Shown piece after piece: positions 1 through 48,382 of a stretch of DNA of 48,382 bases. The notes beneath the pieces are model-generated. The model was not told the origin of the DNA and searched no databases. It worked only from the letters and a program-made list of their open reading frames with translations. The position numbers and the translations under genes are program-made. The DNA is from a virus (lineage: Duplodnaviria; Caudoviricetes): positions 1 through 48,382 of the IMG/VR virus record IMGVR_UViG_3300027612_000008, one strand, 5' to 3'. Numbering within the stretch: position 1 is the stretch's first letter; every line of letters begins with the position of its first letter.

Positions 1-157
1 TGCGTTCGGCGATTTGGTCAACGGATAACCAGCACGTCCCGCCATTGTGCGAAAACGCGTGGATGATGCCCCAAATAGCGCGGTGCGGCCAATCAATTTC
101 CCGGATGCGTTGGATTGATTCCGGGATGATGATGAATGTTTTGGTGAAATCATCCAT
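1..157 (-). CDS. Replication initiator protein, 5' part (runs off window)
   Basis: Begins MDDFTKTFIIIPESIQRI like 22820-23557 and 46489-47223. Confidence 0.8.
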   Translation of the reverse strand, partial: MDDFTKTFIIIPESIQRIREIDWPHRAIWGIIHAFSHNGGTCWLSVDQIAER

Positions 158-160
158 GAA

Positions 161-394
161 TCAATTTTGGTTCATGGTTTCAATTTGGTCCATGATTGCC
201 GCCGCCAAATCCGCAATGAATCGTTTGCGTTCCTTATTCGGTTTCCCTTCGGACATCGCGAACGCATGGCGCATCATTTGCGCCGGTTCGCGTTTCATCC
301 ATCGCGAAATTGTGTGTTCGGCAACGCCTAATGATTCGGCCAACGATTTTTGCGAACCATAGTGTTTGACGACAAATTTGTTCAATGGTTTCAT
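161..394 (-). CDS. Cro-like HTH transcriptional regulator
   Basis: YGSQKSLAESLGVAEHTISRW helix-turn-helix pattern; directly upstream of rep; three copies. Confidence 0.75.
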   Translation of the reverse strand: MKPLNKFVVKHYGSQKSLAESLGVAEHTISRWMKREPAQMMRHAFAMSEGKPNKERKRFIADLAAAIMDQIETMNQN

Positions 395-684
395 GACGTT
401 TGAATTTTGAATTCGGTTTTGATGATGCCAATTCGCAACGATGTTTTTCGTTCTTCGATTTGCTGAAATCGGTTCAATTTGGTTCGAAATTCGGCCGTCA
501 ATTTGGCAACCTCATCGGCCGCCAATCCCGAAACGGACGTGTTCAAATCAACGGCGTTTTGTGCATGTCCGGCACGATGCGCCAACGCCATCAATTCCCG
601 TTTCAATCGCATTTGGTCCAAAACCAAATCCGCCAATTCCCGTTTTTTTCGCCGGTTGATTCCGGCCCAATCAATTTCAATCAT
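391..684 (-). CDS. Hypothetical coiled-coil protein (97 aa)
   Basis: ATGA-coupled at both ends; homologs at 23791 and 47457. Confidence 0.75.
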   Translation of the reverse strand: MIEIDWAGINRRKKRELADLVLDQMRLKRELMALAHRAGHAQNAVDLNTSVSGLAADEVAKLTAEFRTKLNRFQQIEERKTSLRIGIIKTEFKIQTS

Positions 685-1148
685 GGCGCAACGATTTCAA
701 CGGATGGCGGAAAACCATTTTCGCCCGATTTGACGGCGTGAAACGTCATGTTGTGTGTGCTGGCATATTTCCACCGCACAACCTCAATCATGCCCCACAA
801 AAAACGCCGTTCAACCATTTCAATTGGAATGCGTTTCGGCAACGCTGGTTTCCCGGTTTTCCGGTTCACATTGTCCGAATCTTTGCGTGGTGGCAAATCG
901 TCCTTTGTTCCTACGGCGACAAATTCACCATTTTCACCCGGCAAAACCGGGCCGGTTTCGCGCGCCAATTCATCGTTGGACATGTCACGCAAATTCAAAC
1001 TTTTGACGCGCCATTGTACCGCCTCACTTGTGCGGCCCAAAAATTCGGCAATGTCATTGTAGGAAACGCCATGCGCCCACATCATCGTCAATTTTGCGTC
1101 ATCGGATGCGGTCCAACGTTTGTTGTGGTTCGGTGGTGTGGTTTTCAT
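681..1148 (-). CDS. Myb/GcrA-like N-terminal HTH protein
   Basis: RWTASDDAKL...SYNDIAEFLGRTSEAVQWR pattern; three copies. Confidence 0.65.
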   Translation of the reverse strand: MKTTPPNHNKRWTASDDAKLTMMWAHGVSYNDIAEFLGRTSEAVQWRVKSLNLRDMSNDELARETGPVLPGENGEFVAVGTKDDLPPRKDSDNVNRKTGKPALPKRIPIEMVERRFLWGMIEVVRWKYASTHNMTFHAVKSGENGFPPSVEIVAP

Positions 1149-1576
1149 TGGAACGTGTTTTTGTGGTGAATGGCTAATTGTTCGGCCATGTCCATGAATT
1201 GTTTGGCGGATTCGCGGATTGCGTCCGGATGGATTTTCCCGGAACCAGCCATGGCGGCATTGGCAATGGCGGCATCAATGGCCCAACGGGCCATCACGGA
1301 TGAATTCGGGCGTTGGTTACTGGTTCCGCCGGCGTTGGGTTTTGGACCTTGCGACCATTCCGGATTTTGAATGCGAACGCCGGGAAAACCATTGCGTTCA
1401 CCATGGATTGAAACGGCAACCTCATCGTTCAATTTGTACCATGGCGATTCCGATTTGGCGTTGGCCATTCCGGTTGTTCCATCGTCAAATTTGAGTTCGA
1501 ACGCATACATGCGGCCCGTTTTGCCGTCCCAATCAAATTGTGGTCGGCGCGTCATTTGAACAATTCGTTTTTTCAT
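1145..1576 (-). CDS. Conserved early protein, possibly OB-fold ssDNA-binding
   Basis: Start reassigned to MKKRIV (ATGA overlap); beta-rich N-domain FELKFDDG...ANAKSESPWY conserved with 24557-25000; function inferred. Confidence 0.55.
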   Translation of the reverse strand: MKKRIVQMTRRPQFDWDGKTGRMYAFELKFDDGTTGMANAKSESPWYKLNDEVAVSIHGERNGFPGVRIQNPEWSQGPKPNAGGTSNQRPNSSVMARWAIDAAIANAAMAGSGKIHPDAIRESAKQFMDMAEQLAIHHKNTFQ

Positions 1577-1800
1577 CGTGGTTGGTTTGATGTCTGATTT
1601 GGTTGCGCCCAAAGTGACGCACGGAAACGGGCCATGACGGCGTTGAAATCGTTTTGACGTGGTTTCGGTTGCCGGCGTTCGCCAAATGGCGTAAATGCGG
1701 CCCGAATCGCCGCCGGGCATGTTCCATGGATGGTTGCATACCATTCATAAAAATCCGCACATGGATTTTCAGGGAATGATGTTGATTTGATGTGTGCCAT
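1573..1800 (-). CDS. Cassette gene Z, hypothetical (75 aa, MAHIKSTSF)
   Basis: Homolog at 25308-25508; follows GC hairpin junction. Confidence 0.7.
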   Translation of the reverse strand: MAHIKSTSFPENPCADFYEWYATIHGTCPAAIRAAFTPFGERRQPKPRQNDFNAVMARFRASLWAQPNQTSNQPR

Positions 1801-1815
1801 GAATGGTGGTGAAAA

Positions 1816-1840
1816 TGCCGCCCGGCGATTCCGGACGGCG
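1816..1840. repeat. Cassette junction hairpin (degenerate copy)
   Basis: TGCCGCCCGG-CGATT-CCGGACGGCG. Confidence 0.7.
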
Positions 1841-1853
1841 GTTTGTGTTTTGG

Positions 1854-2198
1854 TCAATCGGTGGTGACTTGTGCAATTTCGTCGGCGGTCCACCAAAACG
1901 ATTCAATCACATGGAATGAAACGCCATCGGCCGATTCGGAAAATTCAACATTCAATTTGCCGAACATGGCGCGCAACGCGCGCCAAATGATGAGGAATTG
2001 ACCATGCGTCAACGTGTCGCATGTTATTTCGCCGAAATATTCAACATGGTCCGCCATGATTTCGTGATGAACGCCAATCGCAACATTTGGAACTTTGCCG
2101 AAATCACGGACGATTTTGCGCAAATCGTGCGCCATTTTTTTCATGTGTGAACCGCGTTCGGCGTTGGTGATGTGGGAATGTGTCATGGTGTTTGACAT
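1854..2198 (-). CDS. Cassette gene Y, hypothetical (114 aa; only in copy 1)
   Basis: ORF bounded by two junction hairpins, ACACC-ATG start context. Confidence 0.7.
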   Translation of the reverse strand: MSNTMTHSHITNAERGSHMKKMAHDLRKIVRDFGKVPNVAIGVHHEIMADHVEYFGEITCDTLTHGQFLIIWRALRAMFGKLNVEFSESADGVSFHVIESFWWTADEIAQVTTD

Positions 2199-2208
2199 GG
2201 TGTTTGGT

Positions 2209-2255
2209 GATGCCGCCCGGCAAATCCGGGCGGCGTTGGTTACTGGTGTGAATTA
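2209..2255. repeat. Cassette junction repeat with GC hairpin
   Basis: GATGCCGCCCGG-CAAAT-CCGGGCGGCGTT...CTGGTGTGAATTA; similar at 8650, 25664, 32252. Confidence 0.85.
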
Positions 2256-2630
2256 GGCGTTCGCGATTGTTTCGCCGTGGCGATTTTTGCCAATGAGTTT
2301 TTCAACCATTTTGTCAAAGGCAACCGAATTGGCATCCGTGGCCGGCTTGAATTCACCGGTTTTCGATTTGTAGTCGTGCAAACATGTCCATGAACCAATT
2401 TCGTTCACGCCAACGGACAACAACCACGTCCGGCCGTCTTTGTGCGTCAATTTGAACCACATGCCGCCATTGCCGTAAACGTGGCGATTTGTAACAATGG
2501 TGTCCAAAGTGAATTGCGGCAATGATGCCAATGCCAAAACGTTTGAAAATGCGGTTTGCGAATATCCGCATGCCGCTTCAATGGTGAACGTGTAATTCAT
2601 CGCGATGTGGTGTTGTTGTGCGCTGGTCAT
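2253..2630 (-). CDS. Cassette gene X, hypothetical (125 aa, MTSAQ)
   Basis: Near-identical homolog at 31839-32216 in a different slot; start after CA-rich leader. Confidence 0.8.
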   Translation of the reverse strand: MTSAQQHHIAMNYTFTIEAACGYSQTAFSNVLALASLPQFTLDTIVTNRHVYGNGGMWFKLTHKDGRTWLLSVGVNEIGSWTCLHDYKSKTGEFKPATDANSVAFDKMVEKLIGKNRHGETIANA

Positions 2631-2661
2631 GGTGATGTGTGTTGTGTGTGTGTGTTGTTTG

Positions 2662-2722
2662 ATGGCGTAAATGTACACAAAGATTCATTCCGCGCAATAC
2701 TTTCGTGAACTTTTTTTTTCAT
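2662..2722 (-). promoter_or_regulatory. Repeated early-type promoter, copy 1 of 6
   Basis: A-tract, TTG-N19-TACATTTA, resembling Bacteroidota -33 TTG / -7 TAnnTTTG. Confidence 0.75.
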
Positions 2723-2738
2723 TCCACGATTCCGGCCC

Positions 2739-2772
2739 AAAAAAACCGGTGACCACCACGGCCACCGGTTAC
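2739..2772 (-). terminator. Rho-independent terminator after lysis module
   Basis: AACCGGTGGCC-loop-GGTCACCGGTT followed by T-run; conserved at 26054. Confidence 0.8.
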
Positions 2773-2817
2773 CAAACACACAACAACGTGTTCACCAAAA
2801 CACGTCCGCAAATATCG

Positions 2818-3048
2818 TCAATCCCTTTCGAACATGGACAATGAAATTGGAATGATGGCAATGGCACACATCACCACCGCCGGCCACGTCACGCCGTGTT
2901 CAACGATGTCCGCACATGCCGTGGTTGCAATCAATCCACCAATGGTCCGTTTTGCGGACCATCGTTGCAAATCACCCTTTGTTTTGAATGCTTCGGACAC
3001 ATCCAAATTGCCGGCAACCTTCGCAAACCATCCCGGCAACGCCATCAC
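2818..3048 (-). CDS. Small two-TM membrane protein (holin-like)
   Basis: Two hydrophobic segments; in lysis module; conserved at 26132. Confidence 0.6.
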   Translation of the reverse strand: MMALPGWFAKVAGNLDVSEAFKTKGDLQRWSAKRTIGGLIATTACADIVEHGVTWPAVVMCAIAIIPISLSMFERD

Positions 3049-3221
3049 AAATCGTTTGGTGGCGTTTTCCGTTTGTCACCGGTGACGGCCGTAATGATTC
3101 GGTCCAAGTATTCAAAAACGCCGTGTGCCGGTGATTCGGACGGCAACAAATTGACAATGACTTTTGCGAATGTCAATGCGGCCAAAACCAGTTCGGCCCA
3201 ATTTTCGGTGATGAATTCCAT
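3045..3221 (-). CDS. Small membrane protein (holin-like, 58 aa)
   Basis: MEFITENWAELVLAALTFAKVIV; conserved start in copy 2. Confidence 0.6.
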   Translation of the reverse strand: MEFITENWAELVLAALTFAKVIVNLLPSESPAHGVFEYLDRIITAVTGDKRKTPPNDL

Positions 3222-3225
3222 GGCA

Positions 3226-3654
3226 TCAAAGTAACCACGAATATTTTGATTGAACGTCAAACGATGGACATGCCTTCGCGGCAAATTCGTTGTGGCCGTG
3301 CAACCTCATCGGCCCGAAAACCATGCGCAACGATTTCACCAAATGAATCATGGTCATTTCCTGATGTTCGGTCATCGTGTCGAATGGTTCACCATCGCGC
3401 ATGCCGCCAACGTAGCAAATGCCAATTGAATCATGATTGTGGCCGCGAACATGCGCGCCGATTTCATGCACCGGCCGCCCGAATTCCAACGTGCCATCGC
3501 GTTTGATGACGTAATGGTATCCCACATCCCGCCAACCATTGCCGCGCGGTTTTGGGGCCGTGTGCCACAATCGGATTTGTTCAACGCCAATGTCCATGGA
3601 TTCGGGCGTGGCCGAACAATGAATGATGATGCGGTTGATTGCGCGCATGGTCAT
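3226..3654 (-). CDS. Endolysin, N-acetylmuramoyl-L-alanine amidase (T7 lysozyme-like Amidase_2)
   Basis: IIIHCSAT, GYHYVI, GAHV.GHN..SIGICYVGG, GHNEF..KACPSF motifs. Confidence 0.93.
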   Translation of the reverse strand: MTMRAINRIIIHCSATPESMDIGVEQIRLWHTAPKPRGNGWRDVGYHYVIKRDGTLEFGRPVHEIGAHVRGHNHDSIGICYVGGMRDGEPFDTMTEHQEMTMIHLVKSLRMVFGPMRLHGHNEFAAKACPSFDVQSKYSWLL

Positions 3655-3869
3655 CGAATGGAATTGGCCGCCAACAAATTTCGAATTTCGTGGATGCCGT
3701 CCACAACTTCGCGAACCATCAATTTCAAATCGGAATTGTCGGATTCCAAACGTTTGATTCGTTCGTGTTGCCGGGCCAAAATCGTTTGCGTTTTGACATG
3801 CTGGTGAACCAGCGCACCGGCGTTCGCCAATGCCATTGCGACCAATGACCAAATTGTTGGTGAATCCAT
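3651..3869 (-). CDS. Single-TM plus coiled-coil protein (holin/XhlA-like)
   Basis: N-terminal hydrophobic helix then heptads; coupled to the amidase. Confidence 0.6.
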   Translation of the reverse strand: MDSPTIWSLVAMALANAGALVHQHVKTQTILARQHERIKRLESDNSDLKLMVREVVDGIHEIRNLLAANSIR

Positions 3870-3878
3870 GACCGCAAA

Positions 3879-4115
3879 TTACGAATCACCGGCGGCCAAT
3901 GAATCCAACAACGATGTCAATTCGGGCGGCATGGACCATTCCGTTTCGCCGGCTGATTTCAACGCGGCGTGATGGTCACGCACCAATTGAATTCCCGAAA
4001 CCATTTTTTTGAAAAATCCCACGCCGTACCAATCCCACATCATCCCGCAATTGCGTTGTTTGTGAACCGGCCACCGGGAATTGATTTCGTGTGTTGCGCC
4101 ATCGTCAATGTTCAT
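3879..4115 (-). CDS. Hypothetical, possible tail fibre chaperone (78 aa)
   Basis: Starts immediately after the fibre gene stop; conserved at 27179. Confidence 0.6.
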   Translation of the reverse strand: MNIDDGATHEINSRWPVHKQRNCGMMWDWYGVGFFKKMVSGIQLVRDHHAALKSAGETEWSMPPELTSLLDSLAAGDS

Positions 4116-4116
4116 G

Positions 4117-7100
4117 TCAAATGTTGATTGTGATTGTGATTGTATCGTTGGTGCCATCCGGCAAATCAAACTTTCCACATTCGATTTCCTCGCCTGAAAA
4201 ATCGCCCGTATTTGAACCCAAAACCACTAATTCATTGGCATTCGAAAATTGGTCGCGGAATGTCAATTGAACGGATGCAATGGTTATTGCCGTGTCAAAT
4301 TCCAATTGGCCCCAATCGGTGCCGGTTGGGCTGGAAATTGTCCACCAATCGGTGCCGGTTTCATTCGCGTCAAAACATTTCCAAAATTCGCGGCCGGGAT
4401 ATGAATAACCCCACGTCACAACCAAACCGGCCAATGATGTTGCCGATGTGAGTGCGGCGGACGGATGTTTTGTGCCGGTGGCGTTGGAACCTTCAAACAT
4501 GTCAATATTGTATGCCATCACATATCGTGAACCCGGTTCGCCGCCATCGTGTTTGACCTGAAATCGCCAATGCGTAAACGTTCGCGATGGTGTCACGTCA
4601 AATGTTTCGATGGTTTCAAGGGATTGAAATTTACCAGCATCTACGCCAACAATGCGCATTTCGTAATCGGTCGCAATGGATGTTGGAACAACAAATGACA
4701 CGTTGCCCGATGAATCAATTGAAACCGGGTTGGCGGTGATTTCGGTGCCGCTTGAATCGTAAATGGCCCCCACATACGTTCGCCCGTTGACGTGATTTGA
4801 AATCGTCGCCGTGGCGTTTGCGCCTTGCTGATATGAGCCGGACAAACCCGAAACAACCGGCGCGGCCGTGGTCAACAATCCCGATGTGATGCCGGTTTCG
4901 TCAACTTTGAAAATGGTGGTTCCATCGCCGTTTTTGATTTCGAATGATTGCCCGGTTTCGTTGTCGTCGTAATCCAAAACCACCACCACGTTTCCATTGG
5001 ACCGAATTTCAAGGTCCGCCGGTTGATTCGGCAACGAATTATTTGGTCCGATGATGGATGTGCCGCCGCTGGTGAACGTCAATCCACCGGAACCGATGAT
5101 GGCACCATTGGACGTGAACGTTCCACCGCACGTCAAATCGGATGTGAACGTGGCCGAACCTTGCGCGGAAAATGAACCCAACGTTGAAATTGTCCCAATG
5201 GCGGAAATTGCGCCGGTCGATAAAATGGACGCAAACGTTGGCGTGGATGAAACCGCAATGGTCAACGTGTCCGTGGCCGCGTTGGTGGTGACCACGGCGT
5301 TCGTTCCGGCGGCAATGGTCAACGTGTCCGTGGATGAATCCGCCACAATGGATGATTGACCGGACACGGCGATTGTTTCAAATGCGTTGCCGCTGGTGCC
5401 ACCACCACCGCCGGATGATTCGCCGTTGTTTCGCACCGCCATCACGCCGTTTGACGCGGCGTGGATGACAAACGCGGCCGCCAAAACCATTCCGGATGCC
5501 GGTTCGGTTGTGGTCCATGTTCCCGCCGTGGTTTGCGACACAAACAACACGTCACCATCCGTGAATCCGGACAACGAAACGCCGCGAATGGTTCCCCTAT
5601 CGAACACGACACCATCCGCGCCATTGGCAATGGCTTCGGCCGTCACGCCGATGAAATAACGTGCGTCAATTGTGCCGTCCGCAATCATTGGCGCGATGGT
5701 TTTGCGACCGGATGCGCCCAACGTCCCGTTGACGTACACCGGAACGCCGGCGGCGATGCTGGTGCCGGTATTGTTCCGACAAATCCACCAATCATTTTCC
5801 ATGTCCACGGCCGCCGTTCCGATTCCCAAAACGAACGCGGTGCGGTCACTATCAAAAACCATTTCGCCGTTGGCCGGTGTCAATTCCGCATTCGTAGCAA
5901 ATGACAAACGTTCGGCAATGGCAACGTTCAACGCCTCGACCACATCGGCAAACGTGGCCATGCCCGAAACGCCCAACCGGCCCACCACATCCAATTCAAA
6001 TGACGGCGATGAGGTGTTGACACCAACGCGGTTGCCGCGTGAATCGCCGGTGGCAAAAATGGCGGTGGATGAACCGGTGGATTCATCTTGCAAATCCACC
6101 ACAAATTTTCCGGGCGATTGTTCCGAAATCGAAACGGCCGTGTTGCCTGAATTGGATGTGAACGCCGCCGTGGTTTGCGTCAATGACATTTCCAAACCAT
6201 CCGTTTTTCCATCGGCATAAACAACCTTCGTGATGGTGTTGCCGGGGTCATCTTTGGGTTGAAACGTTCCCAGCAAATACGACAATTTGTTGGTCAACGA
6301 AACAACGGATGCCGCATTGGAATTGGTGGTTGATTCCACCGAATCCAAATTGACGGATTGTGTGATGGTGATGAAATCGGTTTTGGTTTGAATGGCCGCC
6401 GTGGTTGATTCCAAATTGGCGATGGCCGTGCCGGCGGTGCCAACGGCGTTTGATAATCCGTTGGAATCGTTGCCCGGATTGAAACCGCCGGGCGTGACCT
6501 CATCGGACACGTTTTTTTTGCCGGTGGTGGCTTCGGTGATGTTGGTGGTGTCACGTTGAATTCGGGCCGCCTCAAAATCCAAAATTCGCGCATTGGTGTT
6601 CATCGTGAATTCCGTGAACAAAAACACGTCCGAATCAATTTCAATCGTGTTCAACATGGTCACCAACGCGCCGATGGTGTTTGGTGCGGCCACATGGATT
6701 TGACCGGCCCAAATCGGAATTGGATTGCGCATGGTGCGCAAAATTTCATTCACGGCCAATCGGTTAATTCCAACGCCCGTCCCGGTGTAATTGGACGAAT
6801 TCCAACCGGCGGCATCCGTCCAATCCGAACCATCCCAAATGGACAAAACGCCGCGTTCGGAATCGCTGATTCGGTCGCCCAACGTCACCACGTCATCAAT
6901 TTTGATTGCGCGGTTCACCTCATCGCCAATTGCCGAAAATGTGATTTCGGAACCGCCGCCGTCCACGTCCGCACGATATGCCCGAACGTTTTGCGCAAAG
7001 TATGCCGGCGCATCCGCCACGTTCAAACCATCGTCAATGGCCACAAACGTTCCGTCATTGGTCACCAAATAAATTGACAACGTGATTTCCAACCCGGATT

Positions 7101-8457
7101 GCGTCGAAGGCAATGCGCCCGTTGTAAACGTCAATCCAATGTTTTGATTTGTGCCGTTGTTGCGGTCGAATGGTTCGGACAAAAACGTTGTGGTTCCGCT
7201 GGTGCCGGACCAGTCCAACGGCCCGTAATTGGCCAAATCATACGTTCCAACCGAACCATCATCAAATCCGAAATTTCCTTGTCCACCAAACGTGATGGCG
7301 GCCGTGGCGTATTGCGAACCGCATTTGAATTGAACGCCAATCCCAATGCGACCAACGCGTTCATCCGCGTCCGAAATTCCAAATGCCGGGTCCACGCCCG
7401 GCAACGTGACGTTCACCACGCCAACAAAATTGATGAGTTGCCCGGCAAAGTAGTCAACGCCAAAATCCGTGATGGCCGTTGTGAACGCGTTTTGGGCTAT
7501 ATACGGCGACCAAACCACCGGCGCATTGCCGTTGTATTCGCGCGTTCGTTTTGCTTCGCTTAATGGCGGCGTAAATCGTTTCTCATTGCCGGCCATTTGG
7601 ACCAAATCGGTTCCCGTGGCCAACAACGTTTCCGTGGCCGTGCTGGTCCCTACAAAATCGCCGTTGATGTCGTAATTATGAAACGCAATCGCCGTGTTGT
7701 TTTGATACGCGCCAATTGGCACAAAGTAGAAAACGCCACCGGCCAAAAACAACCGGGCGTTTTGCGATTTGCACACGTTCCGCACCACGTCAAATGCCGT
7801 CATGAATTCCCGGTTGCCGTCATCGTCGATGGCCCAAAACGATTCATGATGCGTTCGGATGTTTTCCATGAACCGATTTGTCACGGACATGTTCGTTGCC
7901 TTAAAATCGTCGGCCACTCGAACGAAATCGTCATTGGTTTCGAACGGATGCAACGCCCGTGTTTTGGCCAACGCGTTCACCAAATGTTCAATCAACGTGG
8001 CGTGGCCGGTGTACGCCGTGGCCGGGTCCGATTTGTATGCAATCCGTTTCAAATTGCCCAAATCATCGGATGCGGTCAACATGGATGAACGCGGCAATGG
8101 TTCGTTCATCATGGTCCATTGGTCGGATAACAAAACGCCGAACCATTCCAATTGATACGAACCGCCAACCAATTTGTGAATGGTGACCGAAAATCGCGAT
8201 TCGGCGGCCGTGGCCAACGCATTGATGAACGCCGTGTGTGCGGCGGTTTGTTCAATGAATTCGAATTGAACGGACGAACCAATGACCGGTTGAAAAACGT
8301 TTTCCGTGTCGCCTTTGTAAGACAAGGAAAACCCGGATGCGCCCAACGTGAATTCCGTTGGTTCCGTGCCGGCAAATTCGGAATCATGGATGTTGATTCG
8401 CCATTGTTGCCCGAACAAATCCGTGAATTCCGCGAAATATTTTGTTGCGTTTGCCAT
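4117..8457 (-). CDS. Tail tip/fibre (receptor-binding) protein, 1446 aa
   Basis: Downstream of tape measure; G/T/S-rich beta repeats; C-terminal discoidin-like beta domain (inferred). Confidence 0.8.
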   Translation of the reverse strand: MANATKYFAEFTDLFGQQWRINIHDSEFAGTEPTEFTLGASGFSLSYKGDTENVFQPVIGSSVQFEFIEQTAAHTAFINALATAAESRFSVTIHKLVGGSYQLEWFGVLLSDQWTMMNEPLPRSSMLTASDDLGNLKRIAYKSDPATAYTGHATLIEHLVNALAKTRALHPFETNDDFVRVADDFKATNMSVTNRFMENIRTHHESFWAIDDDGNREFMTAFDVVRNVCKSQNARLFLAGGVFYFVPIGAYQNNTAIAFHNYDINGDFVGTSTATETLLATGTDLVQMAGNEKRFTPPLSEAKRTREYNGNAPVVWSPYIAQNAFTTAITDFGVDYFAGQLINFVGVVNVTLPGVDPAFGISDADERVGRIGIGVQFKCGSQYATAAITFGGQGNFGFDDGSVGTYDLANYGPLDWSGTSGTTTFLSEPFDRNNGTNQNIGLTFTTGALPSTQSGLEITLSIYLVTNDGTFVAIDDGLNVADAPAYFAQNVRAYRADVDGGGSEITFSAIGDEVNRAIKIDDVVTLGDRISDSERGVLSIWDGSDWTDAAGWNSSNYTGTGVGINRLAVNEILRTMRNPIPIWAGQIHVAAPNTIGALVTMLNTIEIDSDVFLFTEFTMNTNARILDFEAARIQRDTTNITEATTGKKNVSDEVTPGGFNPGNDSNGLSNAVGTAGTAIANLESTTAAIQTKTDFITITQSVNLDSVESTTNSNAASVVSLTNKLSYLLGTFQPKDDPGNTITKVVYADGKTDGLEMSLTQTTAAFTSNSGNTAVSISEQSPGKFVVDLQDESTGSSTAIFATGDSRGNRVGVNTSSPSFELDVVGRLGVSGMATFADVVEALNVAIAERLSFATNAELTPANGEMVFDSDRTAFVLGIGTAAVDMENDWWICRNNTGTSIAAGVPVYVNGTLGASGRKTIAPMIADGTIDARYFIGVTAEAIANGADGVVFDRGTIRGVSLSGFTDGDVLFVSQTTAGTWTTTEPASGMVLAAAFVIHAASNGVMAVRNNGESSGGGGGTSGNAFETIAVSGQSSIVADSSTDTLTIAAGTNAVVTTNAATDTLTIAVSSTPTFASILSTGAISAIGTISTLGSFSAQGSATFTSDLTCGGTFTSNGAIIGSGGLTFTSGGTSIIGPNNSLPNQPADLEIRSNGNVVVVLDYDDNETGQSFEIKNGDGTTIFKVDETGITSGLLTTAAPVVSGLSGSYQQGANATATISNHVNGRTYVGAIYDSSGTEITANPVSIDSSGNVSFVVPTSIATDYEMRIVGVDAGKFQSLETIETFDVTPSRTFTHWRFQVKHDGGEPGSRYVMAYNIDMFEGSNATGTKHPSAALTSATSLAGLVVTWGYSYPGREFWKCFDANETGTDWWTISSPTGTDWGQLEFDTAITIASVQLTFRDQFSNANELVVLGSNTGDFSGEEIECGKFDLPDGTNDTITITINI

Positions 8458-8480
8458 GCCTGAAATTTCGGGAATTCATC

Positions 8481-8517
8481 GCAAACAAAAACGCCACGCG
8501 AAATCGCATGGCGTTTG
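8481..8517 (-). terminator. Rho-independent terminator closing cassette slot 2
   Basis: AAACGCCATGCGATTTCGCGTGGCGTTTTTGTTT; conserved at 31783. Confidence 0.8.
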
Positions 8518-8536
8518 ATGCTGGTGGTTTCATCTA

Positions 8537-8629
8537 TCAACCGACAATGAAACAAAATGTGCCGTTTGTTATTTCCTGCATTCCGTTTCCAAGATTGTTC
8601 ACGGACCAATTATTGGGATTTGATTTCAT
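8537..8629 (-). CDS. Cassette micro-ORF, 30 aa (MKSNPNNWSVNNLGNGMQEITNGTFCFIVG)
   Basis: Hand-translated; ATG directly follows the standard ACAACACACATCACC leader; below the ORF-track cutoff. Confidence 0.55.
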   Translation of the reverse strand: MKSNPNNWSVNNLGNGMQEITNGTFCFIVG

Positions 8630-8649
8630 GGTGATGTGTGTTGTTTAAT

Positions 8650-8694
8650 GATGCCGCCCGGCGATTCCGGGCGGCGTTGATTGCTGGTGAATTA
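8650..8694. repeat. Cassette junction repeat with GC hairpin
   Basis: GATGCCGCCCGG-CGATT-CCGGGCGGCGTT...CTGGTGAATTA. Confidence 0.85.
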
Positions 8695-8934
8695 GATGGC
8701 AACGAATTTGATTGATTCGATGCGAATGCCTTTGGCGATGGCTTGTGCGCGCCATTGTTTCGCGTAATCTTTCGCACGGCCGCCCGGAAACGCGGTGCGG
8801 CCTTTGTATTCCAAACGGATGTTTTCGGACCGGTGCGTTTCGCCGAAAATGTCGCGTTCGAAGGTCAATTCCACGGCGTAAAATTTGGCGGTCAACGTGG
8901 CGTTGAAATCGGTGGTGGTGGTTGCGGTGTTCAT
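8692..8934 (-). CDS. Cassette gene W, hypothetical (80 aa, MNTATTTTDF), copy 1 of 3
   Basis: Identical protein at 25708 and 32294 with synonymous differences. Confidence 0.8.
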   Translation of the reverse strand: MNTATTTTDFNATLTAKFYAVELTFERDIFGETHRSENIRLEYKGRTAFPGGRAKDYAKQWRAQAIAKGIRIESIKFVAI

Positions 8935-8958
8935 CGTGGTGTTGTGTTGTGCGTTGTT

Positions 8959-9020
8959 CATGGTGTAAATGTACACAAAGATTCATCCCGCGCAATACTT
9001 TCGTGAACTTTTTTTTTCAT
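8959..9020 (-). promoter_or_regulatory. Repeated early-type promoter, copy 2 of 6
   Basis: Same ~60-bp motif as 2662-2722. Confidence 0.75.
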
Positions 9021-9024
9021 TCCG

Positions 9025-11472
9025 TCAAAATCCGCGAACGCGTGACCGGTCAAACATCGCACGTTCGTTCGAAATCAAAATGTCATTTCCGCTAATGCGG
9101 CCGGTGACCACCACGTTCGTTCCGGTGTCACCAATCAACGAACGCAATTTGTTCAATGGCGCGATGACTTCGGGGTTTGCGCGCGCGCCGGCATATTCGC
9201 CGACCAAACCGGCCACCGGCCCGGAAACAATGCCGCCATTGGCAAATCCGGTCAATCCCTTGAACACACCACGCACCAACGCCATTCCGGATGCAATCAA
9301 CGTTGGAATGACAAACGCGGCCGCCGGACCAGCGTTGGCACCGGTTGCCGTGGCCGCTTGAATCGCATGCGCCGTGGCCGCCTTAAATGCCGTGTCAACG
9401 ATGTTTGACAATGCTTGTTTCATTGCTTCGCGTCCGCCCTCCGCGCCCATGATGATTTGCGCAAATGCGTCACCGAATTGTTCGCCCATCATTTGCGCCG
9501 AATTGGCCATTTGTTCGAAAAACTCATTGGAATTCACCAATTCGTCATTGAACGCGTTGAACCATTGCCGGAATTTCGTTTGTTCGGGCAATTGCAACGT
9601 GTCCATCAACGATGGACCAACAACCAGTTTCCGCGTATCAATCGGCGCAACATCGGCCGTGGCCGCCGCTGGTGTATTCATCGCGGCATTTGGTTTTGCC
9701 GCACCACCACCACCACCGAACATTCCAAATCCCTTTGACAAGGTTTTGAACAAGTTTGAACCGGTGGTTTCGGTTTCCTCGAATTCGTAGCGCAACCCGG
9801 CCAAAAATTCGGCCGCGCCCGTCATCATAGATTCCCAACCGCCCAACAAATTCGATTCAACGCCAATGGCGTTCAAACCAAAATCAATCATGCCCAACAA
9901 TTCGCCAATGAGGAAATCAACCCCACGCAAAATCAATTGGGCCGCACCAACCAAAACGTTGACCAATGATTGCCACATTCGGTCCCAATCGCCGGTGAAC
10001 AAACCGATGAAAATGCCCAACGCATTTTGGATGATGTCAAACGCGCCGGTCAAAACATCAACCACGAAATCAAACGCACGGGCAATTTTGTTGGTGATGA
10101 TGTCGCCGAACCATTCCCAATATAACGTCAATGCCGCCACCAAAAAATCCCAAACGCCAACGATGGTATCAACGGCGGCAATGAACATGTTTTTCAGTCC
10201 GTCCAAAAACGCCACGCCATCGCCGGTGGTGAAATATGCCACGATGGATTCCCAATTGGCCCGAATCAATGCCACGGCGGCAATCACGCCGGCCACCGCC
10301 GCCAAAACTGGTCCCGTTATTACGCCGGCAATCAAACCAAAACCGGCGATGATTTGCGGCAAAAAAACCAGCAACGGACCAATGGCCGCCGCGATGCCGC
10401 CAACAATCATCATGGTTTGCCGCATGGCCGGCGACATGTTCGAAAATGCTTCGGCCACGCGCCCAACGAAATTGGCCAATTTTTCCATGGTCGGTGCCAA
10501 CGCCGTTCCCAATGCGATTTGCGCGCCTTCAATGGCCGATTGCATCCGCGCCATTGCGCCGGCACTTGTGTTGTCCATGATTGCCGCCATGCCGGCCGCC
10601 GCACCATCGGCGTTCCGGAACGATTCGGTCAATTGGTCCACGCCGGATTTGTTTTCGCCCAAAACCAACAACGCGGTTTGCGCCCGGCGGCCAACCTCAT
10701 CGAATGCCGCGTCCAATGTCAATCCGGATTCCGCCAATTGGGCCATTCGTTCCCCCACATCACCACCGCCGGCGGCCATTTGTTGAAATATCATCCGCAA
10801 TGACGTTCCCGCTTGCGAACCTTTGATTCCGGCGTTGGCCATTTGGCCCAACATCGCGGTTGTTTCTTCAATCGAAACGCCGGCGGCCGCCGCGACCGGT
10901 GCAACATATTTCATCGCATCCTGAAACGATTCCATGTCCAATGCGGACGATGAAAACGCGGTGGCCATGACATCGGTTACATGCGTGGTTTGCGACACGT
11001 CCAAACCGAATCCGCGCAACGTTGCGCCGGCAACCTCGGCCGCTTGTGCCAAATCCGAATCCGTGGCCTGTGCCAACGATAATGTGGCCGCCGTCACGCC
11101 TTCAATTTCCGTGGCGGTGAATCCCAGTTTTGCGAATTCCAATTGTAACCCGGCCACATCGGATGCGGTGAAAATGGTGGTCCGTCCAAGTTCCTTCGCA
11201 TTGGATTCGAGGCGCGCAAATTCATCGGCGGTCGCACCGGAAACCGCTTGAACCTTTGCCATGGCCAATCCAAATTGCGATGCGGTTTGGAATGACGTTG
11301 CACCAATGGCCGCCAATGGTGCCGTGACTGATGCCGACATGGTGCGACCAACGCGTTTCATGTTTCGGCCGAACGCGCGGAATTTTCCCATTGCGCGTCC
11401 AATTGCCTTGTCCATTGAACGCGTATCCAATCCCAACGTCACCAGCAATGAACCAATTCCCTTTGCCATCAT
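9025..11472 (-). CDS. Tail tape measure protein (TP901 family)
   Basis: AKVQAVSGAT...LGRTTIFTA..., GIKGSQAGTSLR core, W-spaced repeats, FANGGIVSGP...VGE...PEVIAPL C-terminus. Confidence 0.95.
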   Translation of the reverse strand: MMAKGIGSLLVTLGLDTRSMDKAIGRAMGKFRAFGRNMKRVGRTMSASVTAPLAAIGATSFQTASQFGLAMAKVQAVSGATADEFARLESNAKELGRTTIFTASDVAGLQLEFAKLGFTATEIEGVTAATLSLAQATDSDLAQAAEVAGATLRGFGLDVSQTTHVTDVMATAFSSSALDMESFQDAMKYVAPVAAAAGVSIEETTAMLGQMANAGIKGSQAGTSLRMIFQQMAAGGGDVGERMAQLAESGLTLDAAFDEVGRRAQTALLVLGENKSGVDQLTESFRNADGAAAGMAAIMDNTSAGAMARMQSAIEGAQIALGTALAPTMEKLANFVGRVAEAFSNMSPAMRQTMMIVGGIAAAIGPLLVFLPQIIAGFGLIAGVITGPVLAAVAGVIAAVALIRANWESIVAYFTTGDGVAFLDGLKNMFIAAVDTIVGVWDFLVAALTLYWEWFGDIITNKIARAFDFVVDVLTGAFDIIQNALGIFIGLFTGDWDRMWQSLVNVLVGAAQLILRGVDFLIGELLGMIDFGLNAIGVESNLLGGWESMMTGAAEFLAGLRYEFEETETTGSNLFKTLSKGFGMFGGGGGAAKPNAAMNTPAAATADVAPIDTRKLVVGPSLMDTLQLPEQTKFRQWFNAFNDELVNSNEFFEQMANSAQMMGEQFGDAFAQIIMGAEGGREAMKQALSNIVDTAFKAATAHAIQAATATGANAGPAAAFVIPTLIASGMALVRGVFKGLTGFANGGIVSGPVAGLVGEYAGARANPEVIAPLNKLRSLIGDTGTNVVVTGRISGNDILISNERAMFDRSRVRGF

Positions 11473-11780
11473 TTTATCATTTGTCGCAACAATGATTCGC
11501 CATCAATTGCGGATTTTCGTTTTGGTTGTTCCCACGGAAATTGGGCAATGTCCGTTGGGCGCAACCGGTGATTTTTTTTGGTGTGCGGTTGCAAAATGAT
11601 TGTGGCCAACCATCGCGTCCGTTCCCAATTTTGTTGTTCTCGAATTTCGGTGATTTCGTGAAAACCACGAACCGCGCATTCGAATTCGTCAATGGTCATT
11701 TCAAAAAACGAAATCGGGTCAAACCGCATGTGGCCCAACCCGATTTCAATAATTCGGTCCAACGTCAACGATTCGGTCAC
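11469..11780 (-). CDS. Tail assembly chaperone, downstream (gpT-like) frame
   Basis: FFEMTIDEF...WERTRWLA; in -1 frame to the upstream chaperone; A8 slippery run at 11798-11805; GTG overlaps the upstream TGA. Confidence 0.8.
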   Translation of the reverse strand: MTESLTLDRIIEIGLGHMRFDPISFFEMTIDEFECAVRGFHEITEIREQQNWERTRWLATIILQPHTKKNHRLRPTDIAQFPWEQPKRKSAIDGESLLRQMIK

Positions 11781-12094
11781 CTCGTTTTCGTCGGATGTTT
11801 TTTTTGGTTGTTCGCGTCCAACAAATTTGCAACGCCCAACGCAACGTTTTCCATGTCGGAAATTTCGATTGAATCCAAAAATTCGTCCACCGACATTTTG
11901 AATTCGGTGCCGTTTCTTTTGCATCCGGCCACGACAAAATGAAACGCCAATTCGCAAAAACCTTGAACATCCGGTTCACCCGGATTTGAATTCAATTGGG
12001 ACAATTTTTTTCCCGTGGTTTCCTCAAAACGTTTCCACGCACCGATTGTGGCGCGCATTGGCCATTTCCGGCCGTCAATTTCAATTTCCGTCAT
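11777..12094 (-). CDS. Tail assembly chaperone (gpG-like)
   Basis: Between tail tube and tape measure; conserved at 35378. Confidence 0.8.
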   Translation of the reverse strand: MTEIEIDGRKWPMRATIGAWKRFEETTGKKLSQLNSNPGEPDVQGFCELAFHFVVAGCKRNGTEFKMSVDEFLDSIEISDMENVALGVANLLDANNQKKHPTKTR

Positions 12095-12104
12095 CGCTGG
12101 TCAA

Positions 12105-12548
12105 TTATTGTTGCGCAAAGGTCACCGCGCCGTTGATGTCGAAATTGACGGAAAACTCTTGCGTTTCCTCGAATGCCGATGACAATTCAACGCTGGTGAT
12201 GAATCCGGACATTTGGTAAACGCGGTCGCCATCATCGGCACCGGTTCCCGTTGCGCCCACACGAATTTCAATGTCAATTTCCGTCCCGTTCAATTGGGCA
12301 TTTTGGAATTCCTGAAAATTGAAATCGTTGCCGTAGGCAACAAACGCGGTCATCGCGCATGATGCCGATTTGAGTCCCGGCAAAATGTTTTTCCATCCGT
12401 CATCATCTTTGTTGGTGATGTCCCGAATATCGGTTGTGATGGTCACGGAACATTCCTTGACATCATTGATGACGGCGATTGTTCCGCCCGTTTCAACGGC
12501 CGCGAATTTTACGTTCGTGGCGTTGATGAATCCGGTTGATTGTGCCAT
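12105..12548 (-). CDS. Major tail tube protein
   Basis: ECSVTITTDIRDITNKDDDGWKNILPGLKSAS motif; G.GFITSVELS; synteny. Confidence 0.9.
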   Translation of the reverse strand: MAQSTGFINATNVKFAAVETGGTIAVINDVKECSVTITTDIRDITNKDDDGWKNILPGLKSASCAMTAFVAYGNDFNFQEFQNAQLNGTEIDIEIRVGATGTGADDGDRVYQMSGFITSVELSSAFEETQEFSVNFDINGAVTFAQQ

Positions 12549-12551
12549 GTC

Positions 12552-12791
12552 TTATTTCGTTTCATTGGTTTTTGAACGCCGCGTTCGCCGCGCCGCTGGT
12601 TTCGATTCCGGTGCCGGTTCGGCCGCTTCGCTTGCTTCGATTGTGGCGGCCGGACATGCTGGTTCCATGTCTGATTTCATGCAACCGGCGGCAATCATTT
12701 TGGTGAACGTGGTGTAGTTGACCGAATAAGTTTCGCCGGCCAAATATTTCAATCCGTTGATGGTGACGTTCCGTTGTGGTTTGATGTCCAT
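12552..12791 (-). CDS. Hypothetical virion-module protein (79 aa)
   Basis: Conserved N-terminus with 36144-36389; TAAATTTG box 4 nt upstream. Confidence 0.7.
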   Translation of the reverse strand: MDIKPQRNVTINGLKYLAGETYSVNYTTFTKMIAAGCMKSDMEPACPAATIEASEAAEPAPESKPAARRTRRSKTNETK

Positions 12792-12818
12792 GATTCAAAT
12801 TTAGGAATTTCGAACGCA

Positions 12819-14000
12819 TCAATTGTATTGATTCGCGACAATCAATCCGTGATGGAATGTCGATGCCAAATTTGACGCATAGCCAAACGTGGGGCCGTTG
12901 GTCACCGCGTATGAAATTTGGTTGTCCTTTGTGCGATTGCCGAAAACCAAATTGCCGCCGTATTGCCTCAAATGTGGGTCAATGAATGGTGTGTAGGCAC
13001 CACCCCACGCATTGACGTAATCGGTATATTCAAACATTCCGACGAATTCGGAAACGTCCGCCAATCGCCATGATTGGCCGCCGTAATCCAAGGAATTTGC
13101 CCATTCAATCCATTCGGATTGCGTCAAATGCAAACGTTCGGTTTGCGCCCGCATCACATACACAATCAACCCGGTCAAATGGTCAAAACACATTTTTGGA
13201 TTTTGGGAATTGTTCGATGCTGATTTGTGGAAATCTTCAACGAATTGTTCCCCCAAATCATTTGTCCACCGGTAGCGATTCCCAAACCGATTGTCAAACA
13301 TCAGAAGCGAATGCGCGTCATCCGGGAAATATCCGTTCGCGCGAATCGCGGTGTTCAATGGATTCACGGGCAATGTGTAATCATACGTCCCGGCGGCGCG
13401 GTGCCATTCCACCGAACCGGTTTCATTGAACGTTTGCAATCCGTCCCATGGAACGATTCGCGCGTAGATGTGACCGGCCGCCGGCGGTGGCAATTCGGAA
13501 ATTGGCGGCGCATTTTGGATGCATTGATACGTTCCGCCCGGCTGGATTTGGTGAATGCTTCCGTCACCATCAGTGACGGCCACCGGTTGCCCCAAATACA
13601 CCGCACCGGCTTCGCGGCGTACATGCGCCTGAAATTCCAGCACGGCAAAATATTTGCGTGGTGAATCGACAACCTCCATTGAACCGGTTTGAAATTGGAA
13701 CGATTCAACGGCCACATCATCGTTTTGAAATGGCACCCGGTCCAATGCGATTCGAACGTTGTTTTGGATGGTTGATGCGCTGGCATACGTTGCCGCATGA
13801 CAAACAATTTCAACGTCGATTTCATCCACCAGTGACGGACCGGTTTTGGTGTCGTTCGGTGCAATCGTGATAACATCGTAGGTGATGAACGGCAACGTTT
13901 TTGATTGCGCCGCCGTGGCCGGAAAAATCCGGTTGCCGACATCGGCCACAACATCGGTGGCGTTCGACAACAATTCGAAAATCGCGATTCCAACGTTCAT
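12819..14000 (-). CDS. Tail terminator (DUF3168-like) fused to DUF1566/Lcl-like domain
   Basis: N-terminal VGNRIFP...PFITY; C-terminal DHLTGL...WANSLDYGGQSWRL pattern. Confidence 0.7.
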   Translation of the reverse strand: MNVGIAIFELLSNATDVVADVGNRIFPATAAQSKTLPFITYDVITIAPNDTKTGPSLVDEIDVEIVCHAATYASASTIQNNVRIALDRVPFQNDDVAVESFQFQTGSMEVVDSPRKYFAVLEFQAHVRREAGAVYLGQPVAVTDGDGSIHQIQPGGTYQCIQNAPPISELPPPAAGHIYARIVPWDGLQTFNETGSVEWHRAAGTYDYTLPVNPLNTAIRANGYFPDDAHSLLMFDNRFGNRYRWTNDLGEQFVEDFHKSASNNSQNPKMCFDHLTGLIVYVMRAQTERLHLTQSEWIEWANSLDYGGQSWRLADVSEFVGMFEYTDYVNAWGGAYTPFIDPHLRQYGGNLVFGNRTKDNQISYAVTNGPTFGYASNLASTFHHGLIVANQYN

Positions 14001-14497
14001 TTTGTTCGGGCCAATTCGGATTCAACTTGCTTTTGATATGCCACCAATTGCCGCATGCGCCACGCCTCGATTCCTTTTTTGCGGGATTCAATCACCGATT
14101 CAATCACGCCGGCGTTGTGGTTCACGCCATCAATATATTGTTGGTCTGATTCGACAATATACGCAAACCACGCATCACGCGTTGGCCCAACTTTGCGGCC
14201 GGTTCGTGGCCCGGCCCAATATGCGTTGCCATCGTCGGAAATCAACCACGAACCAATTGAACGTTTGTAGGTTCCCGGCTTGATTTTGAGCGGTTTTTTA
14301 TTGTCGCCGCGTGTGACAATGATTGTTTCCGTGGATGATGTGATGGCGCGTTTCATCGCCCGGACGTACAAATTCGCGGCGGTTTCGTTTATCAATCGCA
14401 ACCGCGTATTTGTTTCCAAGTATCGCGAATGCAATTTGTTCAACTTGCGTTCCAATTGGCGCATGCCTTGGATGCCAGCAACCATTTCAGCCATCAC
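13997..14497 (-). CDS. HK97 gp10-like tail completion protein
   Basis: IQGMRQLERKL start, PGTYKRSI, AWFAYIVE; synteny. Confidence 0.75.
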   Translation of the reverse strand: MMAEMVAGIQGMRQLERKLNKLHSRYLETNTRLRLINETAANLYVRAMKRAITSSTETIIVTRGDNKKPLKIKPGTYKRSIGSWLISDDGNAYWAGPRTGRKVGPTRDAWFAYIVESDQQYIDGVNHNAGVIESVIESRKKGIEAWRMRQLVAYQKQVESELARTK

Positions 14498-14826
14498 GAA
14501 ACGTGTTCGGTAATCAAACGAAAATCAACGCCGCGTTCCAATTCATGAACGGCAACGATGTCGAAAATTTTGCCATCGTACACCAGCCGGTCACCCGGCG
14601 TGATGGTTCGCGAATCGCTGGTGTTGCGAATGGTCCATTCGGCCATTTTCACGGCGCGTTCCGCACCATCAACCAATTTTTCGGTTGAACCGGTTTTGAT
14701 GATGGCCAACGATGCCCAACATGCAAACGCGGTGGTCCACGTCAATTCGCGTTCGCCGAAATTGTTGATGGTTTCGGTGAATCGTTCGATGGCAACGCGG
14801 CGGTCCAATTTACCAATGCGCATCAC
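14494..14826 (-). CDS. Head closure / head-tail adaptor (SPP1 gp16-like)
   Basis: MRIGKLDRRVAIE...W...WA...DRLVYDGKIFDIVAV. Confidence 0.9.
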   Translation of the reverse strand: MMRIGKLDRRVAIERFTETINNFGERELTWTTAFACWASLAIIKTGSTEKLVDGAERAVKMAEWTIRNTSDSRTITPGDRLVYDGKIFDIVAVHELERGVDFRLITEHVS

Positions 14827-15377
14827 CCAAAAATTCGGAATGGTGACAACAACGAATGAACGCCAAACGGAATTTCATTCACGGACCGAATTTCGGCCGC
14901 CGTTCGGTTTTCGTACATGTGACCAACCAACAATCGAATGGCGTGAATCACGGGCGCGGGAATCGCGTTTTCGGCATGGCCTACGTTGCAATTGACAATC
15001 ACGCGGTTCAACGCGTAATCATACAACGATGGCACATCGTGAAAACGAATGCGGCCATGCGCGCCGGCGATGTCTGAAAACCAATTGGTGGTTGGTAACG
15101 TTTGCACGTTTCCGTTTTCGTCAATGTATTCAACCGATTCAATTGTGTTCACCGGTCCAACATCCAATGTGACGTTTTGCCATTTGTCCAAATACACAAC
15201 CGCATCAACATCGCCCAAAACGCGATTGGTGATTTGTTGAACAAATGAAATTGCGGTGTCGCGGAATGCTTCAATCAACGCATCGTCATCGTTGACATCA
15301 ACGCGCAAATGCGATTTCAAATCGGCAACCGAAATCACGTCATCCAATGTTGGCGTTGTGGTGAAAATTGTGACCAT
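14823..15377 (-). CDS. Head-tail connector (HK97 gp6-like)
   Basis: DLKSHLRVD..DDDALI; PAPVIHAIRLLVGHMYENR; PFGVHSLLSPFR. Confidence 0.92.
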   Translation of the reverse strand: MVTIFTTTPTLDDVISVADLKSHLRVDVNDDDALIEAFRDTAISFVQQITNRVLGDVDAVVYLDKWQNVTLDVGPVNTIESVEYIDENGNVQTLPTTNWFSDIAGAHGRIRFHDVPSLYDYALNRVIVNCNVGHAENAIPAPVIHAIRLLVGHMYENRTAAEIRSVNEIPFGVHSLLSPFRIFG

Positions 15378-15397
15378 GGTTCGAATTTACGACAAAC

Positions 15398-15430
15398 GAA
15401 AAACGCCGGCACGATGGCCGGCGATTTTTG
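15398..15430 (-). terminator. Rho-independent terminator closing cassette slot 3
   Basis: CGCCGGC stem flanked by A/T runs; conserved at 38993. Confidence 0.8.
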
Positions 15431-15448
15431 ATGGTGGTGGACTGGTTT

Positions 15449-15838
15449 TCAAACTTCGAAGGCATCGAAAAACCGGTTCATGTAGTCAATCCGATTTCGC
15501 ATTTGAGCCAATTTCAATTCATTTGCCATTGTCGATTTGCGATTGACACGCGCGGCGAACTCTTGTTTTTGTTCCAAATTGTAGTCATCCCACAATTTAT
15601 CGAAGGTTGGGGCCAAAATTTCAACCGCAATTTCCAATTGTGCATGCCCATTGTGCAACAATTCCAATTCGGAATCGGGCCGCGTTTTCACGCCGGCGGA
15701 TTCCAATTCGTCGCGCATGTAGGCCCGGCCCAATTCAAAATTCCGGTCCATCAATTCGTGCAAATCCATGATGTCAATGGTGATGATTCCGCGTTGGTTG
15801 ATTGGGCGGTTGGCGTTGGTGTTTTTGTCTTGTGACAT
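15449..15838 (-). CDS. Cassette gene U, hypothetical (129 aa, MSQDKN)
   Basis: Homolog at 39044-39430; CA-rich leader. Confidence 0.8.
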   Translation of the reverse strand: MSQDKNTNANRPINQRGIITIDIMDLHELMDRNFELGRAYMRDELESAGVKTRPDSELELLHNGHAQLEIAVEILAPTFDKLWDDYNLEQKQEFAARVNRKSTMANELKLAQMRNRIDYMNRFFDAFEV

Positions 15839-15879
15839 GGTAATGTGTGTTGTGTGTGTGTGTTGTGTGCTGGTGTGAA

Positions 15880-16104
15880 TTAACGTTGACGGAAAATCAT
15901 GTTCAATTTGCCGTTGGTCATGTGGATGATGGCCACGTTTTCGCCGTTCACAATGTGTTGTGAAACGCTGATGAATTCCGGTTTCGCGGCGTAATGTTCG
16001 ACGATTTCGGATGCCACGGCGCGGCGGTGGTTTTCGTTGGTGCATTCCAACAATTCAACCCGGTCGTTGATGGTGTTCGTGGTGGTGATGGTAAAACGTT
16101 GCAT
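15880..16104 (-). CDS. Cassette gene V, hypothetical (74 aa, MQRFTITT)
   Basis: Homolog at 39473-39697; first gene after the repeated promoter. Confidence 0.8.
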   Translation of the reverse strand: MQRFTITTTNTINDRVELLECTNENHRRAVASEIVEHYAAKPEFISVSQHIVNGENVAIIHMTNGKLNMIFRQR

Positions 16105-16128
16105 GGTGCGTTGTGTGTGTGTGTTGTT

Positions 16129-16190
16129 CATGGTGTAAATGTACACAAAGATTCATTCCGTGCAATACTTTGATGAACTTTTTTTTTCAT
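16129..16190 (-). promoter_or_regulatory. Repeated early-type promoter, copy 3 of 6
   Basis: Same ~60-bp motif. Confidence 0.75.
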
Positions 16191-16209
16191 CGGCCTGATT
16201 TGGGTGCAA

Positions 16210-16237
16210 CAAAAATGGCGGCCATTGGCCGCCATTC
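16210..16237 (-). terminator. Rho-independent terminator after capsid gene
   Basis: AATGGCGGCC-AAT-GGCCGCCATT then TTTGTT. Confidence 0.8.
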
Positions 16238-16259
16238 CTGATTCAAACCCAAAGGTTCA

Positions 16260-18212
16260 TCACGTCAATTGGTCGGCGAATGCCAACGCCGCCGGTTGCC
16301 GCAATGCAAAATCCCAAAACGCGTTGATGTGGATTTTGATTTGACCGGTGTTCGCCAATGTGTATGGGTCAATCAAGATGTCCGGCGAACCGAACCGGGC
16401 CAAAATGCCCGCTTGACGGAAATTGCCGAACAACATTTGTCCACCAACGGCCGTGCCATTGTCCAACGTATCGTCGCCCAAATACGGCGTTGCCAATGGA
16501 CGATATCCGGCAAATTGCCCGTTGTTCCACAACGCCGAAACCGATGCCACGGCGGCTTCCGAACGGGACAATTGGAATGCCTTTGGTGACATGACGAAAA
16601 CCGAACCGGCCAAATCCGCACCATCCGCCAAAACCGCCGATTCCATGGCGTAAACCAACGCCGCATTCAATTCATCGTTTGCATCATCGGTGCCAATGAT
16701 GTTGATGGTTGAACCATCGGTGGTGGCAATGATGTCCGCAAATGCGCTGGTATCAATGCGCGCGTTCATCGCGGCCACCAAATCGCCCAAAATCAACCGG
16801 TCCACATCGGAACCACCTTGCAACGCCAATTGTTTTGAATAGGCCGTGTACGCCGTCACGCGTTCGGGCGTTAACGTCACCTCATCCAATTGCAAACCGG
16901 CCGCCGCTGATGCCGCGATTTCGGTTTTTTCCGCCAACGTTGCTTTGGTTTTGATGCGCGGGAATTTCAAATTCCCGGTGGCGTTGTTGATGGTGGTAAT
17001 GCCGGTTTGCTCAATCACCGATGGCGCGCGCAACGCCTCAATCACGCCGGGAACGTTCGTGGGAACGAATCCACCACCACCAGCATCACCGCCGGCCGTG
17101 GTTGCTGTCATTTGGTCCGTTTCGCCGGCCCGGTAAATGGCAAACGATGGAATGCCAACGTTCCCGTCCATTTCCAAACCACGGCGCGCGTTGTCTTTGC
17201 GCGCTTCGGCCGTCCATTCCGCTTCGACACCATCCAAACGGCCGTTGGTCGCAATTTGTTTGATGGCGCGCGACAATGACCACGTTTGGTTCATGCGTTC
17301 GATTTCGCGGCGTTCGCCGGCGTTCATCGTGGTTCCAACATGTACCGCCGCTTGCATTTTTTCCTGATTCGCGCGGTGACGAATTTTTTGGTCCAAACGT
17401 TCGACTTCCGTCACAAGGAAATCGCAACGTTGGTTTTCGGCATCGGTTAACGTGGTGCCGTTTTCATCCGATTTCCGGATGATTTCCGCGTGTTCGGCAA
17501 AGTATTTTTCCCGAACCGCCTTCAATTCATTCAAATTCATTTGTTCAAATGGTTTGGTTTGCAATTTATGATTTTCCGCCGGTTCGGCGGCATGTTCCAA
17601 TTCAATCGTTTTCGTGGTGTCGCTGGTGCTGGTTTCGTCCGTGTTCGGTTCGTCCGCTTCGGCGTTTTGGGCTTCAAAAAATGAACGAACGTGAATGGAT
17701 GTTGTGGGATATGCGCCAAAGGTCACCGCCGAAACATCGTGCAAAGATTTCACGCGCGAAATTACGCGAACGCCGTTTTCGTCCGGTTGCCATCCATCGC
17801 GTTCAACTTTGGCGGCGAATGACATTTGGTCGATGTCGCCACGTTGAATCAACGAATAAATTTCACGGCCGCGTTCGGTGTTTGCCAGCGTAGCGCGCAT
17901 AAACAATCCGTCATTTCGTTTTTCGATGGTCATGGTGCCATTTGTGGTCCGGGCCAATGGCAAACCATCGTGATTGACCAAAAACCGCACGTCATCGTTC
18001 AACGCGGCATCGAAGGCATCACGCGCGATGCGTTCGCGAAATGGGCCAATGTCCGTGATGGTGTCAAATACCACCGCCATCCCTTCAACAACCATTTCCC
18101 CGGATTCCGCGCGTTCGATGGCTGAAATTTTGGCCACGCGCGTTTCGATGTCGTCGCCATGCATTGCGCGCAATTTCAGTTCATGCGCGTTTTGTTCGTT
18201 TTCCTGATTCAT
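16260..18212 (-). CDS. HK97-type prohead protease fused to major capsid protein
   Basis: FRERIARDAF, FLVNHD, LART, RGDIDQMSF, DVSAVTFGAYPTT protease motifs, then delta domain and GGGFVPT...GNF...ILIDPYT capsid fold. Confidence 0.93.
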   Translation of the reverse strand: MNQENEQNAHELKLRAMHGDDIETRVAKISAIERAESGEMVVEGMAVVFDTITDIGPFRERIARDAFDAALNDDVRFLVNHDGLPLARTTNGTMTIEKRNDGLFMRATLANTERGREIYSLIQRGDIDQMSFAAKVERDGWQPDENGVRVISRVKSLHDVSAVTFGAYPTTSIHVRSFFEAQNAEADEPNTDETSTSDTTKTIELEHAAEPAENHKLQTKPFEQMNLNELKAVREKYFAEHAEIIRKSDENGTTLTDAENQRCDFLVTEVERLDQKIRHRANQEKMQAAVHVGTTMNAGERREIERMNQTWSLSRAIKQIATNGRLDGVEAEWTAEARKDNARRGLEMDGNVGIPSFAIYRAGETDQMTATTAGGDAGGGGFVPTNVPGVIEALRAPSVIEQTGITTINNATGNLKFPRIKTKATLAEKTEIAASAAAGLQLDEVTLTPERVTAYTAYSKQLALQGGSDVDRLILGDLVAAMNARIDTSAFADIIATTDGSTINIIGTDDANDELNAALVYAMESAVLADGADLAGSVFVMSPKAFQLSRSEAAVASVSALWNNGQFAGYRPLATPYLGDDTLDNGTAVGGQMLFGNFRQAGILARFGSPDILIDPYTLANTGQIKIHINAFWDFALRQPAALAFADQLT

Positions 18213-19414
18213 TGAATGTTGTTTTCGGACATTTTGCGCGAATAATCTTCGAACGATTCCAAATCAATTTGATTGATTTGCAACGTGTGAATTTCACCGC
18301 CACGCCCATCAATTGGATTCATGTTTTCGGCCGCGCGAACCTCATTCCGATTGACCACGCCGGCCATCAACATCGTTTGGAAATATTCGGCGCGTGTTTT
18401 CAAATCGCCGCGCGTCAATTCCGCCAAATCATGCCGCGCGTATATTTCCGGGCGTTCGAACGAAAAAATCAATTTTCGGTTAATTTCGGCCTCAATTCGC
18501 CGCACCCATGGAACGATTGTGTGGTTGCGAAACATGATTTGTTGTTGTTCCACGTTGTTATATGTCACGTCCGCATCAACGCCGACCATGGCGGCCGGAA
18601 CGCTGAAAATGGTGCAAATTTCCCGGTTGCCCAATTTGCGCGTTTGGATAAATTGGGCCTCATCGGCTGTGATGGCAATGCGATTGTGACGAACGCCGAA
18701 CGGCAACAAAATTGTTTTTGGTCCACCATTGGTTTCACGCCTCCACAATTCAACCAATTTTTCGCGTTGTTCATTGGTCATTGGCTGGTCTGACGAAATC
18801 ACGCCGGTCAATTGGCCGCCATTCGCAAAATAATTGGCCCCGAAATTTTGCGCGGCCATCGAAACGCCCAAATTTTCCGCATGCAAGCGAATCGGCGATT
18901 TGCGGTGCATGTTGCCGACGACCAACATATTTTCAGGCAAAACGGCACCAAAACCGCGAATTTGATAAAACAATTCCCCATCGGAATTGTGTTTTTCCTC
19001 CACATCATCGCGATGAACCAAACGCAACGCGGTTGGGCGGCCATTTGGTGCGCGTTCAATGTGTGCGTAGGCCAAACCATTGATGACGGCCATTGCAATG
19101 AACGATTCCCAAAATTCGAACGCGGTTTGTTCGGGATTTGGCGTTTCCGAAATCAACAAATTCGTTGGGTGATTTGGCAACGGCGAAACGCGATTTCCAG
19201 TCCGTTCGAAAACGTTTACGCCCAACGATGCGATGGTTGATGCGATGCGATATGTGCATGCATAAACGGCCGCCAATGACATGGCCGTTTGTTCGTTGAC
19301 GTTCACACCGGCGGCGGACATGGGAAAAATTCCCATTTCCGATGCGATGGTGTTTGGATTGAACCAACCAACGCGGGAACGCACCGCATTTGCGATTTTT
19401 TGAATTCGGTTCAT
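18209..19414 (-). CDS. Portal protein, HK97 family
   Basis: AVYAC...IASTIASL, PNPEQTAFEFW, EAQFIQTRK, EICTIFSVP, YNNVEQQ, NEVRAAENMNPIDG. Confidence 0.96.
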   Translation of the reverse strand: MNRIQKIANAVRSRVGWFNPNTIASEMGIFPMSAAGVNVNEQTAMSLAAVYACTYRIASTIASLGVNVFERTGNRVSPLPNHPTNLLISETPNPEQTAFEFWESFIAMAVINGLAYAHIERAPNGRPTALRLVHRDDVEEKHNSDGELFYQIRGFGAVLPENMLVVGNMHRKSPIRLHAENLGVSMAAQNFGANYFANGGQLTGVISSDQPMTNEQREKLVELWRRETNGGPKTILLPFGVRHNRIAITADEAQFIQTRKLGNREICTIFSVPAAMVGVDADVTYNNVEQQQIMFRNHTIVPWVRRIEAEINRKLIFSFERPEIYARHDLAELTRGDLKTRAEYFQTMLMAGVVNRNEVRAAENMNPIDGRGGEIHTLQINQIDLESFEDYSRKMSENNIQ

Positions 19415-19432
19415 GGTGCAATTTAGTCAAAT

Positions 19433-21151
19433 TCACAACGATACAATCGTAAACACGTCATCACCCAATTGTGGTTGCGCCATGCGTTTCATGCGTTCGC
19501 CAATGGCCATGCACAATGCAACGATGGGGTCAATTTTGCCGCCTGATTTTTGTTTGTCCGGCTTAATGTTTCCGGCCGGGTCAACGCGCAATTCCACGTT
19601 TTGCAACGCCCATTTCAAAACCGGGTCACCATCGAATTTCAACCGGCCGGTTCGAATCAAAATTTCCAATTCCTTTGCCGGTGGTGACATGCTGATGAAA
19701 CCTTGACCATATGGAACCACCGGCACACCATCATCGGTCAAATCAATGGCAATTTGCGTGGAATTGTACCGGTCAAACGCCACGCATTTCACATCAAACC
19801 GATTCATCAAACACGATTCATCGAATTCGGGGCCGGTTGGCGTTGCGTAAACGCCGGACAAAATGCGCCGGATTGATTGGTAATCCGTCACATTGCCATC
19901 GGTGATGTGCATGTTCGGCAATGACTGGAATTGGCCGTAAATGTGGCCGGAATCGTTTTGCAATGCCCGGTTGATGGCATCGGACGGCATGAAATAATGG
20001 CCGCGAACGTGCAACGTGTCGCCAATGGGGAACACCAGCATCAACGCCGTCATGTCGGAAACCGATGCAAGGTCCAAACCGGCCCAACATTCCGCGCCCG
20101 TCAAATCCGGCGTTTCGTGGTCAATGCATGCGTCAAAAACCGCCGATTCAATCCAAGTTTTCGACGATTGCACCCACAAATTGCAATGTTTGGTTTTGAA
20201 TTCCGTGATGCGCGAACCGCCCATGTTTCGCGCTTGCTGGTATTGATTGCGCAACAATTTCGTGGAAATGGTTTCGCCCAAACTTGGATTGGCCTTTGCC
20301 CAAACGTTTTCGTCCGTCCAATCATCGGCCGCATCCAATTCGTAAATGATGGCAAATTGGGAATCATCCGTTTTGATTCCATCCAAAATTTGTTTCACCG
20401 ATTTTTGCATTTCGTGGCATGGGCCGCCAATTGAAAACCCGGCTGTGGTGATGGTGACGTGCAATGGATTTTTTCGCGATTGCATGCCCGAACGCAACAC
20501 GTTTGAAACCTCATCGGTGGCGTGTGCATGGTATTCATCGACAATGGCCAAATGTGGGTTTGTGCCGTCCATCGTTTGTTTGTCCGCGCTCAAATAGGTC
20601 AACCGGGCGTTGATTTTTGGAAACAAAATGTCATGTTTGCGCGGTTCCAAATACTTTTTCAACGGCGATTTTGACGTTGCCATTCGGAACGCCTCATTGA
20701 ATCCAATTTTTGCCTGGTCACGTTTGGTGGCGGCAAAATAGATTTCGGCGGCGTGTTCCATGTCCATCACCAAACCGGCCATGGCCATTCCAGCCAACAA
20801 CGTTGTTTTCCCGTTTTTGCGGCCTACGGCCAAATAGGCGTAATTGAACCGCCGGGTTCCATCGTCGCGAAACCAGCCATATAAATTCCACAAAACGAAT
20901 TGTTGCCACGGCAACGGAACAAATGGTTGGTCGGCAAATGCGCCCATGGTATGGCGCAAAAATTTCGTGAAAAAATCCAAGTATGCGCGCGCCACATTTG
21001 GTTTGAAAACCATGCCGCGTTCCTCGCATTCGTCCAAATCGCGCAAATATCGTTCACATGCCAACCGGCAATATTTCCCGGCGACGATTTTGCCCGAAAC
21101 CACGTCCCGCGCGTACTGGTGCGCGACATCGTTTTTCAATTCGTCACCCAT
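19433..21151 (-). CDS. terL: Terminase large subunit
   Basis: Walker A GRKNGKT, Walker B AIVDEYH, ITTAG, GLDLAS, KIDPIVA. Confidence 0.97.
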   Translation of the reverse strand: MGDELKNDVAHQYARDVVSGKIVAGKYCRLACERYLRDLDECEERGMVFKPNVARAYLDFFTKFLRHTMGAFADQPFVPLPWQQFVLWNLYGWFRDDGTRRFNYAYLAVGRKNGKTTLLAGMAMAGLVMDMEHAAEIYFAATKRDQAKIGFNEAFRMATSKSPLKKYLEPRKHDILFPKINARLTYLSADKQTMDGTNPHLAIVDEYHAHATDEVSNVLRSGMQSRKNPLHVTITTAGFSIGGPCHEMQKSVKQILDGIKTDDSQFAIIYELDAADDWTDENVWAKANPSLGETISTKLLRNQYQQARNMGGSRITEFKTKHCNLWVQSSKTWIESAVFDACIDHETPDLTGAECWAGLDLASVSDMTALMLVFPIGDTLHVRGHYFMPSDAINRALQNDSGHIYGQFQSLPNMHITDGNVTDYQSIRRILSGVYATPTGPEFDESCLMNRFDVKCVAFDRYNSTQIAIDLTDDGVPVVPYGQGFISMSPPAKELEILIRTGRLKFDGDPVLKWALQNVELRVDPAGNIKPDKQKSGGKIDPIVALCMAIGERMKRMAQPQLGDDVFTIVSL

Positions 21152-21476
21152 CGCGGCGCGTCAACAATTCCGTCAATTCATCCGTTTCATCCGTTCCGGC
21201 AATTTTGCGTTCAATGTATTGTACCAATGCTTGTTTGCGTAAACGCGTTTCCTTCAATTGTTGCCATTCCGGCCATGCGCGCGAATAAGTATCGCCGGAT
21301 TTGCCGCGAACCTGATATGTCGTGCCGTTTTTGTTCACGAACGTTTGTAGGTCCGTTTCTTCGATGATGACGCATGCCAACGTTGAAATCAATTCCCGAA
21401 CGCCCGGCGTGATTTCGGTGCGCGATTCGTAATTGTTCAACAATTCGGTCGTCATCCGTTTTTGTTTTGCATTCAT
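21144..21476 (-). CDS. terS: Terminase small subunit (P27-like)
   Basis: Immediately upstream of and overlapping terL; size and NGTTYQ...PEWQQL pattern. Confidence 0.8.
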   Translation of the reverse strand: MNAKQKRMTTELLNNYESRTEITPGVRELISTLACVIIEETDLQTFVNKNGTTYQVRGKSGDTYSRAWPEWQQLKETRLRKQALVQYIERKIAGTDETDELTELLTRRDG

Positions 21477-21540
21477 GATTGTTTTATTTCAATACTAAAT
21501 GGCCCCCATTGGCCGGTTCCCCTTTTAGTCCGGGTCAACA

Positions 21541-21571
21541 TTTGTTCGCCCCCCTAAACGGCGGCGATGGA
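21541..21571. other. Putative cos packaging site
   Basis: Between HNH and terS; ATCGCCGCCGTTT (minus) conserved in both copies amid divergent flanks; GCCGCC core recalls HK97-type 3' cos. Confidence 0.55.
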
Positions 21572-21609
21572 GGGGCCGGACCAATCGGTTTTTCGGACCC
21601 CGTACCCGG

Positions 21610-21936
21610 TCAAGGTTTGTTGTTGAATTCGGATTGATATTGGATGCGTTCCAACGCTGATTTGCGGTTGTGGCATGATGTGCAAAGCGATTGCCAATTG
21701 GACGAATCCCAAAATTCACCACCAGCGCGAACGGGCGTAATGTGGTCAACAACGTTGGCCCATTCACCGCAATGATTGCATGTCGGATGTTTTCGTTTGA
21801 ATCCATCACGCGCACGTTTCCACGCATTGGTGAAATATCGTTTGTCTTGTGGCGTAGGCCGTTCGGATTTGCCATGGGATGACCATGGATTTGGCGTGGC
21901 TTTGCGATTGATTGATGGCATGGTTGATTGATTCAT
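21610..21936 (-). CDS. HNH endonuclease (HK97 gp74-like terminase cofactor)
   Basis: CNHC...VVDHITP...GG...NWQSLCTSCHNRK; likely start 21921. Confidence 0.92.
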   Translation of the reverse strand: MNQSTMPSINRKATPNPWSSHGKSERPTPQDKRYFTNAWKRARDGFKRKHPTCNHCGEWANVVDHITPVRAGGEFWDSSNWQSLCTSCHNRKSALERIQYQSEFNNKP

Positions 21937-22211
21937 GTGTGATTGATACGGCCCAAAACATCATCATGAACGGCACCCAACCATTTCATTTGTTCGAACG
22001 TCATTGGCTTTGTGTCCACGACCATCACACCGAAATGATTGCGCGCGGTTTCCGTGCGCGCAACCTCGATGAATTCAATGATGTTCATGGCAATTTGTTT
22101 GCGTTCGGCTTCGCTGAATTCATCACCACGCCGAATTTCCGCCACGCGGGAAAATGGTTTTTCGTAGTTCGGCAATGCCTCAATCGGTTTGCGTTTCGCT
22201 TGTTTCATCAT
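21933..22211 (-). CDS. Hypothetical protein (92 aa)
   Basis: Homolog at 45596-45877. Confidence 0.75.
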   Translation of the reverse strand: MMKQAKRKPIEALPNYEKPFSRVAEIRRGDEFSEAERKQIAMNIIEFIEVARTETARNHFGVMVVDTKPMTFEQMKWLGAVHDDVLGRINHT

Positions 22212-22845
22212 TGAATGGTTTGGTGATTTGCAACATTTCCGATTCGGTCAATTGAATTGAACCGCCCATTTCCGAAATGGTTTTTTTGGGCCGTGGCAAA
22301 TCCAATGATTTCACAAAATCGGAAAATCGTTTGACATCTTCGGGTGATGGTCCATCACTGGTGCGCGTTTTCAAATCGTGATGGGCGCGTTCATGATGTT
22401 GATTTTCGCGAAACGTGATGGTGTATTGTTCCTCATAATTGCGCAACGCGCCAATCAATGACGGCGTGTCAAATCGGCCAAACAACGTGATTTCGCCGCG
22501 CCGAATCATTTGCATAACGCGCGCGAATTCCTCGATTTTTAAGGTTGGGAACATGTCCACAACATCATCAATCGCCGATTGCAAATCGTCCTGATTTTGC
22601 CACGAACGCGAATCAGGCAAACGAACGGCGCGCCATGTGCGCACCAGTTCCGCCAACAAAATCATTTTTGTTGCCACGCGGTTGATTGACAATCCCGCCG
22701 TGATGGGCAAACCGGCATCAAATATGTTTTTTTCCGATTGGTTTGCAATGATGTCCGAAATGCCCGTTTTCAGGATTTCCAAATGGCGCGTTTGGCGTTC
22801 CCGCCGTGCGGCAATGATTTCATTTCGTGGCCCATTCGATGGCAT
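22180..22845 (-). CDS. Replication-associated protein (helicase loader position; DUF6633-like)
   Basis: Follows rep; FPTLKIEEF...RRGEITLFGRFD motif; start uncertain. Confidence 0.55.
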   Translation of the reverse strand: MPSNGPRNEIIAARRERQTRHLEILKTGISDIIANQSEKNIFDAGLPITAGLSINRVATKMILLAELVRTWRAVRLPDSRSWQNQDDLQSAIDDVVDMFPTLKIEEFARVMQMIRRGEITLFGRFDTPSLIGALRNYEEQYTITFRENQHHERAHHDLKTRTSDGPSPEDVKRFSDFVKSLDLPRPKKTISEMGGSIQLTESEMLQITKPFNDETSETQTD

Positions 22846-23557
22846 TGTTTGCGTCAAATGGTTTGTTTTTGTCGATGGTTGCATGTGGTGTGTTTTGATT
22901 GTTTCGGCGCACCCAATTTCGCGCCGTTGATTTCCAACAAACGATTTTTCCCGTTCGGCGTTTCCAACCAACGGATGACCAGTAATCCCAAAACGATTCC
23001 CAATCGTTCGAATTCAATTCGGTGAAATATTCCCGGCATTCATCAATCGACGATGGTTTTTGGCCTGACGATGACGATTTTTTTGTGACGGAATTGTTGA
23101 CAACCAAATTTTTTTCGTCCGGATTTGAATTTTGTTCTGAATTATGTTCTATACTATTATCTATGTGCGCGGTTTTCCGCTCATCAGGTGCGCGGAATTC
23201 CGCGTGGCTGGTGCGCGGTTTTCCGCTCATCAGGTGCGCGGCCGATTGCATACGCGCGGAATTCCGCACATGTTCCGGAACGTCAAAATTGGTGGTTGTT
23301 CGCAACATCCGGCGGTGGCCATTGTAGGCCGCGATTTCGACCAATTCCAAATCAATCAAACGTTGAATCATCGCGGACGTTTGACGGCGTTTGCGATGGA
23401 TGCGTTCGGCGATTTGGTCAACGGATAACCAGCACGTCCCGCCGTTGTGCGAAAACGCGTGGATGATGCCCCAAACGGCCCGGTGCGGCCAATCAATTTC
23501 CGGGATGCGCTGGATTGATTCCGGAATGATGATAAATGTTTTGGTGAAATCATCCAT
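22820..23557 (-). CDS. Phage replication initiator (N-terminal wHTH, internal iterons)
   Basis: CWLSVDQIAERI...MIQRLIDLELVE wHTH; C-terminal FWDYWSSVGWK...WKSTARNW; central direct repeats. Confidence 0.8.
   Translation of the reverse strand: MDDFTKTFIIIPESIQRIPEIDWPHRAVWGIIHAFSHNGGTCWLSVDQIAERIHRKRRQTSAMIQRLIDLELVEIAAYNGHRRMLRTTTNFDVPEHVRNSARMQSAAHLMSGKPRTSHAEFRAPDERKTAHIDNSIEHNSEQNSNPDEKNLVVNNSVTKKSSSSGQKPSSIDECREYFTELNSNDWESFWDYWSSVGWKRRTGKIVCWKSTARNWVRRNNQNTPHATIDKNKPFDANNAIEWATK
23105..23270. promoter_or_regulatory. Putative replication origin (iterons plus AT-rich tract)
   Basis: Five ~22-23 bp spaced GCGCGG(TTTT/AATT)CCGC-type units (one degenerate) next to an AT-rich segment, inside rep as in lambda O. 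Confidence 0.75.
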
Positions 23558-23560
23558 GAA

Positions 23561-23794
23561 TCAATTTTGACCGATGGTTTCGGTTTGTTCCATGATGGCC
23601 GATGCCAAATCGGCAATGAATTGTTTTCGTTCCTTCGGTGATTTGCCTTCGGACATGAAAAACGCATGGCGCATCAAATACGTTGGTTCCCGTTTCATCC
23701 ATCGCGAAATCGTGTGTTCGGCAACGCCCAATTTTTCGGCCAACGATTTTTGCGAACCATAGTGTTCGACGACGAATTTGTGCAATGGTGTCAT
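23561..23794 (-). CDS. Cro-like HTH regulator (copy 2)
   Basis: 16 of 77 residues differ from 161-394; HTH core conserved. Confidence 0.75.
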   Translation of the reverse strand: MTPLHKFVVEHYGSQKSLAEKLGVAEHTISRWMKREPTYLMRHAFFMSEGKSPKERKQFIADLASAIMEQTETIGQN

Positions 23795-24081
23795 GACGTT
23801 TGAATTTCGAATTCGGTGCGCAACAAATCACACCGGATGTTCAATTTGACGATTTCGTTTTTGCTGAAATAATGAAAAATGGTGTTCCATTTCGTTATCA
23901 ATTCCAAACGTTCGGTTTCCGCCATGGCCGAAACGGATGTGTTCAATTCAACCGCGTTTTGGGCTTGACCAATGCGTTTGGCCAACGCATCCAATTCGGT
24001 TCGCCGCTGGTATTGTTCCAAAACCAATTTGGCCAATTGCCGCCGTTGGCGTTTTTTCCGTTCAATCAATGATTCGGTCAT
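23791..24081 (-). CDS. Hypothetical coiled-coil protein (96 aa, divergent)
   Basis: Shares AQNAV.LNTSVS and EF.IQTS with 391-684. Confidence 0.75.
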   Translation of the reverse strand: MTESLIERKKRQRRQLAKLVLEQYQRRTELDALAKRIGQAQNAVELNTSVSAMAETERLELITKWNTIFHYFSKNEIVKLNIRCDLLRTEFEIQTS

Positions 24082-24524
24082 GGCGCAACAATTTCAACGG
24101 ATGGCGGAAAACCGGCGTGACGCTGTGGCGCATATTTCCAACGCACAATCACAATCAAACCCCACAACCAACGTTTTTCAATCATTTCGATTGGAATGCG
24201 TTTGGGCAAAATCGGGTTCCCGGTGATGTTTGATTTCGCCGTGGATTCGTCCCGTGGCGGCAAATCGTCCTTTGTTCCTACGGCAACCATTTCACCATTT
24301 TCACCGGGCAAAACCGGCCCGGTTTCACGCGCCAATTCATCGTTGATGGTGTCCGCCGTTGGCCGCAATCCCAAATGGTAAATTCGCCAATTTATCGTTC
24401 CGGGCGTTCGGCCCAAAAATGCGGCAATGTCATTGATTGAAACGCCGTGTTCGAACATCATGTTCAATTTGGCATCGTCGGATTCATTCCAACGTTTGTT
24501 GTGATTCGCTGGTTTGGTGTTCAT
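24078..24524 (-). CDS. Myb/GcrA-like HTH protein (copy 2)
   Basis: Homolog of 681-1148; alternative GTG start at 24560. Confidence 0.65.
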   Translation of the reverse strand: MNTKPANHNKRWNESDDAKLNMMFEHGVSINDIAAFLGRTPGTINWRIYHLGLRPTADTINDELARETGPVLPGENGEMVAVGTKDDLPPRDESTAKSNITGNPILPKRIPIEMIEKRWLWGLIVIVRWKYAPQRHAGFPPSVEIVAP

Positions 24525-24556
24525 CGTGATTTTGTTGTGTGTTGCTGGTTTGGTGT

Positions 24557-25000
24557 TCACGGAAATTTCGATTTGTGGTGAACCTTCAATTCGTGTTGAA
24601 GGTCCATCAATTGTTTTGCCGTGTCGCGAATGCTTGCAATGTCTTTGTTCGGCTGTGGCCACATCATCGCGTGGTCGATGGCCCACGATGCAATCATTGA
24701 TGAATCCCGGTCATTTGTTTTGGTCATGAAATTCGTGTTCGGGGCCATGCCTGATTTTGGGCCGGCGTTTTCAAATTCAGGTTTGCGAACTGAAATTTTC
24801 ATGACACCATCGTGAACGCCGTTGTTTTGCACCACCACATCGGAACCGATTTGGTACCATGGCGATTCATTTTTGGCGTTCGCTTGACCAATTGAACCAT
24901 CGTCAAAGGTCAATTCGAAAACGTGCATCATCGCGCCGGATGAATGTTGCCAATTGTTTTCCGGGCGATACGACATCGCCGTGATTTTTTTTGTGGTCAT
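24557..25000 (-). CDS. Conserved early protein, possibly ssDNA-binding (copy 2, divergent)
   Basis: FELTFDDGSIGQANAKNESPWY; start reassigned to MTTKKI. Confidence 0.55.
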   Translation of the reverse strand: MTTKKITAMSYRPENNWQHSSGAMMHVFELTFDDGSIGQANAKNESPWYQIGSDVVVQNNGVHDGVMKISVRKPEFENAGPKSGMAPNTNFMTKTNDRDSSMIASWAIDHAMMWPQPNKDIASIRDTAKQLMDLQHELKVHHKSKFP

Positions 25001-25311
25001 CACTTTGTGATTTGAATGAATGTCAAAATTTGCCACGGAAATCGTGGATGGTGGCGATTGGTCCAAATGTTTTTGAAGGAACGCAACCGCGATGCAAAAC
25101 GTTTGATTTCGCCGGTGCGTTTGTCAACCAAACAAACGTAAAACCGGAAACCATCGGCGGCCATGGTTTCCCATGATTCGGAAACGTTGGCGGGAATCAT
25201 TGCAAACGGCATGGCACCGGCCATTGTTGGCAACGGCGGAATCGTAGGCCGTTTACGTTGCGTTTCCAACGCCCAATCATCCCAATGTGAATGTTCGAAA
25301 TAATGGTTCAT
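25000..25311 (-). CDS. Hypothetical protein (103 aa, MNHYFEH; only in copy 2)
   Basis: ATGA overlap with gene Z stop, TGATG overlap with the next gene. Confidence 0.65.
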   Translation of the reverse strand: MNHYFEHSHWDDWALETQRKRPTIPPLPTMAGAMPFAMIPANVSESWETMAADGFRFYVCLVDKRTGEIKRFASRLRSFKNIWTNRHHPRFPWQILTFIQITK

Positions 25312-25508
25312 CGCGGAATCAGTGACGCGGAAAAACGGGCCATCACGGCCGCGAAATCGTTTTGACGTGGTTTCGGTTCGCGGCGTTCGCCAAACGGCGT
25401 GAATCGTTCGCGAATGGCCACCGGGCAATTGCCATGAATGGTTGCATACCATTCGTAAAAATCCCGGCATGGATTCGTCGGAAATGACGTGGATTTGATG
25501 TGTGCCAT
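25308..25508 (-). CDS. Cassette gene Z (66 aa)
   Basis: Homolog of 1573-1800. Confidence 0.7.
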   Translation of the reverse strand: MAHIKSTSFPTNPCRDFYEWYATIHGNCPVAIRERFTPFGERREPKPRQNDFAAVMARFSASLIPR

Positions 25509-25547
25509 GTGTGGTGATGGTTATATGAAATCTTCAATTGGAACATA

Positions 25548-25643
25548 TTAGTCGCCGTCCCACACATATTGACCACTGGGTGATTGATTTGATATAACGT
25601 GCGGTGTGCCGTCCGAGGTTGGATTTGAATAACCTTGTGACAT
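25548..25643 (-). CDS. Cassette micro-ORF, 31 aa (MSQGYSNPTSDGTPHVISNQSPSGQYVWDGD)
   Basis: Hand-translated; follows the standard leader; frame continues YVPIEDFI-TAA to 25521 after an internal TAA. Confidence 0.5.
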   Translation of the reverse strand: MSQGYSNPTSDGTPHVISNQSPSGQYVWDGD

Positions 25644-25663
25644 GGTGATGTGTGTTGTTTAAT

Positions 25664-25710
25664 GATGCCGCCCGGCAAATCCGGGCGGCGTTGGTTGTGC
25701 TGGTGAATTA
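25664..25710. repeat. Cassette junction repeat with GC hairpin
   Basis: GATGCCGCCCGG-CAAAT-CCGGGCGGCGTT...CTGGTGAATTA. Confidence 0.85.
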
Positions 25711-25950
25711 GATGGCAACGAATTTGATGGATTCGATGCGAATGCCTTTGGCGATGGCTTGTGCGCGCCATTGCTTCGCGTAATCTTTGGCGCGGCCGCC
25801 CGGAAACGCGGTGCGGCCTTTGTATTCCAAACGGATGTTTTCGGACCGGTGCGTTTCGCCGAAAATGTCGCGTTCAAAGGTCAATTCGACGGCGTAAAAT
25901 TTGGCGGTCAACGTGGCGTTGAAATCGGTGGTGGTGGTTGCGGTGTTCAT
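25708..25950 (-). CDS. Cassette gene W, copy 2 of 3
   Basis: Protein identical to 8692-8934. Confidence 0.8.
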   Translation of the reverse strand: MNTATTTTDFNATLTAKFYAVELTFERDIFGETHRSENIRLEYKGRTAFPGGRAKDYAKQWRAQAIAKGIRIESIKFVAI

Positions 25951-25974
25951 CGTGGTGTTGTGTTGTGCGTTGTT

Positions 25975-26036
25975 CATGGTGTAAATGTACACAAAGATTC
26001 ATTCGATGCAACATTTTGATGAATTTTTTTTTTCAT
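25975..26036 (-). promoter_or_regulatory. Repeated early-type promoter, copy 4 of 6
   Basis: Same motif, TTG-N19-TACATTTA. Confidence 0.75.
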
Positions 26037-26053
26037 TCGCTTCGGTTGGGCGG

Positions 26054-26086
26054 AAAAAAACCGGTGACCACCACGGCCACCGGTTA
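26054..26086 (-). terminator. Rho-independent terminator after lysis module
   Basis: Same hairpin and T-run as 2739-2772. Confidence 0.8.
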
Positions 26087-26131
26087 CCAAACACACAACA
26101 ACGTGTTCACCAAAACACGTTGCAAATATCG

Positions 26132-26362
26132 TCAATCACTTTCGAACATGGACAACGAAATTGGGATGATTGCAATGGCACACATCGCAACGGCCGGCCA
26201 CGTCATGCCATTTTCCACGATGTCCGCACATGCTGTGGTTGCAATCAAACCACCAATGGTTCGTTTCGCGGACCAACGTTGCAAATCACCCTTTGTTTTG
26301 AATGCTTGTGAAACGTCCAAATTGGCGGCCATCTTCGCAAACCATCCCGGCAACGCCATCAC
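26132..26362 (-). CDS. Two-TM holin-like protein (copy 2)
   Basis: Homolog of 2818-3048. Confidence 0.6.
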   Translation of the reverse strand: MMALPGWFAKMAANLDVSQAFKTKGDLQRWSAKRTIGGLIATTACADIVENGMTWPAVAMCAIAIIPISLSMFESD

Positions 26363-26535
26363 AAATTGTTTTGCCGCGATTTGCGATTGTCGCCCGTTAT
26401 CGCGGTAATGATTCGGTCAATGTATTCAAACACGCCATGTGCCGGTGATTCCGTAGGCAACAAATTGACAATCACTTTTGCGAATGCCAATGCGGCCAAC
26501 ATCAGTTCGGCCCAATTTTCAATGATGAATTCCAT
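26359..26535 (-). CDS. Small membrane protein (copy 2)
   Basis: Homolog of 3045-3221. Confidence 0.6.
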   Translation of the reverse strand: MEFIIENWAELMLAALAFAKVIVNLLPTESPAHGVFEYIDRIITAITGDNRKSRQNNL

Positions 26536-26540
26536 GTGGT

Positions 26541-26954
26541 TCAAATTAGCCATGAATATTTTTTGCGAACGTCAAACGATGGACATGCCTTGTTTGCAAA
26601 TTCGTTGTGGCCATGCAAGGTCAACGGCCCAAAAACAACGCGCAACGAATTCACCAATTGAATCATTGTCATTTCCTGATTTGATGTCATCGTATCGCAT
26701 GGTTTATCGTCCCGCAAACCGCCAATGTAACAAATCCCAATCGAACCGGTATTTTGTCCGGCTACATGCGCGCCAATGTCACCAACGGGACGGCCAAATT
26801 CCAACGTGCCATCGCGTTTGATGACGTAATGATACCCGATGCGCGACCATCCACGGCGGCGGTGCCACGAATCAATCATGGCCGCGTCAATTTCCAAATG
26901 GTCGTTGGTGGCCGAACAATGCAATATGATTTTGTCAATTGGGCGCATGTTCAA
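26541..26954 (-). CDS. Endolysin, Amidase_2 (copy 2)
   Basis: IILHCSAT, IGYHYVI, GAHVAGQN, GHNEFANKACPSF. Confidence 0.93.
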   Translation of the reverse strand: MNMRPIDKIILHCSATNDHLEIDAAMIDSWHRRRGWSRIGYHYVIKRDGTLEFGRPVGDIGAHVAGQNTGSIGICYIGGLRDDKPCDTMTSNQEMTMIQLVNSLRVVFGPLTLHGHNEFANKACPSFDVRKKYSWLI

Positions 26955-27169
26955 CGAATGGAATTGGCCGCCAACAAATTTCGAATTTCGTGGATGCCGT
27001 CCACGACTTCGCGAACCATCAATTTCAAATCGGAATTTTCCGATTCCAAACGTTTGATTCGTTCGTGTTGCCGGGCCAAAATGGTTTGCGTTTTGACGTG
27101 CTGGTGAATCAATGCACCAGCGTTCGCCAATGCGATTCCAAGCAATGACAAAATCGTGATTGAATCCAT
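26951..27169 (-). CDS. Single-TM holin-like protein (copy 2)
   Basis: Homolog of 3651-3869. Confidence 0.6.
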   Translation of the reverse strand: MDSITILSLLGIALANAGALIHQHVKTQTILARQHERIKRLESENSDLKLMVREVVDGIHEIRNLLAANSIR

Positions 27170-27178
27170 GTCGGCAAA

Positions 27179-27415
27179 TTACGAATTGGCGGCGGCCAAA
27201 TCATCCAACAACGTTGTCAATTCATTGGGAATTGACCATTCGGTTTCGCCGGCGGTTTTCAATGCGGCGTGATGGTCACGAACCAATTGAATTCCCGACA
27301 CCATGCCTTTGTAAAATTTCACGCCGTACCAGTCCCACACCATCCCGCAATTGCGTTGTTTGTGAACGGGCCAACGGGAATTGATTTCGTGGGTTGCGCC
27401 ATCGTCAATGTTCAT
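27179..27415 (-). CDS. Possible tail fibre chaperone (copy 2)
   Basis: Homolog of 3879-4115. Confidence 0.6.
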   Translation of the reverse strand: MNIDDGATHEINSRWPVHKQRNCGMVWDWYGVKFYKGMVSGIQLVRDHHAALKTAGETEWSIPNELTTLLDDLAAANS

Positions 27416-27416
27416 G

Positions 27417-30400
27417 TCAAATGTTGATTGTGAGTGTGATTGTATCGTTGGTCCCATCCGGCAAATCAAACGTTCCACATTCGATTTCTTCGCCTGAAAA
27501 ATTTCCCGTATTTGAACCCAAAACCACCAATTGATTGGCGTTCGAAAATTGGTCGCGGAATGTCAATTGAATGGATGCAATGGTAACGGCCGTGTCAAAT
27601 TCCAATTGGCCCCAATCGGTACCGGTTGGGCTGGAAATGGTCCACCAATCGGAACCGGTTTCATTCGCATCAAAACATTCCCAAAATTCGCGGCCGGGAT
27701 ATGAATAACCCCACGTCACAACCAAACCGGGCAATGACGTTGCCGATGTGAGTGCGGCGGACGGATGTTTTGTGCCGGTTGCGTCAGAACCTTCGAACAA
27801 ATCGATATTGTACGCCATGATATATCGCGAACCCGGTTCGCCGCCATTGTGTTTGACCTGAAATCGCCAATGCGTAAACGTGCGCGATGGTGTCACGTCA
27901 AATGTTTCGATGGTTTCAAGGGATTGAAATTTTCCAGCATCTACGCCAACAATGCGCATTTCGTAATCAGTCGCAATGGATGTTGGAACAACAAATGACA
28001 CGTTGCCGGATGAATCAATTGAAACCGGGTTGGCGGTGATTTCGGTGCCGCTTGAATCATAAATGGCCCCCACATACGTTCGCCCGGTGACGTGATTTGA
28101 AATCGTCGCCGTGGCGTTTGCGCCTTGCTGATATGAGCCGGACAAACCCGAAACAACCGGTGCGGCCGTGGTCAATAAACCCGATGTCACGCCGGTTTCA
28201 TTTACTTTGAAAATAGTGGTGCCATCGCCGTTTTTGATTTCAAACGATTGTCCGGTTTCGTTGTCGTCGTAATCCAGCACGACGACCACATTGCCATTGG
28301 AACGAATTTCAAGGTCCGCCGGTTGATTTGGCAACGAATTATTTGGACCAATGATGGACGTGCCGCCGCTGGTGAACGTCAATCCACCGGAACCGATGAT
28401 GGCACCATTGGACGTGAACGTTCCGCCGCATGTCAAATCGGATGTGAACGTGGCCGAACCTTGCGCGGAAAATGAACCCAACGTTGAAATTGTCCCGATG
28501 GCGGAAATTGAACCGGTTGACAAAATGGAACCAAACGTTGGTGTGGATGAAACCGCAATGGTCAACGTATCCGTGGCCGCGTTGGTGGTGATTACGGCGT
28601 TCGTGCCGGCGGCAATGGTCAACGTGTCCGTGGATGAATCGGCAACGATGGACGATTGCCCGGAAACGGCAATGGTTTCAAACGCGTTGCCGCTGGTGCC
28701 GCCACCACCGCCGGATTCATCGCCATTGTTGCGCACCGCCATCACGCCGTTTGACGCGGCGTAAACTACAAACGCGGCCGGCAAAACCATTCCGGATGCC
28801 GGTTCGGTTGTGGTCCATGTTCCGGCCGTGGTTTGCGACACAAACAAAACGTCACCATCCGTGAATCCGGACAACGAAACGCCGCGAATGGTTCCCCGGT
28901 CAAACACGACACCATCGGCACCATTGGCAATGGCTTCGGCCGTTACGCCGATGAAATATCGCGCGTCAATCGTCCCGTCCGCAATCATTGGCGCAATGGT
29001 TTTCCGACCGGATGCGCCCAACGTCCCGTTGACGTACACCGGAACGCCGGCGGCGATGCTGGTGCCGGTATTGTTCCGACAAATCCACCAATCGTTTTCC
29101 ATGTCCACGGCCGCCGTTCCAATTCCCAAAACGAACGCGGACCGGTCACCATCAAAAACCATTTCGCCGTTGGCCGGTGTCAATTCCGCATCCGTAGCAA
29201 ATGACAAACGTTCGGCAATGGCAACGTTCAACGCCTCGACCACATCGGCAAACGTGGCGATGCCCGAAACGCCCAACCGGCCGACCACATCCAATTCAAC
29301 GGACGGCGATGCGGTGTTGACACCAACGCGATTGCCGCGTGAATCACCGGTGGCAAAAATGGCGGTGGATGAACCGGTGGATTCGTCTTGCAAATCGACG
29401 ACAAATCGACCGGGCGATTGTTCCGAAATTGAAACGCCCGTGTTGCCTGAATTGGATGTGAACGCCGCCGTGGTTTGCGTCAACGACATTTCCAAACCAT
29501 CCGTTTTGCCATCAGCGTAAACAACCTTTGTGATGGTGTTGCCGGGGTCATCTTTGGGTTGAAACGTTCCCAGCAAATACGACAATTTGTTGGTCAACGA
29601 AACAACCGATGCGGCATTGGAATTGGTGGTTGATTCCACCGAATCCAAATTGACGGATTGCGTAATGGTGATGAAATCGGTTTTGGTTTGAATGGCCGCC
29701 GTGGTTGATTCCAAATTTGCAATGGCGGTGCCGGTGGCCCCAATCGCGTTTGACAATCCGTTGGAATCGTTGCCGGGATTAAAACCGCCCGGCACAACCT
29801 CATCGGAAACGTTTTTTTTGCCTGATGTCGCTTCGGTGATGGAATTGGTGTCACGCTGGATTCGCGCCGCCTCAAAATCCAAAATGCGCGCATTGGTGTT
29901 CATGGTGAATTCCGTGAACACGAACACATCGGAATCAATTTCAATGGCGTTCAACATCGTGACCAACGCGCCGATGGTGTCCGGCGCGGCCACATGAAAT
30001 TGACCGGCCCAAATCGGAATCGGATTGCGCATGGTGCGCAAAATTTCATTGACGGCCAATCGGTTAATTCCAACGCCGGTGCCAGTGTAATTGGACGAAA
30101 TCCAACCGGCCGAATCGGCCCATTCGGAACCATTCCAAACCGACAAAACGCCGCGTTCCGAATCGCTGATTCGGTCGCCTAATGTCACCACGTCATCAAT
30201 TTTGATGGCGCGGTTGGCATCGTCGCCGTTTGCCGTGTATGTTATTTCCGAACCGCCGCCGTCCACATCGGCCCGGAATGCCCGAACGTTTTGCGCGTAA
30301 TATTCCGGCGCATCGGCCACATTCAATCCATTGTCAATGGCCAACAACGTTCCATCATTGGCCACCAAATAAATGGAAAACGTGATTTCCAAATTGGTTT

Positions 30401-31757
30401 GCGTTGATGGCAACGCGCCCGTGGTGAATGTCAATCCGATGTTTTGATTGGTGCCGGCGTTTCGGTCAAATGGTTCGGACAAAAACAAGGTTGCACCAGC
30501 GGTGCCGGACCAATTCAAGGTTGCCCAATTTGCCAAATCGTATGTTCCAACGGAACCATCATCAAATCCGAAATTGCCTTGACCACCAAACGTGATGGCG
30601 GCGGTGGAATACTGGTTTCCACATTTGAATTGAACGCCTACGGCAATTCGACCAACGCGTTCGTCCGCATCGGAAATGCCAAACGCCGGGTCCACGCCCG
30701 GCAACGTGACGTTCACCACGCCAACGAAATTGATGAGTTGTCCGGCAAAGTAGTCAACCCCAAAATCGGTGATGGCCGTTGTGAAATCATTTTGGGCGAT
30801 ATACGGCGACCAAATCACCGGCGCATTGCCATTGTATTCACGAACGCGCCGCGCTTCGCTTAATGGCGGCGTAAAACGTTTCTCATTGCCGGCCAATTGC
30901 ACCAAATCCGTTCCCGTGGCCAACAACGTTTCGGCGGCCGTGCTGGTGCCTACGAAATCGCCGTTGATGTCGTAATTGTGAAACGCAATGGCGGTGTCGT
31001 TTTGATACGCGCCAATTGGAACAAAGTAGAAAACGCCACCAGCCAAAAACAAACGGGCGTTTTGTGATTTGCAAATGTTGCGGACCACATCGAATGACGA
31101 CATGAATTCGCGGTTGCCATCATCATCAATGGCCCAAAACGATTCGTGATGCGTTCGGATGTTTTCCATGAACCGCGTGGTCGCGGACATGTTCGTTGCC
31201 TTGAAATCATCGGCCACGCGCACGAAATCATCGGTGGCGATGAATGGATGCAACGCGCGCGTTTTGGTCAACGCGTTCACCAAATGTTCAATCAACGTGG
31301 CATGACCAGCGTAAGCCGTGGCCGGGTCCGATTTGTATGCAATGGATTTGAGGTTTCCCAAATCATCCGATGCCGTCAACAATGATGAACGCGGCAATGG
31401 TTCGTTCATCATCGACCATTGGTCCGATAACAAAACGCCGAACCATTCCAGCGCATACGAACCGCCAACCAATTTTTCGATGGTGATGGAAAAACGCGAT
31501 TCAACCGCCGTGGCCAACGCGTTGATGAACGCCGTGTGTTCGGCCGTTTCTTCAATGAATTCGAATTGAAGGGACGAACCAATGATTGGTTGAAAAACGT
31601 TTTCCGTGTCGCCTTTGTACGATAACGAAAAACCCGATGCGCCCAACGTGAATTCCGTTGGTGTGGTTCCGGCAAATTGTGAATCGTGGATGTTGATTCG
31701 CCATTGTTGCCCGAACAAATCTTTGAATTCGGCGAAATATTTTGTTGCGTTTGCCAT
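27417..31757 (-). CDS. Tail tip/fibre protein, 1446 aa (copy 2)
   Basis: Same length as and highly similar to 4117-8457. Confidence 0.8.
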   Translation of the reverse strand: MANATKYFAEFKDLFGQQWRINIHDSQFAGTTPTEFTLGASGFSLSYKGDTENVFQPIIGSSLQFEFIEETAEHTAFINALATAVESRFSITIEKLVGGSYALEWFGVLLSDQWSMMNEPLPRSSLLTASDDLGNLKSIAYKSDPATAYAGHATLIEHLVNALTKTRALHPFIATDDFVRVADDFKATNMSATTRFMENIRTHHESFWAIDDDGNREFMSSFDVVRNICKSQNARLFLAGGVFYFVPIGAYQNDTAIAFHNYDINGDFVGTSTAAETLLATGTDLVQLAGNEKRFTPPLSEARRVREYNGNAPVIWSPYIAQNDFTTAITDFGVDYFAGQLINFVGVVNVTLPGVDPAFGISDADERVGRIAVGVQFKCGNQYSTAAITFGGQGNFGFDDGSVGTYDLANWATLNWSGTAGATLFLSEPFDRNAGTNQNIGLTFTTGALPSTQTNLEITFSIYLVANDGTLLAIDNGLNVADAPEYYAQNVRAFRADVDGGGSEITYTANGDDANRAIKIDDVVTLGDRISDSERGVLSVWNGSEWADSAGWISSNYTGTGVGINRLAVNEILRTMRNPIPIWAGQFHVAAPDTIGALVTMLNAIEIDSDVFVFTEFTMNTNARILDFEAARIQRDTNSITEATSGKKNVSDEVVPGGFNPGNDSNGLSNAIGATGTAIANLESTTAAIQTKTDFITITQSVNLDSVESTTNSNAASVVSLTNKLSYLLGTFQPKDDPGNTITKVVYADGKTDGLEMSLTQTTAAFTSNSGNTGVSISEQSPGRFVVDLQDESTGSSTAIFATGDSRGNRVGVNTASPSVELDVVGRLGVSGIATFADVVEALNVAIAERLSFATDAELTPANGEMVFDGDRSAFVLGIGTAAVDMENDWWICRNNTGTSIAAGVPVYVNGTLGASGRKTIAPMIADGTIDARYFIGVTAEAIANGADGVVFDRGTIRGVSLSGFTDGDVLFVSQTTAGTWTTTEPASGMVLPAAFVVYAASNGVMAVRNNGDESGGGGGTSGNAFETIAVSGQSSIVADSSTDTLTIAAGTNAVITTNAATDTLTIAVSSTPTFGSILSTGSISAIGTISTLGSFSAQGSATFTSDLTCGGTFTSNGAIIGSGGLTFTSGGTSIIGPNNSLPNQPADLEIRSNGNVVVVLDYDDNETGQSFEIKNGDGTTIFKVNETGVTSGLLTTAAPVVSGLSGSYQQGANATATISNHVTGRTYVGAIYDSSGTEITANPVSIDSSGNVSFVVPTSIATDYEMRIVGVDAGKFQSLETIETFDVTPSRTFTHWRFQVKHNGGEPGSRYIMAYNIDLFEGSDATGTKHPSAALTSATSLPGLVVTWGYSYPGREFWECFDANETGSDWWTISSPTGTDWGQLEFDTAVTIASIQLTFRDQFSNANQLVVLGSNTGNFSGEEIECGTFDLPDGTNDTITLTINI

Positions 31758-31782
31758 GCCTGAAATTTCGGGAATTCAGCGC

Positions 31783-31817
31783 AAAGAAAAACGCCACACG
31801 AAATCGCATGGCGTTTG
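31783..31817 (-). terminator. Rho-independent terminator closing slot 2
   Basis: AAACGCCATGCGATTTCGTGTGGCGTTTTCTTT. Confidence 0.8.
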
Positions 31818-31838
31818 ATACTTTGATGGTGGTGTGCA

Positions 31839-32216
31839 TTAGGCATTGGCGATGGATTCGCCGTGGCGATTGTTGCCAATGAGTTTTTCAACCATTTTGT
31901 CAAACGCAACCGAATTGGCATCCGTGGCCGGCTTGAATTCACCGGTTTTCGATTTGTAGTCGTGAAAACATGTCCATGAACCATGTTCGTTGACGTTCAC
32001 CGACAAAATCCACGTCCGGCCGTCCCGATGCGCCAATTTGAACCACATGCCGCCGTTGTTGTAAACGTGCCGGTCCGTTACTATTGTGTCCAAAGTAAAT
32101 GACGGCAATGATGCCAATTCCAAAACGTTTGAAAATGCGGTTTGCGAATATCCGCATGCGGATTCGATGGTGAACGTGCAGTTCATCGCGATGTGGTGGT
32201 GTTGTGCGCTGGTCAT
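31839..32216 (-). CDS. Cassette gene X (125 aa), here in slot 2
   Basis: Homolog of 2253-2630, which lies in slot 1 of copy 1. Confidence 0.8.
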   Translation of the reverse strand: MTSAQHHHIAMNCTFTIESACGYSQTAFSNVLELASLPSFTLDTIVTDRHVYNNGGMWFKLAHRDGRTWILSVNVNEHGSWTCFHDYKSKTGEFKPATDANSVAFDKMVEKLIGNNRHGESIANA

Positions 32217-32251
32217 GGTGATGTGTGTTGTGTGTGTGTGTGTTGTTTGAA

Positions 32252-32296
32252 GATGCCGCCCGGCGAATCCGGGCGGCGTTGGTTGCTGGTGAATTA
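32252..32296. repeat. Cassette junction repeat with GC hairpin
   Basis: GATGCCGCCCGG-CGAAT-CCGGGCGGCGTT...CTGGTGAATTA. Confidence 0.85.
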
Positions 32297-32536
32297 GATG
32301 GCAACGAATTTGATGGATTCGATGCGAATGCCTTTGGCGATGGCTTGTGCGCGCCATTGCTTCGCGTAATCTTTCGCACGTCCGCCCGGAAACGCGGTGC
32401 GGCCTTTGTATTCCAAACGGATGTTTTCGGACCGGTGCGTTTCGCCGAAAATGTCGCGTTCGAAGGTCAATTCAACGGCGTAAAATTTGGCGGTCAACGT
32501 GGCGTTGAAATCGGTGGTGGTGGTTGCGGTGTTCAT
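32294..32536 (-). CDS. Cassette gene W, copy 3 of 3
   Basis: Protein identical to the other W copies. Confidence 0.8.
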   Translation of the reverse strand: MNTATTTTDFNATLTAKFYAVELTFERDIFGETHRSENIRLEYKGRTAFPGGRAKDYAKQWRAQAIAKGIRIESIKFVAI

Positions 32537-32560
32537 CGTGGTGTTGTGTTGTGCGTTGTT

Positions 32561-32622
32561 CATGGTGTAAATGTACACCAATATTCACACCGCGCAACAT
32601 TTCCATGAACTTTTTTTTTCAT
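32561..32622 (-). promoter_or_regulatory. Repeated early-type promoter, copy 5 of 6 (most divergent)
   Basis: Spacer bases vary while the A-tract, TTG and TACATTTA boxes are retained. Confidence 0.75.
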
Positions 32623-32625
32623 CGG

Positions 32626-35073
32626 TCAAAAACCACGCACCCGGTTTCGGTCAAACATGGCCCGTTCGTTTGAAATCAAAATGTCGTTTCCGCTGATGCG
32701 GCCGGTGACCACCACGTTCGTTCCGGTGTCGCCAATCAATGAACGCAATTTGTTCAATGGCGCAATGACTTCGGGGTTTGCCCGTGCGCCGGCATATTCG
32801 CCGACCAAACCGGCCACCGGCCCGGAAACGATGCCGCCATTCGCAAATCCGGTCAAACCTTTGAACACACCGCGCACCAATGCCATTCCCGATGCAATGA
32901 GCGTAGGAATCACAAACGCGGCCGCCGGACCGGCATTGGCACCGGTGGCCGTTGCCGCTTGAATCGCATGCGCGGTGGCCGCCTTAAATGCCGTGTCAAC
33001 GATGTTTGACAATGCTTGTTTCATTGCTTCGCGGCCACCTTCGGCACCCATGATGATTTGCGCAAAGGCATCACCGAATTGTTCGCCCATCATTTGGGCC
33101 GAATTGGCCATTTGTTCGAAAAACTCGTTTGAATTCACCAATTCGTCATTGAACGCGTTGAACCATTGCCGGAACTTTGTTTGTTCGGGCAATTGCAACG
33201 TGTCCATCAACGATGGACCAACCACCAGTTGCCGCGTATCAATCGGCGCAACATCGGCCGTGGCCGCCGCTGGTGTGTTGCGGTCCGCCGTTGGTTTGGC
33301 CGCGCCGCCACCGCCACCGAAAAATCCAAAACCTTTGGACATGGATTTGAAAAACGATGAACCGGTGGTTTCGGTTTCCTCGAATTCGTAGCGCAACCCG
33401 GCCAAAAATTCCGCCGCGCCCGTCATCATAGATTCCCAACCGCCCAACAAATTTGATTCAACGCCAATGGCGTTCAAACCAAAATCAATCATGCGCAACA
33501 ATTCGCCAATCAGGAAATCAACGCCACGCAAAATCAATTGGGCCGCGCCAACCAAAACGTTCACCAGTGATTGCCACATTTTATCCCAATCGCGCGTAAA
33601 CAATCCGATGAAAATGCCCAACGCATTTTGGATGATGTCAAATGCACCGGCCAAAACATCCACCACAAAATCCATCACGGCCGTGATTTTGGCGGTGATG
33701 ATGTCGCCAAACCAGTTCCAATATAACGTCAACGCCGAAACCAAAAAATCCCAAACGGCCACGATGGTATCAACGGCGGCGATGAACATGTTTTTCAGCG
33801 ATTCAAGAAACGCCGCGCCATCGCCCGTGGTGAAATACGCCACGATGGAATCCCAATTTTCGCGAATCAAAAACACCGCCGCCGCTACACCAGCCACCGC
33901 CGCCAAAACCGGTCCGGTCACCACACCAGCAATCAACGAAAACCCGGCGGCAATTTGTGGCAAAAACACCAGCAACGGACCAATGGCCGCCGCGATGCCA
34001 CCGGCAATCATCATGGTTCGACGCATGCCCGGCGACATGGCCGTGAATGCTTCGGCCACGCGCCCAACGAAATTGGCCAATTTTTCCATCGTTGGGGCCA
34101 ACGCCGTTCCCAATGCAATTTGCGCACCTTCGATGGCCGATTGCATGCGTTTCATTGTTCCGGCGGATGTGTTGTCCATGATGGCCGCCATGCCGGCCGC
34201 CGCGCCATCGGCGTTCCGGAACGATTCGGTCAATTGGTCCACGCCGGATTTGTTTTCGCCCAAAACCAACAACGCGGTTTGCGCGCGGCGGCCAACCTCA
34301 TCAAATGCCGCATCCAACGTCAATCCCGATGCCGCCAATTCGGCCATCCGTTGGCCTACGTCACCGCCGCCCGTGGCCATTTGCTGGAATATCATTCGCA
34401 ATGACGTTCCCGCTTGCGAACCTTTGATTCCGGCGTTGGCCATTTGGCCCAACATCGCGGTCGTTTCTTCAATCGAAACGCCGGCGGCCGCCGCCACCGG
34501 TGCAACGTATTTCATTGCATCCTGAAATGATTCCATGTCCAATGCGGACGATGAAAACGCGGTGGCCATCACATCCGTGACATGTGTTGTTTGCGACACG
34601 TCCAAACCGAATCCACGCAACGTTGCGCCGGCCACCTCCGCCGCTTGTGCCAAATCCGAATCGGTCGCTTGTGCCAATGCCAATGTGGCCGCCGTCACGC
34701 CTTCAATTTCCGTGGCCGTGAATCCAAGTTTGGCGAATTCCAATTGTAACCCGGCCACGTCCGATGCGGTGAAAATGGTGGTGCGGCCTAATTCCTTCGC
34801 ATTCGCTTCAAGGCGCGCAAATTCATCGGCCGTTGCGCCGGAAACCGCTTGCACCTTTGCCATGGCCAAACCGAATTCGGATGCAACGTTGAACGCATCG
34901 GTGGCAATGTTTTTGAGTGGTGCCGAAACGCTTGACATCATTTGCCGGCCCATGCGTTTCATGTTCCGACCAAACGCGCGGAATTTTCCCATTGCGCGGC
35001 CAATCGCTTTGTCCATTGAACGGGTATCCAAACCCAATGTCACCAGCAAACCGCCAATTCCTTTTGCCATCAT
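32626..35073 (-). CDS. Tail tape measure protein (copy 2)
   Basis: 815 aa homolog of 9025-11472. Confidence 0.95.
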   Translation of the reverse strand: MMAKGIGGLLVTLGLDTRSMDKAIGRAMGKFRAFGRNMKRMGRQMMSSVSAPLKNIATDAFNVASEFGLAMAKVQAVSGATADEFARLEANAKELGRTTIFTASDVAGLQLEFAKLGFTATEIEGVTAATLALAQATDSDLAQAAEVAGATLRGFGLDVSQTTHVTDVMATAFSSSALDMESFQDAMKYVAPVAAAAGVSIEETTAMLGQMANAGIKGSQAGTSLRMIFQQMATGGGDVGQRMAELAASGLTLDAAFDEVGRRAQTALLVLGENKSGVDQLTESFRNADGAAAGMAAIMDNTSAGTMKRMQSAIEGAQIALGTALAPTMEKLANFVGRVAEAFTAMSPGMRRTMMIAGGIAAAIGPLLVFLPQIAAGFSLIAGVVTGPVLAAVAGVAAAVFLIRENWDSIVAYFTTGDGAAFLESLKNMFIAAVDTIVAVWDFLVSALTLYWNWFGDIITAKITAVMDFVVDVLAGAFDIIQNALGIFIGLFTRDWDKMWQSLVNVLVGAAQLILRGVDFLIGELLRMIDFGLNAIGVESNLLGGWESMMTGAAEFLAGLRYEFEETETTGSSFFKSMSKGFGFFGGGGGAAKPTADRNTPAAATADVAPIDTRQLVVGPSLMDTLQLPEQTKFRQWFNAFNDELVNSNEFFEQMANSAQMMGEQFGDAFAQIIMGAEGGREAMKQALSNIVDTAFKAATAHAIQAATATGANAGPAAAFVIPTLIASGMALVRGVFKGLTGFANGGIVSGPVAGLVGEYAGARANPEVIAPLNKLRSLIGDTGTNVVVTGRISGNDILISNERAMFDRNRVRGF

Positions 35074-35381
35074 TTCATCATTTGTTGCAACAATGATTCA
35101 CCATTGATTGCGGATTTTTGTTTTGGTTGTTCCCATGGAAATTGCGCAATGTCCGTTGGTCGCAACCGCTGATTTTTTTTGGTGTGCGGTTGCAAAATGA
35201 TTGTCGCCAACCATCGCGTCCGTTCCCAATTTTGTTGTTCCCGAATTTCGTTCAATTCGTGAAAACCACGAACGGCACATTCGAAATCGTCAATGGTCAT
35301 TTCAAAAAACGAAATCGGGTCAAACCGCATGTGGCCCAACCCGATTTCAATAATTCGGTCCAACGTCAACGATTCGTTCAC
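35070..35381 (-). CDS. Tail assembly chaperone gpT-like frame (copy 2)
   Basis: A8 run at 35399-35406; -1 frame. Confidence 0.8.
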   Translation of the reverse strand: MNESLTLDRIIEIGLGHMRFDPISFFEMTIDDFECAVRGFHELNEIREQQNWERTRWLATIILQPHTKKNQRLRPTDIAQFPWEQPKQKSAINGESLLQQMMK

Positions 35382-35689
35382 GTTCGTTTCGCCGGTCGTT
35401 TTTTTTGGTCGCCGCCCATCACATCGGCGATGGCATCGGCGATGGTTTGCATTTCCGAAATTTCGATTGTGTCCAAAAAATCGTCGGCCGTCATTTTGAA
35501 TTCGGTGCCGTTTGCCTTGCATCCGGCCACAACAAAATGAAATGCCAGTTCACAAAACGCCAAAACATCCGGGTTCGCATCGTTGTTCAAATCGGCCACG
35601 CGTTTTCCGCTGGTTTCCTCAAAACGTTTCCATGCACCGATTGTGGCGCGCATCGGCAATTTTCGGCCGCCAATTTCAATTTCCGTCAT
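35378..35689 (-). CDS. Tail assembly chaperone gpG-like (copy 2)
   Basis: Homolog of 11777-12094. Confidence 0.8.
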   Translation of the reverse strand: MTEIEIGGRKLPMRATIGAWKRFEETSGKRVADLNNDANPDVLAFCELAFHFVVAGCKANGTEFKMTADDFLDTIEISEMQTIADAIADVMGGDQKKRPAKRT

Positions 35690-35696
35690 GCGTCAA

Positions 35697-36140
35697 TTAT
35701 TGTTGTTCGAATGCAACCGCGCCGTTGATGTCGAAATTCACGGAAAACTCTTGCGTTTCCTCGAATGCCGACGACAATTCAACGCTGGTGATGAATCCGG
35801 ACATTTGGTAAACCCGGTCGCCATCATCGGCACCGGTTCCCGATGCGCCCACGCGAATTTCAATGTCGATTTCCGTGCCGTTCAATTGGGCGTTTTGGAA
35901 TTCCTGAAAATTGAAATCGTTGCCGTAGGCAACAAACGCCGTCATGGCGCATGATGCCGATTTGAGGCCGGGCAAAATGTTTTTCCATCCGTCATCGTCT
36001 TTGTTCGTGATGTCCCGAATGTCGGTTGTGATTGTCACCGAACATTCCTTGACATCATTGATAACGGCGATTGTGCCGCCCGTTTCAACGGCCGCAAATT
36101 TTACGTTCGTGGCGTTGATGAATCCAGTGGTTTGTGCCAT
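35697..36140 (-). CDS. Major tail tube protein (copy 2)
   Basis: Near-identical to 12105-12548. Confidence 0.9.
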   Translation of the reverse strand: MAQTTGFINATNVKFAAVETGGTIAVINDVKECSVTITTDIRDITNKDDDGWKNILPGLKSASCAMTAFVAYGNDFNFQEFQNAQLNGTEIDIEIRVGASGTGADDGDRVYQMSGFITSVELSSAFEETQEFSVNFDINGAVAFEQQ

Positions 36141-36143
36141 GTC

Positions 36144-36389
36144 TTATTTCGTTTGAATGGTTTTTGAACGCCGCGAACGCCGCGCCGTTTGTTTCGGTTC
36201 CGGTTTCGGTTCCGGTTCTGACGTTTCGATTTTCACGGCCATGTCGGCCGTGGCAATGGGTTCGGTGAATGATTGCATGCACCCGGCCGCAATCATTTTT
36301 GTGAACGTTGTGTAATTGACCACATATGTTTCGCCGGCCTGATATTGCAAACCATTGATGGTCACGTTGTGTTTTGGTGTGATGTCCAT
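36144..36389 (-). CDS. Hypothetical virion-module protein (81 aa)
   Basis: Homolog of 12552-12791; EPEPKPEPK low-complexity tail. Confidence 0.7.
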   Translation of the reverse strand: MDITPKHNVTINGLQYQAGETYVVNYTTFTKMIAAGCMQSFTEPIATADMAVKIETSEPEPKPEPKQTARRSRRSKTIQTK

Positions 36390-36416
36390 GTTTCAAATTT
36401 AGGAATTTCGAACGCA

Positions 36417-37598
36417 TCAATTGTATTGATTCGCGACAATCAATCCGTGATGGAATGTCGATGCCAAATTTGACGCATAGCCAAACGTGGGGCCGTTGGT
36501 CACCGCGTATGAAATTTGGTTGTCCTTTGTGCGATTGCCGAAAACCAAATTGCCGCCGTATTGCCTCAAATGTGGGTCAATGAATGGTGTGTAGGCACCA
36601 CCCCACGCATTGACGTAATCGGTATATTCAAACATTCCGACGAATTCGGAAACGTCCGCCAATCGCCATGATTGGCCGCCGTAATCCAAGGAATTTGCCC
36701 ATTCAATCCATTCGGATTGCGTCAAATTCAAACGTTCGGTTTGCGCCCGCATCACATACACAATCAACCCGGTCAAATGGTCAAAACACATTGCCGGGTT
36801 TTGCGAATTGTTCGATGCTGATTTGTGGAAATCTTCAACGAATTGTTCCCCCAAATCATTTGTCCACCGGTAGCGATTGCCAAACCGATTGTCAAACATC
36901 AAAAGCGAATGCGCATCATCCGGAAAATATCCGTTGGCGCGAATCGCCGTGTTCAATGGATTCACGGGCAATGTGTAATCATACGTCCCGGCGGCGCGGT
37001 GCCATTCCACCGAACCGGTTTCATTGAACGTTTGCAATCCGTCCCATGGAATAATTCGTGCGTAAATGTGGCCGGCCGGCGGCGGCGGCAATTCGGACGT
37101 GGGCGGCGCGTTTTGGATGCATTGATAAGTTCCGCCCGGTTGAATTTGGTGAATGGTTCCGTCACCATCGGTCACGGCCACCGGTTGCCCCAAATACACC
37201 GCGCCGGAATCGCGCCGGACATGCGCTTGAAATTCGAGAACCGCGAAATATTTGCGCGGTGAATCAACAACCTCCATTGAACCGGTTTGGAACTGGAACG
37301 ATTCAACGGCCACGTCATCGTTTTGAAACGGCACCCGGTCCAATGCCATTCGAACGTTGTTTTGAATCGCGGACGCGCTTGCAAACGTTGCCGCATGACA
37401 AACAATTTCAACATCAATTTCATCAACTTGTGACGGACCGGTTTTCGTGTCATTCGGTGACATCGTGATGACATCGTATGTGATGAACGGCAACGTTTTT
37501 GATTGCGCCGCCGTCACCGGGAAAATGCGGTTGCCAACATCGGCCGCAACATCGGCGGCGTTTGACAACAATTCAAAAATTGCGATTCCAACGTTCAT
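36417..37598 (-). CDS. Tail terminator / DUF1566-like fusion (copy 2)
   Basis: Homolog of 12819-14000. Confidence 0.7.
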   Translation of the reverse strand: MNVGIAIFELLSNAADVAADVGNRIFPVTAAQSKTLPFITYDVITMSPNDTKTGPSQVDEIDVEIVCHAATFASASAIQNNVRMALDRVPFQNDDVAVESFQFQTGSMEVVDSPRKYFAVLEFQAHVRRDSGAVYLGQPVAVTDGDGTIHQIQPGGTYQCIQNAPPTSELPPPPAGHIYARIIPWDGLQTFNETGSVEWHRAAGTYDYTLPVNPLNTAIRANGYFPDDAHSLLMFDNRFGNRYRWTNDLGEQFVEDFHKSASNNSQNPAMCFDHLTGLIVYVMRAQTERLNLTQSEWIEWANSLDYGGQSWRLADVSEFVGMFEYTDYVNAWGGAYTPFIDPHLRQYGGNLVFGNRTKDNQISYAVTNGPTFGYASNLASTFHHGLIVANQYN

Positions 37599-38092
37599 TG
37601 CGTTCGTGCCAATTCGGATTCAACTTGTTTTTGATATGCTTGCAATTGGCGAAACCGCCACGCCTCAATCCCTTTGGAACGGGATTGAATGGTTTGTTCA
37701 ATCACGCCGGCATTGTGGTTGGTGCCTTCAATGTATTGTTGGTCCGATTCCACAATGTATGAAAACCACGCGTCACGCGTTTTGCCAACCTTGCGCCCGG
37801 TTCGCGGTCCCGCCCAATATGCGTTGCCATCGTCATTGACCAGCCACGCACCAATTGAACGTTTGTAGGTTCCCGGCTTAATTTTAAGCGGTTTCCGGCC
37901 GTCCCTTGAAACGTGAATGGTTTTGTCTGATGACGTAATTGCACGGCGCATGGCGCGCGCAAACAAATTGGCGGCCGTTTCATTGATGAGGCGCAACCGC
38001 GTATTTGTTTCGGCGTATCGTTTGTGCAATTTGTTCAACTTTCGTTCCAATTGCCGCATGCCTTCGATGCCTGAAACCATTTCAGCCATCAC
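37595..38092 (-). CDS. HK97 gp10-like protein (copy 2)
   Basis: Homolog of 13997-14497. Confidence 0.75.
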   Translation of the reverse strand: MMAEMVSGIEGMRQLERKLNKLHKRYAETNTRLRLINETAANLFARAMRRAITSSDKTIHVSRDGRKPLKIKPGTYKRSIGAWLVNDDGNAYWAGPRTGRKVGKTRDAWFSYIVESDQQYIEGTNHNAGVIEQTIQSRSKGIEAWRFRQLQAYQKQVESELARTQ

Positions 38093-38421
38093 GAAACGTG
38101 TTCGGCAATTAAACGAAAATCAACGCCACGTTCCAATTCATGAACGGCGATGATGTCAAATGTTTGTCCATCGTAAACCAGTCGGTCCGCCGTGGTGATG
38201 GTCCGTGAATCGCTGGTGTTGCGAATGGTCCATTCGGCCATTTTCACCGAACGTTCCGCACCATCAACCAACGTTTCCGTTGAACCGGATTTGCGAATGG
38301 TCAACGCGGCCCAACAATTGAACGCGGTGGTCCAAACCAATTCGCGTTCACCAAACGCGTTGGCCGTTTCCGTGAAACGTTCAATGGCAATCCGCCGGTC
38401 CAATTTGCCAATCCGCATCAC
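38089..38421 (-). CDS. Head closure protein (copy 2)
   Basis: Homolog of 14494-14826. Confidence 0.9.
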   Translation of the reverse strand: MMRIGKLDRRIAIERFTETANAFGERELVWTTAFNCWAALTIRKSGSTETLVDGAERSVKMAEWTIRNTSDSRTITTADRLVYDGQTFDIIAVHELERGVDFRLIAEHVS

Positions 38422-38972
38422 GCAAAAATTCGGAATGGTGACAACAACGAATGAACGCCAAACGGAATTTCATTCACGGACCGAATTTCGGCCGCCGTTC
38501 GGTTTTCGTACATGTGACCAACCAACAAACGAATGGCGTGAATGACGGGCGCGGGAATCGCGTTTTCGGCATGCCCAACGTTGCAATTGACAATCACCCG
38601 GTTCAACGAGTAATCAAACAACGATGGCACGTCATGAAATCGGATGCGCGCATGTGGCCCGGCCAAATCCGCGTACCAATTCGACGTTGGCAACGTTTGC
38701 AATCCGCCGTTTTCGTCAATGTATTGAACCGACGAAATTTCGTTGACTGGTCCAACATCGAATGTGACGTTTTGCCATTGGTCCAAATACACCACGGCAT
38801 CAACATCACCGATGACGCGCCCGGTGATTTGTTGCACAAAATCAATCGCCGTGTCCCGCATGGCCTCAATCAATGCGTCATCATCGGAAACGTCAACGCG
38901 CAAATGTGATTTCAAATCGTCAACCGAAATCACGTCATCCAACGTTGGTGTGGTGGTGTAGATTGTGACCAT
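38418..38972 (-). CDS. Head-tail connector gp6-like (copy 2)
   Basis: Homolog of 14823-15377. Confidence 0.92.
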   Translation of the reverse strand: MVTIYTTTPTLDDVISVDDLKSHLRVDVSDDDALIEAMRDTAIDFVQQITGRVIGDVDAVVYLDQWQNVTFDVGPVNEISSVQYIDENGGLQTLPTSNWYADLAGPHARIRFHDVPSLFDYSLNRVIVNCNVGHAENAIPAPVIHAIRLLVGHMYENRTAAEIRSVNEIPFGVHSLLSPFRIFA

Positions 38973-38992
38973 GGTTCGAATTTACGACAAAC

Positions 38993-39025
38993 GAAAAACG
39001 CCGGCGCAATGGCCGGCGTTTTTTG
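38993..39025 (-). terminator. Rho-independent terminator closing slot 3
   Basis: AAAAACGCCGGC stem with T-runs on both sides. Confidence 0.8.
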
Positions 39026-39043
39026 GTTGTGATGGACTGGTTT

Positions 39044-39430
39044 TCAAATTTCGAAGGCATCGAAAAACCGGTTCATGTAGTCAATCCGATTTCGCATTTG
39101 ACGCAATTTCAATTCATGTGCCATCGTCGTTTGTCGATTGACGCGCGCGGCAAATTCCTGTTTTTGTGCCAAATTGTAGTCATCCCACAATTTGTCAAAT
39201 GCTGGTGACAAAATTTCAACGGCGATTTCCAATTGTGCATGCCCATTGTGCAACAATTCCAATTCCGAATCCGGACGCGTTTTCACGCCGGCGGATTCCA
39301 ATTCATCGCGCATGTATGCCCGGCCCAATTCAAAATTTCGGTCCATCAATTCATGCAAATCCATGATGTCAATGGTGATGATTCCGCGTTGCGCAATTGC
39401 GCGGTTGGTGTTTTTCGTGTCTTGTGACAT
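39044..39430 (-). CDS. Cassette gene U (128 aa)
   Basis: Homolog of 15449-15838. Confidence 0.8.
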   Translation of the reverse strand: MSQDTKNTNRAIAQRGIITIDIMDLHELMDRNFELGRAYMRDELESAGVKTRPDSELELLHNGHAQLEIAVEILSPAFDKLWDDYNLAQKQEFAARVNRQTTMAHELKLRQMRNRIDYMNRFFDAFEI

Positions 39431-39472
39431 GATGTTTGGGTTTTGTGTGTGTGTGTTGTGTGCTGGTGTGAA

Positions 39473-39697
39473 TTAACGTTGACGGAAAATCATGTTCAAT
39501 TTGCCGTTGGTCATGTGGATGATGGCCACGTTTTCGCCGTTGACGATGTGTTGTGAAACGCTGATGAATTCCGGTTTCGCGGCGTAATGTTCGACGATTT
39601 CGGATGCCACGGCGCGCCGGTGGTTTTCGTTGGTGCATTCCAACAATTCAACCCGGTCATTCATGGTGTTCGTGGTGGTGATGGTGAAACGTTGCAT
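39473..39697 (-). CDS. Cassette gene V (74 aa)
   Basis: Homolog of 15880-16104. Confidence 0.8.
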   Translation of the reverse strand: MQRFTITTTNTMNDRVELLECTNENHRRAVASEIVEHYAAKPEFISVSQHIVNGENVAIIHMTNGKLNMIFRQR

Positions 39698-39724
39698 GGT
39701 GTGTGTTGTGTGTGTGTGTTGTTT

Positions 39725-39786
39725 GATGGTGTAAATGTACACAAAGATTCATTCCGCGCAATACTTTGATGAACTTTTTTTTTCAT
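39725..39786 (-). promoter_or_regulatory. Repeated early-type promoter, copy 6 of 6
   Basis: Same ~60-bp motif. Confidence 0.75.
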
Positions 39787-39867
39787 CGTCCGATTTCGGG
39801 TCAAATAACCATTACCAGCATTCGCGGCGGATTTGACGTATTTGCGGCCAAAATCCGAATCCGGATG

Positions 39868-39900
39868 AAATAAGAACGGCGGCCATTTGGCCGCCGTTCC
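39868..39900 (-). terminator. Rho-independent terminator after capsid gene
   Basis: GAACGGCGGCC-AAAT-GGCCGCCGTTC then TTATTT. Confidence 0.75.
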
Positions 39901-39923
39901 GATTCAATCGCCACAATCCGTCA

Positions 39924-41876
39924 TCACGTCAATTGGTCGGCGAATGCCAACGCCGCCGGTTGCCGCAATGCGAAATCCCAAAACGCGTTGATGTGGATTT
40001 TGATTTGACCGGTGTTCGCCAACGTGTACGGGTCAATCAAAATGTCCGGCGAACCGAACCGGGCCAAAATTCCCGCTTGACGGAAATTGCCGAACAACAT
40101 TTGTCCGCCAACGCCGGTGCCATTGTCCAACGTATCGTCGGCCAAATACGGCGTGGCTAATGGACGATACCCGGCAAATTGGCCGTTGTTCCACAACGCC
40201 GAAACGGATGCAACGGCGGCCTCAGAACGGGACAATTGGAATGCCTTTGGTGACATGACGAAAACCGAACCGGCCAAATCCGCACCATCCGCCAAAACCG
40301 CCGATTCCATGGAATAAACCAACGCCGCATTCAATTCATCGTTTGCGTCATCGGTGCCAATGATGTTGATGGTTGAACCATCGGTTGTTGCAATGATGTC
40401 GGCGAATGCGCTTGTATCAATGCGCGCGTTCATCGCGGCCACCAAATCGCCCAAAATCAACCGGTCCACATCGGAACCACCTTGCAACGCCAATTGTTTT
40501 GAATACGCGGTGTACGCCGTCACGCGTTCGGGCGTTAACGTCACCTCATCCAATTGCAAACCGGCCGCCGCTGATGCCGCAATTTCGGTTTTTTCCGCCA
40601 ACGTTGATTTCGTTTTGATGCGCGGGAATTTCAAATTCCCGGTGGCGTTGTTGATGGTGGTGATGCCGGTTTGTTCAATCACCGATGGCGCGCGCAACGC
40701 CTCAATCACGCCGGGAACGTTCGTGGGAACGAATCCACCACCACCAGCATCACCGCCGGCCGTGGTTGCGGTCATTTGGTCCGTTTCGCCGGCCCGGTAG
40801 ATGGCAAACGATGGAATGCCAACGTTGCCGTCCATTTCCAATCCACGGCGCGCGTTGTCTTTGCGCGCTTCGGCGGTCCACTCGGCTTCGACACCATCCA
40901 AACGGCCATTGGTGGCAATTTGTTTGATGGCGCGCGACAATGACCACGTTTGATTCATGCGTTCGATTTCGCGGCGTTCACCGGCGTTCATCGTGGTCCC
41001 GACATGGACGGCCGCTTGCATTTTTTCCTGATTCGCCCGGTGACGAATTTTTTGGTCCAATCGTTCAACCTCGGTGACGAGAAAATCGCAACGTTGGTTT
41101 TCGGCTTCGGACAATGTGGTTCCGTTTTCGTCGGATTTGCGGATGATTTCCGCATGTTCGGCAAAGTATTTTTCCCGAACCGCCTTCAATTCATTCAAAT
41201 TCATTTGTTCAAATGGTTTGGTTTGCAATTTATGATTTTCCGCCGGTTCGGCGGCATGTTCACGTTCAATGGTTTTGGTGGTGTCGCTGGTGCTGGTTTC
41301 CGGTTCCGTTGATTCATCCGTGGGCGCGTTTTGGGCCTCGAAAAATGAACGAACGTGAATGGATGTTGTAGGGTACGCGCCGTAGGTAACCGCGCTCAAA
41401 TCGTGCAAAGATTTCACGCGCGAAACCACGCGAACGCCGTTTTCGTCGGGTTGCCAACCATCGCGTTCAACCTTTGCGGCAAATGACATTTGGTCAATGT
41501 CACCGCGTTGAATCAATTGGTAAATTTCACGGCCGCGTTCGGTGTTTGCCAACGTGGCGCGCATGTACAATCCATCATCGCGTTTTTCAATGGTCATGGT
41601 GCCATTGCTGGTCCGCGCCAATGGCAATCCCTGATGATTGATGAGAAATCGCACGTCATCGTTCAACGCGCCATCAAACGCATCACGCGCGATGCGTTCC
41701 CTAAATGGTCCAATGTCGGTGATGGTATCAAATACAACCGCGATGCCTTCAACCACCATTTCGCCGGATTCACCGCGTTCGATGGCGTGGATTTTGGCCA
41801 CGCGCGTTTCCACATCGTCGCCATGCATTGCGCGCAATGTCAATTCATGCGCATTCGTTTCGTTTTCCTGATTCAT
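39924..41876 (-). CDS. Prohead protease-major capsid fusion (copy 2)
   Basis: 650 aa homolog of 16260-18212. Confidence 0.93.
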   Translation of the reverse strand: MNQENETNAHELTLRAMHGDDVETRVAKIHAIERGESGEMVVEGIAVVFDTITDIGPFRERIARDAFDGALNDDVRFLINHQGLPLARTSNGTMTIEKRDDGLYMRATLANTERGREIYQLIQRGDIDQMSFAAKVERDGWQPDENGVRVVSRVKSLHDLSAVTYGAYPTTSIHVRSFFEAQNAPTDESTEPETSTSDTTKTIEREHAAEPAENHKLQTKPFEQMNLNELKAVREKYFAEHAEIIRKSDENGTTLSEAENQRCDFLVTEVERLDQKIRHRANQEKMQAAVHVGTTMNAGERREIERMNQTWSLSRAIKQIATNGRLDGVEAEWTAEARKDNARRGLEMDGNVGIPSFAIYRAGETDQMTATTAGGDAGGGGFVPTNVPGVIEALRAPSVIEQTGITTINNATGNLKFPRIKTKSTLAEKTEIAASAAAGLQLDEVTLTPERVTAYTAYSKQLALQGGSDVDRLILGDLVAAMNARIDTSAFADIIATTDGSTINIIGTDDANDELNAALVYSMESAVLADGADLAGSVFVMSPKAFQLSRSEAAVASVSALWNNGQFAGYRPLATPYLADDTLDNGTGVGGQMLFGNFRQAGILARFGSPDILIDPYTLANTGQIKIHINAFWDFALRQPAALAFADQLT

Positions 41877-43078
41877 TGAATGTTGTTTTCGGACATTTTG
41901 CGCGAATAATCTTCAAACGATTCCAAATCAATTTGATTGATTTGCAACGTGTGAATTTCGCCGCCGTTGCCGTCAATTGGATTCATGTTTTCCGTTGCGC
42001 GCACCTCGTTTCGGTTCATCACGCCGGCGGCCAACATGGCCGTGAAATATTCCGCGCGCGTTTTCAAATCGCCACGCGTCAATTCGCCCAAATCATGCCG
42101 GGAATAAATTTGCGGCCGTTCAAACGAAAAAATCAATTTTCGGTTAATTTCCGCCTCAATCCGCCGCACCCATGGCACAATTGTATGATTGCGGAACATG
42201 ATTTGTTGTTGTTCAACGTTGTTATAAGTTTGGTCCGCGTCAACGCCAACCATGGCCGCCGGAACGCTGAAAATGGTGCAAATTTCGCGGTTGCCCAATT
42301 TCCGGGTTTGTATAAATTGGGCCTCATCGGCCGTGATGGCAATGCGATTGTGACGAACGCCGAACGGCAACAAAATCGTTTTTGGACCGCCATTCGTTTC
42401 ACGCCGCCACAATTCAACCAATTTTTCCCTTTGTTCGTTGGTCATCGGCTGGTCCGACGAAATCACGCCGGTCAATTGACCGCCGTTGGCAAAATAGTTG
42501 GCACCGAAATTTTGGGCCGCCATTGAAACGCCCAAATTTTCCGCATGTAGGCGAATCGGCGATTTGCGGTGCATGTTGCCCACAACCAACATGTTTTCGG
42601 GCAAAACGGCCCCAAAACCGCGAATTTGGTAAAATAATTCGCCTTCGCTGGTGTGCTTCGATTCCACGTCATCACGATGAACCAAACGCAACGCGGTTGG
42701 CCGTCCATTCGTGGCGCGTTCGATGTGTGCAAATGCCAATCCATTGATGACCGCCATTGCAATGAACGTTTCCCAAAATTCAAACGCGGTTTGTTCCGGG
42801 TTGGGCTGGTCCGAAATCAACAAATTGGTTGGATGGTCCGGCAATGGTGCCACGCGGTTTCCGGTGCGCTCATACACGTTCACGCCCAATGACGCAATGG
42901 TTGACGCGATGCGGTATGTGCAAGCATAAACGGCCGCCAATGACAATGCCGTTTGTTCGTTGACGTTAACGCCGGCGGTGGACATTGGGAAAATTCCCAT
43001 TTCCGCCGCAATGGTGTTTGGGTTGAACCAACCGGTCCGTGAACGAACGGCATTCGCCAATTTTTGAATTCGGTTCAT
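41873..43078 (-). CDS. Portal protein (copy 2)
   Basis: 401 aa homolog of 18209-19414. Confidence 0.96.
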   Translation of the reverse strand: MNRIQKLANAVRSRTGWFNPNTIAAEMGIFPMSTAGVNVNEQTALSLAAVYACTYRIASTIASLGVNVYERTGNRVAPLPDHPTNLLISDQPNPEQTAFEFWETFIAMAVINGLAFAHIERATNGRPTALRLVHRDDVESKHTSEGELFYQIRGFGAVLPENMLVVGNMHRKSPIRLHAENLGVSMAAQNFGANYFANGGQLTGVISSDQPMTNEQREKLVELWRRETNGGPKTILLPFGVRHNRIAITADEAQFIQTRKLGNREICTIFSVPAAMVGVDADQTYNNVEQQQIMFRNHTIVPWVRRIEAEINRKLIFSFERPQIYSRHDLGELTRGDLKTRAEYFTAMLAAGVMNRNEVRATENMNPIDGNGGEIHTLQINQIDLESFEDYSRKMSENNIQ

Positions 43079-43096
43079 GGTGCAATTTAGTCATTT

Positions 43097-44815
43097 TCAC
43101 AACGAAACGATGGTGAACATGTCATCGGTCAATTGTGGTTGCGCCATGCGTTTCATGCGCTCACCAATGGCCATGCACAACGCAACAATTGGGTCAATTT
43201 TTCCGCCGGATTTTTGTTTGTCCGGTTTAATGTTTCCGGCCGGGTCAACGCGCAATTCCACATTTTGCAACGCCCATTTCAAAACCGGGTCACCATCAAA
43301 TTTCAACCGGCCGGTTCGAATCAAAATTTCCAATTCCTTTGCCGGTGGTGACATGCTGATGAACCCTTGTCCGTAGGGAACAACCGGGCATCCATCATCC
43401 GTCAAATCAATGGCAATTTGGGTTGAATTGTAGCGGTCAAACGCCACGCATTTCACATCGTGACGGGCCATCAAACACGATTCGTCAAATTCCGGTCCGG
43501 TTGGCGTGGCATAAACGCCGGACAAAATGCGCCGGATTGACTGATAATCGGTCACGTTTCCATCCGTCACATGCATGTTCGGCAATTGCTGGAATTGGCC
43601 GTAAATGTGGCCGGAATCGGCTTGCAACGCGCGGTTGATTGCGTCCGAAGGCATGAAATAATGACCTCGAACAACCAATGTGTCATCAATCGGAAAAACC
43701 AACATCAATGCCGTCATGTCGGAAACCGAAGCAAGGTCCAAACCGGCCCAACATTCCGCACCGGTCAAATCCGGCGTGGCGGTGTCCACGCATGCATCAA
43801 ACACGTCCGATTCAATCCAAGTTTTCGAAGATTGCACCCACAAATTGCAATGTTTGGTTTTGAATTCCGTGATGCGCGAACCGCCCATATTTCGCGCTTG
43901 CTGGAACTGGTTTCGCAACAATTTCGTTGAAATCGTTTCGCCCAAACTTGGATTTGCCTTTGCCCAAACCGATTCATCCGCCCAATCATCGTCCGCGTCC
44001 AATTCGTAAATGATGGCAAATTGGGAATCATCGTGTTTGATTCCGTCCAAAATTTGTTTGACGGATTTTTGCATTTCGTGACACGGGCCGCCAATGTTGA
44101 ATCCGGCGGTGGTGATTGTGACGTGCAACGGATTTTTCCGGGATTGCATGCCCGAACGCAACACGTTCGAAACCTCATCGGTGGCGTGGGCATGGTATTC
44201 ATCCACGATGGCCAAATGTGGGTTTGTGCCGTCCATGGTTTGTTTGTCCGCGCTCAAATACGTCAACCGCGCATTGATTTTTGGAAACAAAATGTCATGT
44301 TTTCGCGGTTCCAAATATTTTCGCAACGGCGTTTGTGCCGTTGCCATTCGGAACGTTTCGTTGAATCCGATTTTCGCTTGTTCGCGTTTCGTGGCGGCAA
44401 AGTAAATTTCGGCGGCGTGTTCCATGTCCATCACCAGTCCGGCCAACGCCATTCCGGCCAACAACGTTGTTTTCCCGTTTTTCCGGCCAACCGCAAGATA
44501 TGCGTAATTGAACCGGCGCGTTCCATCGTCCCGAAACCAGCCATACAAGTTCCACAAAACGAATTGTTGCCATGGCAACGGAACGAATGGTTCATTCGCA
44601 AACGCGCCCATGGTATGCCGCAAAAATTTCGTGAAAAAATCCATGTAGGCGCGCGCCACATTCGGTTTGAACACAATGCCGCGTTCCTCGCATTCGTCCA
44701 AATCGCGCAAATACCTTTGGCATGCCGCGCGGCAATATTTCCCGGCGATGATTTTGCCCGAAACCACGTCCCGCGCGTACTGGTGCGCCACATCGTTTTT
44801 CAGTTCATCACCCAT
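43097..44815 (-). CDS. terL: Terminase large subunit (copy 2)
   Basis: All ATPase and nuclease motifs intact. Confidence 0.97.
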   Translation of the reverse strand: MGDELKNDVAHQYARDVVSGKIIAGKYCRAACQRYLRDLDECEERGIVFKPNVARAYMDFFTKFLRHTMGAFANEPFVPLPWQQFVLWNLYGWFRDDGTRRFNYAYLAVGRKNGKTTLLAGMALAGLVMDMEHAAEIYFAATKREQAKIGFNETFRMATAQTPLRKYLEPRKHDILFPKINARLTYLSADKQTMDGTNPHLAIVDEYHAHATDEVSNVLRSGMQSRKNPLHVTITTAGFNIGGPCHEMQKSVKQILDGIKHDDSQFAIIYELDADDDWADESVWAKANPSLGETISTKLLRNQFQQARNMGGSRITEFKTKHCNLWVQSSKTWIESDVFDACVDTATPDLTGAECWAGLDLASVSDMTALMLVFPIDDTLVVRGHYFMPSDAINRALQADSGHIYGQFQQLPNMHVTDGNVTDYQSIRRILSGVYATPTGPEFDESCLMARHDVKCVAFDRYNSTQIAIDLTDDGCPVVPYGQGFISMSPPAKELEILIRTGRLKFDGDPVLKWALQNVELRVDPAGNIKPDKQKSGGKIDPIVALCMAIGERMKRMAQPQLTDDMFTIVSL

Positions 44816-45140
44816 CGCGCCGGGACAAAAGTTCGGTCAATTCATCCGTGTCATCGGTGCCGGCAATTTTGCGTTCAATGTATTGTACCAATGCTTGTTT
44901 TCTTAAACGCGTTTCCTTCAATTGTTGCCATTCCGGCCACGCGCGCGAATACATGTCGCCGGATTTGCCGCGAACTTGATACGTTGTGCCATTTTTGTTC
45001 ACGAACGTTTGCAGGTCCGTTTCTTCGATGATGACACATGCCAACGTTGAAATCAATTCCCGAACGCCGGGCGTGATTTCCGTTCGCGATTCATAATCGG
45101 CCAATAATTGGCCGGTCATACGTTTTTGTTTTGCATTCAT
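44808..45140 (-). CDS. terS: Terminase small subunit (copy 2)
   Basis: Homolog of 21144-21476. Confidence 0.8.
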   Translation of the reverse strand: MNAKQKRMTGQLLADYESRTEITPGVRELISTLACVIIEETDLQTFVNKNGTTYQVRGKSGDMYSRAWPEWQQLKETRLRKQALVQYIERKIAGTDDTDELTELLSRRDG

Positions 45141-45204
45141 GTTCGGTTTATTTCAATACAAAATGACCATTTCGGGCCGGTTCCCCTTTTGGTTTGGGAC
45201 AACA

Positions 45205-45235
45205 TTTGTTCGCCCCCTTAAACGGCGGCGATGGA
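45205..45235. other. Putative cos packaging site (second)
   Basis: Same AAACGGCGGCGATGGA core as 21556-21571. Confidence 0.55.
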
Positions 45236-45273
45236 CCGGGAACGCCAAATGGTTTTCCGGACCCCATACCCGG

Positions 45274-45585
45274 TCACGATTTGGTGTTGTTGTTTGACTG
45301 ATATTGGATGCGTTCCAATGCGGATTTTCGGTTGTGGCATGACGTACAAAGTGATTGCCAATTGGACGAATCCCAAAATTCACCACCAGCGCGAACGGGC
45401 GTGATGTGGTCAACCACATTGGCCCAATCACCGCATTCATTGCACGTTGGATGTTTTCGTTTGAAGCCATCACGCGCACGTTTCCACGCGGCCGTGAAAT
45501 ATCGTTTGTCTTGTGGCGTTGGCCGGTCGGATTTGCCATGTGATGACCATGGATTGGGCGTTGCCTTGCGATTGATTGACGGCAT
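45274..45585 (-). CDS. HNH endonuclease gp74-like
   Basis: CNEC...VVDHITP...LCTSCHNRK. Confidence 0.92.
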   Translation of the reverse strand: MPSINRKATPNPWSSHGKSDRPTPQDKRYFTAAWKRARDGFKRKHPTCNECGDWANVVDHITPVRAGGEFWDSSNWQSLCTSCHNRKSALERIQYQSNNNTKS

Positions 45586-45595
45586 GGTTTGTTTT

Positions 45596-45877
45596 TTATG
45601 CGTGATTGATTCGGCCCAAAACATCGTCATGAACCGCGCCCAACCAATGCATTTGTTCAAAGGTCATTGGCTTGTGTTCAACCACCATCACGCCAAATTG
45701 ATTGCGCGTGGTTTCCATTTGCGCCGCCACAATGAATGCAATGATGTTTGATGCGATTTGTTCCCGTTCGGCTGGTGTGAATTCATCACCGCGCCGAATT
45801 TCCGCCACGCGCGAAAATGGTTTTTCGTAGTTCGGCAACGAATCAATCCGTTTCCGTTGTGGTGTCTTTTGTTTCAT
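45596..45877 (-). CDS. Hypothetical protein
   Basis: Homolog of 21933-22211; start reassigned to MKQKT. Confidence 0.75.
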   Translation of the reverse strand: MKQKTPQRKRIDSLPNYEKPFSRVAEIRRGDEFTPAEREQIASNIIAFIVAAQMETTRNQFGVMVVEHKPMTFEQMHWLGAVHDDVLGRINHA

Positions 45878-46514
45878 GGTTGAATGGTTTGGTGATGGCC
45901 AACATTTCCGATTCGGACAATTGAATTGAACCGCCCAATTCCGCAATGGTTTTTTTGGGCCGTGGCAAATCCAACGATTTCACAAATTCCGAAAATCGTT
46001 TGACATCGGCCGGTGATGGTCGGTCGCTGGTTTGCGTTTTCAATTCGTTGTGGGCGCGTTCGTGGTGCGCATTTTCGCGAAACGTGGTGGAGTATTGCGA
46101 TTCATAATCACGCAACGCGGCGATGAGTGACGGCGTATCAAATCGGCCATACATGGTAATTTCACCGCGCCGAATCATCGTCATCACGCGCGCGAATTCC
46201 TCAATTTTCAACGTTGGGAACAATTCAACCACGTCATCAATTGCCGTTTGCAAATCGTCTTGATTTTGCCATGAACGCGAATCCGGCAAACGAACGGCGC
46301 GCCATGTCCGGACCAGTTCGGCCAACAAAATCATTTTTGTTGCGGCGCGGTCAATGCTCAATCCGGCCGTAATTGGCAAACCAGCATCAAACAATGATTT
46401 TGGCGATTGATTCGCGATGACATCGGCAACGCCATTTTTCAAAATTTCCAATTGTGCCGTTTGGCGTTCGCGCCGGGCGGCAATTATTTCATTTCGTGGC
46501 CCATTGGAACGCAT
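45843..46514 (-). CDS. Replication-associated protein (DUF6633-like)
   Basis: Homolog of 22180-22845; start uncertain. Confidence 0.55.
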   Translation of the reverse strand: MRSNGPRNEIIAARRERQTAQLEILKNGVADVIANQSPKSLFDAGLPITAGLSIDRAATKMILLAELVRTWRAVRLPDSRSWQNQDDLQTAIDDVVELFPTLKIEEFARVMTMIRRGEITMYGRFDTPSLIAALRDYESQYSTTFRENAHHERAHNELKTQTSDRPSPADVKRFSEFVKSLDLPRPKKTIAELGGSIQLSESEMLAITKPFNHETKDTTTETD

Positions 46515-47223
46515 TTCCCGCGTCGAATGGTTTGTTTTTGTCAACTTGTGCATTTGGTGTGTTTTTGCTTCGACGTACCCAATTCCGCGCGGTTGATTTC
46601 CAACAAACGATTTTGCCCGTTCGCCGTTTCCAACCGACCGATTCCCAATAATCAAAAAACGCGTCCGCGTCATTGGAATTCAATTCAGCGAAATATGCCC
46701 GGCATGCTTCAATTGATTCCGGTTTTTGCCCGGATGCGCCGGTTGATTTTGCCATGGATTTTTTGGGAACCAATTTTTTTTCGTCCGGATTTGAATTTTG
46801 TTCTGTTTTTTTTCTTAAACTATTTTCTATGTGCGCGGTTTTCCGCTCAACTGGTGCGCGGTTTTCCGCTTGTCTTGTGCGCGGTTTTCCGCTTGTCTGA
46901 TGCGCGGCGGATTGCACATGTGCGGAATTCCGCGCATGTTCGGGAACCTCAAATTTGCCCGTGGTCCGCAACATGCGGCGGTGACCATTGTATGAAACAA
47001 CCTCAATCAATTCAAGGTCAATCAATTTTTGAATCATGGATGATGTTTGCCGGCGTTTGCGGTGGATGCGTTCGGCGATTTGGTCAACGGATAACCAGCA
47101 CGTCCCGCCATTGTGCGAAAACGCGTGGATGATGCCCCAAATAGCGCGGTGCGGCCAATCAATTTCCCGGATGCGTTGGATTGATTCCGGGATTATGATG
47201 AATGTTTTGGTGAAATCATCCAT
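46489..47223 (-). CDS. Phage replication initiator
   Basis: Homolog of 22820-23557. Confidence 0.8.
   Translation of the reverse strand: MDDFTKTFIIIPESIQRIREIDWPHRAIWGIIHAFSHNGGTCWLSVDQIAERIHRKRRQTSSMIQKLIDLELIEVVSYNGHRRMLRTTGKFEVPEHARNSAHVQSAAHQTSGKPRTRQAENRAPVERKTAHIENSLRKKTEQNSNPDEKKLVPKKSMAKSTGASGQKPESIEACRAYFAELNSNDADAFFDYWESVGWKRRTGKIVCWKSTARNWVRRSKNTPNAQVDKNKPFDAGNAFQWATK
46772..46938. promoter_or_regulatory. Putative replication origin (iterons plus AT-rich tract)
   Basis: Three exact GTGCGCGGTTTTCCGCT units at 23-bp period plus two variants. Confidence 0.75.
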
Positions 47224-47226
47224 GAA

Positions 47227-47460
47227 TCAATTTTGGTTCATGGTTTCAATTTGGTCCATGATTGCCGCCGCCAAATCCGCAATGAATCGTTTGCGTTCCT
47301 TGTTCGATTTCCCTTCGGACATCGCGAACGCATGGCGCATCATTTGCGCCGGTTCGCGTTTCATCCATCGCGAAATTGTGTGTTCGGCCACGCCTAATGA
47401 TTCGGCCAACGATTTTTGCGAACCATAGTGTTTGACCACAAATTTGTTCAATGGTTTCAT
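47227..47460 (-). CDS. Cro-like HTH regulator (copy 3)
   Basis: One residue differs from 161-394. Confidence 0.75.
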   Translation of the reverse strand: MKPLNKFVVKHYGSQKSLAESLGVAEHTISRWMKREPAQMMRHAFAMSEGKSNKERKRFIADLAAAIMDQIETMNQN

Positions 47461-47750
47461 GACGTTTGAATGATGAATTCGTTTCTGATGATGTCGCAAC
47501 GCAACGATGATTTTGCCCGTTCGTTTTGATGGTATTGATTCAATTTTGTTCGAAATTCCATTTCCAATTTGGCAACCTCATCGGCCGCCAATCCTGAAAC
47601 GGACGTGTTCAAATCAACCGCGTTTTGGGCATGACCAGCGCGCCGGGCCAATTCCATCAATTCGCGTTTCAATCGCATTTGTTCCAAAATCAATTCGCCT
47701 AATTGGCGTTTGGTTGACAAATTGATTTGTCGCCAATCAATTTTCATCAT
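47457..47750 (-). CDS. Hypothetical coiled-coil protein (copy 3)
   Basis: Third distinct allele of 391-684. Confidence 0.75.
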   Translation of the reverse strand: MMKIDWRQINLSTKRQLGELILEQMRLKRELMELARRAGHAQNAVDLNTSVSGLAADEVAKLEMEFRTKLNQYHQNERAKSSLRCDIIRNEFIIQTS

Positions 47751-48223
47751 GGCGCAACGATTTCAACGGATGGCGGAAAACCATTTTCGCCCGATTTGAC
47801 GGCGTGAAACGTCATGTTGTGTGTGCTGGCATATTTCCACCGCACAACCTCAATCAAACCCCACAAAAAACGCCGTTCAACCATTTCAATTGGAACGCGT
47901 TTCGGCAACGCTGGTTTTCCGGTTTGCCCGTTCACATTGTCCGAATCTTTGCGTGGTGGCAAATCGTCCTTTGTTCCAACGGCAATCATTTCACCATTTT
48001 CACCGGGCAAAACCGGGCCGGTTTCCAATGCCAAATCATCGTTGGCATCCGGATATTTTGAACGCAATGCCAATTGTGCAACGCGCCATTGAATCGTGCC
48101 GGGTGTGCGTTGCAAAAATTCGGCAATGTCATTGTAAGAAACGCCATGCGCCCACATCATGGTCAATTTTGCGTCATCGGATGCGGTCCAACGTTTGTTG
48201 TGGTTGGCTGGTGTGGTTTTCAT
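47747..48223 (-). CDS. Myb/GcrA-like HTH protein (copy 3)
   Basis: Homolog of 681-1148 with a different recognition-helix region. Confidence 0.65.
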   Translation of the reverse strand: MKTTPANHNKRWTASDDAKLTMMWAHGVSYNDIAEFLQRTPGTIQWRVAQLALRSKYPDANDDLALETGPVLPGENGEMIAVGTKDDLPPRKDSDNVNGQTGKPALPKRVPIEMVERRFLWGLIEVVRWKYASTHNMTFHAVKSGENGFPPSVEIVAP

Positions 48224-48382
48224 TGAAACGTGTTTTTGTGGTGAATGGCTAATTGTTCGGCCATGTCCATGAATTGTTTTGCGGATTCGCGGATTGCGTC
48301 CGGATGGATTTTTCCGGAACCAGCCATGGCGGCATTGGCAATGGCGGCATCAATGGCCCAACGTGCCATCACGGATGAATTC
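48220..48382 (-). CDS. Conserved early protein, 3' end (runs off window)
   Basis: Matches 1145-1307. Confidence 0.7.
   Translation of the reverse strand, partial: NSSVMARWAIDAAIANAAMAGSGKIHPDAIRESAKQFMDMAEQLAIHHKNTFQ

Follow-up and report, generated by a model that had tools for sequence, protein, structure and literature searches.

Why does a small phage genome almost do without the dinucleotides AG, CT and TA? A sequence-only reading of the 48,382-nt stretch of viral DNA analysed here (the window) had pointed to their extreme scarcity, and had offered as causes selection against host motifs containing AG/CT or a context-specific mutation or modification process.

AG, CT and TA are depleted throughout the genome

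Over the whole window, both strands counted, rho was 0.13 for AG/CT and 0.20 for TA, and was raised for AA/TT (1.59), CG (1.56), AT (1.36) and CA/TG (1.29). About 80-87% of AG/CT and TA has been lost in this virus and its close relatives. The earlier hand count for bases 1-600 (3 AG, 6 CT and 5 TA) was reproduced exactly, and the pattern persisted in 25 of 25 2-kb bins (AG 0.05-0.16, CT 0.08-0.21, TA 0.09-0.28), which confirms the depletion as an effect stronger than first stated. None of the 16 flanking contexts spared AG (0.02-0.35), and AG/CT and TA were depleted at every codon position and on both strands. The reported collapse of codon usage was borne out in 44 genes (12,566 codons): Leu was TTG in 746/853 cases, GAA, AAA and CAA accounted for 651/714, 410/461 and 423/465 codons of their families, AGR encoded 17/694 Arg residues, and TGA ended 40/44 genes and TAG none. 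Codon usage alone is insufficient, as the depletion persisted across codon junctions (AG 0.19, CT 0.09, TA 0.16); the 10,852 bases outside these genes, small ORFs included, gave AG 0.12, CT 0.15 and TA 0.20.

The recognised genes all lie on one strand, which together with the codon collapse might point to mRNA or translation as the target of selection (through tRNA supply, or an RNase acting at AG, CU and UA). However, on the coding strand AG and its complement CT were equally depleted, including at junctions and outside the curated genes, the spaced partner described below is an adenine of the opposite strand, and the window holds no tRNA genes. A sequencing artefact is countered by intact long ORFs, by agreement of the window with contigs from a public run (coverage from run X2 was of small conserved parts only and carries no information on habitat) and by a dipeptide loss shared by 10 terminase clusters. 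Both proposals are refuted by the equal loss on the two strands and by its recurrence in relatives, and we give them next to no chance.

The window likely joins two strains of an HK97-type phage

The phage is a small uncultured bacterial virus of the HK97 type, and the window likely combines, as a chimera, two strains of this ~23.5-kb tailed phage (Table 1). The second gene set likely belongs to a co-occurring strain that was fused during assembly; the two-copy pair closed as a 46,981-base circle in another assembly (L004, L084). The HK97-type module runs HNH-TerS-TerL-portal-protease/capsid-connector-tail tube-tape measure, with TerS placed by position only, and the 1446-aa protein is likely the tail tip, judging from its position. 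In agreement with the sequence-only reading, comparison with Pfam and PHROGs (42 + 20 ORFs) and with NCBIfam (28 ORFs) revealed neither methylase nor modification genes, several small ORFs receiving no assignment. The cassette ORFs had no family match, gave Atlas leads below 0.9 or none, and were not strongly acidic, unlike a DNA mimic; several of these uncharacterised genes could encode anti-restriction proteins.

Table 1. Features of the 48,382-nt window
Feature	Coordinates	Strand	Remarks
First copy of HK97-type gene set (lysis, 1446-aa protein, tape measure, tail, head, portal, terminase, HNH, replication initiator)	2607..24539	-	
Second copy of gene set	25928..48243	-	DNA 86-89% identical to first copy
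End overlap	1..1307	-	90.7% like 47067-48382
Terminase large subunit, first copy	19433..21151	-	
Terminase large subunit, second copy	43097..44815	-	protein 94% identical to first
Portal protein	18209..19414	-	second copy 41873-43078
Prohead protease and major capsid protein, fused	16260..18212	-	second copy 39924-41876
Tape measure protein	9025..11472	-	second copy 32626-35073
1446-aa protein, without family match	4117..8457	-	second copy 27417-31757
ORF containing amidase endolysin	3226..3852	-	second copy 26541-26954
HNH endonuclease, adjoining terminase genes	21610..21936	-	
Replication initiator, O-like HTH	22820..23557	-	second copy 46489-47223
Promoter-like repeat TTG-N19-TAnnTTTA, 5' of small cassette genes	2668..2697	-	
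Further copies of this repeat	8966-8995, 16136-16165, 25982-26011, 32568-32597, 39732-39761		
Small cassette gene	8692..8961	-	repeats at 25708-25977 and 32294-32563
Other cassettes	2253-2630, 15880-16131, 39044-39430		

The host is probably a member of the Bacteroidota. The promoter-like repeat occurs six times, its last base departing from the TTTG/TANNTTTG consensus (PMC6847099) with which this phylum-type promoter was compared, and 33/35 genome matches were titled Bacteroidota, at only ~40% identity; the best (51%) was a 1.5-kb contig in a Pontimonas MAG. A Shine-Dalgarno core was seen at 0/51 starts, an absence that AG loss alone would also cause. The search for close cultured phages found none (terminase at most 37% identical), and the host genome scan found distant prophages only.

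Selection acts on double-stranded DNA

Both bases of the lost dinucleotides gave way. A stood before G at 2/604 NGx-G junctions, G after A in 47/1,391 cases where the next base was not G, and C before T in 29/490, with T after C yielding too; NAG recovered to 109/238 precisely where AG was unavoidable. AG/CT/TA sites were lost by transitions and transversions alike. These results do not support the mutation or modification process suggested earlier, taken as acting on a single base. A context-dependent mutation or repair bias (Vsr-like T-to-C change, deamination or m6A mutation), or mimicry of the host genome, is correspondingly a highly improbable cause. CT, TA and AG are indeed the three steps of CTAG, and avoidable sites turned over faster between the strains (48/109 conserved vs 2,834/3,755 at four-fold sites). 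However, besides the yielding of both bases, CC was not enriched (1.01), no such bias predicts a partner 7-11 bp away, and 25 genome-collection loci with related terminases had rho AG of 0.75-1.12; the mutational part is already largely refuted.

Proteins were altered as well. K, E or Q followed by V, A, D, E or G forces an AG. The frequency of such dipeptides dropped to 0.40 in a single terminase clade and nowhere else (on a quick tree), with 8 vs 28 expected in the first-copy terminase large subunit, and 10 terminase clusters, reaching down to 71% identity, shared their loss. With both members of each dinucleotide yielding and these dipeptides lost, the AG/CT and TA depletion is selection acting on double-stranded DNA.

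T is scarce 7-11 bases downstream of the remaining AG and TA

A new finding was that, where AG or TA persists, T is scarce at the positions 7-11 bases 3' of its adenine. Against a frame-matched baseline from the window only, repeats masked, T followed 741 AG at distances 7-11 in 100/168, 68/176, 58/173, 62/168 and 99/176 cases (observed/expected), with no dip at distances 5, 6, 12 and 13 (200/176, 184/173, 163/173, 173/168); after 1,096 TA the counts at 7-11 were 152/248, 150/264, 138/267, 196/248 and 228/264. Upstream of AG there was no comparable dip (0.87-1.05). The dip replicated separately in both strains and in L005, L006 and L086; 12 distant loci gave class ratios of 0.93-1.09 at distances 8-11. 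Pooled counts overstate independence, since they take in two strains 86-89% alike. At synonymous T/C choices past a coding-strand AG, T was used in 7/49 at distances 7-10 vs 33/68 at six other distances (p=1.4e-4). The AG rate was 0.30, 0.11 and 0.066 with 0, 1 and 2 Ts in the 7-11 window (control window 0.14-0.22), and the TA rate was 0.61 when neither adenine was partnered and 0.14 when both were. This depletion of A...T pairs at 7-11 bp, A first and bounded on both sides, is of the kind that avoidance of Type I/IIB targets would give. Most of the TA depletion, and much of that of AG, is attributable to this bipartite component.

Among 10,484 trimer pairs free of AG, CT and TA, 56 fell to 0.15 or below, at gaps 3-8, and 44 of these were A...T pairs (both orientations counted); none fell so low at gaps 9, 10, 14-16 or 20-22, and none in five control loci. 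The missing words of Type I form include GCA-N6-TGY and AAC-N5-GGG. Half-site specificity of 3-4 bp was seen in these holes, and AG and TA halves had a broad partner context; for m4C-type halves, testing CCC/GGG as partners yielded only a weak signal. Almost every flanking context showed depletion of the partner T, and the pattern of three-base partners differed between lineages (Spearman 0.004, n=50); both would be expected of one loose enzyme too.

A single undescribed defence with a very loose bipartite target (the adenine of AG or TA plus almost any opposite-strand adenine 7-11 bp off), acting beside ordinary Type II/IIG enzymes, is nevertheless quite unlikely. It would account for a depletion-by-distance profile almost equal in two lineage sets across nearly all partner contexts (means at 7-11 of 0.60, 0.39, 0.34, 0.37, 0.56 vs 0.61, 0.38, 0.26, 0.39, 0.69), for the sparing of A...T pairs with AG or TA in neither half (other-other pairs; no aggregate depletion in the clade, 0.96-1.08), for the near disappearance of GA-N8-TC, with four fixed bases only (8 sites vs 152-199 expected), and for the failure of a uniform enzyme pool to give the skew. 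However, partner contexts were heterogeneous within lineages (in the window, chi2 15-46, 9 df, at distances 7-11, although control distance 14 also gave 33), the distance ranges of the AG and TA halves fit the known Type I motifs tallied below, many bipartite holes are sharply specific, and so frequent a target would require each host genome to carry methylated sites by the thousand.

Palindromes and contiguous words ending in AG contribute

GATC, AGCT and CTAG are absent from the window, as first reported. GATC is a separate hole (0 vs 434 expected from trimers, both strands); the absence of AGCT and CTAG mostly follows from the dinucleotide loss, because only ~10 were expected. GGCC (405), CCGG (501), GCGC (380), AATT (660) and GAATTC (60) do abound, so the earlier argument against general palindrome avoidance stands for these words, but classical 6-bp palindromes are purged too: GGCGCC 0/64, CACGTG 0/39, GGGCCC 0/20 and GTGCAC 0/16, with GACGTC (2/37) and CCCGGG (2/28) nearly gone (window, L005, L006 and L086, both strands). 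GATC, GRCGYC, CACGTG, GCA-N6-TGC, GAC-N6-GTC and GGA-N6-TCC are all missing from the window. GATC, GGCGCC and CACGTG fall below shorter-word expectation, as in orthodox Type II avoidance, which accounts for a minor part of the purge only. Palindromic 4-6-mers were rejected as the cause of the AG/CT and TA loss, since every AG context is depleted and GTAC, TTAA and TATA persist. Avoidance of the DarT motif TNTC, also proposed earlier, was not supported by the counts (TTTC 847 vs 836 expected, TGTC 342 vs 290, TATC 95 vs 98).

Alternatively, the phage might avoid being methylated, if m6A from one host triggered Type IV restriction in the next or hindered replication. Methylases define the sites, so the geometry would be the same, GATC is absent in most lineages, and the phage has no recognisable methylase. 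We consider this very unlikely: it needs an extra component where restriction of unmethylated sites already suffices, and GATC loss varies by lineage (L126 has 18 sites within 2.5 kb), whereas the AG/TA purge is shared.

AGs without a partner T were bimodal by upstream 4-mer, with 29/115 NNNNAG hexamers at zero and the rest at up to 1.19. Such a split into absent and tolerated hexamers would be expected of Type IIG motifs. The absence of particular asymmetric words ending in AG, others being kept, resembles contiguous m6A motifs of Type IIG/III/BREX systems, although the phage does not tell which class acts, and the strand skews present, where Type III targets would be expected to give a one-orientation bias, may reflect coding constraints. 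In an alphabetical sample from the tables of Blow 2016, methylated A was followed by G in 24/39 m6A Type IIG rows. Selection against host AG/CT motifs, as first put forward, thus captured a component like Type IIG/III and missed the Type I-like bipartite part.

A shifting restriction repertoire probably drives the purge

The purge probably reflects prolonged selection by host restriction, exerted through a large set of adenine-methylating Type I/IIB and IIG/III enzymes whose make-up keeps changing; we infer both restriction enzymes as the agent and their large number. Their targets would be of two classes: bipartite Type I/IIB-like sites with methylated adenines on opposite strands 7-11 bp apart, one half carrying AG or TA, and contiguous Type IIG/III-like sites ending NNNNAG. 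Because specificities would swap faster than individual sites could be removed, the phage would have shed their shared core, AG/TA, by synonymous change where the code permits and amino-acid change elsewhere, and would retain AG or TA mainly where the partner T is missing.

A toy model with an artificial peptide and one AG/TA half per site gave depleted AG-other pairs (0.25-0.28) and TA-other pairs (0.46-0.68), as the phage does. The same design spared AG-TA pairs, which are spared in the phage, and raised AA, AT and CG, matching the phage; the skewed toy lowered rho AG no further than 0.57-0.65. Sister phages, whose terminases are 56-64% identical, have the A...T dip too (0.73-0.88; L007 0.58) but not the AG/TA purge, and uniform toy pools reproduced this sister pattern and not the purge. 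A skew towards AG/TA halves must therefore be assumed, because uniform pools gave no purge and the skewed toy was weak. For the same failure of uniform pools, removability under the genetic code was rejected as a sufficient cause, though it may help: in outgroup terminases (L140 left out as frameshifted), the cheapest adenine steps to shed were AG/CT (minimum 5-7 per 100 codons) and TA (3-5), the minimum being 10-19 for GA/TC, CA/TG, AA/TT and AC/GT and 5-9 for AT.

Comparison with known systems

According to published work, phages purge Type II but not Type I/IIG sites, whose enzymes change specificity too fast (PMC6286503, PMC12455610, PMC12707154); in the Rusinov 2018 survey (PMC6286503), phages showed avoidance of neither Type I nor IIG sites. 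Our literature search, thin for subscription journals, found no description of such an AG/CT and TA purge. The phage resembles the Type II avoidance in that survey by its loss of host target words, GATC, GRCGYC, CACGTG and other palindromes among them, and differs in Type I spacing, IIG-like ends, dinucleotide-level loss and altered protein. Escape of Murciavirus from Mme2I (PMC12455610) likewise involves losing an AG-containing bipartite Type I site, but there one motif in the first-injected region is concerned, and here many motifs genome-wide. This clade looks like the opposite solution to the published view, the shared core of shifting targets being purged at the price of codons and amino acids. 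If so, the phage genome would be a negative image of the host population's methylome, offering a testable motif list, a route to host assignment and, in the loss of K/E/Q-[VADEG], a marker for further cases that can be read from proteins alone. Sister clades exposed to this spacing pressure have taken another route and form a natural comparison.

It is doubtful that marine Bacteroidota carry an undescribed adenine-directed defence whose target is little more than AG/TA plus an opposite-strand adenine 7-11 bp off, and that the clade escaped by rewriting genome and proteome at the dinucleotide level. Such a defence would be a spacer-flexible or hyper-shuffled Type I-like machine, and a phage genome would have predicted a defence target before the defence was known.

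Type I targets (HsdRMS; also Type IIB and m4C/m6A Type I) share with the phage pattern opposite-strand adenines 7-11 bp apart, top-strand A first; the partner half here looks much looser than the site of a single enzyme, and the toll on AG/TA halves far exceeds what a general motif list predicts. Our hand tally of Blow 2016 S3 took in the first 90 of 199 places, in alphabetical order, with 75 m6A Type I motifs. Within it, the A-to-T distance was 7-11 in 74/75 motifs and AG or TA stood at the methylated adenine in 35/75, AG motifs spanning 7-11 (mean 8.8) and TA motifs 7-9 (mean 8.0), and the AG and TA spans in the phage match these. The other 40/75 tallied motifs lack a fixed AG/TA at the methylated adenine, yet other-other pairs are undepleted in the phage. 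TA halves in the tallied motifs were commoner in Bacteroidota (6/34) than elsewhere (6/116; p=0.03).

Genome-wide depletion of AG, CT and TA

The sequence-only reading had counted 3 AG, 6 CT and 5 TA in bases 1-600 and taken the scarcity to be genome-wide. Those counts were exact, and the wider claim was borne out: AG/CT had an odds ratio (rho, both strands) of 0.13 and TA one of 0.20, at an even level in 25 of 25 bins of the window; AA/TT, CG, AT and CA/TG were raised. Codon usage, which by that reading would have refuted the claim had it explained the bias in full, does not account for it: over the three codon positions of the 44 genes, the last being codon junctions, rho was 0.14, 0.16 and 0.19 for AG, 0.14, 0.08 and 0.09 for CT, and 0.35, 0.11 and 0.16 for TA, and the depletion was also present outside these genes. 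GATC formed a hole of its own (0 versus 434 expected), and the scarcity of AGCT and CTAG (~10 expected each) follows mostly from the dinucleotide loss. We also observed CCC/GGG at 0.43 of Markov expectation and holes at AAC-N5-GGG, CAC-N5-GGC and ACA-N6-GGG, which are like m4C/m6A Type I sites.

Selection acts on both bases and reaches protein sequence

A preceded G at 2 of 604 NGx-G junctions, G followed A in 47 of 1,391 Lys/Glu/Gln codons lacking a following G, and C preceded T in 29 of 490 cases; where AG was unavoidable, NAA and NAG were used 129 to 109 times. Between strains, avoidable sites turned over faster, by varied substitutions. Both bases of each depleted pair thus yield, indicating selection rather than the mutation process that the sequence-only reading had named as an alternative. 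The pressure extends to protein sequence: Lys, Glu or Gln followed by Val, Ala, Asp, Glu or Gly (K/E/Q-[VADEG]) occurred 238 times versus 602 expected, and the same residue classes at distances 2-4 gave ratios of 0.94-1.02.

The depletion marks one clade

Among 120 terminase clusters, the K/E/Q-[VADEG] ratio was 0.29-0.55 in 10 clusters of 71-100% identity and 0.79-1.14 in the remaining 110; the depleted rows formed one clade in a quick tree (39 rows, SH-aLRT 99). The lowest 20 of 213 loci by rho AG (0.13-0.20) were the window's strains and four related lineages, followed by values of 0.33 and 0.49, with all others at least 0.67. Two relatives with 84-85% terminase identity (L126 and L127) share the AG/TA purge and have GATC at a normal level; GATC loss and the purge are therefore separate. 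The value of 0.33 belongs to L017 (41% terminase identity, 4.2 kb), which has a milder AG...T dip and possibly represents an independent origin of AG depletion, and that of 0.49 to L046, with little dip. A distant phage locus, L168, had a rho CG of 0.12.

A spaced T accompanies the adenine

A gapped scan showed that T is avoided 7-11 bases downstream of the adenine of leftover AG and TA; no avoidance was seen upstream, or downstream at 5-6 or 12-13. The dip repeats in each strain and in the close relatives L005, L006 and L086, holds at purely synonymous positions (7/49 versus 33/68), and was absent from the 12 distant loci in which it was looked for. The AG rate was 0.30 without such a partner T, 0.11 with one and 0.066 with two, and that of TA was 0.61 with neither adenine partnered and 0.14 with both. 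Words free of AG, CT and TA also have holes, at gaps 3-8 only; the window has 8 GA-N8-TC where 152-199 would be expected, and no GCA-N6-TGC, GAC-N6-GTC or GGA-N6-TCC. Grouping partnerless AGs by the preceding four bases left 29 of 115 hexamers at zero and the others near expectation. This bimodality, together with the partner dip, indicates that the signature combines a bipartite component with a contiguous NNNNAG one, beneath which lies ordinary palindrome loss.

Restriction enzymes as the probable agent

We compared this signature with the methylome tables of Blow 2016 (PMC4752239), by a hand tally of the first 90 of 199 matches in S3 and, in S4, part 1 of 10 plus places 15-44 of 135. Within this portion, the A-to-T distance was 7-11 in 74 of 75 m6A Type I motifs, and the methylated adenine lay in AG in 24 Type I motifs (distances 7-11) and in TA in 11 more (7-9), spans that match those in the phage. 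Four tallied AG-AG Type I motifs were all at distance 8 or 9, and AG-AG pairs in the clade stood at 0/15 and 0/14 at these distances (double-counted). Among m6A Type IIG rows tallied, 24 of 39 had G after the methylated A.

We infer that restriction enzymes are the agent. Most likely, a host population would carry a large set of Type I/IIB and IIG/III enzymes that methylate adenine and whose recognition domains are often exchanged, and the phage, with no recognisable anti-restriction gene, would have shed the AG and TA cores common to their targets. Against such a pool, the methylated adenine is fixed in neither an AG nor a TA context in over half of the Type I motifs tallied, and despite such motifs, A...T pairs with neither half AG nor TA are not depleted overall (0.96-1.08). 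The partner context is also broad and not common to lineages, and pooled counts take in near-duplicate strains. A toy model with an artificial peptide gave the qualitative picture only with one AG or TA half per site, and brought rho down to 0.57-0.65 only; uniform pools instead lowered A...T pairs across the board, as is seen in the sister phages L130-L140 and L007. A single defence system with a loose site is possible, as is avoidance by the phage of methylation itself. DarT, suggested by the sequence-only reading, was rejected, as were mRNA-level selection and a sequencing artefact.

In L007 (57% terminase identity, 61% GC), A...T pairs at 7-11 bp were strongly depleted in general (0.58), most of all those with AA halves, and rho AG was 0.85; this is a different response to pressure of the same sort. 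In the sister phages L130-L140, L142, L008 and L010, A...T pairs dipped at 8-10 bp (0.73-0.91) and the AG/TA purge was absent; in L142, AG-AG at distance 9 stood at 4/85.

Rusinov 2018 (PMC6286503) reports avoidance of orthodox Type II sites and none of Type I or IIG; PMC12455610 likewise calls avoidance of Type I sites uncommon, and in PMC12707154 the purging described concerns Type II sites. PMC10644984 gave nothing specific to the question. No published account of such an AG/TA purge was found in the accessible literature, mostly without subscription papers. Read as restriction-site avoidance, the present case is unusual in depth, enzyme class and reach into the proteome.

A likely Bacteroidota host

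The host is likely, though unproven, a member of the Bacteroidota. The window has a repeated TTG-N19-TAnnTTTA element, which resembles the Bacteroidota promoter consensus TTTG/TANNTTTG as given in PMC6847099, and 33 of 35 genome matches bore Bacteroidota titles, at about 40% identity. A Shine-Dalgarno core was upstream of 0 of 51 gene starts, and GGAG occurred 8 times on both strands; perhaps only a host that does without Shine-Dalgarno pairing lets a phage afford such a loss of AG.

Composition of the window

The window holds two copies of an HK97-type tailed-phage gene set, 86-89% identical and on the minus strand, with an end overlap of 1.3 kb. Allele depths were ~22-30 and 45-50 fold in X1, the one public run with most of the window, and many contigs carrying related terminases stop at 22-24 kb. 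The differing depths suggest an assembly chimera and, together with these contig ends, make it likely that the window is two strains of a ~23.5 kb phage that occurred together and were fused in assembly. Counter to this, the tandem pair appears again, as a circle, in a second assembly (L004/L084). Searches of the window revealed no integrase, polymerase, methylase, modification gene or tRNA. Small moron-like cassette genes, without family matches, have moved among three genomic slots between the two strains, and are preceded by a repeated promoter-like element and an A/C-rich leader.

Positions of the cassette sites in the window
Feature	Position
Cassette site	2244-2662
Cassette site	8627-9022
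Cassette site	15449-16190
Cassette site	25641-26038
Cassette site	31830-32622
Cassette site	39044-39786

Follow-up and report, generated by a model that had tools for sequence, protein, structure and literature searches.

Organization of the window

The window (the whole stretch of 48,382 nucleotides that was analysed) represents a small (~23.5 kb) marine tailed phage, an HK97-type siphophage. Its host likely belongs to Bacteroidota, as judged only from the style of promoters and leaders. Six copies of a ~60-bp promoter, all on the minus strand, open three slots per genome, which hold short genes labeled here U to Z and small peptide ORFs (Table 1). Slot 1 follows the lysis terminator, and the other two promoter sites lie inside the virion-gene block. 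An earlier interpretation made without database searches (the sequence-only reading) had listed these promoters and the slot contents, and both were found as described.

The same reading treated the window as two successive copies of a genome, which it most likely is not. The contig has the shape of a figure eight, and it most likely represents two co-occurring ~23.5-kb strains that were joined by the assembler within a 336-bp identical block. Strain P covers ~13130-36391 (23,598 bp), while strain Q covers ~36728-47066 plus 1-12793 (23,468 bp). The circle is closed by a 127-bp overlap, which we took to be the assembler k. After the reassignment only slot 3 changes owner, and V and U are there in both strains. 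Since the three copies of W are each entered and left through a different junction, any phasing keeps W in both slots 1 and 2. The permutation of slot contents therefore survives the two-strain correction, and the junctions are reproduced in other assemblies (L251, L075 and ENA protein P0131); Z and the 103-aa gene, however, stay put. The W protein is identical in its three copies within the window, with 3-4 of 38 fourfold sites differing between copies, a level as low as that in only 3 of 51 core-gene windows. The backbone itself is mosaic, as seen from these three core windows and the 336-bp block, and this speaks against a special mobility of the slot genes.

Table 1. Features of the window (O1 and O2, 18-bp palindromes)
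Feature	Positions	Strand	Details
Identical 336-bp block	12794..13129	.	Likely P/Q assembly join; identical to 36392-36727
Slot-1 promoter, Q	2660..2722	-	O1 2705-2722, TTG, O2 2671-2688 overlapping TACATTTA
Slot-2 promoter, Q	8958..9020	-	O1 9003-9020, O2 8969-8986; directly 3' of tape measure gene
Slot-3 promoter, P	16129..16190	-	O1 16173-16190, O2 16139-16156; behind capsid terminator 16211-16236
Slot-1 promoter, P	25975..26036	-	O1 26019-26036, O2 25985-26002
Slot-2 promoter, P	32561..32622	-	O1 32605-32622, O2 32571-32588
Slot-3 promoter, Q	39725..39786	-	O1 39769-39786, O2 39735-39752; behind capsid terminator 39872-39898
Gene X, 125 aa, slot 1 of Q	2253..2630	-	
Gene X, slot 2 of P	31839..32216	-	88% identical to Q copy
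Gene Y, 114 aa	1854..2198	-	Seen only in Q
Gene Z, 75 aa	1573..1800	-	Last gene of slot 1; 66 aa in P (25308-25508); homolog in G001
103-aa gene 3' of Z, P	25000..25311	-	Also 3' of Z in G001 (45% identical); not in Q
Gene W, 80 aa (89 aa from upstream ATG), slot 2 of Q	8692..8934	-	
Gene W, slot 1 of P	25708..25950	-	
Gene W, slot 2 of P	32294..32536	-	
30-aa peptide ORF, slot 2 of Q	8537..8629	-	
31-aa peptide ORF, slot 1 of P	25548..25643	-	
Gene V, 74 aa, slot 3 of P	15880..16104	-	Q copy 39473-39697, 99% identical
Gene U, 129 aa, slot 3 of P	15449..15838	-	Q copy 39044-39430
77-aa Cro-like helix-turn-helix gene	23561..23794	-	Other copies 161-394, 47227-47460
Post-lysis terminator, Q	2740..2770	-	Hairpin + T tract, upstream of slot 1; P copy 26055-26085
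CA-rich leader ending at ATG of X	2628..2660	-	5' homology break between X copies
Stop context TAATTCACACCAG + GC hairpin (2212-2234, no U tract)	2212..2255	-	3' homology break of X
Second GC hairpin, slot 1 of Q	1817..1839	-	
Stop context, GC hairpin (8653-8675), CA leader	8627..8694	-	Homology with P slot 1 stops exactly at ATG
Stop context, GC hairpin (25667-25689), CA leader	25641..25710	-	
Stop context, GC hairpin (32255-32277), CA leader	32214..32296	-	5' of X
Slot-2 end terminator (8487-8516) + re-start box	8455..8516	-	5' of tail-fibre gene; P copy 31755-31816
Slot-3 end terminator (15399-15423) + -7-like re-start box	15375..15423	-	5' of head-tail adaptor; Q copy 38970-39018

Promoters and shared elements

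The promoters share a two-box layout, TTG-N19-TACATTTA, in which TACATTTA is a -7-like element. The corresponding pattern matched all six copies and had no match in any of 100 shuffles. The element resembles the Bacteroidetes -7 consensus TAHHTTTG (PMC6847099), but its final base is A where the consensus has G. Searched with the pattern, IMG/VR yielded only four records, all from the window's clade, and GTDB genomes yielded two matches, both with atypically long spacing. Each promoter in the window carries two 18-bp palindromes, O1 and O2, the latter overlapping the -7-like element. The six promoters account for 12 of the 13 palindrome matches in the window (shuffle mean 1.13). Of 14 promoters compared, all but one have O1 and O2 spaced by either 34-35 or 44-45 bp. 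Such properties suggest that the palindromes are likely operators. A candidate binder is the Cro-like protein, which matches P22_Cro with an E-value of ~1e-5, below the Pfam cut-off. Promoters cluster by lineage rather than by slot: the mean number of differences in 42 nt is 6.6 within a lineage across slots and 19.4 for the same slot across lineages. This likeness within a lineage could partly reflect co-evolution with a lineage-specific repressor. The post-lysis (slot-1) promoter is likely the early promoter of the phage, and those of slots 2 and 3 are likely its ectopic copies.

The leader, hairpin and stop context proposed in the sequence-only reading were all recovered above shuffle means: five copies of the inter-gene hairpin (mean 0.0), six of the stop context (0.0) and five of the leader string (0.07). 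The CA leaders have no Shine-Dalgarno sequence, the GC hairpins are perfect stems of 9-11 bp, and promoters recur at every slot as well as inside slots. As also proposed, slots 2 and 3 close in a T-tailed hairpin followed by a re-start box just 5' of the ATG. Because the slot-3 box is present in relatives with an empty slot, it predates the cassettes. Slot 1 has no end terminator and reads through into regulator and replication genes, and the slot-2 promoter of both strains has no upstream terminator.

Genes of the slots

No significant family match was obtained for any of the U-Z proteins, nor a fold match for X, the one protein among them whose structure was predicted. X belongs to a small unannotated family, to which a search among clusters at 50% identity added five proteins. 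A 22-residue motif at the N terminus of U recurs in cargo of G001 (slot 1) and L072 (slot 3). Only one cargo protein can be named: the anti-restriction protein ArdC, which occurs in more distant relatives, in slot 3 of L127/L128 and L133 (inverted in L127/L128). Slot genes would be expressed early and might have anti-defence roles.

Some positions do not change, which speaks against gene movement. Z is always the last gene of slot 1 (Q, P and G001), V and U occupy slot 3 of both strains, and a 130/138-aa gene is in slot 2 of both G001 and L244. The 103-aa gene was considered as a cassette and rejected, having a fixed position after Z in P and G001.

The claim that there is no recognisable recombinase holds. 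Integrase and resolvase families (PF00589 and PF00239) were unmatched in G000 and G001, while controls matched in 14/14 and 12/14 genomes, respectively, and no recombination gene was found in the window's clade.

Gene relocation in related phages

The clade sample comprised four genome types, supplemented by partial evidence from run X4. Members of the X family occur at four places: slot 1 (Q), slot 2 (P), slot 3 (G001; L071, L073) and, in the distant phage L264, a five-promoter array between the tail terminator and the major tail gene. G001 and L244 share an ~80-aa gene (62% identical), which occupies slot 1 in the former and slot 2 in the latter. Elements are duplicated as well: slot 2 of L244 carries a 135-bp copy of the slot-3 capsid terminator and promoter of L072, and slot 1 of G001 contains a 133-bp duplicate of that genome's own lysis terminator and promoter. 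In lineage 2, the slot-3 promoter type also sits at slot 1, five unrelated first ORFs follow one promoter type in slot 3, and the first gene behind the slot-1 promoter differs in all four genomes viewed.

Slot 3 may also be empty, as in L176/L178, whose capsid is 95% identical to that of the filled L171; L171 and L176 differ exactly at the terminator T tract. In a quick tree built from the capsids of 45 chosen rows, the filled state requires 7 gains or losses, at least 6 of them forced by well-supported branches. Among 118 non-AG-depleted loci the capsid-adaptor gap has a median of 103 bp and exceeds 300 bp in 8, and the gap between tape measure and fibre is 3-51 bp in all 28 non-AG-depleted loci.

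Homology breaks and the origin of the arrangement

Homology breaks had been placed at the leader/ATG or the junction. This is true for six of the seven breaks between P and Q, which are located at the upstream palindrome, the leader, the ATG or the stop context; the remaining one is inside the 3' end of Z. In the within-genome repeat alignments (G001 and L072/L244) both ends of all four are in repeats. Since the intergenic DNA of slots is nearly all repeat, breaks in repeats are also expected from random recombination combined with selection for intact genes. In W/peptide and in slot 1 of G001 the ATG is the exact point where homology stops, and the near-identical repeats span 60-135 bp, including terminator stems and palindrome spacers that vary between lineages. 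As to the proposal that recombination between the repeats swaps genes among slots, gene movement with breaks at repeats is seen in both the window and its relatives, but recombination itself was not directly observed.

We consider it probable that the two strains have a promoter plus leader at three sites, two of them copied from the native post-lysis promoter, and that small genes move by recombinase-free crossovers in short repeats. The native site would be slot 1, which lies behind the lysis terminator and is continuous with the regulator and replication genes. From there, promoter, leader, gene and hairpin may have been copied as a unit to a site that is isolated by the T tract of a terminator and by a late re-start box. 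Paired crossovers, the 5' one in promoter or leader and the 3' one in stop context, hairpin or leader, would then replace, add or relocate genes; alternatively, genes might be exchanged through small PeSL-like circles. Replication or co-infection may provide the occasion, and host RecA or annealing proteins the agents. If the palindromes are operators for the Cro-like protein, any landed gene would be switched on early and off with the rest. A fixed packaging size would favor swapping over accumulation, and the cargo probably consists of counter-defence or host-takeover genes. A more far-reaching version is conceivable, though we doubt it: a genome-wide recombinase-free cassette exchanger, in which a single early promoter with two operators is copied to insulated sites of the virion operon, landed genes join one repressor-controlled early regulon, and a counter-defence pool is traded among slots and distant Bacteroidota phage lineages at a rate high enough to show up within one infection.

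Other explanations have to be weighed against gene movement by short-repeat crossovers. According to classical moron accretion, illegitimate recombination is rare, intergenic joins survive, and the repeats are selected regulatory signals without a role in mobility. Bacteroidetes indeed normally use A-rich unstructured leaders without a Shine-Dalgarno sequence as translation signal (PMC6847099), an overlap at the T tract is enough to explain the empty-to-filled change in lineage 2, and both the break inside Z and the general advantage of intergenic breaks fit. It is nevertheless unlikely in view of the extent of near-identity, which takes in terminator stems and lineage-variable spacers, the exact stop of homology at ATGs and the recurrence of the same genes in different slots.

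We find it hard to credit that the palindromes are sites of a site-specific recombinase supplied by a host or helper, which would make this a true integron-like system acting in trans. Tyrosine-recombinase core sites have arms around an 8-bp spacer; the palindromes likewise have 5-bp arms around an 8-bp core, and one W break is at the edge of O1. Yet most breaks are in leaders, ATGs and terminators, and lineage 2 has different palindrome arms. The overlap of O2 with the -7 element and the change of spacing by one helical turn are what operators would show; the empty recombinase searches of G000 and G001 also count against recombination sites. Least credible of all is that the permutations are assembly artefacts from two strains collapsed at repeats. 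The whole contig does look chimeric, older assemblies break at W (L075, L245, L251), and an ENA ORF across slot 2 of P has mixed W alleles. However, the longest exact repeat among slot copies is at most 114 bp, below the 127-bp overlap (the inferred k), and exact promoter-to-promoter runs do not exceed 37 bp. The placement of W in two slots under any phasing and the reproduced junctions argue in the same direction, and relatives whose capsids are 76-80% identical likewise show relocation.

If genes do move by crossovers in repeats around copied promoters, these phages show moron sites arising, by copying of the early promoter to a T tract, and then becoming interchangeable through swaps at shared leaders. 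Empty, filled and relocated states all occur in one abundant ~23-kb aquatic phage family. The old question of linker-guided versus random phage mosaicism becomes testable in a very small genome. With the promoter patterns, unannotated early genes could moreover be collected as candidates for proteins that counter the defences of Bacteroidota hosts; ArdC would serve as the positive control.

Relationship to known systems

In integrons, small accessory genes form an array downstream of a promoter and vary in order, and small accessory genes in varying order behind a promoter are found here too. However, an integron encodes IntI, and its cassettes have no promoter, are flanked by attC sites and are read from a single Pc promoter. 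Here no IntI was found (PF00589 matched 0 of 2 records; control 14/14), and the promoter is part of the repeated unit. The term 'integron-like' was therefore an overstatement: each cassette arrives with a promoter of its own, and the slots resemble ectopic copies of the native post-lysis promoter.

The choice of morons and PeSLs as the closest analogues was right. Morons of lambdoid and HK97-type phages are described as gained independently of conserved flanks, solitary and often inverted (PMC2839356). Like them, slots 2 and 3 place a promoter and terminator of their own between conserved virion genes, with an empty site in relatives. Unlike in morons, the flanks are shared, copied between sites and genomes and contain the breaks, and the genes are co-directional. 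Morons are also active in a repressed prophage; here no integrase (PF00589, G000 and G001) was found and, apart from the two long-spaced matches of the promoter pattern in GTDB, no prophage form. PAK_P1-like Pseudomonas phages also have a near-perfect ~41-nt promoter repeat beside variable small genes, with the repeated early promoters confined to one 11-kb variable region (PMC4309531).

PeSLs are promoter-early stem-loop cassettes of T4-type phages, known from RB49/phi1, PST/T4 and nt-1/KVP40 (PMC2839356, PMC4122927). In both systems, elements of terminator, promoter, leader and ATG are repeated (~100 bp in PeSL), the cargo is ORFan, and the sequence versions are lineage-specific. In both, close relatives differ by inserted, replaced and displaced genes, the crossovers fall in the elements, and there is no dedicated recombinase. 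The PeSL-type order (terminator, A/T-rich stretch, promoter, translation signal, ATG) is present in slots 1 and 3 of P and Q, terminator-to-leader units of 133-135 bp are duplicated in G001 and L072/L244, and indels or replacements end in elements in six of seven P/Q breaks and at the T tract between L171 and L176. The differences lie mainly in setting and signals. PeSLs have sigma-70-like -35/-10 boxes and a Shine-Dalgarno sequence in a T4-type myovirus, whereas here the two-box promoter and CA leaders belong to a siphophage with a 23.5-kb genome, a Bacteroidota-type promoter, two palindromes per copy and a separate inter-gene hairpin as second junction. PeSL clusters are described as less frequent in structural regions (PMC2839356, PMC4122927), while two of the three slots here are between virion genes. 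Extrachromosomal mini-circles have been shown for PeSLs (PMC2839356, PMC4122927), and the analysis of the present system covered assembled contigs. Taken together, this is likely a PeSL- or moron-like system driven by short-homology recombination, a variant of cassette shuffling as described in T4-type phages.

Composition of the contig

All genes of the window are carried by the minus strand and fall into two near-copies, mostly 86-89% identical. Each near-copy contains a set of HK97-type siphophage genes (terminase, portal, protease-capsid fusion, connector, tail, tape measure, fibre and amidase) and, in addition, a Cro-like gene, an O-like initiator and an HNH gene. Such a contig could be a real 47-kb duplicated genome or a path through two strains. 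A second assembly (genome record G005) follows the same 47-kb path, with both its ends inside the block that is the longest exact run between the near-copies; the next internal exact run is 114 bp. In sequencing run X1, possibly the source sample, contig depth (indicative only) was 26-28 for the window's own allele at 23.7-30.7 kb versus 33-40 for the other allele, and 40 at 37.5 kb. The duplicated genome was rejected on two grounds: one capsid gene (that of strain P) resides on a 23,416-bp ENA contig, and ten relatives with an estimated completeness of 99-100% have genomes of 22.6-25.6 kb. We infer a figure-eight contig in which strain P (23,598 bp) is joined to strain Q (23,468 bp). A third variant lies beyond the circular overlap (see the table).

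The exact block spans the 3' end of the tail terminator gene, which suggests a recent exchange. The product of this gene is extended at the C-terminus; its counterparts in metagenome loci L072 and L073 lack the extension (~128 aa). Many related contigs (among L074-L219) start 40-150 bp ahead of the gene for the small terminase, and the complete ones stop just past HNH, consistent with fixed cos-type genome ends.

The window is extremely depleted in AG/CT (observed/expected 0.13) and TA (0.20), and GATC, AGCT and CTAG are absent. The AG/CT depletion affects both strands and is common to the close clade, including L071-L073, L220 and L244 (0.12-0.20), but not to distant relatives. Evasion of a restriction or modification system of the host is a possible cause; a literature search on the depletion returned nothing relevant.

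Slot contents of the two strains and coordinates of features (window positions unless a locus is named)
Feature	Location	Description
Strain Q slots		slot 1 X, Y, Z; slot 2 W and a peptide; slot 3 V, U
Strain P slots		slot 1 W, peptide', Z, 103-aa gene; slot 2 W, X; slot 3 V, U
Circular overlap	1-127, 47067-47193	127 bp, closing the circle
Third variant	47194-48382	~91% identical to positions 1-1307
Longest exact run	12794-13129, 36392-36727	336 bp, identical between near-copies
Tail terminator gene	12819-14000	393 aa, including a ~265-aa C-terminal extension
Additional -7-like re-start box	12789-12803, 36394-36401	immediately ahead of the 79-aa gene upstream of the major tail gene
Extra bases in Q	39799-39870	~70 bases separating capsid terminator from slot-3 promoter
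Shared first 10 bases	25634-25643, 15829-15838	31-aa peptide of P slot 1; gene U
119-aa gene (phrog_4301)	L220:7681-8040	between tape measure and slot-2 promoter in G001; 53% homolog in L182
ArdC anti-restriction genes	L127:3336-4253, L133:2523-3416	capsid-adaptor interval, third lineage
Two-promoter tandem cassette	L132:5400-6900	capsid-adaptor interval, third lineage
Promoter-gene array	L264:400-3300	between tail terminator and major tail gene

Promoters, palindromes and hairpins

Small cargo genes (U-Z and peptides) occupy slot 1 after the lysis genes, slot 2 between tape measure and fibre, and slot 3 between capsid and connector (adaptor). The six promoter copies proposed from sequence alone were recovered: a two-box pattern matches 6/6, with no match in 100 shuffles, and in IMG/VR it finds four records, all of the window's clade. 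The promoter core is TTG-N19-TACATTTA in the window and ends in TACATTTG or TACATTGC in relatives. Since this promoter and leader style resembles what the consulted part of PMC6847099 gives for Bacteroidetes (promoter consensus TTTG/TAHHTTTG; A-rich leaders with no Shine-Dalgarno sequence), the host is likely a member of Bacteroidota.

Each window promoter bears two 18-bp palindromes, ATGAA-N8-TTCA(T/C) and (A/G)TGAA-N8-TACAT, the second of which overlaps the -7 element. Twelve of the 13 palindrome sites in the window are at promoters (shuffle mean 1.13). Among 14 promoters compared, the palindromes are largely conserved in their arms and variable in their spacers; the two palindromes are 34-35 or 44-45 bp apart in 13 (31 in the remaining one). 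The palindromes are putative operators, and the 77-aa Cro-like protein is a candidate binder. On average, promoters differ at 6.6 of 42 nt within a lineage across slots versus 19.4 for the same slot across lineages, with P and Q pooled.

With z of -2.3 to -6.2 the inter-gene hairpin is stable, and it lacks a U tract. It was therefore rejected as a sense-strand terminator and is more likely an mRNA stabiliser or an antisense terminator. The additional re-start box listed in the table marks a site that is cassette-free in the close clade; the equivalent interval of L264, a more distant locus, holds an array.

Permutation of slot contents and its breakpoints

The sequence-only reading held that slot contents are permuted between the two copies, and this proved correct. 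Because W is entered in three distinct ways and left in three, no phasing error can take it out of slot 1 or slot 2. Exact runs do not exceed 37 bp between different promoters or 114 bp among W copies, the latter being below 127 bp, the overlap that we take to be the assembler's k. In assemblies possibly sharing reads with that of the window, L251 matches Q from W via the fibre to X, Y, Z at 99.99%, L075 matches P slot 1 through to the capsid at 100%, and ENA protein P0131 represents a mis-called 255-aa frame that leads from the slot-2 promoter of P across W and the hairpin into X. P0131 differs from the window at four residues, each an allele of other W copies; this mixture may stem from gene conversion or from a collapsed consensus. 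A 23,416-bp contig is listed for P0131 and also for the P capsid, presumably one and the same contig.

A third slot-2 content comes from run X4 of another study, in which one contig reads promoter, W, hairpin, 937 unplaced letters, terminator and fibre. A further joint in this run connects the flank formed by the extra bases of Q to the lysis terminator (the short side has only 39 letters), at a depth about twice that of the rest, hinting that slot 1 of the X4 strain may have the promoter type of the Q slot-3 flank. The RNA runs X2 and X3, which gave small shares and contigs only, were left out as evidence of expression or habitat.

Of the seven breaks in homology between P and Q, six lie in the repeats. 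The homology of X begins at the first bases of the CA-rich leader and stops in the stop context. That of W (P slot 1 versus Q slot 2) extends from the upstream palindrome to exactly the next ATG, and W of P slot 2 diverges from the other W copies within the leader. The homology of Z begins in its leader and stops inside the coding 3' end. Because the intergenic DNA of the slots is nearly all repeat, such positions by themselves do not tell guided recombination apart from selection that keeps genes intact. The 31-aa peptide and U may owe their 10 shared bases to a crossover that fell immediately beyond the ATG. Between W copies, 3-4 of 38 fourfold sites differ, and equally low divergence is seen in 3 of 51 core windows.

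The proposed shuffling among relatives stood in part. X is present at different sites, but Z is last in slot 1, V and U keep to slot 3 in both P and Q, and a 130/138-aa gene occupies slot 2 in both close relatives (G001 and L244).

Close relatives

The capsids of the close relatives are 76-80% identical to those of the window. Slot 3 of G001 contains an X homolog (43% identical), while its slot 2 has three other genes behind the promoter and the 119-aa gene ahead of it. In slot 1 of G001 three promoters stand in tandem, and ahead of the second lies a 133-bp duplicate of the lysis terminator and promoter; G001 has a hairpin version of its own, present in slots 1 and 2 alike. L072 and L244, which share an exact 123-bp overlap, have two promoters in slot 2, the second of them behind a 135-bp copy of the capsid terminator and promoter from slot 3. 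The gene that follows is 62% identical to a G001 slot-1 gene.

The 16-base promoter core yielded 66 stretches, 60 of them on other records, which showed no resemblance to the window beyond one 29-bp match. Five of nine new metagenome loci obtained with a longer promoter pattern were discarded as chance matches, and scans with the tape measure, fibre and replication protein gained no new genome. No cultured phage covers the capsid-protease fusion. The best TerL matches are ~37% identical; those of the amidase (~52-55%) are spread over many hosts and thus do not name one.

Empty and filled slots in the wider family

Among loci without AG depletion, tape measure and fibre genes are 3-51 bp apart in 28/28, and the capsid-adaptor gap has a median of 103 bp, exceeding 300 bp in 8 of the 118 loci that include the capsid end and the adaptor. 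Five loci of one lineage (L151, L153, L158, L171 and L172) combine one version of the slot-3 promoter with five mutually unmatched first ORFs; a shared terminator closes the slot in four of them, L158 being cut. In L176 and L178, with a capsid 95% identical to that of L171, slot 3 is empty. Empty and filled alleles differ at the terminator T tract, and both have the re-start box. On a quick capsid tree (45 rows chosen out of 111, with L173, cut before the adaptor, counted as unfilled), the filled slot 3 needs seven changes. The promoter type of this lineage, with palindrome TACG-N10-CGTA (degenerate in L268), also follows the lysis terminator in L265, L266, L164 and L268, where the first gene is different in each. 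We infer that the promoter of slot 1 is the native early one, of which slots 2 and 3 carry ectopic copies.

L264, a locus without AG depletion and with a tape measure 40% identical, has five promoter-gene units (three detected by pattern, two by eye), the fourth carrying an X homolog. Its promoters are of Bacteroidota type and in tandem, and a phrog_3754 gene is included. Slot 3 of L127/L128 (inverted) and of L133 contains ArdC (ArdcN E about 1e-28 and 1e-24); of the 21 distant cargo proteins that were scanned, nothing else received a functional name. L132 has a tandem cassette in the same interval.

Cargo functions

Those of the genes U-Z that were scanned gave nothing significant in Pfam, PHROGs, NCBIfam or PADLOC, and any counter-defence role would be presumptive. 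Besides its own cluster, W has one related cluster and U none. In the ESM Atlas, X and W each scored 0.81 at best, and the leads, WDGH and PsiB, are weak. Foldseek matched the X model (pLDDT 73) to nothing in PDB or BFVD at E<=0.001; its best VIA Z was 5.2 (rmsd 4.1, 84 aligned). For the 143-aa gene after slot 1, an alignment-free fold (pLDDT 51.5) returned generic helix matches only, and calling it SSB-like is a guess based on its strand pattern.

Recombination machinery and comparison with known systems

The slots are a real feature, evident from the repeats, differing contents, breakpoints, duplicated terminator-promoter units and empty and filled alleles. As anticipated, there is no recognisable recombinase: neither a tyrosine nor a serine recombinase was found in the genome records G000 and G001, with positive controls detected. 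Distant relatives code for an exonuclease VIII-like protein (L270) and for a NinG/Rap-like protein, an SSB and a protein with a weak RecT match (E 0.014; L266). These have no match in the window or G001; exchange in the window's clade, its route and rate presumptive, would thus depend on recombination by the host or on a small protein that escaped recognition.

The literature searched, mostly outside subscription journals, gave no description of this phage family or feature. The suggested likeness to an integron goes too far, as no tyrosine recombinase was found in G000 and G001; the system is probably not an integron. The analogy with PeSL cassettes and morons is apt. As far as the consulted parts of PMC2839356 and PMC4122927 describe PeSL, the promoter-early stem-loop cassettes of T4-type phages, the slots of the window work alike, but differ from PeSL as defined there in phage type, promoter type and location among structural genes. 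The independence of conserved flanks seen in morons (extra genes with their own promoter and terminator) does not extend to the window, although its slots fit the positional definition of a moron.
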